DNA of 64,000 nt, taken from an uncultured Gammaproteobacteria bacterium (lineage in GTDB: Bacteria > Patescibacteriota > Patescibacteriia > Magasanikbacterales > UBA922). The stretch spans positions 402,111 to 466,110 of the forward strand of contig CAZQXB010000001.1 of assembly GCA_964597575.1 (NCBI GenBank). The letters run 5' to 3'. Under the pieces are notes generated by a model. It worked only from the letters and a program-made list of their open reading frames with translations, ran no database searches and had not been told where the DNA came from. The position numbers were made by a program, and so were the translations under genes. Of this stretch, positions 1 to 64,000 are shown piece after piece (positions within the stretch are counted from its first letter, which is position 1; each line of letters starts with the position of its first letter).

Positions 1-35
1 TAAAATAAGTGCGCACATAGCGCTTGTCTAAGAAA

Positions 36-62
36 CAGTCCGGTTGAAAGACCGGCTTTTCT
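36..62 (+). terminator. intrinsic terminator-like hairpin (gtccggt-tgaaag-accggc + T-run) upstream of tRNA promoter
   Basis: Inverted repeat followed by a T-tract, seen directly in the sequence. Confidence 0.4.
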
Positions 63-66
63 TATA

Positions 67-96
67 CTTGATTATTTTTTGTTCCTACGGTATAGT
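67..96 (+). promoter_or_regulatory. putative sigma70 promoter for tRNA-Trp (TTGATT-17-TATAGT)
   Basis: -35/-10-like hexamers with 17-nt spacing about 20 nt upstream of the tRNA. Confidence 0.4.
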
Positions 97-116
97 GGGG
101 CTATATTTTGAAACAT

Positions 117-189
117 AGGCCTGTAGTTTCAATGGTAAAACATCGGTCTCCAAAACCGAGGTTCCGAGTTCGAGTCTCGGCGGGCCTGC
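117..189 (+). tRNA. tRNA-Trp (anticodon CCA)
   Basis: Manual cloverleaf: 7-bp acceptor AGGCCTG/CGGGCCT (one G-U), anticodon stem TCGGT/ACCGA with loop CTCCAAA, T-arm CCGAG-TTCGAGT-CTCGG, 72 nt. Confidence 0.8.
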
Positions 190-193
190 AATG

Positions 194-247
194 AAAAACA
201 TGGCTATATAAAGCCATGTTTTTTGTACTCGCAAACGGAATCAAACT
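194..247. repeat. inter-cassette repeat, partial copy 0 (terminator hairpin aaaaacatggct..agccatgtttttt + diverged 3' motif ctcgcaaacggaatcaaact)
   Basis: Shares the hairpin and 3' motif with copies at 1486, 4889, 6911, 10175. Confidence 0.6.
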
Positions 248-339
248 GCTTTCAATTTTATTATTAAGATTTAGTGTTAGAGATACTCATTATATGGTAG
301 TATAAGAGCCACTAGTTAATTATTTTCGTTATAGTTTTC

Positions 340-1467
340 ATGAAGATCGCTACAAACGTACATCGAGATGCCTTTGGTGGTATTACTATTTCCAATCTCG
401 CTCTTTTTGATTGGTTGAAAGATAAAGAAGATACCGTAGTAGGCATTGAAATTATTACAAGTCGACATTTGCTTGGTCCCGTTATATTTCGTCATTATTT
501 ACCATCTTTTTTTCAACATCATATTATCAATGGTATTGACATTATTCCACGTTTTTCTTGGGAAAGACGTGGAAATCTTCGAAAAAAATGGAATATTCTT
601 GTTGAAAATACAAAAGATATTTTACGTCAAGAGTCACCCGACGTCGTTTTGCTTAATGGTACTTATAGTACTCCTTGGATTTTGGCACAGGCAGCAAAAG
701 AGTTAGGAATACCATTAGTTCTACGATATGCAGGAGTTCTTCAAAAAGAAGTGAGTCATAAAAATTTTTTTGTAAAAAAAAGATTGTTATTTTATGAAAA
801 ATGGATTGCGTCTTCTGCTACAAGTATTATTTTTCCTTCTCGTATCTGTCAAAAAATTGTAGAAAAAGAAATATTAGGTCAGAGTGTGAATTGCAGCGTT
901 GTTATTTCTAATCCAGTTGTTCCTGCAAAAAAATTGGTACGGAGAAAAATTGGGCGTTTCACTATCTCTGCCATAGGGCGATGGACGCCAATTAAAAATT
1001 TTCAAGCATTTGTAGCTTTGCATCGTGAGCTTCTCTCAGAAGGGTGGCAACATCGAGCCGTTATGGTAACATCGTATTGGGATGAAAACTTTGATATCCC
1101 TGAAACGATTGAGAAGAAAAAGCAAATGAGTCAAGAAGATCTTTTCAAATTTTATCGATCAGTTGATCTTCTCATCGTCCCTTCACATTTTGAGACGTTT
1201 TGCAATGTCGCAGCAGAAGCTCTTATTTGCGGAACTTCTGTGTTAGTATCAAAAAATGTGGGATTTTCTGAGATACTCATAAAGGCCGGATTGAAAAGAA
1301 TGGTAATTGACTCATTTGATAATCCTAAAAAGGTTGCTGAAGCGGTGAAACGAATTGCTAAAACAAAACTCACGCAAAAAGAAGTAAAAAAAATTGCCCT
1401 TTTACTCAACCCACAAGACATACACCAGGGTATACTTGATGTTCTTGGTGGTGTTATAAAGGTATAA
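340..1467 (+). CDS. glycosyltransferase, GT4-like (GT-B fold)
   Basis: C-terminal motif VPSHFETFCNVAAEALICGTSVL typical of GT4 retaining glycosyltransferases; 375 aa; about 33% GC. Confidence 0.6.
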   Translation: MKIATNVHRDAFGGITISNLALFDWLKDKEDTVVGIEIITSRHLLGPVIFRHYLPSFFQHHIINGIDIIPRFSWERRGNLRKKWNILVENTKDILRQESPDVVLLNGTYSTPWILAQAAKELGIPLVLRYAGVLQKEVSHKNFFVKKRLLFYEKWIASSATSIIFPSRICQKIVEKEILGQSVNCSVVISNPVVPAKKLVRRKIGRFTISAIGRWTPIKNFQAFVALHRELLSEGWQHRAVMVTSYWDENFDIPETIEKKKQMSQEDLFKFYRSVDLLIVPSHFETFCNVAAEALICGTSVLVSKNVGFSEILIKAGLKRMVIDSFDNPKKVAEAVKRIAKTKLTQKEVKKIALLLNPQDIHQGILDVLGGVIKV

Positions 1468-1485
1468 GTCTAGGATGTAAAATTT

Positions 1486-1607
1486 GGAATATAAATATAT
1501 TCCTTCTCCTCACGGAGAATAGTTCCCACCTCCTTCACCAAGTTCTGCACCGAAAAACATGGCTAACTAAAGCCATGTTTTTTGTATACCCGCGTGTGGA
1601 ATCGAAC
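1486..1607. repeat. inter-cassette repeat copy A (right 120 bp of element)
   Basis: ggaatataaa...cacgg..agttcc.acctccttcaccaag.tctgcaccgaaaaacatggct..agccatgttttttgtatacccgcgtgtggaatcgaac. Confidence 0.7.
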
Positions 1608-1697
1608 TAAATGGTGTTTTTGCTATAAAGAATCTACGCACTTGCAATATAAAATATAAATGGCAAGCTATATACAATCATTTACTATCTATAAACT

Positions 1698-2135
1698 ATG
1701 CCTAAGAAAAAATTGCAACATCAAAAAGACATTAATGGTTGTGGTATAGCCTGTATATCCAATCTATTGGGTAAGCCATACGACTGGATTAAGAAGGATT
1801 TTGAAGATAGATTTTATACCATTGAAAGAGGGGTAAAGATTTTTGATGTTGTTTCATATCTAGAAACACACAAGCTTAAATATAAGAGTAAATTTTTTAA
1901 CCAAAATAAGAAGTCTAAAGTAGACGTCGGTGAAGCAGATGCATTTTCTAAAATACCAGGGTCTATAACGTTAATTGCTAAAAATAAAACGTACCCTATT
2001 GGGCATTATTTACTCCGAACCAAAGATGGTTGGGTGGACCCATGGTATAACTTTCCAAGTATAGATAATGTACGGGCTGGGATGAGAAAAGAGCTGCCTG
2101 GTAACCCTTGGTATGTTATGTATCCAATCGCTTAA
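1698..2135 (+). CDS. papain-like cysteine peptidase, C39-like domain protein
   Basis: Q-x5-NGCGIACISNLLG catalytic Cys motif and downstream GHYLL His motif resemble the peptidase C39 family. Confidence 0.45.
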   Translation: MPKKKLQHQKDINGCGIACISNLLGKPYDWIKKDFEDRFYTIERGVKIFDVVSYLETHKLKYKSKFFNQNKKSKVDVGEADAFSKIPGSITLIAKNKTYPIGHYLLRTKDGWVDPWYNFPSIDNVRAGMRKELPGNPWYVMYPIA

Positions 2136-2206
2136 ATAAGCAGGTTCCAAGTTCATTCTGTACGGCCTACTAGCGTGTAATTCGTACTGGATTCTGAAAG
2201 AGCTGT

Positions 2207-2803
2207 ATGGTAGTCTCTATTAAAGATTATATGGCACAAAATACCTCATTTGAATATTTAGTAAGCGAGATTAGGGCTACTAGTTCTCAAACTTTTGTCA
2301 TTGCCATTTCAGGCTTTGGGGGTTCTGGAAAAAGCACAATAGCGAAGAAATTGGTAGAAGCACTTAAAGATGCTACTATTATCCCTCTTGATGATTTTAT
2401 CATGAATCGTCTCCAAGGCCGTTCTTTGGAGTGGGCATCTTTTGATTGGCAACGATTAATAAAAGAGGTGTTACTTCCAATAAGAAAAAGAGAAAAAAGC
2501 ATCGAATATGGTGTGTATTCTTGGATAGAAGATAAGGTGGCTCAGAAAAGAACAGTAGAGATCAAAAAGTACGTTATTATTGAAGGGGTCGGACTTATCC
2601 GAGATTCTTTGCAAGAATACTTTGATTGCACCGTATGGATCGATACCCCTTTTGATATAGCGATTGCTAGGGGTAAAAAACGTGATAAGGAAGAGTATAG
2701 TATAGATCATGACAAGCTTTGGGATGAAGTGTGGGGTCCAAATGATAAGGATTATTTTGATACATTTAAACCTAAAGAGAAAGCCGACTTCGTTCTTTCC
2801 TAA
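2207..2803 (+). CDS. P-loop nucleoside kinase (uridine kinase/phosphoribulokinase family-like)
   Basis: Walker A AISGFGGSGKSTIAKKL; VIIEGVGLIRD...VWIDTPFDIAIARGKKRD resembles the Udk/PRK family. Confidence 0.5.
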   Translation: MVVSIKDYMAQNTSFEYLVSEIRATSSQTFVIAISGFGGSGKSTIAKKLVEALKDATIIPLDDFIMNRLQGRSLEWASFDWQRLIKEVLLPIRKREKSIEYGVYSWIEDKVAQKRTVEIKKYVIIEGVGLIRDSLQEYFDCTVWIDTPFDIAIARGKKRDKEEYSIDHDKLWDEVWGPNDKDYFDTFKPKEKADFVLS

Positions 2804-2812
2804 AGAAGAGTT

Positions 2813-3733
2813 ATGAAGACTAAAAATACATACCAACTTCCTATTGTCTTAGCACACGTTACAAAAGTCGCAAAAGAAGGTATTGCTCATGTTGGTGACC
2901 TCATTCATTCGATTGACTACGATGCACCAATCGGTACCCCAATTACCGCTGCCCTTGATGGTGTTGTTATTGCTATAAAGCAAGATTCAGATCAAGGTGG
3001 AGGCGATCCAAAATATGAGAATGATGGAAATTATATCGAAATTCTCCATGAGAATGATGAAGTTTCAGAATACGAACATATTCTACAGCATTCTGCTAAA
3101 GTAAAGATAGGCGATGGGGTTAAAAAGGGGCAGGTTATTGCATCAGTCGGAAATACAGGGTGGAGCGAGTGTCCGCATCTTCATTTTATGGTGTACCCAA
3201 AAGGTGAGGAATATAAAACACTTGAAATTCAGTTTGAGAGTGAAGAATTCGTTGACCTGGTTGATAAAGAAGGGCGGATGCAAAAAACTCAAGTACTACG
3301 TTCAGAAGTGTCGAAGTATCCTAATTTACACATGCAAATTGTTATTGCAGTAATTTTAGATAACCAACAAAGAATTTTAGTCCATAAGAGAGCATCTACA
3401 AAAAAGGTAGATCCTGGAGCTGTCGATCATGTCTGTGGTGGGGTTCAGTCAGGAGAAACACCGATTGAGGCCGCTATACGAGAAACTACCGAAGAAACTG
3501 GGCTCGTTCCATGTAATCTAAAAGTCGTCATGCAAGGGCTAAATTCCTATGGCCGATATCGGTATTTACTTTTAGGTGAAGCCCAAGGAGAACCATCAGT
3601 TGATCCGAAAGAGGCAGAATGGGTACGCTTTATCTCGGTGGAAGATTTAAGAAATCTTTTTGAGAGTAAAAAAGAAGCTTTTGTTCATGAATTTTTTAAG
3701 GATACGGATTTAGCTATTCGTGCTACTGTCTAA
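2813..3733 (+). CDS. M23 (LytM-type) metallopeptidase domain fused to a NUDIX hydrolase domain
   Basis: M23 HxxxD and HLHF (HxH) motifs in the N-terminal half; NUDIX box GGVQSGETPIEAAIRETTEETGL in the C-terminal half; no signal peptide. Confidence 0.6.
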   Translation: MKTKNTYQLPIVLAHVTKVAKEGIAHVGDLIHSIDYDAPIGTPITAALDGVVIAIKQDSDQGGGDPKYENDGNYIEILHENDEVSEYEHILQHSAKVKIGDGVKKGQVIASVGNTGWSECPHLHFMVYPKGEEYKTLEIQFESEEFVDLVDKEGRMQKTQVLRSEVSKYPNLHMQIVIAVILDNQQRILVHKRASTKKVDPGAVDHVCGGVQSGETPIEAAIRETTEETGLVPCNLKVVMQGLNSYGRYRYLLLGEAQGEPSVDPKEAEWVRFISVEDLRNLFESKKEAFVHEFFKDTDLAIRATV

Positions 3734-4835
3734 GTATATGGAAATAAAGGCATTTTTTGGAATACTTTCATCTCTCTTCATCTTTTTAGGAGGTATTCCT
3801 TATTTGAGGGATATTCACTTAAGAAAGGCGCACCCGCATGTTCTTTCATGGATTGGCTGGGCTTTCATAACAGCTCTAGGAGCCTTTGCCATGCTGGCTG
3901 GGGGTAGTCAGTGGGCGGTTGCTATATTGCTCAGCAATACCCTTCTCTGTCTTCTTATTGTCCTATACTCAGTTTTTAAAAGAGTTGGCGTCTGGTCAAC
4001 CATGGTATGGGACTTTGTATTTTTTGGACTTGGGTTACTTGGGCTTGTGCTTTGGCAGACACTTCATCTCCCCATTCTCGCCCTCATCTGTGCGATTATT
4101 GCTGATTTTTCTTTCGGTCTCCCCACCATTGTTAAAACGTATAAAGATCCAAACTCAGAAACTCCTTTTGTCTGGGCTACTGCCACAATATCCGGAATAT
4201 TTAGTCTATTTGCTATAAGAAGTTTTGCTTTTTCTGAAGTTGCGTATCCATTGTATCTTTTTCTCTATGATGGAATTGTACTTCTTTTAGTGCTTAAGAT
4301 TTTTGTTAAAAAAAATAAAAATATTCGAAAATTGCTGGATACAATTGTTAATGAAAAAAATGAAAAGAACTGGTATGTTCCAGAATTATTTCAGCAGAAT
4401 ACGTTACCAATTTTACCAAGGGAGTTAAAAGTTATCGCTCTGCCTCCCTTATATGATGAAAACTACAATTGTTTTATCTATGCTCTGGGATTGTCGAATA
4501 ATCTTGAATTTATTAAGAAGGTGTCTGGTTTTATCTATAGCCCATTTGTTAAGAAGTTAATCGAAGAAGGAGTCCTTCGGGAATCTAAAGAAATAAAGAA
4601 AGGAACAATTATTTTATATACCAATGAAAAGAAATTTCCTGGGGAAATAGCGCATGCTGGGGTGATGAAAGATAAAGACACTGTTATTTCAAAATGGTCT
4701 TGGGGACCCACCTTAGAACATTCTCTGCTATCAGTACCTCTTTCGTATGGTGAAACATTGAAGTTTTATCATTTAGAATCTACAAATAGTGTTTTATTAG
4801 CATACGAGAAATTTAGTGCACTTAATAGGGCTTGA
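3720..4835 (+). CDS. polytopic membrane protein with C-terminal putative Cys/His hydrolase-like domain
   Basis: Five or six hydrophobic helices at the N-terminus; C-terminal NCFIYALG ... HAGVM Cys/His spacing like NlpC/P60 or CHAP-type folds. Confidence 0.35.
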   Translation: MLLSKYMEIKAFFGILSSLFIFLGGIPYLRDIHLRKAHPHVLSWIGWAFITALGAFAMLAGGSQWAVAILLSNTLLCLLIVLYSVFKRVGVWSTMVWDFVFFGLGLLGLVLWQTLHLPILALICAIIADFSFGLPTIVKTYKDPNSETPFVWATATISGIFSLFAIRSFAFSEVAYPLYLFLYDGIVLLLVLKIFVKKNKNIRKLLDTIVNEKNEKNWYVPELFQQNTLPILPRELKVIALPPLYDENYNCFIYALGLSNNLEFIKKVSGFIYSPFVKKLIEEGVLRESKEIKKGTIILYTNEKKFPGEIAHAGVMKDKDTVISKWSWGPTLEHSLLSVPLSYGETLKFYHLESTNSVLLAYEKFSALNRA

Positions 4836-4888
4836 CTGGTAAGTTGTTATCACGAATTAACCTCACACCTCAACTCACTATAGTTTGA

Positions 4889-5051
4889 GATATAGTGAGT
4901 ACTACTGTGGGGTAAGTGGAGAAATACTCGGAATATAAACATACCCTTTCTCTTCACGAATAATAGTTCCGACCTCCTTCACCAAGCTCTGCACCGAGAA
5001 ACATGGCTATAATAAGCCATGTTTTTTGTATACCCGCGTGTGGAATCGAAC
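4889..5051. repeat. inter-cassette repeat copy B (full, about 165 bp; preceded by 10-bp perfect palindrome aactcactata/tatagtgagtt at 4872-4900)
   Basis: Direct alignment to copies C and D. Confidence 0.75.
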
Positions 5052-5066
5052 TTTATGTATACTGGA

Positions 5067-5095
5067 TTGACAAAATACTCTTTTTGTGGTATTAT
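5067..5095 (+). promoter_or_regulatory. sigma70 promoter TTGACA-17-TATTAT driving the high-GC gene at 5250
   Basis: Consensus hexamers with 17-nt spacer; AGAGGAG RBS 9 nt before the ATG. Confidence 0.55.
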
Positions 5096-5249
5096 CTTTA
5101 GTCAAATTGTGTTTCAAAAATTACTAAATTTAGGTCATTTTACTGATTTAAATCTAGAAGTTTTTGACTGCTATAGCTAAACTTCTATCTTAGGTATTTG
5201 CTTAAGATATTGGTTCTCTACAATTCAATCGAAAGAGGAGTGAAGAAAA

Positions 5250-6785
5250 ATGGATAACAAGTTCTGTCCTCACGGCAAGCACGTGAAGTTCTGCGGCGAA
5301 TGCGGCAATCTGTGGTTCGAAGTGCAGGCGCCCCATGTCTGGATGAACAGCATGGACCCTGGACGAGATGCGGGGATCGGTCTGATGAAAGAGCGTCACG
5401 GTATCGTCACGGTGACTGTCGAGCAGCACCATCCGAGCCTCGGTCTTCTCGACAAGTCTGTGGTGATGGTGCATGTTACGGGACATCTCTTCGTTTGGGG
5501 TATCGAGAAGATTCTCGAAAACGCCCCGAACGTCAAAGAGATTCAGGTTCAGCCACACATGGTGAAGAAGCTGACCGACGCTCACCGTACTCTCTGTGCA
5601 AAAGCTGGAGTCAAGTTGACGAGCGGATACTCAGACCCTGACCGTGCTTGGGAAAAAGGTGAGGTGAGACGGTCGCCACGTTTCCTAAAGATACGGAAGT
5701 TCTTTCAGCTTCTCGAAGGCCAGCAAAAAAAGCTCTTCGACGAGCTCATCGAGTATGGTATCGAGTCGGCCCTCATGGCTCGGGACTACTACGAGGAAGC
5801 AAGTGACGGAAAGGAGGGGGAGGAGCCTGTCACACTGCATACTCTGTGTAAAAAGTACGGGTACAACGACAGTGTGATGGCCCACATCTCAGCTCGGATT
5901 TACTCCGTGCTAGTGTACCTCGATCCTAATTACAAAGTGGGGCAGGATTCGCGACGGCTTGCTCGTGTCATGAAGGATGATGTTGAAAGGCTTCGTGAGA
6001 AGTTCGCGACTGCAAAAGCAAGGCAGGATCAGGCAGCCGCGCTTGGTCTCCGAATTCTTCCTGTCGACATGCCACTGCAGCTCTACGATGAGTTGGAGAT
6101 GGTTGTTACTGCCCAGAGGAAGGGCTGGCTGAAGCAACTCCAGGCTGCAAGGCCGCGAGCGCATCGTGCTCTGACGCTGAGGTACGACATACGGGATACG
6201 CAAAATCCGCGTTTTCGTACCCTCGAAGAGGTGGCCGAGACGATGGGTGGCGAGGATTTCAAGACGCGCGAGAGAGCTCGTCAGTTGGTGGAGCAGGCTA
6301 TCGAGTTTTTCGTCTTGCAAGGACAGGCAAGCGGTGAAACTCTGAGAGCTGGACGCGTGCAGGAGAAAGCGACGAAGATCGTCCAGAAGAAGGCCGCTCG
6401 GGCAAAGGCTGGTCCTGTAACTCAGTTGACCAAGGTTCCTGGTCCCGTCGAAAAGCAGGTGGTGAACCTGGTTTGCCAGTCTTATGGCTTGCCTGAGACT
6501 GAGATCTTCACTCACGGCAAAGATCAGCCGTGGGCAGAAGCTCGACAGGTCATCATGGCTCTGTGGAGACGGTACCTCAACTGGTCCTACCCGCTGATCG
6601 CAAGAGAGATGGGTAAGGAAGATCACACGACGATCATACATGGTTGTCGAGAGATCGCCAGTCGTCGGAAGACCGACCGAGTGCTTGAACAGCGGATGAC
6701 GCTGATCGAGATGATGCTCGGCAAGCCGCCGCCCGACTTGAGCGCCATCGAAATTTCCCCAGATCCTTCCACTGCCTCGCAATGA
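5250..6785 (+). CDS. high-GC Zn-ribbon / sigma70-region-4-like HTH / DnaA domain IV-like HTH fusion protein (putative DNA-binding regulator or replication-initiator-like)
   Basis: N-terminal CPHGKHVKFCGECGN; RALTLRY..RTLEEVAE..TRERARQLVEQAI resembles sigma70 region 4; EARQVIMALWRRYLNWSYPLIAREMGKEDHTTIIHGCREIASRRKTD resembles DnaA C-terminal domain IV; about 58-60% GC against flanks of about 33%. Confidence 0.6.
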   Translation: MDNKFCPHGKHVKFCGECGNLWFEVQAPHVWMNSMDPGRDAGIGLMKERHGIVTVTVEQHHPSLGLLDKSVVMVHVTGHLFVWGIEKILENAPNVKEIQVQPHMVKKLTDAHRTLCAKAGVKLTSGYSDPDRAWEKGEVRRSPRFLKIRKFFQLLEGQQKKLFDELIEYGIESALMARDYYEEASDGKEGEEPVTLHTLCKKYGYNDSVMAHISARIYSVLVYLDPNYKVGQDSRRLARVMKDDVERLREKFATAKARQDQAAALGLRILPVDMPLQLYDELEMVVTAQRKGWLKQLQAARPRAHRALTLRYDIRDTQNPRFRTLEEVAETMGGEDFKTRERARQLVEQAIEFFVLQGQASGETLRAGRVQEKATKIVQKKAARAKAGPVTQLTKVPGPVEKQVVNLVCQSYGLPETEIFTHGKDQPWAEARQVIMALWRRYLNWSYPLIAREMGKEDHTTIIHGCREIASRRKTDRVLEQRMTLIEMMLGKPPPDLSAIEISPDPSTASQ

Positions 6786-6910
6786 GGCGCCCTTGAGCTC
6801 ACGCTCGGGCTTCGCGACTTCGGGTCAGTCGCAACAAATCAAACCGTCCCGATAGGTGATACTATCGGGAACATTCAAAACATCATCTCACTCGAGGTGA
6901 TTTTTTGTTT

Positions 6911-7074
6911 ATATATAGTGAGTATTACTCTCGGGTAACTGGTAAAAGGCTCGGAATATAAACATATCCTCTCTCTTCACGTATAATAGTTCCGACCCCC
7001 TTTACCAAGCTCTGCAACGAGAAACATGGCTATACAAAGCCATGTTCTTTGTATACCCCTGTGTGGAATCGAAC
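6911..7074. repeat. inter-cassette repeat copy C (full)
   Basis: Direct alignment to copies B and D. Confidence 0.75.
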
Positions 7075-7214
7075 CAAGGTGTAGTTCTAAAGAAAACTTT
7101 ATGATTTTTTTATCTAGGGTATGATATGTTCCTTTAGTTATTCTGAGTACCCTATTGTATACTCGACATACCGTGTATTCTTCAGTAGGGTACGCCCAGA
7201 ATAATCTATTTTCT

Positions 7215-7880
7215 ATGAACCGTAAAAACAACACTCTCATTGCATTACTAGTAGTTATCGTTATTCTCCTTATCGGAGGGTATGTTGTACTTGTCCAAAA
7301 AGAAAACGAACCAATGGTAGGTCCAGATAATGGAAATGGAACATCGGTTGAAATTCCATCTACCACACCATCTTCTAGTGAAGAGATAGTAAATAATGGA
7401 AGTTGGGAAAAATATACTTCTCCAGATTTGGGTATTTCATTTGAATATCCAGCAAGTCTTAGTCTCTTTCAAGAGCGTAAGGATACTGACCGCGGAGAGG
7501 GAAATTTTGTCATTCTGAAACGTGAGAATGAGCAGAGAAGATTTCTAGGAACAGTACTGGTAAGTTCTCCTGATTATATACGAGAAATTGATGGTTTTCC
7601 TTCCTATATGTCAGGAGATTATTTTTTGGATCAAAGCGAAAGTGAGATAGAAAAAATTATTAGACAGAGAATTCATGCGGTTACAGCCATTACCAAAATG
7701 CCAAATAATTTTTATGCAATTACGCAAGAATATGTGTTTGGTGATAATCCTGTAAAAGGGACATTTTATTTCACTCAAAGAAAAAATAGTGAGTTACTTA
7801 ATGTAAGTATATATCAAGTTGATGGGGTTATTAGTAAGCAAGAAGATTTAGAGAATTTTTTAGAAAGTTTCAAATTTTAA
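7215..7880 (+). CDS. hypothetical membrane-anchored/secreted protein
   Basis: ORF with N-terminal hydrophobic anchor MNRKNNTLIALLVVIVILLIGGYVVL; track ORF begins at 7155. Confidence 0.4.
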   Translation: MNRKNNTLIALLVVIVILLIGGYVVLVQKENEPMVGPDNGNGTSVEIPSTTPSSSEEIVNNGSWEKYTSPDLGISFEYPASLSLFQERKDTDRGEGNFVILKRENEQRRFLGTVLVSSPDYIREIDGFPSYMSGDYFLDQSESEIEKIIRQRIHAVTAITKMPNNFYAITQEYVFGDNPVKGTFYFTQRKNSELLNVSIYQVDGVISKQEDLENFLESFKF

Positions 7881-8013
7881 AGTTAGGAGAATTTGGTTGA
7901 GGTGATTGCGTACATGCTTGGCAGTATCCTCAACCAAATTTTGGCTGAGGTTCTTTCTAGAACTCATTGGATAACCCGATGATACTGCAAAGAAAAAATG
8001 AAGGGGTGCTGAC

Positions 8014-8110
8014 ATGCAGGCGATCGTTCGTTTTCTGCTATGTATGCTGGTGTTCTGTCCGTGGTTCGCTGCGGCAGATTACCAGGGACCTGTGTTATTT
8101 TCACCCCCCA
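8014..8110 (+). CDS. possible small high-GC hydrophobic peptide (MQAIVRFLLCMLVFCPWFAAADYQGP...), 3' extent uncertain
   Basis: GAAGGGG RBS 7 nt upstream of the ATG; high-GC hydrophobic N-terminus; reading frame runs on into AT-rich promoter-like sequence without a stop. Confidence 0.2.
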
Positions 8111-8171
8111 CTGTAAAAAATATTTACCTTAACACAAAAAAATGTTATGATAAAATCATAAGGAGGTGCAA

Positions 8172-8477
8172 ATGTCGGAATTCGAAAAAGATGCTGCGGT
8201 GCAGCTTGTGGCTGTGCTGCTTGTCGGCGGACTGCTTGTCCTGATCGCCCTGCACTTTGTTGTCTATTTTCTCTTCAGAGGCGTGCAGCCATTGGCTGCT
8301 GCTAGGATGCCTGCCACAGATCAATCTTTTTTAGAGCCAGATGCCACGCCTTGCGATGAAGAAGATCCTGAAGAGATGCGACAGTGCACAGATGCATGGG
8401 TGAGGGCAAGAGAGGCGGAGGGCGCAACTATCTTGCGGACACGAGACGGGCATGGGATTGTGGCTCTGGGCCCTTAA
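8172..8477 (+). CDS. small high-GC membrane protein with acidic C-terminus (hypothetical)
   Basis: AAGGAGG RBS and extended -10 (TGTTATGAT) upstream; one TM helix; about 60% GC. Confidence 0.4.
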   Translation: MSEFEKDAAVQLVAVLLVGGLLVLIALHFVVYFLFRGVQPLAAARMPATDQSFLEPDATPCDEEDPEEMRQCTDAWVRAREAEGATILRTRDGHGIVALGP

Positions 8478-8529
8478 CGATAGTGAAATCGATCCAGGGC
8501 TCCAGCCTCCAACGATCTGCTTCTGCTCA

Positions 8530-8585
8530 CAGAGTCACTTGCTATTGCTGTGACTCTTTTTTATGTTCCGTGCGTGGAATCGAAC
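8530..8585. repeat. inter-cassette repeat partial copy E (different hairpin agagtcac..gtgactc + T-run, conserved 3' motif ccgtgcgtggaatcgaac)
   Basis: 3' motif matches other copies. Confidence 0.55.
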
Positions 8586-8597
8586 TAAGTTAGATCA

Positions 8598-9236
8598 TTG
8601 AAAAGAATGAGGCTTTATGCTAGTGCATGTGTATTCTTAGATCTATCTTCTATTTTGTTTATTATGAATAATAAAGGTTTGTACGTCATCATTGCGTTTC
8701 TTTTGGTCATCCTTTGCGTTGTTGGATATAAAGCATATTCTGTTTCTGATCGTACATTGTCTCCAAATGAGCAGTTCTTAAATCAAGAAAATAACCCATC
8801 AAATGAAAATAAAGGCAATACGCTTACTGATTCTCTCAAAAACAGTAAGGGTTATAGCGCTGGCGATACACGTGATATCTCTTCGTTATCTAGTTCGGAT
8901 ACGAGTAAAGAACTCGATATTGCATTGATCCAGGATGTTAAAACTATTCAAAATCAAAATATCTCTTATAAGTTTTATCGAGTTGGATTTGGCGATGCGC
9001 CTCCACACTATAGTAATGGACAAATTATCGTTGAAGTAACGACGAATCAAAAAGGTCCAAGTCGATGGTATTATTTTAATACTGATATTATTGATGCTGA
9101 TTCTATTGAATCACTCCTGTTTAGTGGTGAGGATGTGCGTATGTCTTGTAAAACAGGTAAACCAAATGGTACATGTTTATATACGATAAAATTTCAACCA
9201 GACTTGGAGATGTTAAAAATTTATAAAGTAAATTAG
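8598..9236 (+). CDS. hypothetical membrane-anchored secreted protein
   Basis: ORF; TM anchor LYVIIAFLLVILCVVGY; real start may be an internal Met near 8663. Confidence 0.4.
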   Translation: MKRMRLYASACVFLDLSSILFIMNNKGLYVIIAFLLVILCVVGYKAYSVSDRTLSPNEQFLNQENNPSNENKGNTLTDSLKNSKGYSAGDTRDISSLSSSDTSKELDIALIQDVKTIQNQNISYKFYRVGFGDAPPHYSNGQIIVEVTTNQKGPSRWYYFNTDIIDADSIESLLFSGEDVRMSCKTGKPNGTCLYTIKFQPDLEMLKIYKVN

Positions 9237-9378
9237 TAGACCTCCTTGACACTAAGGTTAAATTACGTTAGGATTTCGAGCGACCAAAAGGTCATCACAT
9301 GCGTGGTGATTTTTTGTTTACTCATTCCTGTTCTTGTGTTACTTTTAATTTGTAGAATAACAAAATTTTATTTTTCGT

Positions 9379-10119
9379 ATGTCAGAAGGTCCAAAACGTT
9401 TTGAGTTAGGCCAGATGTTTCTTCGAGAAACAAATAGTATTCCACAAGCAGACAAATGGTTAGAAAACAGGGCTGAATGGATGGTTGGGGCTGCTCAAAT
9501 CAAAAAATATTTGGCACCAAAAATTGAATTTCGTGACAGATTGGCTGGAGAGGTAGAAAAAGGAGTAAAGGTGTTAGCTATTGGTGCAGGAAAAGGACAT
9601 GAGCTTGATGAAATGGACAGCATTCTTCCTGGCTCAGAAATCATAGGTCTTGACCCCGATGATTTTTATTCTCGACCAGTAAAGCAAAAACTAGAAAAAA
9701 CTGCCCATAATGCGTCATATCTTCCAGAAACTATTCGTGCAGAAAATTTAGAGGGTGTAGAAAATGCTTCACTAGATGGTGTAACATTATTTTTTGTACT
9801 CCATCATATTGATGAACAAAAACACGGCGCTGTTTTAAAAGAAATTCATCGTGTTCTTAAGCCAGATGGAAAGGTGTTTATCGCTGAAGATTTGGTAGAT
9901 AACGATGAGGAAAGAAAAATAACCGAAAGAACGGATCGTATTTTGAATACTGAGTTATCAGGCAAGAATTCACATCATTACCGAAGTATTCCTGAGTGGA
10001 AAGTTTTTTTTCATACATACGGCTTTGAAATAATAGAGGTAAGCGAACAGAAGCCTGATAAAGTTCGCCATGGATTTTTTGTATTAGAAAAAGCAAACAT
10101 TTTACAAAATAATACATAG
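9379..10119 (+). CDS. class I SAM-dependent methyltransferase
   Basis: Motif I VLAIGAGKGHEL and post-I acidic residue; LKPDGKVFIAE motif. Confidence 0.55.
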   Translation: MSEGPKRFELGQMFLRETNSIPQADKWLENRAEWMVGAAQIKKYLAPKIEFRDRLAGEVEKGVKVLAIGAGKGHELDEMDSILPGSEIIGLDPDDFYSRPVKQKLEKTAHNASYLPETIRAENLEGVENASLDGVTLFFVLHHIDEQKHGAVLKEIHRVLKPDGKVFIAEDLVDNDEERKITERTDRILNTELSGKNSHHYRSIPEWKVFFHTYGFEIIEVSEQKPDKVRHGFFVLEKANILQNNT

Positions 10120-10174
10120 TCACGGTAGATTTATAATATAATCAACTAAGACGGGGAAGGTTTTTTTGTTTGTA

Positions 10175-10337
10175 GATATATAGTGAGTGCTAGTGTGGGG
10201 TAACTGGAGAAACATATGGAATATAAATTTATCCCTTCTCCTCACGAATAAAGTTCCGACCTCTTTACCAAGCTCTGCACCGAAAAACATGGCTATAACA
10301 AGCCATGTTTTTTGTATACCCGCGTGAGGAATCGAAC
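10175..10337. repeat. inter-cassette repeat copy D (full)
   Basis: Direct alignment to copies B and C. Confidence 0.75.
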
Positions 10338-10351
10338 TAAAATTAAAATGT

Positions 10352-11908
10352 TCACTCTACCTTAAACATGAACATCATGCCTGCTTCGAGATGTTCAGAA
10401 ATATGACAGTGCGCCATCCACGTGCCTAGGTTGGATGGGTCAAGTAATATATCAACTGTTGCTCCGGCCGGAACCATAACCGTATCTTTCCATGCGAGGT
10501 TTGTTTGCGCTACACCGTTCACTGACAGAACAAGAAAGCGCTGACCGTGAAAATGAATCGGGTGTTGCATGGGGTGTGGGGAATTTGGGTCATTATAGAT
10601 TTCAATGCGTACCGGCTTATCTTTTTTGAAAACCCAGTCTATGTCCATATTGGATTTGCCGGTTGCGCTGTCTATGATCTTCCATCTTGTTTCTTTCGTG
10701 GTTGCCATTCTGTTCATCATCTGTATCATGCCCCCCTCGTTTTCCCATTCAATACCATCATTTGACATCCCCATGTTCATGTCATTATGTGCACCTCCCG
10801 TTGACTGCATGTGCTCTGCCATCATGCCTGACAAGTCTACCGACAGTGTGAGTTTTTTATCTATAGCGTTGTGCATGTACGCACGAAATGGATCAATGCT
10901 TGCTTTCACCGCAGCGTTCTCTTGAAGAGTATTGAATTCTTTTGTGTACGAAGGCTCGGCAATATCCGTGCTGACAACGATATTCCCTAACGTTACAGGA
11001 CCGTTTGGAATGTTGTTTTGCAGTGCGTACGTTCCGGCCGTTGCAAACATCACATCCACAATCGCACGCTCCGAGGGGCCAAGAATAACACTATCTTGCC
11101 ACGTCGCTTTTTCATATGATCCATTGTCGCTGCCAAGCAGTTTCAGTTTTGTTCCGGCAATGGCTATTTTGAATGGACGAACATTTGCAGCATTAACAAG
11201 AGAGAGTCGTATCACCTCGTTTGTCTTTGCATCGAGCGTAAAGTGTTCCTGCCCATTGACGAGCATAGTTTGGCCATAATGGCCCATGAGCACCTGGTCA
11301 TTCCGTTCTTTGGTGAGTGCTATGTGGCCGCTCTTGGTCGGCAGGTCAGAAAGAAACAGCACGTGCTGGCTATGTGCGGGCGGATAGTAGGCCGTGTCTT
11401 TGGGTTCAACCACAAACGCACCATAAAGTCCAAGCGCCTGTTCGTACACCTCATGTGTGTGCGGATGGTACCAGAACACCCCAGCATCTGGAAAGGTAAG
11501 TGTGTAGGTAAAAGAACCCCCGGGCGGAATTTCCTCTTGCTGGAGTTGTGATCCATCAAAGGCATTGTCCATGCGCACGCCATGTGAATGAAGAAGTGCA
11601 GGTAAATCTGTGTCATTTTTGAAATTGATCGCCACCTCTGCGCCCTGCGTCACGTGAATTTCCGGTCCCGGGATCATACCATTATAGGCGAGCATGGTTT
11701 GCTTGTGTCCGCCGATGTCTTTCGTTACGTACGCCGCGGTTAAGGTGTAAGTGTCACCGTTTTTAAGATGAATGATCTCATGCGGTTTGGTCTCTTCCGG
11801 TTGCGGTTGAGGTTCTGGTGCAGTGTTTCGGGATGCGAGTATGATAGCACCGATAATGCCGACGATAGTGATTGTGGTAATGATGAGGAGTAGATTCTTA
11901 TAACGCAT
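10352..11908 (-). CDS. multicopper oxidase (CueO/CopA-type laccase-like), secreted
   Basis: C-terminal HCHISEHLEAGMMFMFKV type-1/trinuclear Cu signature; HSHG and WYHPH motifs; probable start at MRYKNLLLIITT signal anchor (the track ORF extends to 12043). Confidence 0.8.
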   Translation of the reverse strand: MRYKNLLLIITTITIVGIIGAIILASRNTAPEPQPQPEETKPHEIIHLKNGDTYTLTAAYVTKDIGGHKQTMLAYNGMIPGPEIHVTQGAEVAINFKNDTDLPALLHSHGVRMDNAFDGSQLQQEEIPPGGSFTYTLTFPDAGVFWYHPHTHEVYEQALGLYGAFVVEPKDTAYYPPAHSQHVLFLSDLPTKSGHIALTKERNDQVLMGHYGQTMLVNGQEHFTLDAKTNEVIRLSLVNAANVRPFKIAIAGTKLKLLGSDNGSYEKATWQDSVILGPSERAIVDVMFATAGTYALQNNIPNGPVTLGNIVVSTDIAEPSYTKEFNTLQENAAVKASIDPFRAYMHNAIDKKLTLSVDLSGMMAEHMQSTGGAHNDMNMGMSNDGIEWENEGGMIQMMNRMATTKETRWKIIDSATGKSNMDIDWVFKKDKPVRIEIYNDPNSPHPMQHPIHFHGQRFLVLSVNGVAQTNLAWKDTVMVPAGATVDILLDPSNLGTWMAHCHISEHLEAGMMFMFKVE

Positions 11909-12107
11909 ATGGATAGAGATTAATACCGATAAGTTATGTGGGTTACGATATGTTTTTTCTGCGGAGAAGCAGGGTGTTACAGACAAACCATTTTTCATAA
12001 AAATGGTGCCGGTAGTGCAGGTGGTTTTTAAATTATTGTACATGAACCACTAGGCTGTGCAAGATCGGCAGTATCTGGCAGATACCCAAGGTAGACGGAG
12101 AAATAAT

Positions 12108-12127
12108 ACCCGTGTGCCGAATTGAAC
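12108..12127. repeat. degenerate copy F of repeat 3' motif (acccgtgtgccgaattgaac)
   Basis: 15/20 identity to the conserved 3' motif, same orientation. Confidence 0.4.
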
Positions 12128-12152
12128 TGAAGTTACATCTTAAACACCGTTG

Positions 12153-12203
12153 TTGCACAGAAAAATGAGGAGGTGTACTATATCCCCTATAGGGGGATAT
12201 ACT
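12153..12203 (+). promoter_or_regulatory. csoR promoter (TTGCAC-17-TACTAT) overlapped by CsoR-type operator palindrome TATATCCCC-tatag-GGGGATATA
   Basis: Pseudo-palindrome with C4/G5 tracts flanked by AT arms resembles described CsoR operators; overlaps the -10 and transcription start. Confidence 0.55.
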
Positions 12204-12212
12204 GTTTACACT

Positions 12213-12479
12213 ATGTACAAACCGAAAACTGAAAAAGAGCGTATTTTGCACCGTTTTAAAATTTCCATGGGCCACATGAAAAAGGTTATTGCCATGGTCG
12301 AAAGCGGTGCGTATTGCATCGACATCATTCATCAATCGAAGGCTGTTCAGAAAGGGTTACGAGAAACGGATCAGGTAATTTTAGAAAACCATTTAAACAC
12401 CTGTGCTGCAAAAGCTATTCGTGAAGGTCGTGAGAAAAAAGCGATTGATGAAATTATGGCTATTATTAAAAAAACCTAG
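12213..12479 (+). CDS. csoR: CsoR/RcnR-family copper-sensing transcriptional repressor
   Basis: About 88 aa; conserved C...H...C ligands (SGAYCIDIIHQ..., HLNTCAAK); start moved downstream of the operator. Confidence 0.7.
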   Translation: MYKPKTEKERILHRFKISMGHMKKVIAMVESGAYCIDIIHQSKAVQKGLRETDQVILENHLNTCAAKAIREGREKKAIDEIMAIIKKT

Positions 12480-12480
12480 T

Positions 12481-14772
12481 ATGGAAACTACTCAAAATTT
12501 TAGAGTGAAGGGGATGCATTGTGCAAGCTGTGCGAATATTATTACTCGCACGCTTAAAAAGATTGAGGGTGTATCTTCGGTTGATGTGAATTATGGTACT
12601 GAGACTGCGAAGATTGCATATGACCACTCGAAAACGTCATCCGAACATTTGTCGGATGCTCTGAAGCCTTTAGGGTATTCGTTTGCGGCTGAAGCAAAAG
12701 CGATGAACATGTCGGAAGGTGAGCATGTCGCCCACCTTGGCCTTGATCAGTCAAGAAAAGAAAAGTTGTCTGAGCTGACGGGGTTTAAAACAAAGGTATT
12801 GTCGGTTATTCCGCTCGCGGCGTGTAGTATTTTCATCATGGCTTGGGATACACTGTCTCAGCTCGGTGTTGTTCCTGCTATGTCACCTGTCCTTACGGAA
12901 TTCTTTCATCACCTTCTTCCCATTTTTGCCACCTACACGTTATTTATTGTAGGCATACCATACCTCCTTGGGGTTTATCGCTTTTTTCGGTACGGGAAAG
13001 CGAATATGGATACCCTCATTGGAATTGGTACACTCGCCGCTTTTTTGTATAGTTTTGTCGTTACGGCTTTTGAAGACACGCTTCGTCCATTTTTGAATGT
13101 CGAACACAATTATTACGACGTGACTATCGTTGTCATTGCCTTTATAACTCTCGGAAAATATCTCGAAGCGAAATCAAAAATGAAAACAGGGGATGCGATT
13201 GAAAAACTTCTCAATCTTCAGGCAAAAAGCGCGCTTGTTATTCGTGATGGGTTGGAAGTCGAAGTGCCGATTCAAGAAGTTATGCGTGGTGAACTCATTA
13301 TCGTAAAGCCAGGGTCAAAAATTCCGGTAGACGGTGTCCTTACGGAGGGCTCATCATTTGTTGATGAGGCAATGGTTACAGGAGAGCCAGTGCCTGTGGA
13401 AAAACAGGCTGGAAACGCGGTTATTGCCGGAACCATAAATACGAACGGTACTTTTACGTTTAAGGCGACTAAGGTGGGCGGAGAAACAATGCTTGCTTCA
13501 ATTATCGCGATGGTTCAGGAGGCCGAAGGAAGTAGGGCTCCAATTCAGGCTCTTGCGGACAAGATCTCTGCGGTCTTTGTGCCAATTGTTATATCTCTTG
13601 CTGTTGTAACCTTTATCGCCTGGCTTATTTTTGGAATACCTTCACTTGGGTTTGCGCAGGCACTGTCAAGCGGCCTTCTGTCATTTGTGGGCATTCTTGT
13701 CATTGCGTGCCCATGTGCTTTAGGTTTAGCTACACCGACCGCAATTATTGTGGGAGTGGGTAAAGGGGCAACGAATGGAATTTTAATTAAAGATGCGGCA
13801 ACGCTTCAGAAGCTCCATACGGTTACAACGATAGTCGTTGATAAAACAGGTACTCTGACAAACGGAAAACCAGAATTGACATCGGTAGAGTCGCTTGGCG
13901 GTTTATCTCGGAACGAAATTATTTCTCTTTTGGCATCTTTGGAAAATAAATCTGAACACCCCATTGCACATGCCATAGTAACTCACGCAAAAAATAATAA
14001 CGTAGAAATACACAATGTCGAGAAATTTGAAACCATAAAAGGGAAGGGTGTTACGGGGTTTATTCAGGGAAAACAGTACTTTGCGGGAAATATACGATTT
14101 GTCGTCGAACTTGGTTTATCGGTCGACGAAAGCGCTCTGTTAAAAGCCGCTGCAGAAGGGAAAACACCGGTGATACTGGCCACAAAAAAAGAAGTGATTG
14201 CAGTGGTCATGGTTGCTGATGCTGTGAAATTTGAGGCGAAAGAGTCAATTCAGAAATTACATGCGCTTGGTTTGAAGGTTGTTATGCTGACAGGAGATAA
14301 CAAAAACACCGCCCGCTTTATTGGAGATCAATTGGGAATTGATGAGGTTGTGGCAGAGGTGTTACCTCAAGACAAGATGGCTAAAATTAAATCACTTCAA
14401 GCCGCAGGGCAAATCGTAGCGATGGCCGGGGATGGAATTAACGATGCTCCTGCCTTAGCGCAAGCAGATGTAGGAATTGCCATGGCGACCGGTACTGATG
14501 TGGCGATTGACTCAGCAGGAATTATTCTTTTAAACGGAGATATTTCAAAAGTAAGTAAAGCTATACATTTGTCCAAACAAACAATGCGAGGAATTAAACA
14601 AAACTTATTTTGGGCCTTTATCTATAATATTGTTGGTATTCCTCTCGCGAGTGGCATCTTCTTCCCAATATTTGGCTGGCTTATTAGCCCAGTGTTTGCA
14701 GGGGCAGCCATGGCGTTTAGTTCCGTATCTGTGGTTTTAAATTCTTTACGTTTAAAACGAAGCACCCTCTAA
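12481..14772 (+). CDS. copA: copper-translocating P1B-type ATPase
   Basis: N-terminal HMA GMHCASCAN; CPC transmembrane motif IACPCALGLATP; DKTGTLT phosphorylation site; GDGINDAP. Confidence 0.9.
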   Translation: METTQNFRVKGMHCASCANIITRTLKKIEGVSSVDVNYGTETAKIAYDHSKTSSEHLSDALKPLGYSFAAEAKAMNMSEGEHVAHLGLDQSRKEKLSELTGFKTKVLSVIPLAACSIFIMAWDTLSQLGVVPAMSPVLTEFFHHLLPIFATYTLFIVGIPYLLGVYRFFRYGKANMDTLIGIGTLAAFLYSFVVTAFEDTLRPFLNVEHNYYDVTIVVIAFITLGKYLEAKSKMKTGDAIEKLLNLQAKSALVIRDGLEVEVPIQEVMRGELIIVKPGSKIPVDGVLTEGSSFVDEAMVTGEPVPVEKQAGNAVIAGTINTNGTFTFKATKVGGETMLASIIAMVQEAEGSRAPIQALADKISAVFVPIVISLAVVTFIAWLIFGIPSLGFAQALSSGLLSFVGILVIACPCALGLATPTAIIVGVGKGATNGILIKDAATLQKLHTVTTIVVDKTGTLTNGKPELTSVESLGGLSRNEIISLLASLENKSEHPIAHAIVTHAKNNNVEIHNVEKFETIKGKGVTGFIQGKQYFAGNIRFVVELGLSVDESALLKAAAEGKTPVILATKKEVIAVVMVADAVKFEAKESIQKLHALGLKVVMLTGDNKNTARFIGDQLGIDEVVAEVLPQDKMAKIKSLQAAGQIVAMAGDGINDAPALAQADVGIAMATGTDVAIDSAGIILLNGDISKVSKAIHLSKQTMRGIKQNLFWAFIYNIVGIPLASGIFFPIFGWLISPVFAGAAMAFSSVSVVLNSLRLKRSTL

Positions 14773-14773
14773 T

Positions 14774-15766
14774 ATGAACAATACGAATCTCTTGATTATT
14801 TTTTTGACAGGGCTTATCACTGGCGGGCTTACATGCTTGGCGGTTCAAGGGGGCCTCCTCGCTAGCACTATTTCAGGGCGCGAACAAGAACGTCTTAAAG
14901 AAGGCGTGAAACATGGTAACGCAAAGCCCATTCTGTATTTTATTGTGGCCAAATTGATTGCCTATACGATTCTTGGTTTCATGCTCGGTTGGCTCGGTTC
15001 TTTCTTTGAACTTTCAGTTCGAACGCAATCACTCCTTCAGTTCGCGGTGGCATTCTTTATGATCGGCACGGCCCTCAATCTTTTACAGGTGCATCCGATT
15101 TTTCGATATTTTGTTATTCAGCCTCCAAGATTTTTGACGCGTCTCGTGCGTAATCAATCGAAGAGTGAAGATGCTTTTGCCCCAGCGCTCCTCGGTGCCT
15201 TTACTGTTTTTATACCATGCGGAACCACTCAAGCGATGATGGCCCTCGCTATTGCAACAGGCAAACCACTGTACGGAGCGGCGATTCTTTTCGCATTTAT
15301 TCTGGGGACTGCGCCACTCTTTTTCATCCTCGGATACTTTGCGACAAAGCTGGGGGATGCATACCAAAAAAAGTTTTTTAAGGTTGCGGCTGTGGCTATT
15401 ATTTTATTAGCGGCCTATAACGTAAAAGGAGCTTTCGTTTTAAGCGGAATTGATTTTACTTCTTCGGAAGTAAATCAGTCTGTCGTTTCAACTGCAGTAA
15501 GCGCTGAGCCGGAAATTACGATTTTACCGTCGGGATATAGTCCAAAGAATATATCCGTCAAAGCGGGGTCACAGGTAAAGCTTACGTTGATCAATAATGA
15601 TGCATACACTTGTGCGCAGGCTTTTACGATTCCAAAACTTGGTATCCAGCGAATTGTGGCCCCAGGTCAATCGGCCATAATAGAATTTACCGCTCCAGAT
15701 AAGCCAGGCAAGCTCATGTTTGCCTGTAGTATGGGGATGTATAAAGGAGTTATTAATGTATTGTAG
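14774..15766 (+). CDS. polytopic membrane protein fused to C-terminal cupredoxin-like domain (putative copper-handling protein)
   Basis: Six or seven hydrophobic helices; C-terminal beta-rich domain with ...YTCAQAF...FACSMGMYKG resembles single-domain cupredoxin ligand spacing. Confidence 0.4.
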   Translation: MNNTNLLIIFLTGLITGGLTCLAVQGGLLASTISGREQERLKEGVKHGNAKPILYFIVAKLIAYTILGFMLGWLGSFFELSVRTQSLLQFAVAFFMIGTALNLLQVHPIFRYFVIQPPRFLTRLVRNQSKSEDAFAPALLGAFTVFIPCGTTQAMMALAIATGKPLYGAAILFAFILGTAPLFFILGYFATKLGDAYQKKFFKVAAVAIILLAAYNVKGAFVLSGIDFTSSEVNQSVVSTAVSAEPEITILPSGYSPKNISVKAGSQVKLTLINNDAYTCAQAFTIPKLGIQRIVAPGQSAIIEFTAPDKPGKLMFACSMGMYKGVINVL

Positions 15767-15989
15767 TATGATTCAAAAAATGAAATTTAAAATTTCAGGG
15801 ATGCATTGTGCGAGTTGTGCCATGAATATTGATGGCGAACTTGAGGATACGGGGAAAGTTGTTTCGGTGAAAACAAGTTACCCGAAAACAGAAACAGTGG
15901 TAGAGTTTGACCCCACTACCATTTCCGAAGAAGAGATAAAAACGATTATCCAAAAAGGGGGGTACGTAGCTGAGAGGGTCGGTGAATAG
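15756..15989 (+). CDS. copZ: copper chaperone, HMA domain (CopZ-like)
   Basis: GMHCASCAMNI metal-binding motif; AAGGAG RBS 6 nt upstream of the ATG at 15756. Confidence 0.7.
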   Translation: MYCSMIQKMKFKISGMHCASCAMNIDGELEDTGKVVSVKTSYPKTETVVEFDPTTISEEEIKTIIQKGGYVAERVGE

Positions 15990-16464
15990 GTGTATATTAA
16001 AACCAACAATCTGCGTAATCGAGGAAGAGATGGAGAATGATTCCGGCAAAAAAGTATTTATATTTTTTGGAAAAAAGCCCAAAAAGGTACAGTGGAAAAA
16101 AATACCAGGAATGGAGGGGGTGAAAATTTATACTACACCGCAGTGGATCGTATATTGGGTCAGCAAGGAGGTGATCGAGGTCGATAAGATTCGATAAGAG
16201 TATTTGCAAAAGTGCTGATTTAAAAAGAAAGAGACGCTTTAAAACAGTGTGCTGGAGCCAGTAAAGGGCGCTAAGTAGTACCCCGTTAGAAATTGCATGC
16301 ACGATGAGATTTGGCATATATGTTTCTTCTGAAAATTAAGCTCAGTATAGCATGAGAACATATAAATCATGTTATGCTGTCGTTGTGTAAAAATCCGCTA
16401 TAAAACGGTATCCTTAACTTTGGGCCTTGTACTATTTAATGTATTCGTTATTCATATTTTATTT

Positions 16465-16872
16465 ATGTCTATGCAAAAGAATGCGTTCATGGTTGGTCTG
16501 GTATTGCTTGTGGTTGGGTTAGGGGTTGGGTACGGCTTTGGGGTTGGTAAATCAACGGTACGGCCAACAACGAGAAATACACACATGATGTCGGATGGAG
16601 AAAAAATGCACGATGATGACCGTGCGATGAGTATGTCTGCTATGATGATGGATATGAACGCTGAACTCAGAGGAAAAACAGGTGATGCATTCGATCGGGC
16701 ATTTCTTTCGGAGATGATTATTCATCATGAAGGGGCGGTGCAGATGGCAGAACAGGCTCTTTCCTATGCAAAACATCAGGAGATTAAAGATCTTGCTACC
16801 GCTATTATTTCTGCACAAAACAAAGAAGTTGCTTCTATGAAGTCATGGCAGAAGACTTGGTATAATCAGTAA
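16465..16872 (+). CDS. DUF305 family protein (ferritin-like four-helix bundle, copper-resistance associated)
   Basis: DAFDRAFLSEMIIHHEGAVQMA motif typical of DUF305; N-terminal TM/signal. Confidence 0.55.
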   Translation: MSMQKNAFMVGLVLLVVGLGVGYGFGVGKSTVRPTTRNTHMMSDGEKMHDDDRAMSMSAMMMDMNAELRGKTGDAFDRAFLSEMIIHHEGAVQMAEQALSYAKHQEIKDLATAIISAQNKEVASMKSWQKTWYNQ

Positions 16873-17108
16873 AATGGTTTTTACACAAGCAAGCGATCTT
16901 GTGAGATGTCGTTTGTCTTATGCCGTAAATTTTTAGCCCGATGATTTTTAAAAGTAGGGGTCAGTAATTTTTGGTTAAAGATCCGTACGTTTAAAATCAA
17001 TTAATTTGGGCCACCGTTGGTCAGTCTACCAACCCTGAGCAATTGTGTGGTAGACTTCCAGTGAAGTAGAGGTGTAATTTGTGGTAATTTTATTTCAATA
17101 AAAATTAT

Positions 17109-17465
17109 ATGGACAAAAAAATATATGAAGGCTCGTGTCATTGTGGTGCTGTACGTTTTACAGTAAACACCGATCTCGCGAACACTGTCACATGTAACTG
17201 CTCCATGTGTCACAGAGCGGGGTCTGTTCTTGCGTTTGTTCCTAAAAGTGAATTTACCCTTCTTTCGGGGGAAGACCATCTCACGAATTATAAATTTAAT
17301 AAGATGGTTATTGATCATCTTTTTTGTAATGTTTGCGGCATTAAACCATTTGGCCGTGGCAAGGACAAGGAGGGGAATGATACTGTTGCGGTGAATGTGC
17401 GCTGCTTAAAAGACGTGAATCTCAGTGAATTGAATTCTTTTGCGTACAATGGAAAAGAAACGTAG
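17109..17465 (+). CDS. GFA/CENP-V family (Mss4-like) zinc protein
   Basis: CHCGAVRF...CNCSMCHRAG Cys pattern of glutathione-dependent formaldehyde-activating enzyme family. Confidence 0.55.
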   Translation: MDKKIYEGSCHCGAVRFTVNTDLANTVTCNCSMCHRAGSVLAFVPKSEFTLLSGEDHLTNYKFNKMVIDHLFCNVCGIKPFGRGKDKEGNDTVAVNVRCLKDVNLSELNSFAYNGKET

Positions 17466-17543
17466 TTTTCGATACATTGTTTTTTATACAAAAAGTGCGC
17501 CACCTTAATAAAACAATTGACGAGTGTATAAAAATATTTCCGT

Positions 17544-20500
17544 ATGAAAAAATCCCTCGTTTTAGCAATTATCTTTGGGGTGTGTGCCTCGTTTGGAGTT
17601 GTGCATGCTTTAGACAGTTTTCGGGTTCTTGCCCAAACCACCTCTTGCCCTCTCCAAACCCTTCTTCCTTACAAAACCCCACAAAGTCCTGCGGTCTACT
17701 ATATTTCTGAAGATTGTAAAAAACGCCCTATCCGAAATCCGAATGTCTATTTTTCTCACTTCAGCTCTTGGAAAGACGTCCGTGTCACATCTTCCGCCAC
17801 CCTCAATCGCATTCCTGATCACGAACTCTCTTTTCTTCCTTGGGGCCCACGTCGCGTTTTTGAAAATGGGTCACTGGTAAAAACAGTGAGTGATTCAAAA
17901 GTGTATATCCTTCTTGGGGGGGACACAATCTATCCGATTGCATCTGAAGCAGTATTTCGCACTACTCTTGGTTTTTCCTTTAATCAAATTGAAGATGTTG
18001 CCCCAAGTGTAATGCAAAAATATGGTGTGGGAACTCCTATTGCCGGGGTTGAATCTATTCCCTCGGCATTGGTATTTAAATACCCAAGCGACTCAAAGGT
18101 GTATGCGCTTGAACGCCCTAACGGAGCAGGCGATTTAACAAAACGTTACGTTGCGAGCATGGCGCAACTTGCGACCTATCAATTTCGGGCCGATCGTATC
18201 GCGACTCTTCCTCCTTCTCGAGCCTTTGCCGATGCTACTGGAATTGCGCTGCCGATAACTCCATTACCCGGGCCAGTGAATCCAGCACCGAACCCGGTTA
18301 CCCCAAATCCATCTCCAAGTGTCGTGGTGCGCCCCCCGTCACCACCGCCAGGCGTTCCGGGTGTAACACCGAGCCCAAGTCCAACTCCATCGCCGACGCC
18401 CCAACCTTCGCCATCACCAATAGTAGTAGCCCCGGTTCCTCCGCCTTCTACTGAAACAGCTTGGCCCCCAAGAATTCCAAGTAGTTTTATTATGACGGTT
18501 CGGGAAACCGCAGGTGTGCAGAGATCAGGGGAAATTCTTCGCTCTGGGGTACCCTTACCAAAGAGTGTTGCAATTCGAAACACTGCGAATTTAGGTGTGG
18601 TAGATAGTTCAGGAAATGCTGTTCCTGCAGAATTTATTCCCCTCGCTCGCTGGAATGGATCGCTTACCAGTAATGAACCGATAAAATGGTTGATGGTAAG
18701 TTTTCCAGCTTCAGTTTCAGCGTCAGGGTTAAGCACATACCGACTGGTTACGAATGGAAGTGCCCGAAATCCTGCGAGTGAGACACAGGTACGATTAACG
18801 CGTTCTGGAAATTCAGTAACCGTAAATACAGGTGCTGGAGAATTTGTGATTAATGGAGACAATTCTACTCTCTTTGAAGAAATTCGTTCAGCTGCTGGTG
18901 TGCCAGTGGCGCGAGGGGGGCAGCTTTCCGCTACCGTCGGCGGTGTGGCAGGAATATATGCGCGTGCTCGTCGGGTAACCATAGAACATAGTGATTCTTT
19001 GTCGGCGGTTGTTGTAGTTGAGGGGGAATACACCCATCCTCAAAGAAATGGTGGGGGAATGGGCACACTTCGTCGGTATGTATTTACTGCAGGGTCACCA
19101 ACCGTCCAGGTCCGTCAAACATTGGCTTGGGAAGGGGACGCAGGATATAACGGCTATGTGCGTGTAAGTCAGCTTCGCGATACACTTGTTCCGGTGAATG
19201 CTCCAACAGAAATTTTTGTTCGAGGAGAGAGGTCTCGTTCAGCATTTTCTACGAGTGGTGAAGTTTCTCTTGTCCAGAGTCGTCGAAATACGAATACAGA
19301 AGCACGTCGGTATACACTAACCACCGCTGCGCAAACGCAAACTGGCACGGCTGCCGACGGAGCATATATCGCGGCGAAAAATTCTGTAGGAACCATAGCG
19401 ATTACCCTTCCTTCCATGCACCTCTATGAACCACAGGCACTCCGTGTGTTATCGAATGGTACGATTGCTCTTGATTTAGTAAATGAAGAAGTCCCTCTCG
19501 GAAATCGGCAAGGGCTCTTTGCGAATTTTTCAGTGAGTGTTTTACCGACTGCGGCCACAGCGAGTGATGTTGAACGTTTGGCGTGGGGAACGAGTGTTGC
19601 TCCGCTTCATGCGTGGCCTTCACCTGAGTGGTTTGCTTCGAGTGAAGCTGTTCCTGAGATGCCGTATGGTCAACTTCCGACGCAACTTGCTTCGTTTACG
19701 AATATTCAAAAATCCGTTCTCGAATCTACACTCCAAAATAGTAACCAATTTGGTTTGTATGGCCTTATGACCTACGGGCTTTACCCGCGAAATTGGGCGA
19801 ATCCAATTAACAGTAATGAAGTAGCGCAGGGGACCGGACCAACCGCTAATGAAACGTGGGATGATGTCTACTGGGGAACAACGTGGACCGATTACCATAA
19901 CGCAAGCAAACTTGGGGCGTACTTTGCGATGCAAAGTGGTGAGACTGAGTGGCTCGAAAGAATTACGGCTCCTGCTGCTTGGCGCATGCTCTATACTCAA
20001 ATCATGCAGTGTGGCCCAGATGATGCATACTTTTATTGTGGTCAGGCCCCAGCAGGATACAACGGATACCGTTCCGATTTTAATAGTTCGCATGCGTATT
20101 TTGATAACCTTTTCTTGTATAGTTATTTATTTGCTGATCAAAGTGTGGTTCCGATAATCACTCGGGGGGCAAACAATATGCGTGGTTATATTTGCCCTGG
20201 GCGAGCTAATGCTGCCGGACCTGCGTGTGATCCAACCGTACAAAAGTTTGATGAGTATGCAGCGGTTACTGGGCGCTCGGCCATGCAGTATGCAAATATT
20301 TTTCATTATCTTGGCACTTCAAGTCGAGACGGAAGCTATTTGGAAGATTGGGAATCACTTCTCGCTCGAGCTGTGACTCAATATTATGTAGAGCCAGTTC
20401 AGCAGGGTGTTCCCTATGGATTTTGGGCCTCAAGCAATGCTCGTACAGGCAATACTGCTTCAGGAGCACTTCAGAGCACAGATCAGCAGTGGATGCTCTC

Positions 20501-21491
20501 TTTGTATGATATGGAGGCGCTCTATAATTACTCTGTGGAAACCGGCGATCAAGCACTCGGTAGTCCCCCTATTCGTCCGAGTCGGATTATTACGAACTGG
20601 GGAAGAACACTCACTCGATTTGGTGGTGGTGGAAGTCCAGTTACTGCAGAAGGAACCTGGCCAAATGGTTTGCGATTTCGTTATAGTGGAGAAAGAATTG
20701 GCGGCACACTCGAACAAGTAGAGGGTGATCGCTCGGGAAGTGACCCTACGCTCTATGTGGCGGGGAAGGCCGATCTCTTGGCCGTGCTTGCGCGTGCTGC
20801 AGATTGGAGCAAGGATACGGATATCAAAAATCTTGCCTCGAACATGACCCAGTTTGTGCTTCGGAATCTCGGCAACTATCCTTTAGGCAAAGAACAAGGC
20901 CTCATGCTTGCGCGGTTACCGGTAGCTGTAGCTCGTCTTACAAGTATGGCAGGAAAAGGGGAGGTATCTCTCGGGGCAACGGTAGGAATAACCCCACCAC
21001 CCGCACCAACACCGAATCCGACACCAACCACTCCGCCTCCAACACCACCCCCACCACCAGCAACACCACCTCCTCCACCATCAGCGAGTGCTTCAACGGG
21101 TTTACCAGAAAGTACATATACGCCCCAAGGCGGGCAAACAGTAACATTGGTTGATGGGCATCCATTTGCTCCAGCATTTAACCTTTCTTACTATTTCGAG
21201 CATTCTCTTGGTACAGGAACATGCTTCGGAACTGATTTTGTCGAATACGATTTTTACCTTCGGAACCCAGGGGCTTCCAATTATGAACGTATTGGTGGGC
21301 ATACTGGTTCAGCGGTCGGTTCCTTTTCAGGGGGGCATTCTATGGAAAGTCAGGGGTGTGCCAAGGGAAGGTTTCTCTATCATTTTCCAGCGAGTGCACC
21401 ATCCGGAGCCTATAGTGTAGGGGTTTGTATTACGAACACCACGAATCGTTCTGAGCGTTACTGCACTACGGCTGTGGTAACAAAGCCATAA
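17544..21491 (+). CDS. giant secreted/surface protein (1315 aa) with Pro/Ser/Thr-rich linkers
   Basis: Signal peptide MKKSLVLAIIFGVCASFGVVHA; low-complexity PSPTPSPTPQPSPSP and PTPNPTPTTPPPTPPPPP linkers; about 50% GC. Confidence 0.6.
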   Translation: MKKSLVLAIIFGVCASFGVVHALDSFRVLAQTTSCPLQTLLPYKTPQSPAVYYISEDCKKRPIRNPNVYFSHFSSWKDVRVTSSATLNRIPDHELSFLPWGPRRVFENGSLVKTVSDSKVYILLGGDTIYPIASEAVFRTTLGFSFNQIEDVAPSVMQKYGVGTPIAGVESIPSALVFKYPSDSKVYALERPNGAGDLTKRYVASMAQLATYQFRADRIATLPPSRAFADATGIALPITPLPGPVNPAPNPVTPNPSPSVVVRPPSPPPGVPGVTPSPSPTPSPTPQPSPSPIVVAPVPPPSTETAWPPRIPSSFIMTVRETAGVQRSGEILRSGVPLPKSVAIRNTANLGVVDSSGNAVPAEFIPLARWNGSLTSNEPIKWLMVSFPASVSASGLSTYRLVTNGSARNPASETQVRLTRSGNSVTVNTGAGEFVINGDNSTLFEEIRSAAGVPVARGGQLSATVGGVAGIYARARRVTIEHSDSLSAVVVVEGEYTHPQRNGGGMGTLRRYVFTAGSPTVQVRQTLAWEGDAGYNGYVRVSQLRDTLVPVNAPTEIFVRGERSRSAFSTSGEVSLVQSRRNTNTEARRYTLTTAAQTQTGTAADGAYIAAKNSVGTIAITLPSMHLYEPQALRVLSNGTIALDLVNEEVPLGNRQGLFANFSVSVLPTAATASDVERLAWGTSVAPLHAWPSPEWFASSEAVPEMPYGQLPTQLASFTNIQKSVLESTLQNSNQFGLYGLMTYGLYPRNWANPINSNEVAQGTGPTANETWDDVYWGTTWTDYHNASKLGAYFAMQSGETEWLERITAPAAWRMLYTQIMQCGPDDAYFYCGQAPAGYNGYRSDFNSSHAYFDNLFLYSYLFADQSVVPIITRGANNMRGYICPGRANAAGPACDPTVQKFDEYAAVTGRSAMQYANIFHYLGTSSRDGSYLEDWESLLARAVTQYYVEPVQQGVPYGFWASSNARTGNTASGALQSTDQQWMLSLYDMEALYNYSVETGDQALGSPPIRPSRIITNWGRTLTRFGGGGSPVTAEGTWPNGLRFRYSGERIGGTLEQVEGDRSGSDPTLYVAGKADLLAVLARAADWSKDTDIKNLASNMTQFVLRNLGNYPLGKEQGLMLARLPVAVARLTSMAGKGEVSLGATVGITPPPAPTPNPTPTTPPPTPPPPPATPPPPPSASASTGLPESTYTPQGGQTVTLVDGHPFAPAFNLSYYFEHSLGTGTCFGTDFVEYDFYLRNPGASNYERIGGHTGSAVGSFSGGHSMESQGCAKGRFLYHFPASAPSGAYSVGVCITNTTNRSERYCTTAVVTKP

Positions 21492-21522
21492 AAAGTATTC
21501 CTGCCCTTCGAGAGGGGGTTTG

Positions 21523-21861
21523 CTAGCATGAGTACATGCCTAATTTATTACTCGGGTGTTGGTTACCCCAGAACATGCCGGCGACGGAGTTATTGTTGAA
21601 GGAGTTCGATTTTGAGAGCAATGGGTAGAGCTTCAAAAACATGCTGCACATGCTGTGCTTGTATACCTTGATATTTCCGATGAAGTGGCAAAGAGGCGGC
21701 TCCTTTCTCGTCAAAGACTTTCTGATGCGGGTAAAACCTACGAAGAGATTGTGGCACACCCCATGGAAATTGAACGCGCCAAACTGAGAGATGTGGCCAC
21801 AGTTATCTTAGTCGAAGATACCGTGGAACATCATGTGGCCCTTCTTTACCCGCCGAAATAA
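21523..21861 (+). pseudogene. possible remnant of a P-loop nucleoside kinase gene (frame-disrupted)
   Basis: Fragments ...GVIVEGV... and LVYLDISDEVAKRRLLSRQR... resemble the kinase core and lid of the 2207-2803 family but sit in different frames without an N-terminal P-loop. Confidence 0.2.
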
Positions 21862-22105
21862 TGACCAGGAATTTCTTCTTTTTTATTTATCTTTTTGCGT
21901 TTTTTAAGCATGGGCTATTCATCCGTTTACCTAGACGTGATTGTTGAAACGGGGTTTTGGCGAACGCAAAAGATCGCGCTTATCGTGAAACAGTCAGAAA
22001 AAGTAACAGAGGGGATAGCGAGGAGTATTATTCGGTTTTTGCAAAGAGATTTTCCAGAGCTTTTGCTGGACGAAGAAGGGTAACGTACTCTGATGTGTAT
22101 ATCTC

Positions 22106-22134
22106 TTGACAAAAACCCCAATCGGTGCTATACT
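22106..22134 (+). promoter_or_regulatory. sigma70 promoter TTGACA-17-TATACT for the DEAD-box helicase gene
   Basis: Consensus hexamers. Confidence 0.55.
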
Positions 22135-22196
22135 TGAGTCCTTAATTCCTACGCTATATAGAGCGTACGACTCGAACTTCAGGACTCGCATGCAAC

Positions 22197-22230
22197 GTGA
22201 CCCTAAGACATCGGGTCACATTGTTTTTTT
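22197..22230 (+). promoter_or_regulatory. 5' leader hairpin GTGACCC-taagacatc-GGGTCAC + U-run immediately before the start codon (possible attenuator or cold-responsive leader)
   Basis: Perfect 7-bp stem followed by ATTGTTTTTTT then ATG. Confidence 0.35.
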
Positions 22231-23664
22231 ATGACACATGCGAATAGTGGCCAGTCTTCTGGCTTTGGGAGCCTCGGCTTGGCCGAATCTCTCCTCTCTC
22301 TTCTTACGAAGAAAGGTTTTCAGACGCCAACGCCGATTCAGGCGGAGGCAATTCCTGTTGCGCTTACTGGCCGCGACGTGGTTGGTATTGCGCAAACTGG
22401 AACCGGAAAAACCCTCGCTTTTGGGCTTCCAATGCTTGAGCGTTTAGCTCGAACAAAAGGGAAGGGTTTGGTTATTTTACCAACTCGTGAATTGGCTCTC
22501 CAGGTAGATACCGTTTTACAAAATATCGGATCATCGCTCGGTCTCAAAACCGCAGTGCTTATTGGTGGTGCTTCGATGCATACCCAATTGCAGCATTTGA
22601 AGCGAAACCCTCATGTGATTATCGCGACCCCAGGTCGTTTGGTTGATCACATGAAACAAAAAACGATCAACATGCAAGACGTTTCTATTGTGGTTCTCGA
22701 CGAGGCCGACCGCATGTTTGATATTGGATTTGCTCCGCAAATTATCCAAATTTTGGGAACCTTGAAAAAAGATCGTCAGACCATGTTATTTTCTGCAACC
22801 ATGCCCACAGAAATTGCGGGCTTGGCACACAAATACATGAAAGATCCAGCTCGTATTGAAGTCGCACGTCCTGGTGTTTCTCCAACAAAGATTACACAGG
22901 AGATATATATGGTTCGCAGAGAACAAAAAATTTCTTTGCTGCAAAAATTACTTGCTGATTTTAATGGTACGGTATTGGTTTTTTCTCGCACCAAACATGG
23001 GGCAAAGAAAATTGCTGTAGCCATTCGTCGTATGGGTCATACCGCGGATGAAATTCATTCGAATCGCTCACTTGCGCAACGCAAACGCGCACTTCACGGG
23101 TTCACCACCGGAAGTCATCGCGTGCTTGTGGCAACAGATATTGCCGCTCGTGGAATTGACGTGACGAATATTGAGCTTGTTATTAACTTTGACTTACCAG
23201 ATCAATACGAAGATTACGTTCACCGTGTTGGTCGTACGGGTCGAGCTGGGCGTGAAGGTCATGCGATTTCTTTTGCTACGCCTGAAGAGAGAAATGATGT
23301 GCGTGGTATTGAGCGATTAATTGGAAAGTCAATCCCTCTCCTTGTTGTACCTGCAGATTTGCCGATGCTTCCTCCGCCACTCCCAGGGGACAGAGAACCA
23401 AGACCATACGGGCATACACCGCGTGGCGGCGGGTTTGGTCGTAGTCCTCGACCAAGAAATTTTGCCCCTCGCGGAGGTGGTGGTCAGAGTCGTGGATTTA
23501 GTCGCGGCCCTCAAGGAGGGCAAGCCAGTGAAGGGCGGAGCGCTGATGCCCGCCCGGCTGCGCGTTTTAATAAGCGTCACCCGGCACACCGTAATCGTTT
23601 ACGCTCTGAAGGCTCTGGTCGCCCACAAGCGCCACGTCATGCTCCATCTCGTAATTCCTACTAA
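22231..23664 (+). CDS. DEAD-box ATP-dependent RNA helicase with RGG-rich C-terminal tail
   Basis: Motifs AQTGTGKT, DEAD (VVLDEADRM), SAT, HRVGRTGRAG; C-terminal RGGGFGRSPRPR repeats. Confidence 0.9.
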   Translation: MTHANSGQSSGFGSLGLAESLLSLLTKKGFQTPTPIQAEAIPVALTGRDVVGIAQTGTGKTLAFGLPMLERLARTKGKGLVILPTRELALQVDTVLQNIGSSLGLKTAVLIGGASMHTQLQHLKRNPHVIIATPGRLVDHMKQKTINMQDVSIVVLDEADRMFDIGFAPQIIQILGTLKKDRQTMLFSATMPTEIAGLAHKYMKDPARIEVARPGVSPTKITQEIYMVRREQKISLLQKLLADFNGTVLVFSRTKHGAKKIAVAIRRMGHTADEIHSNRSLAQRKRALHGFTTGSHRVLVATDIAARGIDVTNIELVINFDLPDQYEDYVHRVGRTGRAGREGHAISFATPEERNDVRGIERLIGKSIPLLVVPADLPMLPPPLPGDREPRPYGHTPRGGGFGRSPRPRNFAPRGGGGQSRGFSRGPQGGQASEGRSADARPAARFNKRHPAHRNRLRSEGSGRPQAPRHAPSRNSY

Positions 23665-23673
23665 AAAAATAAT

Positions 23674-23704
23674 AAAACCCGGTCTCGTCGATCGGGTTTT
23701 ATTA
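23674..23704 (+). terminator. intrinsic terminator after helicase gene
   Basis: AAAACCCGG...CCGGGTTTT hairpin + T-run. Confidence 0.6.
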
Positions 23705-23814
23705 TATAAAAAACGGAAAAACGCCCTTAAAGACGTCGCGTAAATACTATATGAAAGGGTTTGGGGCGGAGGAGGGACACGGGTCTCTCCTCCGCGGGGG
23801 GTGTGGGCCGATGA

Positions 23815-24210
23815 TCAGGCGAAGGTGTTGTACCCGAGGTGCGGCTTGGTTCGCGTGAGCTCGATTGCCGTGAGCTTCCCGCTCATCTGTCCGATGGCGC
23901 TGTGGAACGCCGCCACCAGATCTCTCGAAGCGATCATGGTGGTGCCATCTTTGGTCGTGTGGGCCGACGCCGCGGCTTCGAGCCACTCCTCGATCTTGGT
24001 GGTGTCAGCACCAGTCACTTCGAATTCTTCGGTGGTCGTTTTCTTGTCCCCACCATACACGATGGTAAGGGTGAAACGAAGGCCGTTTCCCTGCTCACCA
24101 ACACATACTCGTAGTTTCATTTCCGAACCTCCTACTTTCTTGTCTTCTCCTCTGAGCCAAAACCCCGAGCCTTCTTGTCTTCGGGGGAGTATAGGGATCC
24201 CATCTTCCAT
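23815..24210 (-). CDS. hypothetical high-GC protein (131 aa)
   Basis: Balanced amino-acid composition; consensus TTGACA-17-TATACT promoter on the minus strand at 24282-24254; about 58% GC; overlapping plus-strand ORFs look low-complexity. Confidence 0.4.
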   Translation of the reverse strand: MEDGIPILPRRQEGSGFWLRGEDKKVGGSEMKLRVCVGEQGNGLRFTLTIVYGGDKKTTTEEFEVTGADTTKIEEWLEAAASAHTTKDGTTMIASRDLVAAFHSAIGQMSGKLTAIELTRTKPHLGYNTFA

Positions 24211-24299
24211 ATACTCCTACGAACACAAACTAACAAAGGAGTATACTACTTGTTTACTTTTTTGTCAAGTAATAGGGGCCGTGCTATCATAAATCTACT

Positions 24300-24773
24300 A
24301 TGAAATACTTTGCTACATTTGGAGCCGGTTGCTTTTGGGGAGTAGAAGAACGTTTCCGTACGACGCCTGGGGTAAAAGAAACAGCCGTTGGGTATATGGG
24401 CGGACATACCGATAAACCAACGTACCATGATGTCTGTACCGACCGAACCGGTCATGCGGAAGTAGTTCAGGTAGAGTACAATCCTGACGAAGTTTCCTAC
24501 GAAAAATTGCTCGATATTTTCTTTGCCAACCATAACCCTACAACGAAAAATCGCCAAGGGCCAGATGTTGGTTCTCAGTATCGCTCGGTTATTTTCTATC
24601 ATTCCGAAGAACAAAAAGCACTGGCTGAAGCTGTAAAGGCACAATTAGAAGCTTCAGAAAAATGGAAAAGCCCCATTGTAACGGAAATCGTTCCGGCAGA
24701 GACTTTTTTTAAAGCTGAAGAGTATCATCAAAAATATCTCATGAAACGGGGAGAAGAAAGCTGTCACGTCTAA
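24300..24773 (+). CDS. msrA: peptide methionine sulfoxide reductase MsrA
   Basis: GAGCFWGVE active-site motif. Confidence 0.9.
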
Positions 24774-24778
24774 ATTGT

Positions 24779-25402
24779 ATGTTCTTTGCGCAGGTGGGAT
24801 ACGGTGTTATTTTTGCGGTTGTGTTTTGTGAAGCGCTCCCATTTTTTGGCACTCTTTTTCCTGGGCAAAGTACCATTGTTGCGGCTTCATTTGCGGCAAA
24901 GGTAGGTGTGCTCCATCCCATTTTTATTATTGCAGTCGCGTCTCTTGCGATTGTTGCAGGAGAAACCCTCTCTTTTCTTTTGGGTAAGGTATATGGATTA
25001 TCTTTTTTAAATACCATTTCTCTTAAACATCATTCAGGAAAACAGGCAGTCGCGCGTATTCGTGGACTAATGGATACCCATGTAGGAAAGGCGTTATTTG
25101 TAGGTCGCTGCGTTCCGCTCACTCGTTCGCTTACCCCTTTTGTTGCCGGTGCTTTTGGGGTAGGGTGGCGCACATACTTTTTGTACGGGCCACTTGGGGC
25201 TGTGGTCTGGGTCATCGGTTCGGTAGGTTTAGGCTATTTATTCGGCGAAGCATACGTGCGGTTGACTCATGTTTTTGATGCCGCAAGCGCACTTGTGGCC
25301 GTTGTTCTGCTTGGAATTATCGGTTCACGGGCATGGCGCTATGCCACCACAGAATTTTCTATAACAAAGGAGAAGAAAGAATCTTCTTCACGCGATTGGT
25401 AA
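24779..25402 (+). CDS. DedA/SNARE-associated family membrane protein
   Basis: DedA-type N-terminal ...FCEALPFFGTLFPGQS and multiple TM helices. Confidence 0.6.
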   Translation: MFFAQVGYGVIFAVVFCEALPFFGTLFPGQSTIVAASFAAKVGVLHPIFIIAVASLAIVAGETLSFLLGKVYGLSFLNTISLKHHSGKQAVARIRGLMDTHVGKALFVGRCVPLTRSLTPFVAGAFGVGWRTYFLYGPLGAVVWVIGSVGLGYLFGEAYVRLTHVFDAASALVAVVLLGIIGSRAWRYATTEFSITKEKKESSSRDW

Positions 25403-26372
25403 GAGCGCGACCAAGCGCACCCTTCGGCCAGTCAGAGTAAATAAGGTAGGCGGCATCCGGCCCCATTGTATCGAGCGTAAAAAGAGTGTGATAAAACCGA
25501 CGTGTCACCTCCGGCATATTTTGACGCGAGGAAAGAGAAATGGTTTGGGTGTTCGGGGGAAGGTTTGCTTCGATCAAAGCCTCGGCCGTACCAATAACAA
25601 CCGTTTTTTTTATATTAGCAGTGCGAATTGCTTCAGAGGAAAAAGGATACACAGGCGTTTGGGGAGCGTAGTGTTTATATTTTGCTCCCGGGGTTGTTTC
25701 AGTGTCCCCTGCGGTCTCGGCTTCCTCGCAGGTTATCGGTGTTAAAAGGGGTTTATCTCGGTGCGCGGCATCAAGAAGAATTTGAATATCTTCCACTCCA
25801 ATAACACCGGGTCGCAAAATAACTAACCGATCTTTGTTGCGACAATCAACGATAGTGGATTCAATACCAACTGTGCATGGTCCGCCATCAACAATTCCCG
25901 GAATACGCCCTCCAATATCGTGTTCAACCATTTCAGCCGTGGTTGGACTTACTTTTCCTGAGGTGTTAGCCGAAGGTGCGGCGAGTGGTACACCTACCCC
26001 AGAAATAATACGCCGAGCCACTTCATGATCAGGAATGCGACAAATCACGCTTTGTTTTCCACCGGTTGCTGGAAGAAGTGGAGAGTTTTCGGGAAGATGG
26101 ACGAGAATACTGATTGGCCCAGGGGCAAGTGCGAGGATGAGCATTCGCGCTGCCCCGGGAAGATTTGGAACGTACTTTTGAATCATGGCAAGTGAATCAA
26201 AATGGCAAATGAGTGGGTTATCTCGTGGTCGCTGTTTGGCTACGTACACTTTTTCAACCGCAACTAAAGAATCTGCGCGTGCAGCCAGGCCGTATACGGT
26301 TTCAGTCGGAATTGCCACGATGTCTTCTTTTTGAAGAAGGTGAATCGCATCAGATTCAGAAATAAGAGGCAT
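25359..26372 (-). CDS. tsaC: L-threonylcarbamoyladenylate synthase (Sua5/YwlC/TsaC family)
   Basis: PTETVYGLAA motif and YrdC-like fold with Sua5 C-terminal extension. Confidence 0.75.
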   Translation of the reverse strand: MPLISESDAIHLLQKEDIVAIPTETVYGLAARADSLVAVEKVYVAKQRPRDNPLICHFDSLAMIQKYVPNLPGAARMLILALAPGPISILVHLPENSPLLPATGGKQSVICRIPDHEVARRIISGVGVPLAAPSANTSGKVSPTTAEMVEHDIGGRIPGIVDGGPCTVGIESTIVDCRNKDRLVILRPGVIGVEDIQILLDAAHRDKPLLTPITCEEAETAGDTETTPGAKYKHYAPQTPVYPFSSEAIRTANIKKTVVIGTAEALIEANLPPNTQTISLSSRQNMPEVTRRFYHTLFTLDTMGPDAAYLIYSDWPKGALGRALTNRVKKILSSPLL

Positions 26373-26381
26373 AGATCAGGT

Positions 26382-28223
26382 TTATTCTGTGGTGTGTTCG
26401 TCGCGGAGCCGATCAATATCTTGTGTTTTTTGAAGCCAGGCTGCCTCAGTTTCGCTCAGTAATTTTTCTACCTCCTTTAAGCGTTCAGTTTCGTCACGCA
26501 AATACGTGGTTGGATTTTTTTCAAAGGTATGAAGAAGGGCTAATTTTTCTTTTTCCAAATCAGCCAGAGTGTGCTCAATCTCACGGAGCGCGCGGCGTTC
26601 TTCTTTTTGGAGTGCATGTCGTTCTGCTGCGGTGAGGGTAGAGGTCTCGGATTTTTCTGGTTCATCTTTTGTTTCTGTTTCTTGAATTGCTAGGCGTTTT
26701 TTCAAATGATACACGTAGTCGTCGTACGAGTGTTGGTATCGGCGCAATGTTCCGTCACGAACTTCAATAATACTCGTTGCAATCATGTGGGCAAACGTAC
26801 GGTTATGTGTAACCGCAATAATGGTGTAGCGACTCTCGCCGAGCGCTCGACCAAGCGCCTCTACCGTCTCTAGGTCTAAATGGTTCGTCGGTTCATCAAA
26901 AAGATAGGCATGGTATCCACCGAGAAGAAGACCGGCGATTACGAGTCGGGCACGTTCACCTCCAGAAAGTACCTCGATTCTTTTTTTCAAATCGTGGTCG
27001 CGAAATAAAAAGTCGCCAGCCATGGCAAGCACGTCGGTGTGGGTCATTTCAGGTGTTGCGACTCGACGCAAATAATCAAATACTTGTTCGTTTGGGTTCA
27101 GGGCAGCCGCACTTTTTTCGTCGTAGTAGCCGACGCGAAGAGTGGGGGAACGGTGCACATATCCGTGGAGCGGTTTCAGGGCATCGTGAATTGTTTTGAG
27201 TAATGTGGATTTTCCTTGACCGTTGTCGCCCACAATCACCATGCGTTCACTCCGTAAAATATCAGTCGTGAGCCCCTCTGCTACCTTCGTGTTTGTGTCA
27301 GAGTATCCGACGGTCAATTCGTGAATACGATAGGCGGTTCCGCGCTGTGGTGGAAGCGCGGGCAAATTAATCCGCACGGAAGAAAGTGGGGTATCGATAT
27401 CAATGGTTTTGAGCCGAGCAATTTGTTTTAATTTGGATTGTGCTTGGGAAGCCTTTGTTGCCTGTGCCCGAAATCGATCGACAAATTCTTGTAAGTGAGC
27501 AATTTCACGTTCTACTTTTTTGTTGTAACTTTCTTTCATGTGGAGTGTTTGAGCCTTATGCGAAAAATAGGCTTCCAAGGGCCCAGGAAAGAGGATCGCT
27601 TTTCCACGTTCTACCTCAAGGGTTTCGTCACAGGTGTTTTTCAGAAATTCTCGATCGTGCGAGACGACGAGAAATGCTCCGCGCCATGAGCGCAAAAATG
27701 CTTCAAGTAAAAGCTGAGTCGAAACATCGAGATAGTTGGTCGGTTCGTCGAGCAAAATAATATTCGGCTCTTTAAGAAGAAGTCCGGTTAAACGCACCCG
27801 CATACGGTATCCGGCCGACAAGCTGGTAACGGGGCGTGTGAGCATTTCTCCTTTTAAATCAAAGGAACTCGCCATCTTTGCACACTGCCATTCTGGTTTT
27901 TCGCTCGTGCGAAGCAGGTACGACATGACGGTGTCGCCGAGTTCAAAATCTTCATGCTGGGTAAGGTACCCGAGCCGAGCTTCCTTCATAAGAAGGACCT
28001 CTCCGCTATCTGCCGCTTCGGTACCGATAATCAGGCGAAGGAGGGTTGATTTTCCGGCCCCATTCCGCCCCACAACTCCAATTTTTTGTCGTGCTCGCAC
28101 GCTTAAACTCACGTCAGTGAGAATTGAAGTGCCGTGATAGCTTTTAGACACCTTTTCGAGGTGAATGAGGGTCGACATATGGGCCGTAGTGTACGGTAGA
28201 ATACTTGTTTTGACAAGAGTCAA
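26382..28223 (-). CDS. ABC-F family ATPase (two tandem ABC domains, no TMD)
   Basis: Two Walker A (GRNGAGKST, GDNGQGKST) and two LSGG signature motifs; charged C-terminal coiled-coil. Confidence 0.8.
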   Translation of the reverse strand: MTLVKTSILPYTTAHMSTLIHLEKVSKSYHGTSILTDVSLSVRARQKIGVVGRNGAGKSTLLRLIIGTEAADSGEVLLMKEARLGYLTQHEDFELGDTVMSYLLRTSEKPEWQCAKMASSFDLKGEMLTRPVTSLSAGYRMRVRLTGLLLKEPNIILLDEPTNYLDVSTQLLLEAFLRSWRGAFLVVSHDREFLKNTCDETLEVERGKAILFPGPLEAYFSHKAQTLHMKESYNKKVEREIAHLQEFVDRFRAQATKASQAQSKLKQIARLKTIDIDTPLSSVRINLPALPPQRGTAYRIHELTVGYSDTNTKVAEGLTTDILRSERMVIVGDNGQGKSTLLKTIHDALKPLHGYVHRSPTLRVGYYDEKSAAALNPNEQVFDYLRRVATPEMTHTDVLAMAGDFLFRDHDLKKRIEVLSGGERARLVIAGLLLGGYHAYLFDEPTNHLDLETVEALGRALGESRYTIIAVTHNRTFAHMIATSIIEVRDGTLRRYQHSYDDYVYHLKKRLAIQETETKDEPEKSETSTLTAAERHALQKEERRALREIEHTLADLEKEKLALLHTFEKNPTTYLRDETERLKEVEKLLSETEAAWLQKTQDIDRLRDEHTTE

Positions 28224-28317
28224 TCTGCTCTTTTTTACCTTATTTGAGAGGAAAAACCATTGACAGACGCAGCTTTTTCTGCTAGGCTTCTCCGCGAGGC
28301 AAAGGAGGCCTGTCTTG

Positions 28318-28863
28318 ATGTGGAAGAAATGGCGTTACCTTCTTGTGGCTGGAGCGGCCTTCATTGCCGCGGGACTTCTGTACTTCTCAACCTACTTCCA
28401 GAATTTGACGGAGGAGGGGCAGGCGGTGCACGGAGTCATCTTCGTCATCATGCTCGCTGTCTTGTGGGTAGGGATTGAGATTGGAGATGCGCAGGCTCGG
28501 TCTGAGCTCCGTGCCCCACAGCATAAGGATCCCGAGGAAGACGACGGCCTCGACGATGATCCCGAGGAGTACCAGGACAGTGTCGACGACGAGGAGGTGG
28601 TAGCGGATTTCAAGTCCACGGTTGAGCGCTGGCTGGGGAAGGATGAGGACATGCTTCAGTGGCTCAGTGATGCTCGTCACTACATGCGGGAAGACAATCG
28701 CGCGGCTGATGATGACGCGCGTGACCTTGCACTTCTCATGGTGGTGTATGCCTATGCTGGTGGGCATGAGTTTCCGAGCGAGCACTACCCTGCGTATCTC
28801 GATGAAGTGCGGACATTCATTGAGTGGCTCAAGGCACGCAACGTTTGGCCTGCTCGCAGATGA
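28318..28863 (+). CDS. hypothetical high-GC membrane protein with acidic cytoplasmic domain
   Basis: Two N-terminal TM helices; DPEEDDGLDDDPEEYQDSVDDEE tract; AAAGGAGG RBS; about 60% GC. Confidence 0.4.
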   Translation: MWKKWRYLLVAGAAFIAAGLLYFSTYFQNLTEEGQAVHGVIFVIMLAVLWVGIEIGDAQARSELRAPQHKDPEEDDGLDDDPEEYQDSVDDEEVVADFKSTVERWLGKDEDMLQWLSDARHYMREDNRAADDDARDLALLMVVYAYAGGHEFPSEHYPAYLDEVRTFIEWLKARNVWPARR

Positions 28864-28885
28864 CGGTTCGCGATCAAGGTTCCCG

Positions 28886-28951
28886 CCGGACACCTTTTCT
28901 CACAAAAGTCCGGTCAATGCAAAAACAGCTTTTACACAAAGGCTGTTTTTG
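28886..28951 (+). terminator. 3' module: hairpin CCGGAC..GTCCGG followed by terminator AAAAACAGC..GCTGTTTTTG
   Basis: Two consecutive hairpins and a T-run; homologous module at 42271-42330. Confidence 0.55.
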
Positions 28952-29314
28952 TTTCTCTTCATGTTTTTTCTTGCGATAATACTCGGTTCAGTCTATGCTA
29001 TAGAGGTAGGTTATTTTAACATACTATATGTCTGCGAACGGAGCACACACCAATCAAGGAGGGCATCATGATCGTGAAGGTCGTTCCAATCAAGATGATA
29101 AACCAGGTTCAGGTCGGGGACGTAAAAAAAGTACAGGTAAAAATAACGCAAAACAGCAGGGCGGTTTGCCTTCCCAAATTGGGAGCCGTGATAAAAAATA
29201 GTTTCAGAAAAATTTTGTTGGGAGAAAGGCGGCCACACGGCTGTCTTTTGGCATTAGGGGCATTTTTGTCAAGCATTCCTAGCCCGTGGTACACTGTCCC
29301 TATACAAACAATAT

Positions 29315-30687
29315 ATATGAATGTACCAGCCCATATTTTTAAAGCCTACGATATTCGCGGGCTTCATACAACGGAACTTACCGAGGAATTAGTCTACCGT
29401 ATTGCGCGAGCCTTTGCCCTTTTTCTTCAACGAGAAAAGAAACGTGACTCCCTTTCCCTTGTTTTGTGTCGCGACATGCGACCCTCTTCTGTACCACTTT
29501 CCGAGGCGGTGAAACGCGGGCTCATGGACGCAGGTATTCACGTGATCGATATTGGCCTTGCCTCAACCCCGACATTTTATTTTGGTGTTTCGTATTATGG
29601 GTATGATGGGGGAATTCAGGTGACTGCCTCGCATAACCCAGCACAGTTTAATGGATTAAAAATGGTTCGCGATCGAGCGATTCCTGTTTCAGGTGATACG
29701 GGAATACATGCGATTCGTGAAATGGTTGAGCAGGATGATTTGGGTGAGAAACAGATGGGTTCATATGAGGAAAAATCTGGGGTTTTGAAAGAGCAAATTG
29801 AATTCGCACTTTCCTATGTACCAGAAACAAAACAGATAAAACCGTTCTCTGTTGTGATCGATACGGCAAATGGCATGGGTGCGCCACTTGCCGAAGCGCT
29901 GTTTGCAAAGCTTCCTCAGTGCACGGTTCATAAATTATTTTTTGAGCTCGATGGCACGTTTCCGAACCATGAGGCCGACCCTCTGAAAGATGAAAATAAT
30001 CGCACGCTTCAAGATACGGTTCGCAGCCTCAGTGCGGATATCGGGATTGCCCTGGATGGTGACGCCGATCGATTGTTTTTTGTGGATAATACCGGGAAAA
30101 CAATAGAGCCTGCGATTGTGCGAGGTATATTTGCAAAACTCTTTTTACAAAAATATCCTGGAGCGCCTATTTGTTACGATATTCGCCCGGGCCGCATCAC
30201 GATTGATATGATTGAAGATGCTGGGGGGCAGCCGGTGGTTACTAAAGTGGGACACTCTTTAATAAAAGAAAAAGCGCGTGAGGTTGGGGCACCTTTTGCG
30301 GGGGAGTCGTCTGGTCATTTTTTCGTAAACTTGCCGCACGGACTCTACGAGGCGCCTGAAATTATGATTCTTCTCTTCTTAGAAGAATTATCGCGGGCAA
30401 ATCAGTCGGCGTCTGACTACACCGCTCCTCTCGAGAAGTATTTTCATTCCGGAGAAATTAATTTTACGGTCAAAGATTCAGCGGCGGTGTTTAATAAACT
30501 TATCGAAGAGTATAGTGAAAACTTAACCTACAACTTTGATGGCCTTACATTTGAATGGGCAGATTGGTGGTTTAATGTGCGCGCCTCAAATACGGAACCA
30601 AAAATTCGTTTAAATTTGGAATCGGTAGAAAAAGAACTAACGACCGAAAAAGTACAGGAAATAACTGATCTTATTACTCGTGTATGA
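29315..30687 (+). CDS. phosphoglucomutase/phosphomannomutase family protein
   Basis: Active-site GIQVTASHNP; IFKAYDIRG N-terminus; in-frame upstream extension from 29068 with a strong RBS is unresolved. Confidence 0.8.
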
Positions 30688-32048
30688 ACGCCGCCTTACG
30701 TCCTCTGGAAAAAGCATATATTGTGACGGTTGATATGGGGTATGGCCACCAGAGGGCTGTCTATCCGCTCCAACATTTTGCCGCGAAACCCCCAGGTATT
30801 GAAACAACTGACGGTCATATTATTACGGCCAATAACTACGCCGGCATTCCGAACTCTGATCGGAGGCGTTGGGAGAGTGGTCGTGGTATTTATGAGGTGA
30901 TTTCACGTCTTAAAGCCCTGCCTCTTGTTGGAAACGCTATTTTTGGTGTGATGGATCTTATTCAGCAAATTGACCCGTTTTATCCGAAACGTGATCTTTC
31001 TCGCCCCACCCTTCAAGTGCGGCAACAATACAACTGGATTAATAAAGGGTGGGGGAAGGATCTTATTGATCGCCTCAACACCGCTCCACTTCCTCTGATT
31101 ACTTCTTTTTTTACGATTGCCTTTTTTGCTGAAACACACGGATACAAGGGGCAGATTTATTGCATCTGTACCGATACCGACATTAGCCGTGCCTGGGCTC
31201 CGCTTGAACCGAAAAAAACGCATATTCAATATTTGGCACCTAATCGACGCGTTAAAGAACGACTTCTCCTTTACGGTGTTCCCGAAGAACGGATTACGGT
31301 GACGGGTTTTCCTCTGCCTCAGGAACTCATTGGTGAAAAAGAAAATGTGATGAAGGTGCTTCTTGGTTCGCGCATTGCTCAACTTGATCCTGAAGGAAGA
31401 TACTATAAAAAATACTCTCATACTCTTGAATATTATTTAGGTAAAGAGTTTTACGAACAAAAAAATGCTCGACCACTGACGATCACCTTTGCTGTGGGTG
31501 GAGCCGGAACGCAGCGAGAAATTGGTGTGGCTATTTTAGATAGCTTGCACGAACATATTCAAGCAGGAAAAGTGCACTTAAACTTGGTTGCGGGCGTTCG
31601 TCAAGATGTATACCGTTATTTTGAAGAAGAGGTGAAGCGTTGGCACATGCGCCACGGAGAAGCGGACGGTGTGAGAATTATTTACGCCGAAACAAAACAA
31701 GCGTATTTTGAGAAATTCAGCGAGGCTTTGGCGACAACCGATATTCTTTGGACGAAGCCGAGCGAACTTTCTTTTTACGCTGGTCTTGGGTTGCCGATTA
31801 TTATTGCACCGCCGGTGGGTTCGCAAGAGGTGTATAATAAAGCGTGGCTTCACCAAATCGGTGCTGGGTTTGAACAAGAGGATCCCGCCTATACGCATCA
31901 GTGGTTATTTGATTGGCTCCGTTCCGGCTGGTTTGCAGAGGCAGCAGTTCGTGGGTATATGGATGCACCTCACAAAGGTACTGAGCATGTGTTCGATGTG
32001 GTGATTCGTGGGGTGAAAAGTGAAATTGAAGATATTCATTTCTTGTAA
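30684..32048 (+). CDS. hypothetical protein, possibly GT-B-fold glycosyltransferase-like (MGDG-synthase/MurG-like)
   Basis: N-terminal VDMGYGHQRA and central FAVGGAGTQREIG resemble GT28-type G-loop motifs; weak. Confidence 0.3.
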   Translation: MNAALRPLEKAYIVTVDMGYGHQRAVYPLQHFAAKPPGIETTDGHIITANNYAGIPNSDRRRWESGRGIYEVISRLKALPLVGNAIFGVMDLIQQIDPFYPKRDLSRPTLQVRQQYNWINKGWGKDLIDRLNTAPLPLITSFFTIAFFAETHGYKGQIYCICTDTDISRAWAPLEPKKTHIQYLAPNRRVKERLLLYGVPEERITVTGFPLPQELIGEKENVMKVLLGSRIAQLDPEGRYYKKYSHTLEYYLGKEFYEQKNARPLTITFAVGGAGTQREIGVAILDSLHEHIQAGKVHLNLVAGVRQDVYRYFEEEVKRWHMRHGEADGVRIIYAETKQAYFEKFSEALATTDILWTKPSELSFYAGLGLPIIIAPPVGSQEVYNKAWLHQIGAGFEQEDPAYTHQWLFDWLRSGWFAEAAVRGYMDAPHKGTEHVFDVVIRGVKSEIEDIHFL

Positions 32049-32098
32049 ACGGAGCATCTTCCGTTTGGTGCCCTTGGGTTTCAATGTAATTTTTTTGT

Positions 32099-33004
32099 AT
32101 GTCGCTTGTCCTTGCAACACTGGGGTACCTCCTTCTCGCTATTGCCTATATTTTTGATAAGTTCATCTTATCTAAATCAGTTTCACGGCCGATCGTGTAC
32201 ACGTTTTATTCAACCGTTTTTCTTCTCGGGGCATTTATTCTCGTACCTTTTGGAGTTGAACCTTTGGCGCGAGGGGACTGGCAGTGGGCTATTGTTTCGG
32301 GTTTTTCTTTTGGCTTGGCGCTCTGGGCGATTTTCTTTGCTCTTCGGCATGGGGAAGCGACTCATGTGAATCCTTTTAATGGGGCAGTGATTACGGTTGC
32401 CACCTACGCGCTTTCTACATGGGTATTCTCCGAACAACTGACGACTGAGCAAAAGCTCGGAGTTTTTTTTCTTGTCATCGCCTGCCTCCTTCTTTCCTGG
32501 CAGAAAACTCGAGGAAAAAATCATGTAGGAGTTTCCCTTTTCTGGGCGAGTGTTTCGGGGGTACTTTTTGCCGTGTCGCATGTAAGCGCAAAATATTTAT
32601 ACGAGTTCTATCCGTTTTTAACCGGATTCGTATGGAGTCGGGCTGCGATTGGGGTATTTGGAGTTCTTTTATTATTTCATCCAGCGGTGCGGAGGGTATT
32701 CTCTGGTCGCCACCGTGAGATGCCAAAAACAGAAGCCAAGCGCCATGCCTTTTCTTTAATTGTTGTAGGAAAAACCTTCGCTGTTATTTCTGCCGTATGC
32801 TTGCAGTATGCTATCGCGCTCGGAAGTGCCACCATTGTGAATGCACTTGCCGGCCTCCAGTTTTTCTTCATGTTTGTGATTATTTATCTTCTCACAAAAT
32901 TTCATCCCCGAGTATTTCAGGAATACTTTACGAAAAAAGAGATTGCGTTTGAACTTTTGGCGATCTTTTTTATCCTTCTCGGCTCCGCGGTTATTGTATT
33001 TTAA
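32099..33004 (+). CDS. EamA/DMT-superfamily transporter
   Basis: Ten hydrophobic helices arranged as a duplicated EamA-like repeat. Confidence 0.5.
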   Translation: MSLVLATLGYLLLAIAYIFDKFILSKSVSRPIVYTFYSTVFLLGAFILVPFGVEPLARGDWQWAIVSGFSFGLALWAIFFALRHGEATHVNPFNGAVITVATYALSTWVFSEQLTTEQKLGVFFLVIACLLLSWQKTRGKNHVGVSLFWASVSGVLFAVSHVSAKYLYEFYPFLTGFVWSRAAIGVFGVLLLFHPAVRRVFSGRHREMPKTEAKRHAFSLIVVGKTFAVISAVCLQYAIALGSATIVNALAGLQFFFMFVIIYLLTKFHPRVFQEYFTKKEIAFELLAIFFILLGSAVIVF

Positions 33005-33007
33005 CCT

Positions 33008-34006
33008 ATGATTCGTTTTCTCTCTCGACTCATTTGCGGTTTGCTCATTGTCTGGGTGGCTCTTTATTTGGCTAGCCGAAAAACATTTCCTGTAGAATAT
33101 GGGGTAAGTTTTAGTGATGTGTATGCCGAAGAAATTGGGCTCGATCCAAAGGTCGTCTACGGGCAAATCATGACGGACCTCAAACCTAAGTACGTTCGTT
33201 TGGCGGCGTATTGGAAATTCATTGAAAAGAAACCAGGAGAGTATGATTTTTCCTCTTTGGATTATTTCATGGAAGAATCAGAAAAGCACGGAGTTCGGGT
33301 CGTGCTTGTGGTCGGGCAAAAAGCACCTCGTTGGCCAGAATGTTTTCATCCTGACTGGTTTTTACCTCATGACCCAAGTGCAAAAGAAGGACTTTTTCGA
33401 TATGTTGAAACAGTAGTCACGCGGTATAAGGAACACCCCGCTCTTGAATTCTGGCAGGTGGAAAACGAGGCATTTATTCGGTTTCCGTTCGGCGAGTGTT
33501 CAAAGTTTCAGGAACAATGGGTCGAGGAAGAGGTGGCTAAGGTGCGCGCACTCGATACGACTCACCCTATTATTATGACGGATAGTGGGGAAATGGGCTT
33601 TTGGAAAAAAGCAGCAGGCGTTGGTGATTATTTTGGGACGACACTATACCGTGTCGTTCGTTTGCCGGGTGGTATGCGTTGGGGCTACTTCTGGATTCCT
33701 TCCGCAACGTATCGTTTGAAAGCCTGGGTTATGGGTGTTCAGGCGCCAGAAAAGTTTTTTGTATCCGAACTTCAGGCAGAGCCATGGTTTGATGCCGGTG
33801 GACCAAATAGTACCGAACTTTCACGACAATATGAAACAATGGATCGGAAACGGTTCGAAGATCATTTGGGTGTGGCAGAAAGAACTGGGGCATCACGCGC
33901 GTATTTGTGGGGGGTAGAGTGGTGGTATTGGCTGAAAGAAAAGCATGGGGATGCGAGTATGTGGGAATTGGGGAAAGAGGTGCTTCACGAAACAAATAAG
34001 CAATAA
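33008..34006 (+). CDS. putative TIM-barrel glycoside hydrolase (GH5/GH42-like)
   Basis: FWQVENEAF (NE acid/base-like) motif and N-terminal membrane anchor; family assignment uncertain. Confidence 0.35.
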   Translation: MIRFLSRLICGLLIVWVALYLASRKTFPVEYGVSFSDVYAEEIGLDPKVVYGQIMTDLKPKYVRLAAYWKFIEKKPGEYDFSSLDYFMEESEKHGVRVVLVVGQKAPRWPECFHPDWFLPHDPSAKEGLFRYVETVVTRYKEHPALEFWQVENEAFIRFPFGECSKFQEQWVEEEVAKVRALDTTHPIIMTDSGEMGFWKKAAGVGDYFGTTLYRVVRLPGGMRWGYFWIPSATYRLKAWVMGVQAPEKFFVSELQAEPWFDAGGPNSTELSRQYETMDRKRFEDHLGVAERTGASRAYLWGVEWWYWLKEKHGDASMWELGKEVLHETNKQ

Positions 34007-34071
34007 AATTTGAATCCCTCGTCAAACGCACGACATAAAAAAAGACCGGTCATTCGACCAGTCCTTTTTAT

Positions 34072-34147
34072 GTGCGCGCCGAGGGATTCGAACCCCCGAC
34101 CCTCTCGGTGTAAACGAGATGCTCTAACCAACTGAGCTAGGCGCGCC
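34072..34147 (-). tRNA. tRNA-Val (anticodon TAC)
   Basis: Reverse-complement cloverleaf GGCGCGCCTAGCTCAGTTGGTTAGAGC...anticodon loop TTTACAC...GGTTCGAATCC...GGCGCGCA. Confidence 0.8.
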
Positions 34148-34192
34148 TTAATTTGTGCCCATACTATACCGATATTTTGTTTCGGTGTCAAG

Positions 34193-35326
34193 ATGAATTC
34201 AGAAGAACGTGATATACTGGGTACATCTATGGTATACGATTCAACGGAACACAAGGAATTTCCCCTTCGAAAACATCAGGGAATATTTGCTCGTGAGCTT
34301 AGTATCTTTGAGGCTTCCGCTTTAATAATTTCAGGTACGATTGGGGCGGGTATCTTAGGGTTGCCGTATGCTCTTCGTGAGGTTGGGGTGTGGTGGGGGC
34401 TTCTCCTCATTATTTCGATGGGCGGGCTCATGCTGCTTCTCAATCTTCTTATCGCTTGGCTCGCGAATGTTGCGGGTCAGCCTCTGCAGCTCGTTGGACT
34501 TGCTAAAAAATATTTGGGACGAGGTGGGGAATTGCTCATGAGTGCGATAATGTACTCCACACTTTTTGGAGTGCTTACGGTGTATATTATTGGGGCAGGG
34601 GAGGCGCTTCAAGCATTGTTTGGTGGAGATAGAATTTTGTGGAGTATTTTATTCTACGCTGTGGCCACCACTGTTGTGGTGCTCGGTATAAAAACATTAA
34701 AAAAGGCAGAACTTTTTCTTTCACTGGGAATTCTTGCGGTTGTTATCGTTCTTTCTTTTGTCAGTGTGCCACATATCAGCATACCCACTTTACACACGCC
34801 GTCCCTGGTTCAGTTTCTCGCTCCGTATGGCATTCTTTTATTTGCCTTTCATGGAACCACATCTATTCCAGAAGCGCACGCGCTGCTTCCAAAAAATCGG
34901 CGGCATTTCCGTTTGGCGGTGCTTCTTGCAATGATAATTATTACTGCAGTGTATTCCGTATTTTCTTTTACGGTGCTGAGCGTTACCGGCCCCCTCACGA
35001 CTCCTATTGCGACCATTGGGCTCGGCGAAAAAATCGGCGGCATCATATTTTCTTTAGGAAATATTTTTGCTCTTCTCGCGATGTCCACCAGTTTTCTTAT
35101 GGCCTCACTTTCACTTCGTGATTCACTGGTGTGGGATAAAAAAATATCACGAGTGGCGGCTCTCGTGATTGTAAGTACGGTTCCATTTCTTTTGTTTGTT
35201 TTGGGTTTGCGGCAATTTGCTGAAACGATTGATTTGATCGGCGGCTGGCTCATGAGTGCTGAAACGATTCTTATTCTTCTTATGGTGTTAGTCGCATTTC
35301 GTCAAAAAAGAAAACAAACGCCATAG
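34193..35326 (+). CDS. amino-acid permease-like membrane transporter (aromatic amino acid/Aa_trans-like)
   Basis: Eleven predicted TM helices; GTIGAGILGLPYA motif typical of Trp/Tyr permease-type transporters. Confidence 0.45.
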   Translation: MNSEERDILGTSMVYDSTEHKEFPLRKHQGIFARELSIFEASALIISGTIGAGILGLPYALREVGVWWGLLLIISMGGLMLLLNLLIAWLANVAGQPLQLVGLAKKYLGRGGELLMSAIMYSTLFGVLTVYIIGAGEALQALFGGDRILWSILFYAVATTVVVLGIKTLKKAELFLSLGILAVVIVLSFVSVPHISIPTLHTPSLVQFLAPYGILLFAFHGTTSIPEAHALLPKNRRHFRLAVLLAMIIITAVYSVFSFTVLSVTGPLTTPIATIGLGEKIGGIIFSLGNIFALLAMSTSFLMASLSLRDSLVWDKKISRVAALVIVSTVPFLLFVLGLRQFAETIDLIGGWLMSAETILILLMVLVAFRQKRKQTP

Positions 35327-35345
35327 GGCGTTTGAGTTTAGTGGT
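35316..35345. terminator. bidirectional terminator AAACGCCATAGGGCGTTT between convergent genes
   Basis: Perfect 7-bp hairpin with A-run and T-run flanks. Confidence 0.55.
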
Positions 35346-35379
35346 AAGTCGTTGTCTGGACGACTGTTGGTGAAATGGT

Positions 35380-35766
35380 TTACGTTTTCTTCTTCAGGGC
35401 CTCCCGCACTCTTTCCTTGAGTTTGCTCGGATCGAAGGGCTTATCGAGGTATTCGTCCACCCCGGCGCTGCGAGCCTCGGCTTCGACGTTGCTTGAGCTC
35501 ACCATGATGATGGGGAACGTCCAGCCGCCCGAACGGATCCTGGTGACCATCTGGAGCCCGTTGGTGCTAGGCATGGCGTAGTCAGTGATGAGAAGGTCGG
35601 GCTTCTCGCCACCGGTGAGCATGTCGCCCACATCATCGGGGTGCGAGTAAGTTCTCACCTCGCAGAATCCCCGGAGAGTTCGGTCCATGGCCCGTGAGAC
35701 CAGTACCTCGTCATCGAGGATCCATACCTCGGGCTTCTTTTCGTTTTTACTGTCTTCTTCTGTCAT
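35380..35766 (-). CDS. stand-alone response-regulator receiver (CheY-like REC) protein, high GC
   Basis: ILDDE acidic pocket, phospho-acceptor LLITDYAMP, conserved K in LDKPF; own TTGACA-18-TATAGT promoter at 35837-35808 on the minus strand. Confidence 0.6.
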   Translation of the reverse strand: MTEEDSKNEKKPEVWILDDEVLVSRAMDRTLRGFCEVRTYSHPDDVGDMLTGGEKPDLLITDYAMPSTNGLQMVTRIRSGGWTFPIIMVSSSNVEAEARSAGVDEYLDKPFDPSKLKERVREALKKKT

Positions 35767-35909
35767 GTCGGAAAATCCTCCCTAAATCAACACTCGTCCA
35801 GACCACACACTATACCACAAAATAGCCCTTTTGTCAAGAGGGGAAAGGGGTGTTCACTTCATCTATTTTTAGCCTAAAAACAGGTGAAGGGAGCCGAGAA
35901 CGTGAGGTA

Positions 35910-36783
35910 TCACGGTCGGCGAGGGTTCATGTCCGCGATCTTTTTTGCGAATTCGTCGCAGAGCGCAGTTGCTGCGGGGTTTTCCGAGAGGGTAAGGACA
36001 AGGTTCGCTTGATGCCATTCTACGTTGAAGAGTGCGGTGCACGTTTCGTGGGCGGTTTTCGGTTTGGCATTCACCATATCGAGAAACACAGAAGCCCGAC
36101 TGACTTGGGCGATACCGATGAGGAGGAGCAGTGTTTCGTGTGGGTGAGTACCTAAGTCTCCTCTCGCGCCGAGGATTGTGGCGTAGGCCCGAAGTCGCGC
36201 TGTCGCGGCCGCAATCTGAAGCTCCGAGTTCGACAGAAGGTCATCGCACTTTCCCACATCCCAGCCCGAATACTCCTTGATGTACCTTCGGCACTCTTCC
36301 GTCGTCATCGAGAAGAGTCCAAGGTATCCGGCGGTATTCTGGGTGGAATTTTGTTCGCTCAGTGCGTGGGCGAGAGCGCGCATGACTTCTGCGGAAAAAG
36401 GAATGCAGTTGGCATACATCTTGTAGTCAGCGACGAACAGTGGGTCCTGGAGCATGAGGGGGATAGTACTCGAGGGCTGCACTCTGCTGGCGCCCTGAGT
36501 CATCACTCCCCGAAGTGTGGGTTGGGTAAGCAGGCATTGTGCCTCGTTCGGTTCCCCGAACGGCCAGGCCCCCAGATACTTTAGTCCTTCGAAGAAGCGT
36601 CCGGAGATTTCGAGCGAGTGCCTCACGTCGCTATGGGTGCGAGCGAGGACGGAGTCACGACTCTCAGTCTCCGGAGCCTTGACCGGCTCGACATTCAACT
36701 GCTCTGCCGTGCAGCTGTAGCCACAGAAGAGCGTGAGGAAGCCGAGGGCGGCGAAGACGTGCGGGAACATTCTTGTGTTCATT
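35910..36783 (-). CDS. high-GC secreted protein, possibly lysozyme-like/SLT-like
   Basis: Signal peptide MNTRMFPHVFAALGFLTLFCG; ...NTAGYLGLFSMT... resembles the SLT GLMQ region (weak); own TTGACA-17-TATAGT promoter and AAAGAGG RBS. Confidence 0.4.
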
Positions 36784-37013
36784 TGAAGGCCTCTTTTTTC
36801 TGCCGTGTTTCTTGTCGAGAAAGCACGGTCATACACTATAGCTAGGTCATGGTCGTTTGTCAATGTAAAAAAGGAATTTTTGGAAAAACAAAAACCGCCG
36901 TGTGGCGGTTTGTTCACTATCATTTTTCTTCATCCTTATGAAAGAAAATGAAAGGGGCCGAGATCAATACGCGTTGTGCGTTGATCTCGGCTGGGAGGTG
37001 GTAGGACGGTCGC

Positions 37014-37946
37014 CTACTGCTTGGGCTGGTACGCTTTGCACACGCCCACAGCGTGCCGCTTCTCCGCAGCGGTGAGTGGGTCGAGTTCTCGGCCGACCTT
37101 CTTCATCCAGGCTGCATCCACGATCTTCTCGCAGAGATTGCCGAGAGAGCCATCGGGGAGGGGCTTGGAGGAGAGAACCATGTGGAGGGTGCCATCGCCG
37201 AAGTAGTATCCGGTGTAGAGGACCATGAGGTACATGGTCTCGTCTCTGGAGTATGCGAATCCACCGTTCTTCTCGTGGTCAGCGATCTCGAGAGACAGCC
37301 TGCGTACGAACCCTGCGGCCCCCGCAACCTGGATCTCGACATTTTCGAAGGTCTCGCCGTCCTTCGCGAAAGGGGTACAGTCCGTGCCTGCTTCCCAAAC
37401 AGGGAGAAGGACATCTGCGCAGGTCTTGTCGAGCATCTCGAACAGTCCGTTGCCTCGGATCCATCGAACCCCTCGGGGGTTAGCGGTCGTCCATCCCGCA
37501 TGAGGATCCTCCTTCGAAACGACGCGAGCGAGGATCTCCAGGAACTCAGCACCATGGGGGGTGCAGCCCCCATACTTCCGGTACAGGGCACTGATCTGGG
37601 ACTTGTTGATCCGAGCGCGCGTACTCGTGAGTACGCGACCCTGGAGTTCGTGGTGATCGAGAGGGCATGGCAGCCCGCTCTGGTCGCCGCTGTTGATCGG
37701 GCTGTCCGTGACCAGGTTGACTGCCTCGATGAGGTTGTTCTTCCTGGTCGCGTACGTCGCGATCTCGCGGTTCAGGGTGCTGATCACCATACTCCGGTAT
37801 CGGGCCGTTGTTCCTGTGTCCGTTCCGGAAGCGATGGTCGACAGCGACTCGGTCGCGACGACACCGTTGCCCTGGCATCCGTTCATGAGGATGAACACGC
37901 TGATTGCGATACTGAGAAGGGCTATTACGATTGCAATACGTGCGAT
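37014..37946 (-). CDS. high-GC secreted/lipoprotein-like hypothetical protein
   Basis: GTG start 6 nt after AAAGGAG; signal peptide MIARIAIVIALLSIAISVFILMNGC; own TTGACA-17-TATAGT promoter at about 38054-38026. Confidence 0.4.
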   Translation of the reverse strand: MARIAIVIALLSIAISVFILMNGCQGNGVVATESLSTIASGTDTGTTARYRSMVISTLNREIATYATRKNNLIEAVNLVTDSPINSGDQSGLPCPLDHHELQGRVLTSTRARINKSQISALYRKYGGCTPHGAEFLEILARVVSKEDPHAGWTTANPRGVRWIRGNGLFEMLDKTCADVLLPVWEAGTDCTPFAKDGETFENVEIQVAGAAGFVRRLSLEIADHEKNGGFAYSRDETMYLMVLYTGYYFGDGTLHMVLSSKPLPDGSLGNLCEKIVDAAWMKKVGRELDPLTAAEKRHAVGVCKAYQPKQ

Positions 37947-38104
37947 CACAGCAAACTCCTTTGGTTGTAAGGTGAACCACTCATGCCTCCACATTGGGGC
38001 AGATATGGCTTCTAACTATAGCATATTTTAGCCATTTTGTCAAGAGATGCGAGCCTCGGAATCTCATTGCTTTTTTGCCTGAGTTGAGCTATACTTGATT
38101 CATT

Positions 38105-38920
38105 ATGAATTTGTTTCACGCTATTCTTCTCGGGGTGATCCAGGGGCTCACAGAATTTTTACCTGTATCTTCTTCGGGGCATCTTATTTTTGTACCCCAT
38201 CTATTTGGCTGGGCAGACCAAGGTTTAACCTTTGATCTCACGGTGCATTTGGGAACTCTTCTTGCGGTTATGGGGTATTTCCGCGGTCGTCTTTTAACAA
38301 CGATTCGAACCGCATTTCTTCCAAAAGAGCAGGGTATTAAAGAGCGGCAATTTTTGGCTCTCGTTCTCTTGTCGATTATCCCCGCGGGAATGATCGGATT
38401 CTTTTTTGGAGATACGATTGAGACAGCCTTTCGTTCCCCAAAGTTGGTCGCTTGGAATCTTATTTTTTGGGGTTTGGTGCTCTACGCAGCCGACTGGTAC
38501 CGAACAAAAAAAACAGAAGCGGGTGTTCCCGGAGGAGAGAGTCAGAATATTACAAAACGACAAATGGTTTCTATGGCATTGGCCCAAGCCGTGGCTTTGG
38601 TGCCTGGCACAAGTCGCTCAGGTATTACCATGACTGCCGGAATGTTTGCGGGCTTAAGTAAAAAAGCAGCCACCGAGTTTTCGTTTCTCATGAGTATTCC
38701 GGTGATTGGCTTATCGGCACTTGTGAAATTTGCGGATCTGGCCACAGGAACTGTTTCGAGTGCGCCGACCAGTATGCTTGTTGTGGGTTTTGTGTGCGCG
38801 TTTGTGTCTGGGCTTTTTGCGATTTCTTTTCTCATGCGTTTAATTGAGCGGTGGAGTTTCTTGCCTTTTACCATATACCGCATACTCGTCGGAGTTCTTA
38901 TTTTATTTTTTCTGGCCTAA
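38105..38920 (+). CDS. uppP: undecaprenyl-diphosphate phosphatase
   Basis: GVIQGLTEFLPVSSSGHL signature. Confidence 0.85.
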   Translation: MNLFHAILLGVIQGLTEFLPVSSSGHLIFVPHLFGWADQGLTFDLTVHLGTLLAVMGYFRGRLLTTIRTAFLPKEQGIKERQFLALVLLSIIPAGMIGFFFGDTIETAFRSPKLVAWNLIFWGLVLYAADWYRTKKTEAGVPGGESQNITKRQMVSMALAQAVALVPGTSRSGITMTAGMFAGLSKKAATEFSFLMSIPVIGLSALVKFADLATGTVSSAPTSMLVVGFVCAFVSGLFAISFLMRLIERWSFLPFTIYRILVGVLILFFLA

Positions 38921-38923
38921 GCT

Positions 38924-40366
38924 ATGGATGTGATGCAGGTATTTCGTGATGTTGTGGTTATAGCACAAACCCTCGGGGTGAAGGTGTATGTTGTTGGTGG
39001 TGTGGTGCGAGATGAAATGCTTGGGAATACAGAACGAAAAGATATTGATATGGTGGTGGTTGGAAGTGGGCTTGCCTTTGCCAAAGCATTTGCTGAGCGC
39101 CTTGGGGAAAGTGCCGGAACACTCGTTGAATTTCCCGACTTTGATACGGCCCGGTTCGTGTATACGAAAGAACTTCCAGACGGGGGTAAGGAAGTGCTTT
39201 TGGAATTAGAGTTTGCTGGTGCGCGGAGTGAGTCGTATCGCGAAAGCTCACGAAAGCCAGTTGTAGCTCCAGCGACGCTTGAAGATGATTTGTCACGGCG
39301 CGATTTTACCGTCAATGCCATGGCCCGAGAAATCACCGCTTCAGGTTTAGGAGAAGTTATCGACCCGTTCAATGGCCTTACCCATCTCCGAGAGAAAATA
39401 CTGAAAACTCCACTTGATCCAGATGCCACTTTTTTTGATGATCCACTCCGCATGATGCGCGCGGCTCGGTTTGCGTCTCAGCTCGATTTTGCAATTGCGC
39501 CGGAAGTGCTTGAATCCATGACACGCAATGCCTCACGGTTAGAAATTATTTCAGCGGAAAGAATTCATGAAGAATTGTTTAAACTGTTGGCGACCAAAAA
39601 ACCTTCAATCGGCCTAACCCTTCTCTACGGTACGAAACTTTTTGACGTGTTTTTTCCCGAAGTACCCGCCTTGGCCGGAGTAGAGGAGGCGAATGGATAT
39701 TCGCATAAAGATAATTTGTCGCATACGTTTGCGGTAGTCGATAATGTGGCAGAATTTTCACCAAAGACATTGCTTCGCTATACCGCGCTCATGCATGACA
39801 TTGCCAAACCCGATACGAAAAAATTTCAGCGAGGTCGCGGGTGGACATTCGATATGCACGAACATGTCGGTAAAAAAATGGCTCGCGATATTAATCGTCG
39901 ACTTCGTTTGTCGACAGACGACAGTAAGTATGTCTGCAAATTGGTGCGCTGGCATTTGCAACCGATTGCTTTAATGGATGATGGAATTACCGATAGCGCG
40001 GTGCGCCGTTTGGTCGTTAATTTAGGTGATGATCTCGACGACCTCATGAAGCTCTGTCGGAGTGACATTACGACGGGAAATCAGAAAAAGAAGGAGCGAA
40101 GATTAAGAAATTATGATGAATTGGAGCGGCGCATAAAAGAACTTTTGGAAAAAGATAAGCTCCGTGCGTTTCAATCTCCGGTTCGCGGAGAAGAAATTAT
40201 GACGCTCCTTAACCTGAAAGCCGGCCCAACGATTGGAAAAATAAAAAAGGAAATCGAGCGTGCAATTTTGGACGGCGAGATTCCGAATGAATACGAACCC
40301 GCCAAGGTCTACCTTCTTAAGATAAAGGATGCTTTTCTAAAAGAGGTTCACGCATGGGAACAGTAG
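38924..40366 (+). CDS. cca: CCA-adding enzyme / poly(A) polymerase family nucleotidyltransferase with HD domain
   Basis: VYVVGGVVRDEMLG and RRDFTVNAMA motifs of PolA-head nucleotidyltransferases; C-terminal HD region. Confidence 0.75.
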   Translation: MDVMQVFRDVVVIAQTLGVKVYVVGGVVRDEMLGNTERKDIDMVVVGSGLAFAKAFAERLGESAGTLVEFPDFDTARFVYTKELPDGGKEVLLELEFAGARSESYRESSRKPVVAPATLEDDLSRRDFTVNAMAREITASGLGEVIDPFNGLTHLREKILKTPLDPDATFFDDPLRMMRAARFASQLDFAIAPEVLESMTRNASRLEIISAERIHEELFKLLATKKPSIGLTLLYGTKLFDVFFPEVPALAGVEEANGYSHKDNLSHTFAVVDNVAEFSPKTLLRYTALMHDIAKPDTKKFQRGRGWTFDMHEHVGKKMARDINRRLRLSTDDSKYVCKLVRWHLQPIALMDDGITDSAVRRLVVNLGDDLDDLMKLCRSDITTGNQKKKERRLRNYDELERRIKELLEKDKLRAFQSPVRGEEIMTLLNLKAGPTIGKIKKEIERAILDGEIPNEYEPAKVYLLKIKDAFLKEVHAWEQ

Positions 40367-40378
40367 TATTTTTCGCAG

Positions 40379-41122
40379 TTGTGGCGTATACTTATAGTAA
40401 TATATTCCGGTATGATCATGGACCTTTGGCAAGAATATCTCTATAAACCCGTATTTAATGGGCTTATTTGGATTTATAACAATTGGACAGATCTCAATTT
40501 TGGTTGGGCAGTCGTTTACATGACCATCATTCTTCGTGTTGCGCTCTTGCCGCTCACACTTGTGTCGGAAAGAGATCATGTGAGGAATATGGAGCTTGCC
40601 AAAGAAATTGAAGGGCTCGAGAAGCAATTCCATAATGATCCGATTCAGAAAAAACAAGAAATCCGCCGTATCATGAAGCGCCGTAAGGTGCATCCTTGGG
40701 CGAAAATTTTGGTATTGGGGATTCAGGCGGTTGTTTTAGTCCTTCTTTACCAAGTATTTTTGCGGGGCATTACCGGGGAAAAAGTTTTGCGCATTTTGTA
40801 CCCCTCCGTCGAATTTCCGGGTGCAATTAATACGCTTTTCTTTGGGTTTGAGCTTGGGGAACGTTACGGTCTTTTGTGGCCGGGGTTGGTTGCCTTATTT
40901 TTGTTTGTCGAGGTTTACCGCGATTTTCGAAGGAAGAAAAACGGGTTAGGCCGTGCCGATCTCACATACTTTCTTCTCTTTCCAACCTTTGTTTTCGTTC
41001 TCTTGTGGATGCTCCCAATGGTAAAATCGCTCTTCGTCCTCTCTTCATTGGTCTGTTCTCTTGTTATCTCTGGGGTAAGCCAGGCGCTCTTCCGTACCCT
41101 GAAAAAGTCGACCAAGGGTTGA
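40379..41122 (+). CDS. yidC: membrane protein insertase YidC/Oxa1 family (short form)
   Basis: LPLTL...ELAKEIEGLEKQFHNDPIQKKQEIRRIMKRRKVHPW matches the conserved YidC C-terminal core pattern. Confidence 0.55.
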   Translation: MWRILIVIYSGMIMDLWQEYLYKPVFNGLIWIYNNWTDLNFGWAVVYMTIILRVALLPLTLVSERDHVRNMELAKEIEGLEKQFHNDPIQKKQEIRRIMKRRKVHPWAKILVLGIQAVVLVLLYQVFLRGITGEKVLRILYPSVEFPGAINTLFFGFELGERYGLLWPGLVALFLFVEVYRDFRRKKNGLGRADLTYFLLFPTFVFVLLWMLPMVKSLFVLSSLVCSLVISGVSQALFRTLKKSTKG

Positions 41123-41168
41123 TTTTCCGTAGCTTTTGTGCTACACTAGGGGCATACCATTTTTACCT

Positions 41169-41762
41169 ATGAGTAGCGATTCGCTCGATAAATTAATGTA
41201 CTCCTTCGTGATGGAGGATGTACTGAAGGGGTTTTTCATTAATGTTCCGCCAGGGTATGTAGCCTGTGTCTACGATCTTGGCCGGGGAGTGTTAAAAAAA
41301 GTACTGACCCCAGGAATTCACTTCAAAATTCCGTTCTGGCAAAAGGCAAAATTGTTCAATACACAAACGCTTGAATACAGTATCTCAAGAGAGTTTAACG
41401 CCGCGAATGAACGGGCGCTCGGAGATATTCCTATTGCTGCGGTAACGAAAGATGAAAAGCGTATTGGAGTTGAGGGAACGATTTTACTTCGTTTAGACAT
41501 CCATCAGATTCCTGCCATTTGGCAGACGATCGGCGAAGACTTTGTTGCTAAAATTATCCGCCCGAGTGTACGTAGTCGTATTCGTATGGTGGCAAGCCGA
41601 TACGACGTCGCTGACATTGTGGGCCCAATGCGTGATACGGTTGAAGCAGATCTGAAAAATGAATTAGAACGCATCTTCTACGCTCGTGGAATTTTCGTAG
41701 AAAATGTCCTTCTCTCAGAGATTGCGAACGTCTCAGATTTCTCAAGGGCTGCAAAAGAGTAA
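41169..41762 (+). CDS. SPFH/band-7 domain protein
   Basis: YVACVYDLGRGVLKKVLTPGIHFKIPFWQKAK...core typical of prohibitin/HflC-like SPFH. Confidence 0.55.
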   Translation: MSSDSLDKLMYSFVMEDVLKGFFINVPPGYVACVYDLGRGVLKKVLTPGIHFKIPFWQKAKLFNTQTLEYSISREFNAANERALGDIPIAAVTKDEKRIGVEGTILLRLDIHQIPAIWQTIGEDFVAKIIRPSVRSRIRMVASRYDVADIVGPMRDTVEADLKNELERIFYARGIFVENVLLSEIANVSDFSRAAKE

Positions 41763-41774
41763 AAGAATTGCATA

Positions 41775-41814
41775 AAAAAGAAAGAACACTGAACAAGTGT
41801 TCTTTCTTTTTTAT
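41775..41814 (+). terminator. intrinsic terminator (AGAAAGAACACT-gaac-AAGTGTTCTTTCT + T6)
   Basis: Perfect 12-bp hairpin. Confidence 0.65.
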
Positions 41815-41862
41815 TGACACAGAATACGATTGTGCCCTATTCTTCCCCTGAAAGGGGGCTAC

Positions 41863-42246
41863 ATGGCTAAAAAGACACCTGCGAAAAAGCAAAAAACCGT
41901 GGCCAAGAAAAACCCGAAAAAGAAGGCTAAGGCGGTTCGGTACTACTGTGCTGCCTGCGAGTCGAAGGGCGATCCTACGGTCTGGAAGGATCATGACCCT
42001 AAAGCATGTCCGCGATGCGGCGAAGACGGTGACATCTTCCGCGACGAGCTCTTCGAGTGCAACATTTGCGAGGAGACGTGCCCTGAGGCCGAACAAGATG
42101 ATGCCAAGGTCGGCGACCCGTGTAGCATGTGTGCCGTTGATGTGAAGAGTGGAGTAAGAACTCCGGCCAATGCCGGGGCGTGGAAAACGAGGAAGCCGCG
42201 CAAGATCAACTGGTCTCCGAAAGTGCCGGTAGCCAAAAAGAAGTGA
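41863..42246 (+). CDS. high-GC lysine-rich double Zn-ribbon protein (hypothetical nucleic-acid binding)
   Basis: CAAC...CPRC and CNIC...CSMC pairs; K-rich termini; AAGGGGG RBS; about 60% GC. Confidence 0.4.
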   Translation: MAKKTPAKKQKTVAKKNPKKKAKAVRYYCAACESKGDPTVWKDHDPKACPRCGEDGDIFRDELFECNICEETCPEAEQDDAKVGDPCSMCAVDVKSGVRTPANAGAWKTRKPRKINWSPKVPVAKKK

Positions 42247-42270
42247 GGGATGGAAGTCAGGAGGGGGCGC

Positions 42271-42330
42271 GTCCGACGTTCTTCGGACACTACAAAAACA
42301 GCTTTTCCGAGTAAGGCTGTTTTTGTTTTC
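42271..42330 (+). terminator. 3' module: hairpin GTCCGA..TCGGAC followed by terminator AAAACAGC..GCTGTTTTTG
   Basis: Same architecture and near-identical terminator sequence as 28886-28951. Confidence 0.55.
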
Positions 42331-42370
42331 ATGGGCAATTTTATACGTAACCATTGTGGATAGGCAGTAT

Positions 42371-42424
42371 TTGACACCTTAAAACGACGGTGGTATCTTA
42401 TCACTCAAGATATATGAGTGCTAA
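42371..42424 (+). promoter_or_regulatory. hrcA promoter (TTGACA-17-TATCTT) with CIRCE operator TTATCACTC-N9-GAGTGCTAA overlapping the start codon
   Basis: CIRCE consensus TTAGCACTC-N9-GAGTGCTAA matched with one mismatch. Confidence 0.75.
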
Positions 42425-43094
42425 TTTCGCAGAACGACAAAAGGCATTACTCAAAGCCATCATAGAATCATACATTGCGACCGCCGAACCAGTGGGGTCG
42501 AAATTTTTGGTGGACGAGGGAGGCTTTGGGGTAAGTGGGGCAACGCTTAGAAACGAGATGCGGGAACTCGAAGAGTTGGGGTACCTTACGCATCCGCATA
42601 CTTCTGCGGGGCGTATTCCCACAGAAGCGGGGTACCGGGTATACGTGCAGGAACTCATGACTCCAGAAACACCGAATAAAAAAGCGCAAACTTCCTTACA
42701 TGAAGTGCTCGGAAATGAAACGGGAGTAGAGCGAGCAAAGCAGTTAGCAAAATTTGTTTCTGCCTACACTGGTGCTGCAGTCATTATGGCGCATAATCCA
42801 CATTCGCTTTATTACACCGGCCTTTCCAATTTATTTGCTCAACCAGAATTGATGCATCAGGCGGAAGCCTTGAACATGTCAACCATGTTTGACCAGTGTG
42901 AAGAGCGGATTACTCTTTTGTACGGACTCGTAAAAAATCCAGTACATACTTTTGTTGGGCGAGAGAATCCCCTTGGGGTAGTATGCGGAACCGTGGCATG
43001 CCGTATTGGCCCCGGGCTTATGGCAGTGGTTGGCCCTATGCGCATGAATTATGCAAAAATTATTGGGTTAAGCACGTACCTTGTTCGTTCGTAA
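42414..43094 (+). CDS. hrcA: heat-inducible transcription repressor HrcA (short, 226 aa)
   Basis: N-terminal wHTH RQKALLKAIIESYIATAEPVGSKFL typical of HrcA. Confidence 0.65.
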   Translation: MSANFAERQKALLKAIIESYIATAEPVGSKFLVDEGGFGVSGATLRNEMRELEELGYLTHPHTSAGRIPTEAGYRVYVQELMTPETPNKKAQTSLHEVLGNETGVERAKQLAKFVSAYTGAAVIMAHNPHSLYYTGLSNLFAQPELMHQAEALNMSTMFDQCEERITLLYGLVKNPVHTFVGRENPLGVVCGTVACRIGPGLMAVVGPMRMNYAKIIGLSTYLVRS

Positions 43095-43105
43095 ACTATT
43101 TTCTT

Positions 43106-43648
43106 ATGTCGTCTCATCAATCACAATCTGATATGAACCAAAATAATGATGAAATCGTAAAAGAAGAAATGGAGGAGAGCACAGAGCAGTCGAAACAGCC
43201 GCCCCGTGAAGAATATAAAGATTCGTATTTGCGAGCCGTAGCTGATTACCAAAATTTACAAAAAGAAATGCAAAGTCAGCGCAGTGAATGGGCGCGCATG
43301 AGTGAAGCGCAAGTGATTGAAGAATTTTTACCAGTCTACGATAATTTTAAAAAAGCGTTTGCTCATAAACCTGCAAATACTGAAGATAAACAGTGGCAGA
43401 ACTGGGCTGTGGGAATCGGGTTCATTATGCAGCAGTTTGGAAGTATTCTGAAAGCCCATGATATTGAAGAAATGCCGACGGTGGGTCAGATGTTTGATCC
43501 GACAAAGCACGATACGGTTGGAGAAGAGGTTTCATCTGATAAACCACCAGGAACCATTCTCAAAGAAGTGGATGGCGGCTACCTCCTCAAAGGAAAAGTA
43601 ATGAAGGTGGCAAAAGTCATTGTGAGTGCCGCTGAAACTCAATCATAA
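43106..43648 (+). CDS. grpE: nucleotide exchange factor GrpE
   Basis: YLRAVADYQNLQKEMQ coiled-coil and C-terminal beta domain. Confidence 0.8.
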   Translation: MSSHQSQSDMNQNNDEIVKEEMEESTEQSKQPPREEYKDSYLRAVADYQNLQKEMQSQRSEWARMSEAQVIEEFLPVYDNFKKAFAHKPANTEDKQWQNWAVGIGFIMQQFGSILKAHDIEEMPTVGQMFDPTKHDTVGEEVSSDKPPGTILKEVDGGYLLKGKVMKVAKVIVSAAETQS

Positions 43649-43674
43649 ATTTCTTTATTCATAAAGAAAATGAT

Positions 43675-44121
43675 ATGTCACTCGTACGTTGGAATCCCGC
43701 TTTCGATCCATTCTCAGATATGGATGAAGTATTTAACCGCTTGCCGGTTGCAGCAAACTTTCGTGGAGTAGGGAGCGCATTTGTGCCAGCTCTCGATGTC
43801 TACGAAGATAAAGAGAATGTGGTCGTAGAAACTCCGCTTGCCGGAATTGACCCAAAGCAAGTCGAGGTGAGTGTAGAAAAAGGAGTACTGACCATCTCTG
43901 GTTCAACGCAAAAAGAACACGAAGTAGAAGAAAAAAATTATTATCGTAAAGAGGTACGCAGTGGTTCATTCTATCGCCAAGTGCCGCTCCCTGTCGGAGT
44001 GCAGGAAAGTAACGTAGTGGCCGAATTTGAAAATGGAATCCTCAGAATCACGTGCCCAAAAGCCAAAGGTGATCCTGTGAAAAAAATTGATGTGAAAGTT
44101 ATTAAGAAGGATAAGAAATAA
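43675..44121 (+). CDS. Hsp20/alpha-crystallin small heat-shock protein
   Basis: Alpha-crystallin domain with GILTI/AEFENGILRITCPK motif. Confidence 0.85.
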   Translation: MSLVRWNPAFDPFSDMDEVFNRLPVAANFRGVGSAFVPALDVYEDKENVVVETPLAGIDPKQVEVSVEKGVLTISGSTQKEHEVEEKNYYRKEVRSGSFYRQVPLPVGVQESNVVAEFENGILRITCPKAKGDPVKKIDVKVIKKDKK

Positions 44122-44133
44122 ACTTTTCTCTAT

Positions 44134-46053
44134 ATGCCAAAAATTCTTGGAATCGATCTCGGAACAACAAACTCATGTGTAGCCATCGTCGAAGGTGGTC
44201 AGCCAAAGGTACTCGAAAATAAAGAAGGGTTTCGTACCACTCCTTCTGTTATTGCTTTGTCAAAAACAGGGGAACGTTTGGTAGGGCAACTTGCAAAACG
44301 CCAAGCGGTCACCAACCCAAAGAATACACTCTATTCTATTAAGCGTCTCATTGGTCGTAACCCGGGAGATAAAGAAGTGGATTTGGTGAAACAACACGCT
44401 CCGTATGAAGTCGTTGTTGAGGGTGGTCATGTGAAAGTAAAAATGGGAGATAAGGCCTACACTCCGCCAGAAATTTCAGCGATGGTCCTTCAAAAAATTA
44501 AAGCCGACGCAGAAGAAAAATTAGGTGAAAAAATTACTCAGGCGGTTATTACGGTGCCAGCATATTTTGACGACTCACAGCGCCAAGCAACCAAACATGC
44601 CGGTGAAATTGCTGGCCTTGAGGTGCTTCGTATTATTAACGAACCTACGGCCGCGGCCTTTGCGTACGGCTTCGACAAAAAGAACGATCAGAAAATTGTG
44701 GTCTACGATTTGGGAGGTGGTACATTCGATGTGTCAGTCCTTGAAATTTCTCATGATGCTGAGACCAGCCAGTCAACCGTTGAGGTGAAAGCGACGAATG
44801 GGGATACGCACCTTGGTGGAGACGACTTTGATAAAAAAATTATTGAGTGGATTTTAGAAGAATTTAAACGCACCGAAGGGGTTGATTTGTCGAAAGATCC
44901 GCTTTCTCTTCAGCGTGTCAAAGATGCTGCAGAAAAAGCGAAGATTGAGCTTTCTTCAACACCAGAGGTAGAAGTGAATGAACCGTTTATCACTTCAACT
45001 GCCGACGGTCCAAAACATTTGAACCTCCGCTTATCACGCGCACGTTTAGAAGAACTCGTGATGGACTTGGTTGAAAAAACCATGGGTCCGGTAAAACAAG
45101 CCCTGACTGATTCTGGGTATAGCAAGGGCGATATTCACGAAATTGTGATGGTTGGTGGTATGACTCGCATGCCACTCGTTGTGAAAAAGGTGGAAGAATT
45201 CTTTGGGAAAAAACCCAATAGCAGTGTGAACCCCGATGAAGTGGTGGCTGTGGGTGCTGCTATTCAGGCGGGCCAGCTTCAGGGAGATCTTGGAAAAGAA
45301 ATTCTTCTCCTTGATGTTACCCCACTTTCTTTGGGAATCGAAACCATGGGTGGTGTTATGACCAAACTCATTGAAAAAAATACCACTATCCCAACGTCGA
45401 AATCTCAAGTCTTCTCAACCGCTGCTGACAATCAGCCAAGTGTACAAATCGTTGTGCTTCAGGGTGAGCGCCCAATGGCTCGCGACAATAAGAACCTCGG
45501 TACCTTCATGCTCGATGGAATTCCTCCTGCTCCTCGCGGTGTGCCGCAGGTTGAGGTAAAATTTGATATCGACGCAAACGGTATTTTGCATGTGTCAGCG
45601 AAAGACAAGGCTACCGGCAAAGAACAATCGATTCGAATTGAAGCCTCAAGTGGCTTATCAAAAGAAGAAATTGAACGCATGAAAAAGGATGCTGATGCTC
45701 ATGCTGAAGAAGACAAAAAGCATCGTGAACTGATTGAAACACGCAATATTGCTGATTCTCTTGTGTATACGACAGAAAAGATGATGAAAGATGTAGAAGA
45801 GAAAAAGATTGCGGTAACCGATGAGGAAAAGAAAAAGGTAGAGGAAACTTTGGCAAAATTAAAAGAAGTAAAAGATACGGAAGATATTGAAGCGATTAAA
45901 AAAGCAGGTGACGAATTGTCGACCGCGGCTCAGGTGATTGGTACAAAGATGTACCAAGCCGAGCAAGCGAAGGGAACTCCACCAGCGGGAGAAGAACCGA
46001 AAAAAGATGACAATGGGCCAGTAGAGGGAGAGGTCGTCGACGATAAGAAATAA
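44134..46053 (+). CDS. dnaK: molecular chaperone DnaK (Hsp70)
   Basis: [28 protein letters not shown] tail. Confidence 0.95.
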
Positions 46054-46107
46054 ACCGTGTAGACTAGTGATACCTGCGGCAATCGCCGCAGGTTATCCTA
46101 TATCTGT

Positions 46108-46707
46108 ATGATGACGCTCCGCCGTGCTTTCCTTCTCATATCTGCCGTCGTTCTCCTTGGGTTAGGGGTTTGGCTTGGGCTTACGATAAACAAGAAAAAC
46201 ACCCCAAGTGAATCCACGATAACTTCAAACACCGTGGTAACCGCCCTTCAAAAAGAAGGATTTCTGGTAACTCAAGGGTATCTCACCAATGAACGAGTGA
46301 TGATTGGTCGCTCAACTGGAAACCCATTTAAGGATTTCTTTTTTGGGCAAACCATTGAGGCACTTGGTATGGTACGAGTTTCTTCCGGAGTGGACCTTAA
46401 AAAAGTAACCAGCACCGATGTGCTTGTGGAAGAAGAAAAAATTACGGTTACCCTTCCGCCTATTGAAACGTACGGTGCAGAAGTGATGGGGGATATTACG
46501 GTCGTAAATAAGGAAGGTGTGGTGAAGCGCGTGATTGATCATGATGACGGGTATAATGTGGCAGCGAATGAGCTCCGCCTCGTTGCCCTTCGTTCTGCTA
46601 CGAAGCCAGAGGTGCGAGAGCAGGCAGAAAAAACAACGCAAGATTTAATTCAGACGCTCGTTGAAAGTGTGTCGGGTGATCGGGAAGTGATTGTTCAATT
46701 TCGGTAA
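46108..46707 (+). CDS. hypothetical membrane-anchored protein (DUF4230-like) inside the dnaK-dnaJ operon
   Basis: N-terminal TM; position between dnaK and dnaJ. Confidence 0.35.
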   Translation: MMTLRRAFLLISAVVLLGLGVWLGLTINKKNTPSESTITSNTVVTALQKEGFLVTQGYLTNERVMIGRSTGNPFKDFFFGQTIEALGMVRVSSGVDLKKVTSTDVLVEEEKITVTLPPIETYGAEVMGDITVVNKEGVVKRVIDHDDGYNVAANELRLVALRSATKPEVREQAEKTTQDLIQTLVESVSGDREVIVQFR

Positions 46708-46713
46708 TACCTT

Positions 46714-47817
46714 ATGGCTCAAAAAGATTACTACAAAATTCTTGGGGTAGAAAAAAGTGCTTCTGAAGACGAAATCAAGAAGGCATTTCGTAAACTTGCT
46801 CACCAGTATCATCCAGATAAGCAAAGCGGAGATGAAACTAAATTCAAGGAAATCAACGAAGCGTACCAAGTACTTTCAAACAAAGAAAAACGAGGGAAAT
46901 ATGATCAGTTCGGCTCAGACTTTGAATCCCAGGGTGGATTTGGGGGTGGCATGGGCTGGGAAGATTTCATGCGCCAGGCAAGAAATGGCCAAGGTGGTGG
47001 TTTCGAATTCAACATGGGTGGCATGAATTTTGGAGATATTTTTGGCGACATGTTTGGTTTTGGTGGAGGTGGTGGAGGTCGTGCTCGAAATCGTGGTCGT
47101 GATATCCAGATTGATATTGAAATTCCTTTTCGCCAAGCGGTATTTGGTACAGAACATGAAGTAAAACTCACCAAGCATAATCCTTGCGACGTGTGCAGTG
47201 GTACCGGCGGAGAGCCCGGCAGCCCGGTAAAAACATGTACCACCTGTAATGGGCGTGGACAGGTCGTGAAGATGCAACAAACCATTTTGGGTGCAATGCA
47301 AACCGCCGCCACCTGTTCCGACTGTGCTGGCCGTGGTCAGAAGGCGGAGAAGTCGTGTAAGCACTGTGGAGGAGATGGTGCGGTTCGAAACGAAAGCAAG
47401 TATCGTGTGAAGATTCCTGCGGGTATCGATGATGGTGGAACGATTCGACTGAACGGAAAAGGGGAGTACCCTGGTATTGGAGGCGAGGCCGGAGACATGT
47501 ACGTCGTTGTGCATGTGAAAGCCGACCGAGCGTTTCAGCGCGACGGGAACGATGTTCATACGGATGTTCATATTTCATATCCTCAGGCAGTTCTTGGGGA
47601 TGAAGTGGAGATTGAAACACTTGATGGAAATAAAAAAATAAAAATCCCTGAAGGGGTGCAGCCGATGGAGCGCATTCGTTTAAAGGGAATCGGGATTCCA
47701 AGTTTGCGTGGTAATGGTCGAGGTGATCATTATGTCCGGGTGGTTCTCGATGTACCAAAAAAACCGAACAAGAATTTGAAAAAACTCTTAGAAGATGTAA
47801 AAAAAGAACTCTCATAA
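46714..47817 (+). CDS. dnaJ: molecular chaperone DnaJ
   Basis: J-domain HPD (YHPDK), G/F-rich linker, four CxxCxGxG zinc-finger repeats. Confidence 0.9.
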   Translation: MAQKDYYKILGVEKSASEDEIKKAFRKLAHQYHPDKQSGDETKFKEINEAYQVLSNKEKRGKYDQFGSDFESQGGFGGGMGWEDFMRQARNGQGGGFEFNMGGMNFGDIFGDMFGFGGGGGGRARNRGRDIQIDIEIPFRQAVFGTEHEVKLTKHNPCDVCSGTGGEPGSPVKTCTTCNGRGQVVKMQQTILGAMQTAATCSDCAGRGQKAEKSCKHCGGDGAVRNESKYRVKIPAGIDDGGTIRLNGKGEYPGIGGEAGDMYVVVHVKADRAFQRDGNDVHTDVHISYPQAVLGDEVEIETLDGNKKIKIPEGVQPMERIRLKGIGIPSLRGNGRGDHYVRVVLDVPKKPNKNLKKLLEDVKKELS

Positions 47818-47832
47818 TTGAGAGTTCTTTTT
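47801..47832 (+). terminator. intrinsic terminator after dnaJ
   Basis: AAGAACTCTCA-taat-TGAGAGTTCTT + T-run. Confidence 0.6.
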
Positions 47833-47883
47833 AGTATGGGAGTTGGAATCTTTTCTATTAATTTCATGCGGATGGTAAAAGAA

Positions 47884-48288
47884 TTATCCGCGACGGGCAT
47901 TTAGGGCTTTATTCACTTCCGCATCTGGGGCAGTATTTCGTTCACGAGGAATATGCACCAAACGGACTTTTGAAAACCCCTGCATGGATTTCCGTGCCTC
48001 CATGAATAATTTTTGTAAATGTGGCTCTTTCACCTTCCATTTTCCTTTTAATTGTTCAATCACGAGCTTACTGTCAGCCCGGCATTCAAGTTCCGTTGCT
48101 CCAAGTTCCTTGGCTTTTTTAAACGCCGAAATAATAGCCGCATATTCCGCCACATTATTTGTCTGCACTCCCAAAAATTCTCCATAGGATGCCAGAACTT
48201 CGCCGGCTTCAGTTTGGATTACGACCCCAAGCGCGGCTGGACCAGGGTTTCCTCGTGCGCCTCCGTCAGTATAGGTAATCAATTTCAT
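47884..48288 (-). CDS. rnhA: ribonuclease HI
   Basis: TDGGARGNPGPAALGVVI N-terminus with catalytic D; about 135 aa. Confidence 0.8.
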   Translation of the reverse strand: MKLITYTDGGARGNPGPAALGVVIQTEAGEVLASYGEFLGVQTNNVAEYAAIISAFKKAKELGATELECRADSKLVIEQLKGKWKVKEPHLQKLFMEARKSMQGFSKVRLVHIPRERNTAPDAEVNKALNARRG

Positions 48289-48755
48289 AGTTGTGTAGGT
48301 TTCATAGCACAAAGCCAGTGGATATCGGTGTCAACTCCGCGACCAGAGCGCTGCACTGCCCAGAGCCGTTCAAAGCTTTTTCGTTTCATGGTGTGGGCCT
48401 CGCCTTCAATGGGGTCAAGGAGTGTAATAGTGGTTTGTGAAAGTTTGCCCACTAACGCGTAGTGGCCAGATTTTTCTTCTTCATGGAAATAGCAGACCAC
48501 AACAAAATAGTTTTTCTTCAGATAGTATGCAATGTCGGCTAGGGTTGTAGTATCGCGTGCTACGACATAATTCCATTGCAGTGATTCGGCTAAAGCAGGG
48601 AAGGCACGGTGGCGTGTGCCAGCAACATGAGTCGTTTGAAGAAGGGTGGCTACTTGTTTTTCTGTTTTTGAGATTCCCGCGCTTGCAAGAATCATGCGCA
48701 TAACCGCCGGGCCACAGGTATAGGCCGTTTCTTGGAGAAAGTGAAGAAGTTTCAT
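48285..48755 (-). CDS. papain-like cysteine peptidase, C39-like domain protein
   Basis: QETAYTCGPAVMRMIL Cys motif and GHYALV His motif; ATGA overlap with rnhA. Confidence 0.5.
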   Translation of the reverse strand: MKLLHFLQETAYTCGPAVMRMILASAGISKTEKQVATLLQTTHVAGTRHRAFPALAESLQWNYVVARDTTTLADIAYYLKKNYFVVVCYFHEEEKSGHYALVGKLSQTTITLLDPIEGEAHTMKRKSFERLWAVQRSGRGVDTDIHWLCAMKPTQL

Positions 48756-50539
48756 ACAGTGCTTTTTTGCAAATCAACAATGGTGAGTTGGATTTCTCGG
48801 TTGCCGTTCCACTCGTTCACATCAATTTCAAAAACCATGTCAATGCGGTCGCCAATTTTGAGCTCTTTACCCCAGTTAATTTCATTATCTTCATGGCAGA
48901 GTTTCCAACCTATGGTCTTGCGGATAACATGAGAGCCATCTTGTTTTACGAGAATACGTAAATGTTTTCCATCTTTTCCTACCGGCTCAAGTTGAGAGAC
49001 GTACAGGTTTTTCGCCAAGTATTTGGGACGTTCATTCATCTGTCCAAAGGGTTTGAATTTATCTAAAATATCGTAGAGCTCCCAATTGACTTCATTTAGG
49101 GTTACTTCAGCATCAACCGGGACAATAGGAGTGAGGTTTGCTTCTTTGGTTTGAATATCATGGTTTTCACGCATGTGGGCGGTAAACGCTTCAAGCGCTT
49201 CAGGGGAAGTGAGTGTAAAGCCACACGCCATAGGGTGGCCGCCATATTTGGTAAATAAATCCGGTTTCGCCTGCATGGCTTTGACCATGTTGAACGCTTT
49301 AATGCTTCTGCCTGAGCCCATCACGTTGCCGTTAAATCGGGCGAGCGCAAACACGGGTTTTTCGTATTTATCTTTGAGGCGGCTCGCAATAAGGCCAACA
49401 ATACCAGGTGACCAATCATCACCAATCACGACAAGTACGGGTTTATCCATTTGGCTGGCTTCAATTTGCTTTGTTCCTTGGCGCACTAATTCTTCAGTGC
49501 GTTTTTGCCGATCGACGTTGTTTTGGTCAAGTTGCGCGGCAAGTTCCGCTGCATCTTCTGGGGTCTCGGCCATGAGTAGTTTATAGGCTACGTTTGCGTG
49601 GTCCATTCTGCCAGCGGCATTAATACGGGGAGAAATTTGAAAACCAATTACATCCGCGGTAATTTCACGTTTCATGGCTCCGCTTTCATCAAGGAGCCGC
49701 GCTTCAAGTAACAGTTTTTGGAGTCCAATGCGTTTTGTTTTGTTGAGTACGATGAGTCCGTACTTGGTAAGTGTTCGTGATTCTCCAAGAAGCGGAACCA
49801 TATCAGCCACGCTCGCGATTGCGGCCATATCAAGTTGCCATTTTTCAAAGGCTTCGTGGCGTTCGCCATTTGGAAGTCGCTCATTCGTTTTAGCATGAGT
49901 TCGAAGTACGCCCTGCATGAGCTTGAAGGCAACACCGCCACCGGCTAAGTTTTTATCAGGGTATGTTTCGCCCGGAACCTTTGGGTGAATCGTTGCGTGT
50001 GCCTGGGGAAGTTCAGGAGGCATCGCATGATGATCGGTAATAATTACGTCCATCCCCAGTTCGTTCGCGTGGGCAATTTCTGGGGCATTACTAATACCAC
50101 AATCACAACTAATAATAAGCTTCGTGCCTTCTTTATAGAGGAGCTCCATGGTTTTCATGGCGAGGCCGTAGCCATCATGCTCGCGGTGGGGGAGGAAAAC
50201 ACTGTAATTTGTAAAATGAAGCGCATTAAAGAGGTTTGAGAGAATGACTGACGCCGACACTCCATCGGCATCATAATCTCCATGAATCGTAACGCGTTCG
50301 TTGTTTTCAATGGCTTTAAAAATTCTGGCCACGGCTTTTTCCATGTCACGAAAAAGAAAGGGGTCGTGAATGTCTTCGGAATAATCAGGATTCAAAAATT
50401 CATCAATCGTTTCTTGGGTGCGGATGTTTCGGTGGTAAAGCAATTTCGCCACGATTTGGGGAAGCTCAGGAAAAAGCTCGTAAAAGCCAGCTTCAGGTTC
50501 AGGTAAGAGTTGCCACTGTTTTTTGATCATAGAAAACAA
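48752..50539 (-). CDS. recJ: single-stranded-DNA-specific exonuclease RecJ
   Basis: DHH-family motifs (HGDYDADGV, VIITDHH) and DHHA1 domain. Confidence 0.85.
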   Translation of the reverse strand: MFSMIKKQWQLLPEPEAGFYELFPELPQIVAKLLYHRNIRTQETIDEFLNPDYSEDIHDPFLFRDMEKAVARIFKAIENNERVTIHGDYDADGVSASVILSNLFNALHFTNYSVFLPHREHDGYGLAMKTMELLYKEGTKLIISCDCGISNAPEIAHANELGMDVIITDHHAMPPELPQAHATIHPKVPGETYPDKNLAGGGVAFKLMQGVLRTHAKTNERLPNGERHEAFEKWQLDMAAIASVADMVPLLGESRTLTKYGLIVLNKTKRIGLQKLLLEARLLDESGAMKREITADVIGFQISPRINAAGRMDHANVAYKLLMAETPEDAAELAAQLDQNNVDRQKRTEELVRQGTKQIEASQMDKPVLVVIGDDWSPGIVGLIASRLKDKYEKPVFALARFNGNVMGSGRSIKAFNMVKAMQAKPDLFTKYGGHPMACGFTLTSPEALEAFTAHMRENHDIQTKEANLTPIVPVDAEVTLNEVNWELYDILDKFKPFGQMNERPKYLAKNLYVSQLEPVGKDGKHLRILVKQDGSHVIRKTIGWKLCHEDNEINWGKELKIGDRIDMVFEIDVNEWNGNREIQLTIVDLQKSTV

Positions 50540-50757
50540 TACCCACCGAATAGGAGGGGTATTGTAGCACTGTTTGAATTGAATTGGGAAGTGATCTAGA
50601 ACGTGCCCTGAAACGCCGGCATGATGGTAAAAAACAGCATAGATAAAATGGCAACGATGCTGATAAAGATCCAGAGTCCTTTGGTGAATTTAGAGTGGTA
50701 CATAGAGGTACATTATGATCCCCAGTATGCCATACCCGCGAACCTCTGTCTATTGAC

Positions 50758-50786
50758 AAAAGGGGTGAAATGTGGTATACTGCTTG
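50758..50786 (+). promoter_or_regulatory. consensus promoter TTGACA-17-TATACT driving small high-GC ORF
   Basis: Perfect -35 and near-perfect -10 hexamers. Confidence 0.5.
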
Positions 50787-50832
50787 GCTCTAGAGATGCA
50801 CAAGAATGTGCGTCTACGAGCGGAGGGCTTTG

Positions 50833-50946
50833 AATGTCAATTCGTGTGATCGTCTACGTCGTCGCCATCGCGTGCTGCATGCCACTGCTCCTGCCGGCCT
50901 TCTGGAAGGTCGTGGTCCAGCAGCCAGCAAACCCGCATTGGTAGAC
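50833..50946 (+). CDS. 37-aa hydrophobic peptide (MSIRVIVYVVAIACCMPLLLPAFWKVVVQQPANPHW), type I toxin-like small membrane peptide candidate
   Basis: GCGGAGGG RBS 6 nt before the ATG; single predicted TM helix; terminator at 51042-51075; high GC. Confidence 0.3.
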
Positions 50947-51041
50947 CGGCGCAAGCGACAACTGGGGCTCCGGTGTGCACTCTGTGTGCGCCGCGAACCC
51001 CAATATCTTTGTGAAAAGAAAGTATTCTTTTTAGAAAGATC

Positions 51042-51075
51042 AAATCCGACCTTGTATGGTCGGATTTGTATTTTG
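51042..51075 (+). terminator. intrinsic terminator AAATCCGACC-ttgtat-GGTCGGATTT + T-run
   Basis: Perfect 10-bp hairpin. Confidence 0.65.
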
Positions 51076-51138
51076 AAAAGTAAGGCTTTGCAATCAAGAA
51101 AAGCTCTGTTACTATAATCTTGTATTTGAGCCTATTCT

Positions 51139-52719
51139 ATGAAATTTCGAGGTGAGGGACTTGGTGGGTATGTGCCTGAAGAGGTGAAGGAGGGGCGAGT
51201 TGAGTCCGGTCGGGAGCAGTACAGAATACTTTTACGACAAGCACAGACATTGGCTGACTCATACCATGGTACTGATACCGAATATCATAAATTTTTTAAA
51301 GTTCTTCGTGAGTTAGAAGAGCTTGCGGCAACAAGTCCAGAGGCCCAGGGAGGTACTCCTAAAGAACGCGAAGAATTTGTAGCAAAAAAATGGCAAGAGA
51401 CCGAAACCCCTTATACTATTGAGCTCCTTATTGGTATCTCAAAAATAACGCGAGATGCCTATGTTCGTGATGTTTTGAATAGAGAAAAACATAAGGGTGA
51501 CAGTGAAAAAGGAGAGCATCTTCGTTTGCGGTATATTCTTCCTCCTGGGGACGGTGCTATTCAAGAGTCTCAAGGAAAAAGCGAGTGGGAACCTCGTCAA
51601 TATGAAGAGCGTATTCTGCCGTTGATTCGCTTGTTAGAATCGGAAGGTGTTTTTGTGGATGATATAGAAATCGTAGTGGGAGATGAACCAAAGCGAGCTA
51701 TTCGGACTCAGAGTTATGCTGCGCTTCATATCCCGCGACTTCATCGGATGGTATTAGTTTGTGATTTGAAAGCTGAGGCAACCTTTGTGGTCCATGGGTA
51801 TCTGAGCGAAGAAATACTTTCAAGCGAAACGAAGGAGAGTTTGGTTGCCCGCTTCCCTGATCGTGTTCGTCGGGTGATACACGCCTCAGAGGAACAGTGG
51901 TTGCGAGATATAAAGGCTCTTTTGTTTGATGATAACTGGGGTGACACCCAGAAGGTTTCTATTGATGAGCAGCAGGCGATTCGAACAGAACTTTTAGAAA
52001 TGATGGGAAATTCATCGGAGAAATGGGTGGCACTAGGGTATGAGGAGTTACGAGCATTACGGGTTCGAGGGCGTAAAATCGAAAGTGTTATAAATGCGTT
52101 TGGCTCTAAAGGGAAAGCTGGTACGAATAAAAGTGCTCTTGCGCTTGAGGCACTCTATCTGGGGCTAGAGATATTCGGTCTCGACGAGTGTATTCTTCGG
52201 GCGATAGAAATTGCGGAGCGTACCCCAACGAAGTGGAAAGAAAAAATTCAGAGAAGATTTACTGCTGCCAATCTTCTGTCCATGTCAAAGACAGAAAGAA
52301 AAAATATTGAGATCGATGGATACAAACTTGATGGACTTGCACGGAGGGTCTCACCGGATAAAAAGATTATCCCTATGAATGGACCAAAAGAGTTTTTGGA
52401 ATTTCTTACGGAGGTATATGGTGAGGATAACCAGGATGTACAGCAAGAGGCTAGACGCGTTGCAGACAGGGAGGCGGTAAAAGAAAAACCGCTTCCAGTG
52501 TTTATAGAAGAAATCAAAAAGTACTACCCAACAGAGCGTGATTGGCAGGCTATGAATACTACAGACCAAAATAAATTAGTTATTTTCGGAATAAAGTACA
52601 ATGCACTCATGTCCTATTTCGGAGTAGTGCCTCAAGGCTCTCACCGTAACGATGAGAATCATCGTGCCCTGGGACGAAAAATTTATCAGAGCACCACAGA
52701 AATATCTGAAAAAGAATAA
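51139..52719 (+). CDS. hypothetical protein (526 aa), no recognised domain
   Basis: Long ORF bounded by terminators at both ends; balanced composition. Confidence 0.4.
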   Translation: MKFRGEGLGGYVPEEVKEGRVESGREQYRILLRQAQTLADSYHGTDTEYHKFFKVLRELEELAATSPEAQGGTPKEREEFVAKKWQETETPYTIELLIGISKITRDAYVRDVLNREKHKGDSEKGEHLRLRYILPPGDGAIQESQGKSEWEPRQYEERILPLIRLLESEGVFVDDIEIVVGDEPKRAIRTQSYAALHIPRLHRMVLVCDLKAEATFVVHGYLSEEILSSETKESLVARFPDRVRRVIHASEEQWLRDIKALLFDDNWGDTQKVSIDEQQAIRTELLEMMGNSSEKWVALGYEELRALRVRGRKIESVINAFGSKGKAGTNKSALALEALYLGLEIFGLDECILRAIEIAERTPTKWKEKIQRRFTAANLLSMSKTERKNIEIDGYKLDGLARRVSPDKKIIPMNGPKEFLEFLTEVYGEDNQDVQQEARRVADREAVKEKPLPVFIEEIKKYYPTERDWQAMNTTDQNKLVIFGIKYNALMSYFGVVPQGSHRNDENHRALGRKIYQSTTEISEKE

Positions 52720-52745
52720 AACACCCAACGGAGGGTGTTTTATTC
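52717..52745. terminator. bidirectional terminator AAAACACCC-aacgga-GGGTGTTTT between convergent genes
   Basis: Perfect 9-bp hairpin. Confidence 0.6.
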
Positions 52746-54535
52746 TATCGTTTAAGGACCGCGAGGTATGCCTCGGTTGGAATATCCACCTTGCCACGGC
52801 CAAGCTCCTTCATCTTTTTCTTTCCTTTCTTTTGCTTGTTCAAGAGTTTGTTTTTACGTGTTACGTCTCCACCATATAATTTGGCAGTCACATCTTTTCG
52901 AAGTGCAGAAATGCGCTCACTTGCGACCACTTTTCCGCCAATCGCAGCCTGAATTTTTAACTCAAATTGTTGACGCGGAAGAGAATCCTTTAGCGATTCA
53001 GTCACTTTTCGGCCAACCGCTTGGGCATCATCACGCCACACGAGCATGGCGAGTTCTTCTACTTGGTCTTCGGCGACAATAATATCAAGGCGAACAACGT
53101 CCGCTTTTTCGTACCGTCGAAATTCGTAATTGAGTGATGCGTAACCGCTCGAGACCGTTTTTAATTTGTCGTAAAAATCAGTAATGAGCGATGCCAGTGG
53201 CATTTCGTAATGAAGAAGTGCTCGTTGGTCTGAGCCGGTACTTAAATACTCGGTGTTCGCATAGCGACCCTTGCGTTCAGTGACCAGACCCATCACGTTT
53301 CCAATAAACCCTTGAGGTGTAATAATGTCGACCGCCATCCACGGTTCTTCCACGTGTTCAATGCTCTGTGGATCAGGCATTTCTTGTGGGCTCTTAATCA
53401 TGACCATCTCTCCATTGGTTTTGTGAATGTGATACGCGACGCTCGGAACGGTAACGACGATATGCATGTCGAATTCTCGCTTCAAGCGTTCCTGAAAAAT
53501 ATCTAAGTGAAGCATGCCAAGGAATCCACAGCGAAAACCAAACCCCAAAGCTTGTGAATGTTCTGGTTCGTAGATAAGAGATGAATCAGAGAGGCGGAGG
53601 CGGTCAATCGCATCGCGAAGTTCAGCATAGTCATCGCCTTCTTTCGGGAAGATACCGGCGAAGACCATGGGTTTGATTTCTTTATACCCAGCGAGTGGTT
53701 CGCTGGCCTGCGTTTTTTCAAGTGTGATCGTATCACCAACGCGCACATCGCCCAAGGCTTTGAGCCCAGTTACGACATATCCAATATAGCCGTTTTCGAG
53801 TACGGGTTCTGGCATGGGTTTTGGGGTATAGCGACCGACTTCGAGTACGGGGGCTACTGCCTTTGTTTTCATGAAGCGTACCTGGTCACCTTTTTTTAAG
53901 CTTCCGTCGATCATGCGCACTGAAGCAACTACACCACGGTAATCATCGTAAAAGGAATCGAAAATTAAACAGCGAACTTCGTTTTCTTTGAGGGGTTTTG
54001 GTGGGGGAACGCGCTCAATAACCGCATCGAGTAATTCAGGAACACCCATGCCGGTTTTTCCAGAGCAGGTTAAAATATCTTCTTTTTTGCAGCCTAAAAG
54101 ATGAATAATTTCGGCACTGGCTTTTTCTACGTTTGCATTTGGAAGATCGATTTTGTTCAGAACCGGAATAATGGTGAGATTTTGCTCGAGCGCTAAATAC
54201 AAGTTAGCAATGGTTTGGGCCTGCACCCCTTGGGACGCATCAACGAGAAGAATCGCACCTTCAACAGCCGCGAGCGAGCGAGAAACTTCGTAGCTAAAAT
54301 CCACGTGTCCCGGAGTATCAATAAGATTAAGAACACGTCCTTTATACGCCATGCGAACCGGCTGGAGTTTAATCGTAATACCGCGTTCTTGCTCGAGTTC
54401 CATCTGATCAAGAAGCTGGTCGCGCATGTGGCGTTTGTCGACGGTACCCGTAATTTCCAAAAAACGGTCAGCCAAGGTGGACTTCCCGTGATCGATATGG
54501 GCAATAATACAGAAATTGCGAATGTCTTGGTTCAT
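52745..54535 (-). CDS. lepA: elongation factor 4 (LepA)
   Basis: IIAHIDHGKSTLADR G1 motif, DTPGHVDF, LepA-specific C-terminal domain. Confidence 0.95.
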   Translation of the reverse strand: MNQDIRNFCIIAHIDHGKSTLADRFLEITGTVDKRHMRDQLLDQMELEQERGITIKLQPVRMAYKGRVLNLIDTPGHVDFSYEVSRSLAAVEGAILLVDASQGVQAQTIANLYLALEQNLTIIPVLNKIDLPNANVEKASAEIIHLLGCKKEDILTCSGKTGMGVPELLDAVIERVPPPKPLKENEVRCLIFDSFYDDYRGVVASVRMIDGSLKKGDQVRFMKTKAVAPVLEVGRYTPKPMPEPVLENGYIGYVVTGLKALGDVRVGDTITLEKTQASEPLAGYKEIKPMVFAGIFPKEGDDYAELRDAIDRLRLSDSSLIYEPEHSQALGFGFRCGFLGMLHLDIFQERLKREFDMHIVVTVPSVAYHIHKTNGEMVMIKSPQEMPDPQSIEHVEEPWMAVDIITPQGFIGNVMGLVTERKGRYANTEYLSTGSDQRALLHYEMPLASLITDFYDKLKTVSSGYASLNYEFRRYEKADVVRLDIIVAEDQVEELAMLVWRDDAQAVGRKVTESLKDSLPRQQFELKIQAAIGGKVVASERISALRKDVTAKLYGGDVTRKNKLLNKQKKGKKKMKELGRGKVDIPTEAYLAVLKR

Positions 54536-54652
54536 AATTTTCGCTTATTCTAGCACGGGAGAAGAGAAAAAACAAGCCAGAAATGCGAAACCCACCAGTT
54601 GTTGAGTTGGTGGGTTGGTAGAATGGACCTCTGAGGGGATTAGCCGGATAGC

Positions 54653-55198
54653 CTAAGCCCCGGCCGTGAGTTGCTTTACATCAGCGGCAGGAAGCGCCTT
54701 CATTGCGCCCAGGGCGAGCGAGAAGATGGTTGAGCTTCCGGGGTTCGACGCGTGGCGCTCGAGAAGCCCGGTGCCCGCAAGGGTCTGCAGTGCCGCCCAC
54801 ATACCGAACCGGTCAAAGTTTTCGCCCTCGCGCTCAATACCCTCTCTGACCTCCTGGAGCGTATATCCCTTTGCTGGTTCAGTGGGATTCTCGATCCATT
54901 GAGCGACGAACCAGTTGCTGACCCGAGCGATGAGAGACACGTCATCCTCTCGTGGGTCCGCGAGGTCAGCCGGACGAAATACCACGACTGGTTTTGGGGT
55001 GAGGACAAGCTCCGCTGAGAGGGCTCCGGCGCGAAGAAGGTCAGCCAGCTGGGGTGAGACATCATCCTCTGTCGTTCCGGTAGCCTCAGCAATCTGTGCT
55101 GCAGTGAAACCGAATAGGGTCTCCATCGGTCTTTTTTCCCACATGTTCTCGATTGTGTTCGGCAAAGATCGGGCGATTTGATTCTTATTCAGGGCCAT
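54653..55198 (-). CDS. hypothetical high-GC protein (181 aa)
   Basis: TTGACC-17-CATACT promoter overlapping the murJ stop; ACGGAGGA RBS; about 60% GC. Confidence 0.4.
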   Translation of the reverse strand: MALNKNQIARSLPNTIENMWEKRPMETLFGFTAAQIAEATGTTEDDVSPQLADLLRAGALSAELVLTPKPVVVFRPADLADPREDDVSLIARVSNWFVAQWIENPTEPAKGYTLQEVREGIEREGENFDRFGMWAALQTLAGTGLLERHASNPGSSTIFSLALGAMKALPAADVKQLTAGA

Positions 55199-55239
55199 TC
55201 TTGTCCTCCGTAGGCCACCAGTATGCCACAACAATCCAC

Positions 55240-56856
55240 CTAGGTCAAGGTATCGTTTTGAGGTGGTGCGCTTGGAACTTCACGGATATTTACAAAGCGC
55301 TTGTTTAAACTTTCAAAGAATCGAAGCATTTCTTCTGTCTTTAAAAGAAATGTAAGTCCGGTATATACAATGAGGCCGATACACCCAGCCACGAATCCTT
55401 GGGTAAATATTCCCCAGAATCGGGTCATGTCAACAAGTGCTGCAAGCGGTCCTTTTACATACTGTACGATAAGCCCCATCACAATGGTGGCGACGGTCAT
55501 TTTCAATAATGATGGAAGACGCATTTTTTCATGAAGCGTACCAAGTGCTAACCGAAGCGTGGTCCAGAGTACCGCAAATTGGATGACCGCCCCTGCCGAG
55601 AAAGCGAGTGCGAGGCCCGGGGCGCCAAGGGTTTTAATCGTGAGGGGGCCAAGGGCAATAGTTGTGATAGTGCCAAACACTGCAGCGAGAAGCGGCATAG
55701 TGGTATTTTCTCGGGCAAAGTGAGCGCGCGCTAAAAGGGGGATAAGGCCTTGTGCAAATAAGGACACGGCAAAAAAGGCGACGGCATCAGCCGTATCAAT
55801 CGTCGCACTCCAATCAAACGCACCACTCCCTAAAATAACTCGGACAATTTGGGCACGCAGAAGAATGAGAAGAGCGGTACACGGTAAGAGAAAAAATAAT
55901 AATTGCCCAACCGTTTGAGAGATTTGAGTGCGAAGAGCGGGAATATCATCTTTTGCTGCAAGCTCAGACAGGGTGGGAAACGCTGCAACCGCAAAAGAGA
56001 GTGCAATCATCCCAATCGGTACATACTGGACATTATTGGCAAATGAAAAAACACTGAGTGCACCAGCGCCTAACGTTGATGCAAGAGAAGTGATATAGAG
56101 AAGATTTGCTTGAGCGGCCCCGAGTCCGAGAAGTCTTGGGATCATGAGGCGTAAAATGGTTCGTACTTCTGTGAGTTTTGTGGTAAGGTTTGGGCGAAAA
56201 ACATACCCTAACCGAAAGACGCTCGGAAGTTGTATCGCTACATGAAGGAGGGCGCCAAGAATGACTCCGTACCCTAAGCCGATAGGTCCAAATATGGGAA
56301 CAAACAAACACGCCCCAAGCATGATACCGACATTATAGACAATCGGGGTCAGGGCGTAGACGCGAAATAACTTGTGCATTTGTAAAATACTTCCGAGGAT
56401 TCCGCTGACCCCAAGAAGAATGGGGGAAAGCAGCATGATTTTCGTAAGAGTAAGGGTAAGGGCTCGCGTTTCCGCGTTAAATCCAGGAGTGAGTTTTTCT
56501 ATAAAAAAAGGAGCGGCGAGGAAAGCGACAAATGAAAGAGCACCTAAGCCGACGAGTGTGAGAGAGAGAATGGCATTGGTTACCTCTTTTGCTCGAGCAT
56601 TTTTTTCTTTGAGAAGTCCTCCAACAACTGGAATAAACCCAGCGGAAAGTGCGCCAACAATCAGGAGTGTGTAGATGGTATCGGGAATGCGGAAAGCGGC
56701 GTAATACGCATCAAGGGTTGGCCCTGCGCCGAAAAGGTGGGCTAAGAGTCGGTCACGCAAAAGGCCGATAATACGACTTAAAAAACCGGCGAGCCCGAGA
56801 ATCACGGCCGCGCCAGTAATGGTTTTCGATTGTGTAGAAAAAAGACGGGGAATCAC
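55240..56856 (-). CDS. murJ: lipid II flippase MurJ/MviN
   Basis: 14-TM MOP-superfamily topology, conserved N-terminal RDRLLA motif. Confidence 0.8.
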   Translation of the reverse strand: MIPRLFSTQSKTITGAAVILGLAGFLSRIIGLLRDRLLAHLFGAGPTLDAYYAAFRIPDTIYTLLIVGALSAGFIPVVGGLLKEKNARAKEVTNAILSLTLVGLGALSFVAFLAAPFFIEKLTPGFNAETRALTLTLTKIMLLSPILLGVSGILGSILQMHKLFRVYALTPIVYNVGIMLGACLFVPIFGPIGLGYGVILGALLHVAIQLPSVFRLGYVFRPNLTTKLTEVRTILRLMIPRLLGLGAAQANLLYITSLASTLGAGALSVFSFANNVQYVPIGMIALSFAVAAFPTLSELAAKDDIPALRTQISQTVGQLLFFLLPCTALLILLRAQIVRVILGSGAFDWSATIDTADAVAFFAVSLFAQGLIPLLARAHFARENTTMPLLAAVFGTITTIALGPLTIKTLGAPGLALAFSAGAVIQFAVLWTTLRLALGTLHEKMRLPSLLKMTVATIVMGLIVQYVKGPLAALVDMTRFWGIFTQGFVAGCIGLIVYTGLTFLLKTEEMLRFFESLNKRFVNIREVPSAPPQNDTLT

Positions 56857-57551
56857 AAACCAAGAGGGTTGCCAACAATCATGAGTCGCATGGTGTCGGT
56901 GCCAGATGCTTTTGAGGTGTCTGAAATAAGAAGAGTGCCGTTTATGGTATGATTTTTATTGTTGAAAATAAGCTCCTTCGCTGTGTCGGTGTTTTCCGTA
57001 ACCGTAATTTCAAAATTCACTTTTGCGAGCTCAGTTTGGTAATAGCGAAAAATAAAGGATGGCTGAGCGTTCAGGTTTTCCCAGGTTATTTCCACGCGGT
57101 CGGTCAGGGTGCGTTCGGGAAGGATTTGGGGTAGTGATATGCGCTCCGCGTTATTTTTTGAAAGATTCTCGATCCAAATAAAAATGGTGTTGCCAGTAAT
57201 TTTTTTGTAACTATCAGTGCGTTTCGTAATAATGACGGTTTCAATAGCATCTTTGTCGTAGATAGGAATGGAGTTCGGAAAACTATTTGGAAGAAGGCCT
57301 GTTTTTATGGTATTTGGTGTGGCAACTGCGCGGAGAAAAAGAAAAAATCCAACAATGGCAAGTACGAAAAAAAGACACCCGGTCATACAGCCACGCTTGA
57401 GGCACGAAGGGCGTTTTTTGTTGAGGCGCTCCAATGGGGGGCTTTTGATTTCAATAGCGTCTCCGACACGTCTCATATACGAGAAAGTATAGCAGAAACC
57501 GATACTTCTGAATAGACATGCAGACAAAAAATGAGATACACTACCCACCAT
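56853..57551 (-). CDS. hypothetical membrane-anchored protein
   Basis: ORF with N-terminal TM segment, translationally coupled to murJ. Confidence 0.35.
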   Translation of the reverse strand: MVGSVSHFLSACLFRSIGFCYTFSYMRRVGDAIEIKSPPLERLNKKRPSCLKRGCMTGCLFFVLAIVGFFLFLRAVATPNTIKTGLLPNSFPNSIPIYDKDAIETVIITKRTDSYKKITGNTIFIWIENLSKNNAERISLPQILPERTLTDRVEITWENLNAQPSFIFRYYQTELAKVNFEITVTENTDTAKELIFNNKNHTINGTLLISDTSKASGTDTMRLMIVGNPLGL

Positions 57552-58918
57552 ATATTTATGACCGCTTTATGTTTTTGACTTTTTACGGTGCTGCGCACGA
57601 GGTGACAGGATCTTGTTTTCTTCTTGAAACAAACGGAGCGAGATTGCTGATTGATTTTGGTATGTTTCAGGGGTCAGATTTCAATGAAGGAAAAAATCAC
57701 GACAAACTTCCTTTTGATCCGAAAACGATTGATGCGGTCTTAGTTACCCATGCCCACCTCGATCACACTGGTCGTATTCCACGTTTGGTTCGAGAAGGGT
57801 TTACGGGAAAGATTTTTTTAACTGAGGCGACAGGGGAATTGGCGCGGCTAGTGTGGGAAGATGCGTACCACATCATGCTCTATAATAACCAAAAGTTTCA
57901 ATCTCCCATTCTCTATAATGAAGAAGATATTAAGCGAGCGGTTGATCAGTGTCAGGGCGTGCCGTATCGGAAAGAGGTGGAAATTGCGCGTATGGTCACA
58001 GCAGTGTTTAAAGATGCGGGCCACATTTTCGGTTCGAGTTTTATTGAAATTACGGCTGAAGGGAAAACGATTGCATTTTCTGGAGACCTTGGAAATAGCA
58101 ATGTGCCTATTCTTCAAGAAACTGATCAACTTGGGCGGGCCGATGTGCTTTTGGTTGAGTCAACCTATGGAGATCGTTTGCATGAAGGTCGAAAGGAGAG
58201 TCGGGAATTGCTTCTCTCCCTTATGAAAGAAGGGGTAGCGCGGGGCGGAACTATTATGGTGCCTGCATTTTCAATTGAGCGTATCCAAGAAATGCTCTAC
58301 GACTTGTACCACATGAGCGAGGCCGGGTTACTGCCACGTATTCCGATTTTTCTTGATAGCCCGCTCGCAATTAATGCCATGGCCGTGTATAAAAAATATC
58401 CCGAATATTACGATGTTGAAGCAAAAGAATTATTTCAAGCCGGAGAGGATTTTTTCCAGTTTCCAAACCTTACGCTTACGCTCAGTCGTGAAGAATCAAA
58501 AAGCATTAATAATGTGATGGGTCCGAAAATGATTATTGCCGGAGCCGGCATGATGACTGGGGGGCGCATACTCCACCATGCCTACCGGTACCTTTCTGAT
58601 CCAAAGTCGACTCTTATTATTACTGGGTATCAGGCAGAACACACGCTCGGCCGTCGTTTATATGAGGGAGCTGAGACCGTCCAAGTTTTTCGCGATACGA
58701 TTCCCGTGCGCTGTACCATTAAAGCAATTGGTGGGTTGTCCGCCCATGCAGATCAAGAAAAATTAGTCAGCTGGGTGCGGGGTGCTGAGGCATTGCCAAA
58801 AAAAATCTATTGTATTCACGGTGAGCCAACTTCTTCAACGGCTCTTGCGCATCGGTTCCGCGATGAACTTGCTGTGCCATCATTTATTCCCGAAGCAGGT
58901 GAGCGAGTGGAAATCTAA
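57518..58918 (+). CDS. MBL-fold beta-CASP ribonuclease (RNase J/CPSF-like)
   Basis: HAHLDHTG metallo-beta-lactamase motif, beta-CASP motifs, GGLSAHADQ; true start may be Met at 57569. Confidence 0.75.
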   Translation: MQTKNEIHYPPYIYDRFMFLTFYGAAHEVTGSCFLLETNGARLLIDFGMFQGSDFNEGKNHDKLPFDPKTIDAVLVTHAHLDHTGRIPRLVREGFTGKIFLTEATGELARLVWEDAYHIMLYNNQKFQSPILYNEEDIKRAVDQCQGVPYRKEVEIARMVTAVFKDAGHIFGSSFIEITAEGKTIAFSGDLGNSNVPILQETDQLGRADVLLVESTYGDRLHEGRKESRELLLSLMKEGVARGGTIMVPAFSIERIQEMLYDLYHMSEAGLLPRIPIFLDSPLAINAMAVYKKYPEYYDVEAKELFQAGEDFFQFPNLTLTLSREESKSINNVMGPKMIIAGAGMMTGGRILHHAYRYLSDPKSTLIITGYQAEHTLGRRLYEGAETVQVFRDTIPVRCTIKAIGGLSAHADQEKLVSWVRGAEALPKKIYCIHGEPTSSTALAHRFRDELAVPSFIPEAGERVEI

Positions 58919-58924
58919 GAGAAA

Positions 58925-59254
58925 AAGAAGGACCCCGGCGCTCGACTGATCTTGGGAGAAGACCAGGAGCGCACGGGGCCAGGGGGATTCTACGCTGAGG
59001 TGGGTGAGGCTTTTTCTATCGTCGTAGATACGACAGAAAGTTCTGCGAGAGCGTCTTTCGGGTTTCGCATCCTCCATGAAACCTACGCTCATGCCGTTTA
59101 CCTTATCCCAGTACTCGCCCTCAAAGTCGGCTGGATCTTTTTCGACCACTTGTCGTAGTCGGGGACTTTTTCCAACCATGGAGGTCGGGGGGGGACCTCT
59201 GACGAGTGGGGTGAGTGATTTCAGTATAGGTCGGAGGGTGAGAACGTGTCAAAT
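58925..59254 (-). other. high-GC promoter-driven transcript unit (TTGACA-18-TATACT at 59251-59223) of uncertain coding status
   Basis: Strong minus-strand promoter; GAGGTC-C7-GACCTC hairpin immediately before the first ATG; the 99-aa ORF lacks an RBS. Confidence 0.3.
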
Positions 59255-59402
59255 TCTTTTTTAAAAAGAAAAAGGTTCTCAACGCGATGTATGTGTGGAG
59301 AATCTGTGTTGCGAGGGGCTAAATAGTGTAGACCACATATTTATTTTTTTGACCCTTTTGTCAAGAGGTGGTAGTCTAGAAAGATCTAAAATAAGGCAAA
59401 AT

Positions 59403-61502
59403 ATGAGTGAATTTAAGCTCAAATCAGACTATAAACCAGCAGGAGACCAGCCAAAGGCGATTGCAGGGCTTGTTTCAGGCTTGAATAAAGGGTTTAAAAA
59501 GCAGACGTTGCTTGGAGTAACAGGGAGCGGAAAAACCTTTACGGTCGCGAATGCGATTGCCGAAACAGGTCGGCCGACTTTAGTGATTGCGCACAATAAA
59601 ACCTTAGCTGCGCAGCTTTGTAATGAGTTTCGTGAGTTTTTTCCAGAAAATGCGGTGGAGTATTTCGTGAGTTACTACGATTACTACCAGCCAGAGGCGT
59701 ACATGCCACATTCGGATACGTACATTGAAAAAGAGGCACAGATTAACGAAGAAATTGATCGTCTGCGTCACGCGTGTACACAAGCATTACTTTCTCGTCG
59801 AGATGTAATTATCGTAGCATCGGTTTCGGCGATTTACGGGTTAGGCTCACCTAAAGAATATGAAAAAATCGTTGTTCATTTGCGCCGGGGCGATGAGCTT
59901 GATCGACGAGGTTTGACTGAGCAGTTTGTGGCGCTTCAATTTGAACGAACTACTGCAGATTTACGACGTGGCACATTTCGTTTGCAAGGCCAGGTGTTTG
60001 AAATTATGCCGGTCAATGATGAAAAAATTTATCGGTTTGAAATTTCGAACCGCATTGACCGTATTGAATATGTTGACCCGGTTACGCGCAAGGTGATTCG
60101 CGAAGTCGAAGATGCATGGTTTTTTCCAGCGAAACATTATGTTGCTGGGCCAGAAGCTCGTGAACGTGCGTTTACTTCAATTCGCACAGAATTGGACAAC
60201 CAACTCGCAGAATTCCAGAAGAAAGGAAAAGTACTTGAATATGAACGGCTGAAACGTCGGGTAGCGTATGATTTAGAAATGATTAAAAACATTGGGTATT
60301 GCAACGGTATTGAAAATTATTCACGGCATTTTGATGGCCGTTTACCAGGAGAACCCCCTTTTACTCTTTTGGATTATTTTTTTGAGTGTTCTCCAGATTT
60401 TTTAACCGTAATTGATGAGTCGCATGTGACGGTGCCGCAAATTCGCGGCATGTATGCTGGCGACAAAGCGCGGAAAGATACTCTGATCGAGCATGGTTTT
60501 CGGTTGCCGAGTGCGCGTGATAATCGGCCGCTTCAGTATGCTGAATTTGAAAAACGCGTAGCGCAAACCATTTATGTATCAGCTACCCCGACTGAATTTG
60601 AAGTCAAAGAAAGTGAGCAGGTGGTGGAGCAAATCGTTCGCCCTACTGGGCTCATTGATCCGGAAGTGATTATTCGACCAGTAACAGGGACTGCCGGAAA
60701 TAAATCACAGGTAGAAGATGTCATTGAGCGCATTGCTGAGCGAGTAGGAAAAGGAGAACGAGCGCTTGTAACCACTCTTACGAAAAAGATGGCAGAGGAT
60801 CTTTCTGAGCATTTGCGCAGTAAAGGACTCAAAGTGCAGTATTTGCATAGTGATATCCAAACCCTTGAGCGCGTACAAATTCTTATGGCGCTCCGGACTG
60901 GGGAAATTGAAGTGATTGTCGGCGTCAACCTGCTTCGTGAAGGTCTTGATTTACCAGAGGTTTCCCTGGTGGCCATTCTTGATGCAGATAAAGAAGGATT
61001 CTTGCGGAGCGATACGAGTTTAATTCAAACCATTGGCCGGGCAGCGCGTAATGTAAATGGGTTAGTGGTTTTGTATGCCGACCACAGTACTGGTTCAATT
61101 GAGCGAGCGCTTGGGGAAACGAATCGTCGTCGTACTATTCAGTTAGCGTACAATAAAGAACACGGTATTACTCCGAAAACGATTCAGAAGCGCATTCGCA
61201 ATATTTTGGAGGAGTTTGGGATTTCAGCGGATGGGCTCGAAGCTAAGAAAGCGGGCCGGGGAAAGAAACAAGGGAGTCGAGGGTCGGTGACCGATCTCGA
61301 CCTACTTGGTGACGCTCGCCCACTCAAAGAAATTTTGAAAGAGAAAGAAACGCAAATGAAAGAGGCTGCTCAAAAACTTGAATTTGAACTTGCCGCTCTT
61401 CTCCGAGATGAAATTCGCGAGCTCCGTGCCAAAGAAAATGCAGGAGGTGCTTCAAAAGCAGGTCGTGCCCGAAAAACCAAACCATCACAACAACTTTTAT
61501 GA
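59403..61502 (+). CDS. uvrB: excinuclease ABC subunit B
   Basis: GVTGSGKTF Walker A, helicase motifs, C-terminal UVR domain ELAALLRDEIRELRA. Confidence 0.9.
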   Translation: MSEFKLKSDYKPAGDQPKAIAGLVSGLNKGFKKQTLLGVTGSGKTFTVANAIAETGRPTLVIAHNKTLAAQLCNEFREFFPENAVEYFVSYYDYYQPEAYMPHSDTYIEKEAQINEEIDRLRHACTQALLSRRDVIIVASVSAIYGLGSPKEYEKIVVHLRRGDELDRRGLTEQFVALQFERTTADLRRGTFRLQGQVFEIMPVNDEKIYRFEISNRIDRIEYVDPVTRKVIREVEDAWFFPAKHYVAGPEARERAFTSIRTELDNQLAEFQKKGKVLEYERLKRRVAYDLEMIKNIGYCNGIENYSRHFDGRLPGEPPFTLLDYFFECSPDFLTVIDESHVTVPQIRGMYAGDKARKDTLIEHGFRLPSARDNRPLQYAEFEKRVAQTIYVSATPTEFEVKESEQVVEQIVRPTGLIDPEVIIRPVTGTAGNKSQVEDVIERIAERVGKGERALVTTLTKKMAEDLSEHLRSKGLKVQYLHSDIQTLERVQILMALRTGEIEVIVGVNLLREGLDLPEVSLVAILDADKEGFLRSDTSLIQTIGRAARNVNGLVVLYADHSTGSIERALGETNRRRTIQLAYNKEHGITPKTIQKRIRNILEEFGISADGLEAKKAGRGKKQGSRGSVTDLDLLGDARPLKEILKEKETQMKEAAQKLEFELAALLRDEIRELRAKENAGGASKAGRARKTKPSQQLL

Positions 61503-62185
61503 CGTTTTGGGAGGCGTTCGCTCAAATTATTCGTCGTGTCGGGTCGGCGATAACCCTGAAACGGTGTGTTGTGGGCGGTTTTTTCCTTGTGTTTCTTTTC
61601 ATTTTTTGTTCGCAAGTAGTTATTCTTTCTTTGGCCAAAGAAATTCACTCGGTTACGTCAACTCCTTCCGCACCAGTCGCCCTCGTGTTTGGTGCTGGCC
61701 TTAAACCAAATGGAAAACCAAGTGATGCCTTGTATGATCGAATTGAGGTGGGCGCTGAACTCTATAAAGAAGGGAAGGTCGAAAAAATTATTATGACAGG
61801 CGATAACGGAAGTCGCCTGTATAATGAGGTTGTGCCGATGCAAGAAACTGCTGAGGCGCTTGGAGTTCCAAAAAAAGATATTATTCTCGACTACGCAGGT
61901 TTTCGCTCGTACGATAGTTGTTACCGAGCGCGGGATGTTTTTGGTGTAACGTCAACCATTGTCGTATCGCAAAAGTTTCATGTGCCCCGCATTTTATTTA
62001 TTTGTCGCGCACTTGGTATAAAAACTGAAGGCGTTGGTGCAGATAAACACATATATAATGAAGCAGGTGGGTATTGGCCAGTTCGGGAATTTCTTGCACG
62101 CGTAAAAGCATTTACAGAAGTAGTCATAACTCGCCCAAAGCCAAAGTTTTTAGGTGAAAGGGAAGTGGAGTGGCAAAATAATTAA
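61499..62185 (+). CDS. DUF218 (YdcF/SanA/ElyC-like) membrane-anchored protein
   Basis: N-terminal TM; IIMTGDNGSR...ETAEALGVPKKDIILDYAGFRSYDSCYRA typical of DUF218. Confidence 0.6.
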   Translation: MTFWEAFAQIIRRVGSAITLKRCVVGGFFLVFLFIFCSQVVILSLAKEIHSVTSTPSAPVALVFGAGLKPNGKPSDALYDRIEVGAELYKEGKVEKIIMTGDNGSRLYNEVVPMQETAEALGVPKKDIILDYAGFRSYDSCYRARDVFGVTSTIVVSQKFHVPRILFICRALGIKTEGVGADKHIYNEAGGYWPVREFLARVKAFTEVVITRPKPKFLGEREVEWQNN

Positions 62186-62244
62186 AGAAAACCCGGCCAC
62201 TCTGCCGGGTTTTCTTATATGAAACTCAAAGTCTGAAGTTGTCT

Positions 62245-63786
62245 TTACACATCACGGAATACCTCTATCTTTGCTCCAAGTGCATTCAGGCGGTTCGCTA
62301 AATCTTCGTAGCCTCGATTAATGTTATAGACATTTCGAAGAATCGATGTTCCCTCAGCTGCAAGCATCCCGATCATAATAATGACCGATGGTCGGAGTGC
62401 CGGAGGGCAGATCATTTCGGTGGCTTTCAGTTTGGTGGGGCCGGTCACATAAAAACGGTGCGGGTCAGCTAAAATAGTTTCTGCGCGCATTTTGTCGAGT
62501 TCTTTGTAGTAAATTGCGCGTTCCTCATATACCCAGTCATGGATAAATGTCTGACCCTTGGCTTGGGTGCCAATAATCGCAAAGAACGGCAAGTTGTCCA
62601 TGTTTATTCCAGGGTAGGGAAGCGCATGAATTTTATCGGTGAGTGCTGTTAGGTTCGATGGGTAAGTTTGAATGTCAACCAATTTTACTTTGCCGTTGTC
62701 ACCGAGATACCGTTTTAAAATTTTATACTTAAAGCCCATTTTCTTCAGTTTGAGTAATTCCATTTCTAAAAAGTCGATTGGGCAACGCTCGACCGTGATT
62801 GATGACTTCGTCACAATCGCAATAGTCAGAAGTGACATGGCTTCAATCGGGTCTTCTCCAAGGTAATATTCTACATTTTTTTCTACTTCACCCTGAAGCC
62901 CGTGCACGGTTAGGGTAGACGTACCCACGCCTTCAACTTTTACTCCAAGTTTTTCCAGGTAGAAACACACATCCTGCACCTGGTAGTTTGCTGACGCATA
63001 TTTAATAACGGTTTTTCCAGGAATAAGGGCGGCCGCCATGAGCACCGCTTCGGTAACAGTGTCTCCTGCTTCGTACAAAACAATTTCGCGATTTTTTTTC
63101 AAACCTTTGTGTGAAACGTGATAATATTTTGAGCTCGTTTCAATATCTACCCCAAGTTCTTCAAGCGCGTACACATAGGGCTGAATCGTACGAGAACCTA
63201 AGCGGCAGCCACTTGCCTGGGGGAGGTCAAATTTTTCTAAACGGTGAATGAGGGATCCGACCATCATGATGACACTCCGTGTTTTGGCAGCCGAGTCATA
63301 CGCAATATTTTTCATCGAAAATACTTTTGGTGGCGTAATGTGCAAATCAGGTCCTTGCCAGGTCGTTTTTACTCCAATCGATTCGAGAACCTCAACAATA
63401 CGATTCACTTCTTCAATTTTGGGGGTATTCTTAATAACCGTTGTCCCTTTGTTCATGAGGGAGGTACACAAAATACCCACCGCTCCATTTTTGGATGTTC
63501 GAACTTTAATCGCGCCTTTCAGAGTATGGCCACCTTGAATACGAAAGTTCACGGTACCTGGGCGAGAAAGCGAGACGATTTCTCGGTCAAGAGCCTGGCT
63601 AATAGTGGCTAGAGTTTTGGTCGAAAGATTTTGTTCCCCTTTTTCAATACGAGCAACCGCAGATTGGGTCGTACCAATTTTCTTTGCGAGTTCGGCTTGG
63701 GTCATGCGACGCTCCTCACGGAGTTGGGCGATCATCGATCCGATGGAAAAAAGAGCGTGTTTTGAGGAGGTGTCTGCTTTTGCCAT
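62245..63786 (-). CDS. murA: HTH_XRE DNA-binding domain fused to UDP-N-acetylglucosamine 1-carboxyvinyltransferase (MurA/EPT family)
   Basis: N-terminal RMTQAELAKKIGTTQSAVARIEKGEQNLS (XRE HTH) continuous in frame with FRIQGGHTLKGAIKVRTSKNGAVGIL MurA N-terminus. Confidence 0.7.
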   Translation of the reverse strand: MAKADTSSKHALFSIGSMIAQLREERRMTQAELAKKIGTTQSAVARIEKGEQNLSTKTLATISQALDREIVSLSRPGTVNFRIQGGHTLKGAIKVRTSKNGAVGILCTSLMNKGTTVIKNTPKIEEVNRIVEVLESIGVKTTWQGPDLHITPPKVFSMKNIAYDSAAKTRSVIMMVGSLIHRLEKFDLPQASGCRLGSRTIQPYVYALEELGVDIETSSKYYHVSHKGLKKNREIVLYEAGDTVTEAVLMAAALIPGKTVIKYASANYQVQDVCFYLEKLGVKVEGVGTSTLTVHGLQGEVEKNVEYYLGEDPIEAMSLLTIAIVTKSSITVERCPIDFLEMELLKLKKMGFKYKILKRYLGDNGKVKLVDIQTYPSNLTALTDKIHALPYPGINMDNLPFFAIIGTQAKGQTFIHDWVYEERAIYYKELDKMRAETILADPHRFYVTGPTKLKATEMICPPALRPSVIIMIGMLAAEGTSILRNVYNINRGYEDLANRLNALGAKIEVFRDV

Positions 63787-64000
63787 AAGAACAAAAAAGA
63801 ATGATAAAAAGAGTATAGCATATATGTTATATAGTTAAAAGTATCAGTGTGGGGATATCCCGATTTTTTGTTTTGCGTAGGGGGTCGAGCTCTCACGGTA
63901 CCCTCCTTGCTTTTTATCCTTTTGTGGCCTAAAATACGGTCATCTACTCTTACTATATTCTATTTATGCAGGAACGTATTCTTGAAGCCCTCAATTGGCG

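Follow-up and report, generated by a model that had tools for sequence, protein, structure and literature searches.

GC-rich single-gene units in the gaps between core operons of a Magasanikbacteria-like Patescibacteria genome

The 64,000-nt stretch of DNA analysed here (the window) is from the tiny genome of a Magasanikbacteria-like member of the Patescibacteria, within the Candidate Phyla Radiation, and its core operons are separated in places by about ten units whose coding sequence is GC-rich. With about as much confidence as doubt, we view these units as long-resident, clade-specific accessory genes of Magasanikbacteria-like Patescibacteria, not mobile, in which a GC-rich coding sequence is actively maintained. 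On this view each unit is an autonomous single-gene transcription unit, with its own sigma-70-type promoter close to consensus, a Shine-Dalgarno site, a GC-rich coding sequence and an intrinsic terminator. The features, with the units lettered A to K, are:

1441..10337, plus strand: repeat-bracketed cassette array downstream of tRNA-Trp (117-189), with direct repeats of ~165 nt at 1441-1607, 4885-5051, 6908-7074 and 10171-10337 and a partial junction at 8529-8585.
5067..6901, plus strand: unit A; promoter TTGACA-17-TATTAT with upstream TG (5067-5095), AT-rich leader of ~150 nt, ORF 5250-6785 (511 aa, GC3 0.63), GC-rich 3' hairpins (6790-6832), terminators (6847-6901).
8172..8562, plus strand: unit B (weak); ORF 8172-8477 (101 aa, single-pass membrane protein), with AAGGAGG upstream and a terminator (8529-8562), both as read from the sequence.
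23664..24268, minus strand: unit C; promoter TTGACA-17-TATACT (24240-24268), leader of ~113 nt including a conserved 48-nt element (24161-24208), ORF 23815-24120 (101 aa), GC-rich hairpin (23768-23793), terminators (23664-23737).
28260..28952, plus strand: unit D; promoter-like TTGACA-17-TAGGCT (28260-28288), ORF 28318-28863 (181 aa; two N-terminal hydrophobic helices, acidic linker), terminator (28919-28952).
35315..35837, minus strand: unit E; promoter TTGACA-17-TATAGT with upstream TG (35809-35837), ORF 35380-35766 (128 aa, GC3 0.74), terminator (35315-35334).
35910..36863, minus strand: unit F; promoter TTGACA-17-TATAGT (36835-36863), ORF 35910-36782 (290 aa, predicted lipoprotein).
36892..38043, minus strand: unit G; promoter TTGACA-17-TATAGT (38015-38043), ORF 37014-37949 or 37014-37994 (311 or 326 aa, lipoprotein), terminators (36957-36991 and 36892-36911).
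41814..42329, plus strand: unit H; promoter TTGACA-18-TATTCT (41814-41843), ORF 41863-42246 (127 aa; Lys-rich tails, four CxxC pairs), terminator (42294-42329).
50753..51074, plus strand: unit I (short); promoter TTGACA-17-TATACT (50753-50781), hydrophobic ORF 50834-50947 (37 codons) with GGAGGG upstream, strong hairpin (50964-51001), terminator (51042-51074).
54567..55248, minus strand: unit J; promoter TTGACC-17-CATACT (55220-55248), overlapping the murJ end, ORF 54653-55198 (181 aa, GC3 0.62), terminator (54567-54617).
58915..59252, minus strand: unit K (uncertain); promoter TTGACA-18-TATACT (59223-59252), predicted transcript of ~300 nt ending in a long hairpin and T-run (58922-58980), candidate ORF 58880-59179 (99 aa) without a Shine-Dalgarno sequence.

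Codon counts within the window gave a GC3 of 0.62-0.74 (GC 0.55-0.59) in eight ORFs, namely 5250-6785(+), 23815-24210(-), 28315-28863(+), 35380-35766(-), 35910-36923(-), 37014-37994(-), 41830-42246(+) and 54653-55234(-), against 0.417 +/- 0.035 (range 0.36-0.50) in 40 native genes of the window. The distribution is bimodal, the lowest of the eight lying 5.9 sd above the native mean. The observation of GC-rich units is therefore real but was overstated by the original prediction, which claimed nine or more modules of 0.58-0.62 GC in a chromosome of 45-47%. The chromosomal figure holds (background 0.466 over 10201-64000), as does the contrast itself, but GC at the predicted positions is 0.50-0.59, with 0.58-0.61 reached by single 300-nt windows only. 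Beyond the eight ORFs, the intervals 8014-8477, 50833-50946 and 58925-59254 are weaker: the first is not a single ORF, its best candidate being 8172-8477, whose GC3 is only modestly raised in the codon statistics, and the last has a GC3 of 0.58 and a fold z-score of -4.1.

The sequence TTGACA-N16-18-TATANT occurs at eight exact sites in the window, against 0.1 expected. Six of these lie upstream of units, the remaining units having weaker sites, and two are upstream of the genes for the DEAD helicase and tRNA-Val. Downstream, a GC-rich hairpin usually follows directly on the unit stop codon, and most units then have a terminator-like hairpin and T-run. A promoter and terminator for every module, as had been proposed, is thus borne out for most units, with weaker promoters in some and no clear terminator found after 35910-36782 (unit F). 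Finer details of the proposal were confirmed: units E, F and G, in 35380-37946 on the minus strand, each have their own TTGACA-17-TATAGT promoter, the 55220-55248 promoter runs over the 3' end of murJ (Pfam MurJ 2.6e-86), and the -35 of the 24240-24268 promoter overlaps the divergent msrA promoter (24262-24290). Because its own promoter sits inside the long ORF, the start of the 35910 ORF was placed at M48 (36782); the corrected start of the 23815 ORF is M31 (24120), and that of the 37014 ORF is probably GTG 37949.

The predicted products include two lipoproteins of SLT-like fold, a receiver domain, a DnaA-domain-IV protein and a basic protein that resembles a zinc ribbon, along with small membrane proteins or peptides. 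Diverse products had been foreseen, among them a REC domain, and this is what we see for unit E, a stand-alone receiver domain (Pfam Response_reg 1e-18) in which the residues DD, D, S and K are readable. The Zn ribbon that was also foreseen comes from sequence reading: the basic unit H protein is read as a zinc ribbon, and it weakly matches the DnaJ zinc finger (E 0.048). Unit A encodes a Cys-rich motif at its N-terminus and a DnaA domain IV helix-turn-helix at its C-terminus (Pfam Bac_DnaA_C 1.2e-17; PDB DnaA domain IV match 7e-9). Unit F has homologs P0012, P0013 and P0016; its AlphaFold2 model (pLDDT 75) has only lytic transglycosylases as top PDB fold matches, at E values of only 0.7-1.7, and a distant lytic-transglycosylase-like (SLT) fold is predicted. 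The unit G lipoprotein is weakly paralogous to it. These are near-orphan proteins, fast-evolving under purifying selection: a HMMER scan of 1.84e9 representative proteins, which as a positive control recovered the units' own sequences, returned 0-3 remote relatives per unit and no non-self match for unit D or unit J, and dN/dS is 0.12-0.28.

Unit C, whose neighbour is the DEAD helicase gene, unit A and the F/G lipoproteins beside BacA are those that could be traced in relatives; these relatives are few, and short contigs make up most of them. For all three, the orthologous loci hold copies with GC3 of 0.58-0.80. Loci L107 and L113 are syntenic with the window (amino-acid identity 86% for the Cu-ATPase, 73% for the DEAD helicase) and carry unit C orthologs convergent to the helicase gene, with GC3 of 0.80 and 0.67 respectively beside neighbours at 0.30-0.48. 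Homologs of unit A in L083 and L084 (70% and 52% identity; dN/dS 0.16 and 0.12) lie beside tRNA genes and have GC3 of 0.58 and 0.62. In L109 a member of the F/G family, with GC3 of 0.77 vs 0.43, is divergent from BacA under a near-identical promoter, a second copy of which comes after it, and in L106 another member at 0.70 sits beside L31, RF1 and PrmC at 0.35-0.38. Since relatives share several units, their sites and their odd composition, these units are old residents rather than newly arrived modules, and several have kept their positions since a time before these relatives diverged.

A simple amelioration model cannot yield the persistent high GC3 of the traced units. In a back-calculation whose premise is that units mutate as their neighbours do, and for which dS estimates are saturated (~1.2-1.3 in flanking genes), units C and G would need a GC3 above 1 at the split. 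Additionally, the polarised synonymous changes of unit A in the window lineage are balanced, 12 AT-to-GC vs 12 GC-to-AT (P = 0.024 vs the amelioration expectation). Given that GC3 of 0.6-0.8 beside neighbours at 0.3-0.45 is found at old loci, we infer that the composition is actively maintained and is not the fading imprint of a recent transfer.

Another way to view a composition that stays high is as one that is repeatedly renewed. Genes from an unsampled GC-rich pool (phage, plasmid, host or another Patescibacteria lineage) might replace one another in fixed slots between a promoter/leader and a terminator, homologous recombination in the flanks swapping divergent alleles or unrelated genes so that the copies remain compositionally fresh. 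We consider this possible but unlikely. Cassette-like replacement could indeed explain why promoter and leader are conserved where the adjoining coding sequence is extremely diverged: the unit C protein is 41-44% identical between orthologs while the 48-nt leader element is ~95% identical, and the lipoprotein adjacent to BacA is 28-32% identical vs 74% for BacA itself, under the same promoter. Moreover, L113 lacks unit D, the orthologous gap there being occupied by a 111-aa gene unrelated to it, and therefore at least part of the unit set turns over. A portable repeat carrying terminator and promoter also exists, in the array near tRNA-Trp. Each copy joins a degenerate 3' part of tRNA-Trp to a bidirectional terminator and GTGGAATCGAAC, and the copies bracket variable cassettes that, units A and B excepted, are low in GC (GC3 0.23-0.31) and differ in order in a relative; in L113 this repeat is likewise found around other low-GC genes, between CsoR and HisRS. 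However, no repeats beyond chance flank the chromosomal units, alignments of the unit C orthologs extend from end to end and contain conserved motif blocks, as is usual under vertical inheritance, and the balanced changes in unit A resemble compositional equilibrium. Nor was a reservoir found: all located homologs are in a low-GC Patescibacteria chromosomal context, and phage, plasmid and IMG/VR collections held no relatives of the units beyond generic DnaA domain IV.

If the units are instead maintained accessory genes, selection on the coding sequence and 3' UTR would be the most likely cause of their high GC. GC-rich synonymous sites and 3' hairpins may give stable, well-expressed messages, acting with the strong promoters, and the outcome would be high, operon-independent expression of cell-envelope or regulatory proteins, with the inter-operon gaps sometimes receiving a new unit or exchanging one for another. 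In 300-nt segments, mRNA structure relative to synonymous shuffles had a mean z of -1.3 in units and -0.6 in native genes. Ordinary high-expression codon bias was rejected, as the genes for ribosomal protein L31, DnaK and DnaJ are not GC3-rich.

The codon shift, likewise present in homologs of the units in relatives, spans all degenerate classes: from native genes to units, four-fold sites go from 0.47 to 0.62, NNC/NNY from 0.34 to 0.67, NNG for Lys, Glu and Gln from 0.31 to 0.69, and ATC/Ile from 0.18 to 0.75. Amino-acid composition is also slightly shifted to GC-rich codons, so that a general GC pressure fits equally well as selection at the codon level. Such a pressure might come from GC-biased gene conversion if these fast-evolving genes recombined frequently at hot spots, the repair bias towards G/C lifting GC at all weakly constrained sites. 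The reach of the GC rise into the 3' UTR, a GC3 apparently at equilibrium, and fast protein evolution, which would suit diversifying, recombining loci, are all in keeping with this, but we think it decidedly unlikely. The rise begins sharply at the start codon, promoters and leaders remaining AT-rich (in unit A, a leader at 22-34% GC abuts coding sequence at 55%), and some GC-ending codons fall while GC3 climbs (GCG from 0.29 to 0.22, CGC from 0.28 to 0.17). A change in GC3 from ~0.4 to 0.8 is, furthermore, very large beside the effects reported for bacteria.

The original prediction took the units for a family of mobile or addiction modules, self-contained and newly acquired, that insert precisely between housekeeping genes, and reasoned that finding these modules in relatives with matching GC would speak against this. 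Its description stands, in that these are promoter-ORF-terminator units of foreign-looking composition wedged between core genes, and the absence of unit D from a relative and the position of units A and B inside a repeat-bracketed array are of the kind that mobility would give. Nevertheless, for every traceable unit relatives have positional orthologs of equally high GC3, and by its own reasoning the mobile reading is already largely refuted; we now find it very unlikely. Among the unit proteins and the array ORFs that were scanned, none has a transposase, integrase or toxin-antitoxin domain, and no target-site duplications, terminal repeats or flanking direct repeats beyond chance were found at the units. 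The units are single genes rather than gene pairs, their proteins form no sequence family when compared mutually except for the weak F/G pair, and the promoter motif they share serves native genes as well, those for the helicase and tRNA-Val.

That the units are artefacts (chimeric assemblies, wrongly called ORFs or GC-rich genes for structured RNAs) is scarcely credible, for although public gene calls lie on the opposite strand at unit G (37053-37970, plus strand, protein P0003) and unit H (P0004), and units I and K are short and strongly structured (z -6.3 and -4.1) with doubtful ORFs, the arrangement recurs in independent assemblies and relatives, the proposed frames follow GC3 > GC1 > GC2, two units have Pfam domains, protein-level homologs show dN/dS well below 1, and no Rfam family is matched. 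The unit I ORF lies within a highly structured predicted transcript of 290 nt that has no Rfam match beyond its terminator hairpin; unit K, likewise without an Rfam match, may be the 99-aa ORF or a structured non-coding RNA.

The compositional contrast that sets this group of genes apart is real and significant. Judged by GC at the third codon position (GC3), the window contains three classes of gene: native genes, with a GC3 of 0.417 +/- 0.035 (n=40, range 0.36-0.50), a low-GC block at 190-10340 with GC3 of 0.23-0.31, and eight high-GC3 ORFs with GC3 of 0.62-0.74, the lowest of which lies 5.9 sd over the native mean. The original prediction described at least nine modules of 58-62% GC. The contrast stands, but the figures do not, since overall GC at the boundaries first drawn for the modules is 0.50-0.59, and while eight ORFs are clear, three of the listed modules (8014-8477, 50833-50946 and 58925-59254) are weaker. 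The single-gene units are, in window positions:

5250-6785 (+), unit A, protein ending in a DnaA domain IV
8172-8477 (+), unit B, membrane protein
23815-24120 (-), unit C, small protein
28318-28863 (+), unit D, protein with no family assignment
35380-35766 (-), unit E, stand-alone receiver domain
35910-36782 (-), unit F, protein with a lipoprotein-type signal, paralog of G
37014-37949 or 37994 (-), unit G, protein with a lipoprotein-type signal, paralog of F
41863-42246 (+), unit H, protein with no family assignment
50834-50947 (+), unit I, short hydrophobic ORF
54653-55198 (-), unit J, protein with no family assignment
58915-59252 (-), unit K, possible structured RNA

GC rises from the start codon onward and stays high for 50-100 nt of the 3' UTR, while the promoters and leaders of the units are AT-rich. 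All degenerate classes take part in the codon shift, two-fold sites and Ile most strongly. A few GC-ending codons drop in the units, and amino acids drift slightly towards those with GC-rich codons. The high-GC3 genes avoid the codons TTA, CTA and TCA, so that the antisense frame stays open; long antisense ORFs are thus an expected by-product, and we dropped the idea of a special cause for them. Two public gene calls, the proteins P0003 (37053-37970 +) and P0004 (41991-42404 -), are on the wrong strand in both NCBI and Logan. For at least two units, therefore, the true proteins are missing from the databases and out of reach of ordinary homology searches. Window 34115-45766 is matched at 100% identity by a 34-kb contig that was assembled independently from run SRR13355620.

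The autonomous promoter-ORF-terminator architecture is also real. The motif TTGACA-N16-18-TATANT occurs eight times in the window against 0.1 expected, with six of the copies upstream of units, which bears out the near-consensus promoters of the original prediction; so too do the promoter overlapping the end of murJ and the one overlapping the divergent msrA promoter, both of which we confirmed. The other two sites lie upstream of the helicase gene and tRNA-Val, indicating that this is the lineage's own strong promoter rather than one brought by modules. Start codons of several units had to be corrected, and each unit has one ORF between its promoter and terminator. The neighbours of the units are core genes (msrA, BacA, CCA-adding enzyme, YidC, HrcA, MurJ, LepA and UvrB), with DEAD-box helicase, Sua5, ABC-F, phosphoglucomutase, GrpE, DnaK, DnaJ, RecJ and beta-CASP nuclease genes nearby.

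Two further observations concern these signals. Two unrelated high-GC units end in terminators, at 28919-28952 and 42294-42329, that are ~84% identical to each other (AAAAACAGCTTTT..GGCTGTTTTTGTTT), which may reflect either a common house style or a copied element. Within the 5' end annotated for uvrB, at 59340-59382 (-), the shared promoter motif (CTCTTGACAAAAGGG...) recurs on the strand opposite to that gene, with a spacer of 26 nt between its -35 and a TCTACA box. This copy resembles a consensus promoter that was duplicated and then decayed, and uvrB may start further downstream than annotated.

Atypical GC content and codon usage are routinely taken as a sign of recent horizontal transfer, and by composition the units would qualify. 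As for relatives, all homologs with recoverable context lie on low-GC Patescibacteria chromosomes. Two contigs, L107 (GCA_964654085.1) and L113 (GCA_964646505.1), are syntenic with the window over 12-32 kb at 72-80% nucleotide identity, their Cu-ATPase and DEAD helicase being 86% and 73% identical in amino acids to those of the window. In both, an ortholog of unit C lies convergent to the helicase gene, with GC3 of 0.80 and 0.67 respectively against 0.30-0.48 in the neighbours. On contig L109, BacA (74% identical) is divergent from a gene of the F/G family that has a near-identical promoter and a GC3 of 0.77 vs 0.43; a second promoter copy comes after this gene, so the tandem arrangement is ancestral too. 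A family member on L106 has a GC3 of 0.70, with adjoining L31, RF1 and PrmC at 0.35-0.38. Homologs of unit A, at 70% and 52% identity, adjoin tRNA genes and have GC3 of 0.58 and 0.62. Two other F/G family proteins, P0012 and P0016, have ordinary GC3, so high GC3 belongs to the copies in this clade, not to the family as such. The recent acquisition originally proposed is thus contradicted by same-site, same-GC copies in relatives for units C, F/G and A, an outcome that the original prediction had itself listed as refuting it.

Another way to view the question is to ask how much of an acquired composition should have survived. Between the window and its relatives the flanking genes have a dS of ~1.2-1.3, and the units are under purifying selection (dN/dS 0.12-0.28). 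We modelled amelioration with two states and the native GC3 as equilibrium, taking 70% of synonymous changes to affect GC and the mutation process to be equal in units and neighbours. Under this model the deviation is expected to have fallen to ~40% since the split, and projecting backward for units C, G and their relatives yields a GC3 at the split greater than 1. Such a value is impossible and, if the model holds, simple recent transfer fails. Polarising synonymous changes in unit A against the outgroup contig L084 gave, in small samples, 12 AT-to-GC vs 12 GC-to-AT changes in the window lineage and 9 vs 16 in the lineage of the relative L083, where amelioration predicts ~2.5 GC-to-AT changes for every AT-to-GC change; the window lineage departs from this at P = 0.024. 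Parsimony tends to bias polarised counts toward apparent amelioration, so this test would be conservative. Small as the samples are, neither the unit A counts nor the back-projection for C and G shows composition decaying toward the host value. Since the odd composition persists at orthologous loci in relatives near synonymous saturation, the standard transfer inference is wrong in this lineage. Three traceable loci in a handful of relatives point to a small class of near-orphan genes that evolve fast and have long been resident, and whose GC-rich coding is held far from the genomic norm.

Some force, be it synonymous selection, biased gene conversion or repeated replacement, holds this small class of genes off the composition of the genome. 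Among the candidate causes we put selection on coding sequence and 3' UTR at the top, followed by slot-like replacement and then biased gene conversion. Selection would act on the message; in its favour are the abrupt GC boundary at the start codon and the GC-rich hairpins that follow the stop codon, whereas the slight amino-acid drift speaks for a general GC pressure. Ordinary high-expression codon bias is unlikely, since DnaK, DnaJ and ribosomal protein L31 are not GC3-rich. GC-rich synonymous variants are reported to raise bacterial mRNA and protein levels, and biased gene conversion has been put forward as a hypothesis; as in both, GC3 here exceeds the mutation level through a force beyond simple mutation bias. 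The reported synonymous effects are, however, genome-wide or modest, unlike a small gene class standing 0.25-0.4 GC3 units above its immediate neighbours. If selection is the cause, the units would be a clear example from nature of a minimal genome maintaining GC in particular genes, and would mark highly expressed proteins of little-known bacteria, including lytic-transglycosylase-like lipoproteins that could act on a cell wall. A more ambitious reading, which we consider improbable, is that this Patescibacteria lineage keeps strongly promoted, fast-evolving units in a separate codon dialect (GC3 0.6-0.8 vs 0.35-0.45 in the remainder of the genome) held over long evolutionary spans by synonymous selection; such a dialect would amount to a partitioned expression programme, for example via mRNA stability or the tRNA pool, for cell-envelope or host-interaction proteins.

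Recurrent slot-like replacement, our second candidate, would have the units exchanged repeatedly. Among the tested loci, units C, F/G and A are present in relatives and only unit D is absent. The gap between the ABC-F and phosphoglucomutase genes holds unit D (181 aa, 28318-28863) in the window and an unrelated 111-aa ORF on the other strand in L113 (2987-3633 region), with a GC3 of 0.49 and a good Shine-Dalgarno site. With unit D swapped in this way, the set mixes old residents with newer arrivals, and the inter-operon gaps behave as places of gene gain or exchange. The ABC-F call in L113 itself seems to start too far 5' (664 aa vs 613 aa). Biased gene conversion, which we rank third, would raise GC at all weakly constrained sites; the amino-acid drift accords with such a general pressure and the abrupt boundary at the start codon does not.

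A genome-contig scan with the CCA-adding enzyme showed the window to be a chromosomal piece from the Patescibacteria (Candidate Phyla Radiation), and exact protein matches put its genes on a 913,817-bp NCBI contig. The nearest representatives for that enzyme come from Candidatus Magasanikbacteria and the 'Patescibacteria group', at 59-67% amino-acid identity, and are too rearranged for a presence/absence call, while a metagenome contig scan with BacA returned just distant relatives (identity <=51%). The leader of unit C (24161-24208 (-); L107 1-90; L113 10009-10164) carries a 48-nt element, GGAAGAYGGGATCCCTATAYTCCCCCGAAGACAAGAARGCTCGGGGTT, that is ~95% identical between relatives where the adjacent coding sequence is only ~55% identical in nucleotides; it has no Rfam match and its predicted fold is insignificant (z -1.3). 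It may be a regulatory leader. At 17544-21491 (+) there is a 1315-aa ORF with an unusually high second-codon-position GC of 0.53 and a marginal Pfam match, which is missing in the syntenic L107 and L113, where an AAA_18 kinase gene occupies the corresponding place. Lastly, in L005, a contig of a more distant relative, a fatty-acid-desaturase-like gene at 7628-8449 has a GC3 of 0.72 vs a median of 0.51 and lies just upstream of what is, judged by eye, a tRNA-like gene; this one looks like an ordinary transferred gene.

The acquired islets and orphan genes of the Lawrence-Ochman concept, which are spotted by atypical GC and codon usage and ameliorate over time, share with the units their atypical composition, narrow distribution, position between core genes and turnover at at least one gap. 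The units differ in that their composition is undecayed despite the divergence of the flanks, their polarised changes are balanced and no donor lineage was found.

Units A and B are the only ones that lie between repeats. They belong to an array at 60-10340 downstream of tRNA-Trp, whose cassettes have deviant GC, for the most part low (GC3 0.23-0.31), and are set apart by direct repeats of ~165 nt. Every repeat contains a degenerate 3' part of tRNA-Trp, a bidirectional terminator (AAACATGGCT..AGCCATGTTT) and GTGGAATCGAAC, and a promoter follows the repeat. As in tRNA-linked islands and integron-like arrays, repeats that include a tRNA 3' part bracket cassettes whose content and order vary in relatives: counted from tRNA-Trp, the homolog of unit A comes first in L083 (1-2072), and unit A third in the window. 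Unlike integron-like arrays, no integrase is visible in the window (Pfam scan of the array ORFs), the repeat carries a terminator and then a promoter, and in one relative, L113 (17207-17330, 19915-20048), it stands clear of any tRNA and encloses two further low-GC genes that lie between CsoR and HisRS. In the window's array it is the low-GC cassettes, not the high-GC gene, that look recently arrived.

A more general mobility of the units, as the original prediction supposed, is unsupported. No transposase, integrase or recombinase was found in the unit proteins (Pfam, NCBIfam and PHROG) or the array ORFs (Pfam). A search for terminal repeats or target-site duplications, covering nine chromosomal unit boundaries and the three-gene cluster as a whole, gave a longest direct match of 7-9 nt, no more than random pairs of window segments give. 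Nor are the units related copies at variable locations: their products are unrelated save for one paralogous pair, units C and F/G keep their loci, and A remains next to tRNA genes. Searches of phage, plasmid and IMG/VR collections returned generic matches to DnaA domain IV only. Phage morons, known from lambdoid phages, are single-gene promoter-ORF-terminator insertions with deviant base composition, and the units resemble them: each is a lone gene that has a sigma-70 promoter and an intrinsic terminator to itself, lies between unrelated genes and departs from its neighbours in composition. The units lie, however, in a bacterial chromosome between core operons, with no phage genes near (no PHROG or phage tblastn matches), and several are positionally conserved in diverged relatives. 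The addiction reading is likewise unsupported, since although the units are small, have their own promoters and are scattered round the chromosome like toxin-antitoxin modules, they are single genes rather than toxin and antitoxin pairs, Pfam and PADLOC gave zero relevant toxin, antitoxin or defence matches, and several products have signal peptides or transmembrane segments.

The products themselves are diverse. Unit E is a stand-alone receiver domain (Pfam PF00072, 67.9 bits vs a cut-off of 30.2), with the acidic pocket (DD), phospho-acceptor Asp (LLITD), Ser/Thr (MVSS) and Lys (DKPF) all readable in the translation. Unit A has a Cys-rich N-terminus, then a long region without a known fold, then DnaA domain IV; this C-terminal DNA-binding domain (residues 403-489) is the only part of DnaA that matches. 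The protein lacks the pairing of AAA+ domain III with domain IV expected of a DnaA replication initiator (TIGR00362, 62.5 vs a cut-off of 343.9), and its AlphaFold2 model is too poor for a fold search (pLDDT 56).

Units F and G are weak paralogs, both with lipoprotein-type signal sequences. Pfam gave zero SLT (PF01464) matches for the window proteins, but two other family members do match, P0016 (2.5e-7), a type IV secretion pilin fused to an SLT domain, and P0013 (0.0037). A family profile searched against PDB had Slt70 as its sole match (E 0.32), and a structure model from a six-sequence alignment (pLDDT 75, pTM 0.75) gave best PDB matches in Foldseek that were all lytic transglycosylases, albeit below significance (E 0.7-1.7, TM-score <=0.56). 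At the place of the catalytic Glu of the Glu-Ser motif, just ahead of the invariant Ser (alignment A3), unit F has Leu and G has Val; Glu stands there only in P0013 and P0016. With the canonical Glu missing in both window copies and the fold matches below significance, we call these proteins lytic-transglycosylase-like rather than members of the family.

Units C, D, H and J received no family assignment in Pfam, PHROG, PADLOC and NCBIfam scans, the last three of which detected only the receiver domain and DnaA domain IV. A HMMER scan of 1.84 billion representative proteins, queried with five unit proteins concatenated, recovered their own sequences as a positive control and found remote relatives for unit F (three), unit G (one) and unit C (one), with zero for D and J. 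A word-index search with a 326-aa protein was empty, which is weak evidence as the public gene call there is on the opposite strand.

The remaining units are weaker or shorter. Region 8014-8477 holds the 101-aa membrane-protein ORF of unit B, whose codon shift is only modest, and 50833-50946 (unit I) is a 37-codon hydrophobic ORF inside a highly structured transcript. Rfam scans of the whole window and three units found two tRNAs and otherwise chance-level matches only. We dropped two candidates here: unit K as an RNase P-like RNA, with zero Rfam matches in support, and 50806-51117 as GroES, which has no Pfam match and whose downstream 526-aa protein is not GroEL. Region 58925-59254 (unit K) may not be a gene but a structured RNA; the sole ORF of its transcript has no Shine-Dalgarno sequence. 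The strongly promoted transcripts at 50788-51080 (+) and 58915-59216 (-) fold much better than shuffled controls (z of -6.3 and -4.1) and have no Rfam family, and these short GC-rich transcripts of units I and K may be unrecognised small RNAs.

Follow-up and report, generated by a model that had tools for sequence, protein, structure and literature searches.

The genomes of CPR bacteria (Patescibacteria) are tiny and hold mainly core genes besides many unexplained orphan proteins. The window, by which is meant the whole stretch of 64,000 nucleotides that was analysed, comes from a 913,817 bp contig of a small, Magasanikbacteria-like CPR genome. In it, two GC-rich orphan genes at distant positions (ORF A and ORF B) are followed by almost the same non-coding sequence. 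This raises the question of what such a 3' end is: the ordinary terminator of the genome, the edge of a mobile element, a functional RNA, or a chance likeness. The sequence-only reading had taken it to mark one element family with a common 3' boundary. On a slight balance of probability, the module would rather be a terminator/insulator joined to an mRNA-end hairpin, inherited within a 3'-end family that sits on GC-rich, fast-evolving accessory genes of Magasanikbacteria-like CPR bacteria. The features on which the argument draws are the following.

28260-28288, plus strand: putative promoter of ORF A, TTGACA, 17 nt, TAGGCT, read from the sequence.
28318-28863, plus strand: ORF A, 181 aa, with two transmembrane helices, an acidic C-terminal region and a pI of 4.5.
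28885-28914, plus strand: hairpin 1 of module A, GCCGGAC(16 nt)GTCCGGT, from RNA folding and a hairpin scan.
Between hairpins 1 and 2 of module A: the spacer CAATG.
28920-28951, plus strand: hairpin 2 of module A, CAAAAACAGCTTTT-ACAC-AAAGGCTGTTTTTG, then TTT; it reaches 28955 with the U tail.
41772-41814: terminator of the Band_7 gene, perfect over 19 bp and bidirectional, the left edge of a variable slot.
41814-41843, plus strand: putative promoter of ORF B, TTGACA, 18 nt, TATTCT, read from the sequence.
41863-42246, plus strand: ORF B, 127 aa, with 23 Lys (Lys-rich tails), 9 Cys and paired-Cys zinc-ribbon-like motifs.
42271-42288, plus strand: hairpin 1 of module B, GTCCGA-cgttct-TCGGAC, from RNA folding.
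Between hairpins 1 and 2 of module B: the spacer ACTA.
42293-42325, plus strand: hairpin 2 of module B, CAAAAACAGCTTT-tccgagt-AAGGCTGTTTTTG, then TTTT; it reaches 42330 with the U tail.
42355-42424, plus strand: hrcA control region, the right edge of the slot, with a DnaA-box-like TGTGGATAG, a promoter at 42371-42399 and a CIRCE-like repeat.
6847-6911, plus strand: related two-hairpin end after the GC-rich ORF 5250-6785, TCCCGATAG..CTATCGGGA, acattc, AAAACATCATCTC..GAGGTGATTTTTTGTTTA.

Each site, as read from the sequence, consists of a GC-rich hairpin (hairpin 1), a spacer of 4-7 nt and a terminator hairpin (hairpin 2), with site A covering 28885-28955 and site B 42271-42330. The sequences match the earlier description of two 3' UTRs with one two-hairpin layout and near-identical terminators. 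Hairpin 2 has the consensus C-AAAAA-CAGCUUU(U)/(A)AAGGCUG-UUUUU-G followed by UUU, in which the A and U tracts match each other. Folded as RNA, both copies pair perfectly over 14-15 positions, one of them a U.G wobble, and continue with UUUUUGUUU; both lie on the coding strand 47-57 nt beyond the stop codon. The pattern AAAACAGC..GCTGTTTT has exactly two occurrences in the 64 kb window, where 0 are expected from shuffled sequences. The sequence similarity between A and B spans ~35-44 nt, comprising hairpin 2 and possibly TCATG after an indel. As to the hairpin GTCCG..CGGAC, which had been thought common to both sites, the architecture stands and the shared sequence does not: the arms are swapped (CGGAC...GTCCG in A; GTCCG...CGGAC in B) and lie in a different register, so that the two sites have the architecture of hairpin 1 in common, not its sequence.

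Both genes are indeed GC-rich (GC 0.57 for ORF A and 0.55 for ORF B), with GC3 of 0.65 and 0.64 versus ~0.40 in neighbouring genes, and the codon positions of ORF A (GC1 0.69, GC2 0.37, GC3 0.65) give a coding-type pattern. Their earlier descriptions as an acidic membrane protein and a Lys-rich, zinc-ribbon-like protein fit the transmembrane helices, the pI and the Lys and Cys counts, and the two proteins show no similarity to each other, as had also been claimed. ORF A is a strict orphan, since it matched only itself among 5.8 billion proteins and in a HMMER search of 1.84 billion representatives. A word-indexed protein search returned no homologue of ORF B, and neither ORF matched Pfam or PHROG. 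Orthologues of ORF B with the same Cys pattern occupy the same slot in the related loci L061 and L211, at 24% amino-acid identity; the L061 orthologue is at this value next to a HrcA that is 69% identical to that of the window. ORF A lies between an ABC-F gene and a gene of the phosphoglucomutase family, the latter downstream on the same strand with its own promoter. Likewise, hrcA-grpE-dnaK lies downstream of ORF B on the same strand, with its own promoter and a CIRCE-like operator, the inverted repeat TTATCACTC-N9-GAGTGCTAA, which overlaps the hrcA start codon.

The GC-rich segments carry long ORFs on both strands, for example 41991-42404 on the minus strand and 37053-37970 on the plus strand, and the public gene call (Logan contig L060) chooses in these segments the strand opposite to ours. 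ORF B is placed on the plus strand because of the Cys pattern of its orthologues, and the gene at 37014-37994 on the minus strand because of its minus-strand promoter and terminator. Near-consensus minus-strand promoters with a conserved spacer (CTCTTGACAAAAGGGCTA....TGnTATAGT) are found at 35809-35840, 38015-38046 and 59347-59382, where GC-rich genes follow, and the GC-rich gene that fills the slot in L063 has a similar one in front of it. At 35380-35766 (minus strand), a stand-alone response-regulator gene, GC-rich as well, lies between an amino-acid transporter gene and BacA. In L063, a response-regulator gene at 3756-4148 (minus strand) lies between BacA and the gene of the CCA-adding enzyme, and these two genes directly adjoin in L061.

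One possibility is that hairpin 2 is just the terminator that this genome places after many of its native genes. A covariance model built on hairpin 2 (R1) was run over the window and the CPR loci. It scored site A at 54.6 bits on the plus strand and 33.7 on the minus strand, and site B at 52.9 and 31; the sense strand is ahead by ~20 bits because the U.G wobble becomes an A.C mismatch on the other strand. The next-best match in the window had 17.5 bits (E 0.16, 6870-6912) and all others, including the terminators of core genes, had 12 or less. The two copies thus stand at least 35 bits above every other terminator of the window, and hairpin 2 is, within the window, not a generic terminator. 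About 12 perfect A/T-tract terminators were listed in the window, and those of the core genes that were compared (the DEAD-box helicase gene, dnaJ, the genes ending at 52719 and 62185, and Band_7) have other stems, lie within ~10 nt of the stop codon and are without hairpin 1. The search for more copies yielded only sites A and B in the window, by the pattern and by R1 alike, and R1 found none new in the loci.

Other GC-rich genes of the window (5250-6785, 35380-35766 and 37014-37994) end with the same architecture and different terminator stems, the layout being a GC-rich hairpin, a short spacer and an A-tract terminator ending in TTTTTGTTT. For example, the terminator within 6847-6911 is the third-best R1 match in the window, and its stem differs from hairpin 2. 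A second pair of like terminators is found at 6876-6911 and 9285-9320 (CAAAA..TCATC..GGTGATTTTTTGTTTA, 83% identical), one after a GC-rich gene and the other after a low-GC gene. Both positions belong to an AT-rich island at 1-12200 of the window (GC ~0.35 vs 0.46 elsewhere), which starts at tRNA-Trp (117-189). The ORF 5250-6785 (plus strand) is GC-rich within this island and carries a DnaA C-terminal DNA-binding domain (PF08299, E 1e-17); it is otherwise an orphan. The island also contains four copies of a repeat of ~170 nt (1441-1607, 4885-5051, 6908-7074 and 10171-10337), and the last part of each is the terminator GAAAAACATGGCTA..AGCCATGTTTTTTG with CCGCGTGTGGAATCGAAC behind it. On the minus strand, CCGCGTGTGGAATCGAAC reads as a fragment of the 3' T-arm and acceptor of a tRNA, and there are six copies of it. 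The repeats have no match in Rfam and may be serial att-site duplications or a small RNA of unknown kind.

Hairpin 2 has the properties of an intrinsic terminator: a G-C-containing stem-loop followed by a U tract on the sense strand after the stop codon, located between the upstream gene and the next promoter, with a stem that is kept by compensatory substitutions among homologues. With its symmetric A tract, and the stem-loop that precedes it, the module resembles bidirectional intrinsic terminators that have an upstream 3' UTR stem-loop. Each of the two segments would then be the 3' UTR of an accessory unit with a single gene, in which a near-consensus promoter precedes a GC-rich orphan ORF and the module closes the unit. 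Hairpin 2 would serve as a Rho-independent terminator and halt the transcription of the inserted gene before it reaches the promoter of the housekeeping gene that comes next on that strand; the promoters insulated in this way would be that of the phosphoglucomutase gene after A and that of the CIRCE-controlled hrcA-grpE-dnaK operon after B. As the stem runs through the A tract and the U tract, hairpin 2 could in principle act both ways. Hairpin 1, with its gene-specific sequence and conserved shape, most likely stabilises the 3' end of the mRNA or aids termination. That hairpin 2 is almost the same in A and B would go back to a common ancestor, through copying or concerted evolution, in a family spread over Magasanikbacteria-like CPR genomes that appears to be attached specifically to GC-rich, fast-evolving orphan genes in variable intergenic slots.

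The module is not restricted to the window. An exact-match scan of one genome per species gave 59 loci, of which ~24 are in CPR genomes. As these copies were found by exact match, the variation inside hairpin 2 is under-sampled among them; the flanks, which were not part of the search, are conserved there too (tCA before the motif and TGTTT after it). The same module follows unrelated GC-rich ORFs in ~20 other CPR genomes, a finding that points to a common pool of accessory genes, each self-contained. In these loci 32-103 nt separate the end of the upstream ORF from the motif, and a GC-rich hairpin, differing in sequence, ends 4-7 nt upstream of it. Hairpin 1 is present at 18 of 26 family terminators vs 3 of 51 other terminators in the same CPR loci (p 8e-9), and two of these three are diverged relatives of the family. 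Nor is it a by-product of GC-rich sequence, since it accompanies 18 of 24 family sites vs 16% of control positions within the same GC-rich ORFs (p 3e-10). The GC content of the upstream ORF is at least 0.056 above that of the locus at 20 of 23 family sites vs 8 of 41 others (p 2e-7). The cargo proteins are mutually unrelated except for one orthologous pair. Each 8 kb locus otherwise has one copy of the motif, and related genomes have one or two exact copies.

The surroundings of module B permit a comparison among relatives, in which the order of the genes for the CCA-adding enzyme, YidC, Band_7, HrcA, GrpE, HSP20 and DnaK is conserved. The slot between Band_7 and hrcA is empty in L065, L066 and L212 (HrcA identity to the window 51%, 52% and 47%, respectively), and it holds the ORF B orthologue in L211 (72%) and L061/L062 (69%). 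It is occupied by an unrelated GC-rich gene on the opposite strand in L063 (60%), by another unrelated GC-rich gene, again on the opposite strand, in L213 (52%), and by a low-GC gene in L067 (52%). Hence, the slot is a hot spot of gene gain and replacement. An equivalent of the Band_7 terminator stands at the same position in the relatives, and where the slot is empty the next features after it are a DnaA-box-like motif and the hrcA promoter with its CIRCE. The opposite-strand GC-rich genes of L063 and L213 have GC-rich 3' UTR hairpins and terminate at the bidirectional Band_7 terminator. In the window, the occupying block extends from the Band_7 terminator to hairpin 2 and ends ~30 nt before the hrcA control region, which is kept in L061, L211, L063, L065, L066, L212 and L213. 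A presence/absence comparison of this slot thus places the end of the inserted block at hairpin 2. The DnaA-box-like TGTGGATA(A/G) lies just before the -35 of hrcA and is conserved, together with CIRCE, in L061, L211, L063, L212 and L213. In L212 there are ~270 nt (2710-3000) between the CIRCE operator and the annotated start of hrcA, which resemble a degenerate small ORF of the GIY-YIG type.

Among the orthologues, the 3' module is better conserved (nucleotide identity 0.74-0.78) than hrcA (0.69-0.74) and than the coding sequence of ORF B (0.58-0.63). The stem of hairpin 1, GTCCGA/TCGGAC, is invariant in the window, L061 and L211, and its loop varies. Hairpin 2 has drifted (TAGC..GCTA in L211, AGCCTT in L061), with a compensatory change of C-G to U-A in L211 and of the wobble to C-G in L061. 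Among 28 members of the family, four base pairs have changed in both partners, with values that none of 500 shuffles reached; one of these, the outer pair, which lies outside the searched pattern, changed from C-G to U-A three times. The module is under purifying selection for its structure, as expected of a terminator, and module B is vertically inherited with ordinary compensatory drift. Because orthologous copies of hairpin 2 drift, the exact identity of A and B in one genome needs recent copying or gene conversion, and such an event we infer to lie behind it.

A mobile origin of these ends has to be weighed against this. Hairpin 2, with or without hairpin 1, might be the boundary or recombination site of mobile cassettes that shuffle GC-rich orphans between CPR slots, an idea that we consider unlikely. 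The models for it would be the attC sites of integrons or terminators that recombine with one another in tandem arrays. GC-rich orphans with a consensus promoter and a terminator would be exchanged between genomes and inserted between core operons. The recurrence of one 3' end behind unrelated cargo in many genomes and the turnover of the Band_7|hrcA slot speak in its favour. Other examples include L009, L010b and L021, which have in common a three-hairpin 3' UTR of ~75 nt behind unrelated ORFs at non-orthologous loci, so that these copies are homologous and not convergent. Conversely, L010 and L026 have homologous cargo with different 3' ends. In L011, two modules stand in tandem. In addition, part of the hairpin 2 core recurs in direct orientation on the other side of ORF A and so brackets module A; this copy, CAGCTTTT-tctgct-AGGCT at 28270-28288, is without the A and T tracts and forms a direct repeat with 28926-28944. 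It sits in the spacer and -10 of the putative ORF A promoter, 30 nt upstream of the start, and is the only partial copy of the form CAGCTTT N3-10 AGGCT in 297 kb searched on both strands. It could be what remains of a family terminator once located upstream, in the manner of the tandem modules of L011, or a trace of recombination at the hairpin.

Against such cassettes, Pfam found no recombinase, integrase or transposase domain in the ~40 ORFs of the window, and the clustering of ORFs from 24 CPR loci gave no recurrent protein family near the modules other than generic methyltransferases and orthologous neighbours. The units have promoters of their own and are scattered singly rather than arrayed. 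The modules have no common 5' end; what lies upstream of them is alike in its sigma-70 consensus promoters only. Nothing comparable to the repeat upstream of ORF A flanks module B, and one-mismatch relics upstream of the modules were at chance level, the one at position 6941 of L034 falling within a coding region. The vertical inheritance of module B with its compensatory drift is likewise terminator-like, and the exact motif had 0 matches in the viral contigs of IMG/VR. The element family of the sequence-only reading is thus borne out in part: the same module is carried by unrelated GC-rich ORFs in ~20 CPR genomes and the slot block ends at hairpin 2, but mobility machinery, a common 5' boundary and a target-site duplication were not found, module B was inherited vertically, other GC-rich genes of the window use other terminators, and the base of the hairpin follows generic terminator grammar. 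The main text of a survey of gene transfer in Patescibacteria (PMC12455944) describes many genomic islands and individually transferred genes, and there is no mention in it of terminators, cassettes or integrons. It is unlikely that an undescribed gene-cassette system of Patescibacteria is present, with the module as its 3' signature and possibly its recombination handle and the copy at 28270-28288 as a scar.

The likeness of A and B could also be a coincidence within the terminator grammar of the clade (C, A5, stem, U5, G, UUU), with no common history and no family. There is evidence for generic elements in the hairpin. The base alone, CAAAAACAG..CTGTTTTTGTTT, occurs at 120 or more metagenome loci and in 22 viral contigs, in many taxa and with upper stems of every kind, as in generic bidirectional terminators; part of the similarity between A and B is therefore generic. 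About 35 of the 59 exact matches are ordinary terminators in unrelated phyla (Bacillota, Bacteroidota and others); their loops are long, they stand ~15 nt beyond the stop codon and they show no GC contrast. Other terminators of the window are similar in style. Beyond the generic CAAAAACAG/CTGTTTTTG base there are only ~4-5 bp and the wobble, so that some of the exact matches between genomes are possibly coincidental. The family-specific signal is the CUUU/AAGG upper stem with its wobble, together with the links to hairpin 1 and to GC-rich cargo. Random CPR terminators would not show links of this strength (p 1e-7 to 1e-9), and neither the conservation of the unsearched flanks nor the covariation of the outer pair is expected by coincidence. 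Moreover, the homology of L009, L010b and L021 extends beyond the terminator, and the family stem is found in just one of ~130 generic terminators with the same base, among the matches listed. In the window, two of the ~12 A/T-tract terminators share an 8 bp stem, for which the chance is ~0.007 by a rough estimate. A coincidence is for these reasons rather improbable, and we infer descent over convergence.

Still less probable is that the segment is a functional RNA in its own right, be it a 3' UTR-derived small RNA, a cis-regulatory element or a protein-binding one. Small RNAs of the first kind typically show a stem-loop and then a terminator hairpin where the mRNA ends, and the module agrees with this layout, as it does in being conserved above its coding sequence; the invariant stem of hairpin 1 and a G-rich stretch just upstream point the same way. 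However, Rfam gave no family for the window at the gathering threshold and, for both sites at E up to 10, chance-level matches only, each scoring far under its gathering value. Across the family, hairpin 1 keeps no sequence that could act as a single-stranded seed, and neither an internal promoter nor a processing site is evident. To our knowledge, there is no known chaperone context for such RNAs in CPR bacteria.

Several known systems are comparable to the module in part. Unlike ordinary intrinsic terminators, it keeps the same sequence behind unrelated genes in many genomes, is more conserved than its ORF, and is tied to a second hairpin at 4-7 nt and to GC-rich orphan cargo. Integron cassettes similarly combine small, mostly orphan genes of atypical composition with a structured imperfect palindrome (attC) that is partly conserved while the cargo varies. 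However, there is no intI and no array here, and the units have strong promoter-like sites of their own and a U tract on the conserved hairpin. Rather than the RYYYAAC ... GTTRRRY of attC, the base reads CAAAAAC ... GTTTTTG, with pyrimidines where RRR is needed, and the stem has no extrahelical bases, all of its positions being paired, one of them as a G.U wobble. An integron array was rejected on the single modules, their own promoter-like sites and the lack of a recombinase in the ~40 window ORFs or recurring near the modules. Like phage morons, the units are autonomous promoter-ORF-terminator blocks of atypical composition between two conserved genes, but these genes are chromosomal housekeeping genes (ABC-F/phosphoglucomutase and Band_7/HrcA) and not part of a prophage. 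REP/BIME, ERIC and Correia elements are likewise short 3' UTR palindromes that are repeated in a genome and may stabilise mRNA or terminate transcription, whereas the present module has two copies in 64 kb and is conserved across genomes rather than high-copy within one. In comparison with the PATE of IS200/IS605, there is no 5' hairpin common to the modules, the partial core copy being upstream of A only, and TnpA/TnpB domains were not found in a search limited to the window.

The remaining candidates can be dismissed briefly: a MITE or REP element on two copies in 64 kb without RAYT, terminal inverted repeats or target duplication (and no flanking duplication at B), a viral origin on the absence of the exact motif from IMG/VR and on nine of ten cargo proteins without a PHROG match (the tenth matched a family of unknown function), and a DNA-uptake sequence on two occurrences in 64 kb, vs ~1 per kb for uptake sequences.

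For the biology of these bacteria, the module offers a sequence handle for one subset of the orphan genes, namely those that are GC-rich, fast-evolving and apparently strongly expressed and that lie in slots varying between relatives. A 3' UTR that is more conserved than the protein encoded upstream of it is unusual. If the module were a recombination handle, it would represent a route of gene flow in a phylum whose mobile elements are poorly known. If it is a terminator only, it would still be a lineage-specific terminator/insulator and a marker of accessory genes in CPR genomes.

Follow-up and report, generated by a model that had tools for sequence, protein, structure and literature searches.

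The HTH-MurA Gene and Its Neighborhood

Near the end of the analyzed stretch of 64,000 nucleotides (hereafter the window), an open reading frame on the minus strand (62245-63786) runs from an ATG through 513 codons to a TAA stop, contains no internal stops, and encodes a protein of 513 aa with two recognizable domains. The first-pass annotation had read this frame as an XRE-type helix-turn-helix (HTH) continuing without a stop into a complete MurA, and Pfam recovered both domains within it; the peptide quoted there, QAELAKKIGTTQSAVARIEKGEQ, was located at residues 30-52. The gene is flanked by a divergent nitroreductase gene and a convergent DUF218 gene (61499-62185), and an intrinsic-terminator-like hairpin, with a T-run behind its 13-bp stem, lies after the stop codon (62185-62216, minus strand). 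Because the next gene is convergent, the HTH-MurA gene is monocistronic in the window. No second murA was found within the 64-kb window; no toxin gene lies beside HTH-MurA, and the locus was not assigned to the type II (HigA-like) toxin-antitoxin systems. An Rfam search of the whole window returned two tRNAs only; neither a riboswitch nor a leader was detected in the vicinity of the gene.

The XRE/Cro-C1 domain was placed at residues 15-72 (63571-63744, minus strand) from its match to Pfam HTH_3 (residues 19-70; E = 6.9e-14; 52.1 bits against a cut-off of 23) and from the helices of an AlphaFold model, which span residues 3-25, 30-37, 41-48, and 56-66 at pLDDT values of about 80-90. Four confident helices were thus resolved between residues 3 and 66, rather than the five by which XRE domains are recognized. 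The nearest PDB chains were HipB, the C-protein C.Esp1396I, the 434 repressor, SinR, and PezA, and the closest solved relatives are all dimers that bind palindromic DNA. The recognition helix, TTQSAVARIE (residues 39-48; 63643-63672, minus strand), was identified from its conservation in homologs, with T40, Q41, S42, A45, R46, and E48 invariant among 72 of them. A linker follows at residues 73-79 (63550-63570, minus strand), marked by low confidence in the predicted structure (pLDDT < 50 at residues 71-75) and by a conservation of 0.58, which places it among the two lowest-scoring stretches of HTH-MurA.

The remainder of the protein, residues 80-513 (62248-63549, minus strand), was assigned to MurA, the UDP-GlcNAc enolpyruvyl transferase that carries out the first committed step of peptidoglycan synthesis, on the basis of NCBIfam profiles, PDB matches, and predicted fold. 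Pfam EPSP_synthase matched residues 84-499 (E = 1.6e-38; 133 bits against a cut-off of 22.8), the MurA subfamily profile NF006873 passed its cut-off (314.6 bits against 297), the strict murA equivalog TIGR01072 fell below its own (303.6 bits against 392.7), and matches to MurA chains in the PDB reached 4e-51. The AlphaFold model of the whole protein has a pLDDT of 88 and shows the two-lobed inside-out alpha/beta barrel, with target-normalized Foldseek TM scores of 0.90-0.92 against 1uae, 5ujs, and 1naw. Alignment to the GC(A/T)IG.RP motif of solved MurA chains placed the codon of the catalytic Cys194, the equivalent of Cys115 in Escherichia coli, at 63205-63207 (minus strand). Among 78 orthologs, the equivalents of E. 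coli K22, N23, R91, C115, R120, R371, and R397 are invariant and that of D305 is retained in 99%; the position of Asp369 is occupied by Ala, and the domain carries a 14-residue insertion. By these profile scores and alignments, the domain is a divergent MurA, as expected in CPR bacteria. With its main catalytic residues and predicted fold intact it appears catalytically competent, but the TIGR01072 score below cut-off, the Ala in place of Asp369, and the insertion make full activity an assumption.

Conservation of the Fused Architecture

An identical gene was found in an independent Logan assembly (SRR13355620, L001), and relatives carry the fusion as well. Both domains are present in all of the 120 best database homologs (69-100% identity), the fusion is uninterrupted in 240 of 240 homologs among the matches listed (120 + 120), and a single continuous alignment runs through the HTH and on to the C-terminal end of MurA at 80 of 80 loci, each from the genome of a different GTDB species. 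The fusion-bearing genomes belong to the Paceibacteria, which are ultra-small CPR bacteria, specifically Taylor-, Kaiser-, and Nomurabacteria. Recovery from an independent assembly, together with this conservation across homologs and genomes, places the fusion far beyond chance or artifact, and on comparative grounds the XRE-MurA arrangement is fixed throughout an entire class of CPR bacteria, for which the earlier suggestion of lineage-specific moonlighting is too modest a description. Mean conservation is 0.76 for the HTH and 0.79 for the MurA part, by which measure purifying selection acts on the HTH as strongly as on the enzyme.

The first-pass annotation had also named two ways in which the fusion might dissolve, namely a frameshift or stop separating two genes, or an internal start serving as the only one used. 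In either form, whether a sequencing artifact or a split in which MurA is made from an internal start and the HTH is untranslated or made separately, such a reading is very improbable. It draws on the GTG at residue 79 in the window and on the purine runs resembling Shine-Dalgarno sequences (Lys-Gly-Gly codons) that precede this residue in many orthologs, but Shine-Dalgarno sequences are absent from most genes of this organism anyway, and the junction codon is a possible start in only 15 of 78 orthologs, so that no internal start is conserved and a start at the HTH/MurA junction was rejected. A frameshift or separating stop is contradicted by the identical gene in the independent assembly and by the frame left unbroken across the 80 genomes and 240 listed proteins, and the equal selection on HTH and enzyme likewise speaks against an untranslated HTH.

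A Conserved Palindrome at the Promoter

Upstream of the gene, in the region (63790-63960) to which the first-pass annotation had pointed for an operator, lies a near-perfect 18-bp palindrome, TATAACATATATGCTATA in the minus-strand reading (63814-63831), which differs from the shared form TATAGCRTATATGCTATA by one mismatch. The sequence forms an inverted repeat (91% complementarity), is the sole match in the window at ≤3 mismatches (0 of 100 shuffles contained a match), and was considered a candidate operator on the strength of its uniqueness, symmetry, and conservation. Across 81 fusion loci with protein identities of 61-81%, the palindrome stands upstream of the fusion gene at 79, and the remaining two loci are truncated by the end of their contig; no copy occurred elsewhere in 919 kb of flanking sequence at ≤2 mismatches. 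Fusion loci of Kaiser- and Nomurabacteria that were picked regardless of the motif also carry it. In most fusion loci the divergent neighbor is mreB and the palindrome lies in the shared intergenic region; the fusion gene of the window has no divergent mreB.

Positions 2-6 and 8-18 of the palindrome are invariant or nearly so in 78 loci, and its right half overlaps a putative extended -10 element, TGcTATACT (63812-63820, minus strand), recognized by conservation in the same loci. The TG at palindrome positions 12-13 and the T at position 20 are invariant, with one exception at position 12. The promoter was defined by this conservation, since the -35 is weak and a simple promoter scan therefore missed the real -10. 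A second TGCTATA in the window (38017-38026) lies 17 nt after a TTGACA, which indicates that the extended -10 is a local promoter type. The left half of the palindrome falls in the promoter spacer, where RNA polymerase requires no specific sequence, and is as invariant as the -10 half. Inspection of recognition-helix variants against left-half-site variants found no clear co-variation.

A DnaA-box-like element, ATATCCCCACA (63848-63858, minus strand), is present 16 nt upstream of the palindrome as a degenerate variant. Of the 31 exact copies of TTATCCACA in related loci, 20 precede the start of the palindrome by 20-36 nt and share a single strand orientation. The spacing between element and palindrome stays at 10-21 nt irrespective of how close mreB is, and because the distance is kept to the palindrome and not to mreB, an assignment to the mreB promoter was rejected.

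The Palindrome at Antitoxin and Cell-Wall Genes

The exact palindrome was also found outside the fusion family. In 42 of 120 metagenome stretches that contain it, an XRE gene lies directly downstream, and in 23 further stretches of the same 120 a Gp49-type toxin gene does so; in ∼20 of these 23, the toxin gene is followed by an XRE-like match another 350-480 nt along. All of the stand-alone XREs associated with the palindrome share GT(T/K)QS(A/V)I(A/S)R(I/L)E.G, the same motif as in the fused HTH, and this marking of operons of related XRE proteins strengthens the regulator idea of the first-pass annotation. From this shared recognition motif and site, the HTH and operator look like a pair borrowed from HigA-like antitoxin repressors. 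Most often, XRE regulators are dimers that control their own expression from palindromes upstream of the genes encoding them (PMC12565409).

Several cell-wall genes carry the palindrome as well. All glmS genes picked by name alone, from Nomura-, Kaiser-, and Paceibacteria, have it 13-17 nt before the ATG, and the lineages concerned also carry the fusion, a co-occurrence at the level of lineage as given by the source names of the contigs in the protein search. One locus (L003) combines HTH-murA, a yvcK-like gene, and glmS in an operon, and genes for murB, murC, and an L,D-transpeptidase (YkuD-M23) each follow the palindrome on one contig. In the 64-kb window, the palindrome is present at the promoter of HTH-MurA only. 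This distribution suggests that the fusion probably coordinates several cell-wall genes in related Paceibacteria.

Proposed Mechanism and Alternative Explanations

The comparative evidence strongly supports a role of the N-terminal domain as a DNA-binding regulator at its own promoter, as the first-pass annotation had proposed. We consider it likely that HTH-MurA is a bifunctional trigger enzyme, i.e., an active MurA whose fused HTH lets it repress the promoter of its own gene, probably with a wider reach over cell-wall genes. One polypeptide would perform two jobs, with the C-terminal 434 residues acting as the MurA enzyme and the N-terminus as the regulator, whose 434-repressor/HipB-like XRE domain, held on a short flexible linker, would bind TATAGCRTATATGCTATA, most likely as a dimer. 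Because the palindrome fills the spacer and extended -10 of the gene's own promoter, the bound protein would block RNA polymerase, and MurA would consequently set its own level by negative autoregulation. The same operator would be used in related Paceibacteria at the intergenic region shared with mreB and at glmS, and on single contigs at murC, murB, and the L,D-transpeptidase gene. DNA binding, dimerization, and repression rather than activation by HTH-MurA are what we infer from the sequence and its relatives.

Another protein could bind the palindrome, because metagenomes encode stand-alone XREs that have the same recognition helix; in that case a separate XRE (e.g., a HigA-like antitoxin) or some other factor would occupy the site, and the fused HTH would serve in oligomerization, nucleoid tethering, or partner binding. 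The identical palindrome before many stand-alone XRE/antitoxin operons is in keeping with such a division of labor, which we nevertheless judge unlikely. The palindrome tracks the fusion gene in ∼80 genomes with no conserved stand-alone XRE gene near the fusion loci, no XRE similar to the fused HTH is encoded in the 64-kb window, and the fused HTH retains the recognition helix of the palindrome-associated XREs; moreover, toxin-antitoxin modules have a patchy distribution, while the site occurs throughout the HTH-MurA family. Somewhat less probable still is that the palindrome represents promoter architecture only, for example an extended -10 that is symmetric or bidirectional and also serves divergent mreB, to which the HTH would be irrelevant. 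The right half, TGcTATAnT, is indeed a textbook extended -10 that would be needed anyway, mreB is divergent in most loci, and an unrelated promoter in the window also has ATATGCTATA. However, that other promoter lacks the left half, which at fusion loci is kept both where divergent mreB is missing, as in the window, and where mreB lies 300-1300 nt away, and which often reads GCG, giving CGC and not TG on the opposite strand. The full palindrome also precedes co-directional glmS and XRE operons, which are unrelated contexts, and no other copy occurs in the 0.9 Mb of flanks with their hundreds of promoters.

Autorepression by HTH-MurA could further be coupled to metabolism. MurA switches between open and closed states on UDP-GlcNAc and PEP, or on the feedback inhibitor UDP-MurNAc, and we infer that one of these ligands (UDP-GlcNAc, PEP, or UDP-MurNAc) may modulate the protein and that a wider cell-wall regulon may exist within one genome. 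A tentative extension, to which we give clearly less credence than to autorepression itself, makes HTH-MurA a ligand-sensing master regulator that measures flux and jointly sets murA, glmS, and mreB, along with murB, murC, and ldt in some lineages. The open/closed switch would then change the way in which a pair of tethered HTH domains contacts the palindrome, and the DnaA-box-like site beside the promoter would add a cell-cycle input. If this were so, a single gene in a minimal genome would carry an entire feedback circuit controlling an essential pathway.

Comparison With Known Systems

BirA (biotin ligase with a wHTH), NadR (HTH with NMN adenylyltransferase), and PutA (RHH with proline dehydrogenase) likewise unite an active metabolic enzyme with a DNA-binding domain in a single polypeptide, and they act on the promoter of their own gene or pathway. 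The candidate operator of HTH-MurA is analogous in that it overlaps the gene's own -10, whereas the enzyme (MurA) and the HTH class (XRE/Cro-C1) both differ, and ligand or redox control of DNA binding, which has been demonstrated for BirA, NadR, and PutA, is conjecture for HTH-MurA. To our knowledge, none of the three controls peptidoglycan genes. Regulators of the BzdR type (XRE HTH with a shikimate-kinase-like domain) share the order of N-terminal XRE HTH, linker, and enzyme-family domain, and the HTH in the window matches the NCBIfam profile NF006015, "anaerobic benzoate catabolism transcriptional regulator," at 5.5e-08. In BzdR, the kinase-like domain serves as a sensor and lacks its ancestral enzymatic role; in contrast, the MurA domain retains its main catalytic residues.

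The HigA-like XRE antitoxins found with Gp49/HigB-type toxins belong to the same HTH subfamily, have the same recognition helix, and carry the identical 18-bp palindrome before their operon; HigA-like antitoxins are autoregulatory repressors. They are, however, small proteins (∼95 aa) whose HTH is C-terminal and whose genes adjoin a toxin gene, whereas HTH-MurA has no toxin partner and its HTH is N-terminal, ahead of an essential enzyme. The case would illustrate the capture of an antitoxin-type repressor module and its operator for the control of a housekeeping enzyme. CPR/Patescibacteria are almost uncultured and have very few regulators, so that the protein, its 18-bp candidate operator, and the set of putative target genes offer a rare handle on regulation in this group, as a candidate cis/trans pair that is testable wholly in vitro or in E. 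coli.

The literature searched yielded no description of MurA as a transcription factor, of the HTH-MurA of Patescibacteria/CPR, or of the palindrome. Known regulation of MurA proceeds by proteolysis (ClpCP with ReoM/ReoY), UDP-MurNAc feedback, and partner proteins, and we know of none that acts through a fused transcription-factor domain. How MurA activity is matched to growth is an active question in bacteria, and, because MurA is the target of fosfomycin, its regulation is a drug-target issue. Canonical MurA (that of E. coli and E. cloacae, and MurAA and MurAB of Firmicutes) has the same fold and shares Cys115, Lys22, Arg120, Asp305, Arg371, and Arg397 with HTH-MurA, which differs in its extra 79-residue N-terminus of predicted DNA-binding function, the Ala for Asp369, and the 14-residue insertion. 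Thousands of database entries named just "MurA" are now flagged as two-domain proteins.

A conserved XRE HTH-MurA fusion

The first-pass annotation had described an in-frame fusion of an XRE-type helix-turn-helix (HTH) to MurA at 62245–63786 on the minus strand, and this was borne out: the ORF comprises 513 codons with an ATG start and zero internal stops, encoding an XRE-type HTH_3 domain at residues 19–70 (Pfam, 6.9e-14) and an EPSP_synthase/EPT domain at residues 84–499 (Pfam, 1.6e-38). The junction is supported by an identical gene in an independent Logan assembly of run SRR13355620 (L001), and fusions in related genomes, which the annotation had proposed to look for, proved to be the rule; all of the best 120 database homologs (69–100% identity, ∼505–530 aa), with named sources in Parcubacteria, Paceibacterota, Taylorbacteria, and Patescibacteria, contained both domains. 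When GTDB species were scanned at one genome each, 323 stretches encoding a relative were recovered, from which 80 loci with 61–81% identity were kept, and in all 80 the alignment ran unbroken from the HTH through to the end of MurA. Both domains were also always present in a second subclade from Kaiserbacteria and Nomurabacteria (∼55–60% identity to the window protein). Residues 1–125 matched 206 of 1.8 billion cluster representatives at E ≤ 1e-10, and among the best 150 of these, roughly 100 extended from the HTH across the junction into the beginning of MurA, at identities as low as ∼40%. The HTH matches the enzyme in conservation, and the linker and first 14 residues are less so (mean top-residue frequencies of 0.76 for the HTH, 0.79 for the MurA part, 0.58 for the linker, and 0.43 for the first 14 residues). 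The possibility raised in the annotation that only an internal start is used was not upheld; at the junction codon (residue 79), where the window has GTG, just 15 of 78 orthologs have a triplet that could initiate translation. The fusion is no artifact, and it is extremely improbable that it is artifactual or split by an internal start.

Database names of the fusion proteins are plain MurA, and no account of an XRE-MurA fusion or of the palindrome described below was found in the literature, searches with the motif sequence included. Top-scoring hits to the N-terminal query also included several very long proteins (P0131, P0133, P0134, P0136, P0168, and P0227; 590 to >6000 aa), which carry 5–11 tandem XRE HTH copies resembling the window HTH.

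Domain assignment and structural modeling

The window protein passed membership tests for both MurA and XRE HTH and failed that for TA antitoxins, because the fusion gene has no toxin partner. It passed an NCBIfam MurA subfamily model (314.6 bits, cut-off 297) and fell short of the strict equivalog TIGR01072 (303.6 versus a cut-off of 392.7), and is thus a divergent MurA. Residues were mapped in two ways, by HMMER against solved MurA chains and by aligning 78 orthologs with E. coli MurA, and the two mappings agreed. Equivalents of E. coli K22, N23, R91, C115 (C194 in the window protein), R120, R371, and R397 were invariant in the 78 orthologs, and that of D305 was retained in 99%. The E. coli Asp369 position, at residues 462–464 (window ∼62395–62403), is Ala throughout the fusion family, within an invariant PPALRPS motif, and a 14-residue insertion relative to the solved chains lies at residues ∼372–385 (window ∼62632–62673).

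The AlphaFold model (mean pLDDT 88, pTM 0.80) placed a helical N-terminal domain before a linker with pLDDT <50 at residues 71–75, followed by a MurA body fitting 1uae, 5ujs, and 1naw at a target-normalized TM of 0.90–0.92. From residues and predicted fold, the enzyme part looks functional. No solved structure carried a comparable N-terminal domain; the isolated HTH was nearest to HipB, controller protein C.Esp1396I, 434 repressor, SinR, and PezA, each a dimeric palindrome-binding repressor.

A 13-bp hairpin with a T-run lies ∼25 nt past the stop codon and the next gene (DUF218) is convergent, indicating that the fusion gene is monocistronic in this genome. A 54-codon ORF at 63732–63896 (minus strand) overlaps the fusion gene by 55 nt at its 5′ end, in a different frame, and takes in the palindrome and promoter as well. 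Its GTG start is preceded by AAGGAGG, among the few strong Shine-Dalgarno motifs of the region; because other genomes show no conservation around it, the ORF is probably spurious.

A palindrome at the fusion-gene promoter

Aligning the sequences that precede the fusion gene in the 80 loci revealed an 18-bp palindrome, TATAGC(A/G)TATATGCTATA, followed by nT, directly before the start codon. Of 81 loci, 79 carried it ahead of the fusion gene with ≤4 mismatches (≤2 in 70 of the 79), the remaining two being cut at the contig end, and no further copies with ≤2 mismatches occurred in 919 kb of DNA flanking the fusion loci. The operator anticipated near the gene's own promoter thus has a candidate in the window copy, TATAACATATATGCTATA at 63814–63831, which has one mismatch and was also called as a palindrome by a repeat finder; the 64-kb window contained no second copy at ≤3 mismatches, nor did any of 100 shuffles contain a match. 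The palindrome usually ends 8–12 nt before the ATG (27 nt in the window), so the mRNA would be leaderless or almost leaderless.

The right half and an invariant T at +20 form an extended −10 element (TGcTATAnT), and the palindrome could accordingly be read as mere promoter symmetry. RNA polymerase requires no specific sequence in the promoter spacer, where the left half lies, and the left half is no less invariant than the right; across 78 non-identical loci, positions 2–6 and 8–18 are invariant or almost so, and neighboring intergenic sequence is not conserved. The second ATATGCTATA in the window, at 38017–38026, belongs to a plain TTGACA-17-TGcTATAGT promoter in which the left half is absent, which is how a promoter alone appears. 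Promoter symmetry as the whole explanation is therefore very unlikely.

A second alternative is that a different XRE protein binds the site. Public metagenome contigs were scanned for the exact palindrome, giving a sample of at least 120 stretches, and the gene immediately downstream encoded a small HigA-like XRE homologous to the HTH (∼95 aa) in at least 35, an HTH-MurA fusion in at least seven, and a Gp49/HigB-type toxin (PF05973) in at least 23; of the 23 toxin-first stretches listed, about 20 had an XRE-like tblastn match beyond the toxin gene, 350–480 nt from the palindrome. The listed palindrome-linked XREs and the MurA fusions share a helix-2/helix-3 motif, LTQ.ELA.K.GT(T/K)QS(A/V)I(A/S)R(I/L)E.G, and XRE regulators are typically autoregulatory, binding as dimers to palindromes in front of the genes that encode them (PMC12565409). 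The most economical interpretation is that the palindrome is recognized by the XRE subfamily to which the fused HTH belongs, and the HTH and operator were probably captured as a module from an antitoxin-type repressor; binding by a different XRE is unlikely.

Palindrome-headed TA-like operons (e.g., metagenome contigs L091, L104, L107, L083, and L136) consist of a Gp49/HigB-type toxin and a HigA-like XRE, or of the XRE alone, and their ATG often overlaps the palindrome end. The GC content of the palindrome-bearing contigs varies from 0.33 to 0.61, and the repressor/operator pair therefore seems mobile and widespread.

Association with cell-wall genes

Some 70 of the 80 genomes had mreB as the divergent upstream neighbor of the fusion gene, often with the palindrome inside the shared intergenic region, and priA-like, def, and fmt genes usually lay on the downstream side. 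The window departs from this gene order, with a divergent nitroreductase gene starting at 63966 (plus strand) and the convergent DUF218 gene downstream; the palindrome is nonetheless kept, which assigns the site to the fusion gene and not to mreB.

Among palindrome-selected contigs, glmS began 10–16 nt downstream of the palindrome in at least six (L090, L098, L146, L162, L171, and L189), and among the stretches listed, one contig each had murC after the palindrome, murB (divergent from the fusion), or a YkuD-M23 cell-wall enzyme gene at it. As an independent check, three GlmS proteins were picked by source name alone (Nomurabacteria GCA_020632135.1, the complete Kaiserbacteria genome CP060229.1, and a JGI Paceibacteria contig), and all three loci had TATAGCATATACGCTATA 13–17 nt before the glmS ATG. 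The most frequent murA variant reads as the reverse complement of this orientation; glmS lies at 10001 or 3284/2214 in the glmS loci (L202–L207). Kaiserbacteria and Nomurabacteria fusion genes have the palindrome 8–10 nt before the ATG, and co-occurrence of the fusion with palindrome-glmS is at the level of these lineages. In one species-genome locus (L003, 5977–10336), the fusion gene is followed after 14 nt by a CofD/YvcK-family gene and after a further 7 nt by glmS, an arrangement that looks like a palindrome-headed murA-yvcK-glmS operon. In Bacillus, YvcK/GlmR is a UDP-GlcNAc-binding activator of GlmS.

Proposed regulation by HTH-MurA

On this sequence evidence, HTH-MurA is likely a bifunctional trigger enzyme whose tethered XRE domain would sit on the extended −10 element, occluding it and repressing its own promoter, with the MurA part keeping its enzyme activity. 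A wider role is probable as well, with HTH-MurA acting on glmS, mreB, and further cell-wall genes in some Paceibacteria at least. MurA is an enzyme with an open and a closed form and a tight affinity for UDP-MurNAc, between which forms it switches; ligand-dependent DNA binding would be an attractive possibility. BirA, NadR, and PutA resemble HTH-MurA functionally, and BzdR (XRE plus a shikimate-kinase-like domain), whose NCBIfam model the window HTH matches, resembles it in architecture.

Initiation signals and a DnaA-box-like element

Strong Shine-Dalgarno motifs preceded only four of 46 long ORFs in the window, so initiation independent of them is normal there. TATAnT-like elements end 6–10 nt before the ATG of several window genes (TGAGCTATACT before 38105, TATATT before 63966; the gene at 17544 is a further case of these initiation features), which points to frequent use of leaderless mRNAs by this organism. 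Rfam matches in the window were two tRNA genes only, at 117–188 (plus strand) and 34073–34146 (minus strand).

The DnaA-box consensus TTATCCACA, sometimes as a one-mismatch variant, lies just upstream of the HTH-murA −35 region in approximately half of the loci, and the DnaA-box-like element lies 10–21 nt upstream of the palindrome in the species-genome loci, a spacing that is kept whether mreB is near or >300 nt away. Exact copies numbered 31 in the 919 kb, 20 of them at the HTH-murA promoter and all of these on the same strand; DnaA may thereby provide a cell-cycle input into murA transcription. The window element is a degenerate ATATCCCCACA at 63848–63858 (minus strand).
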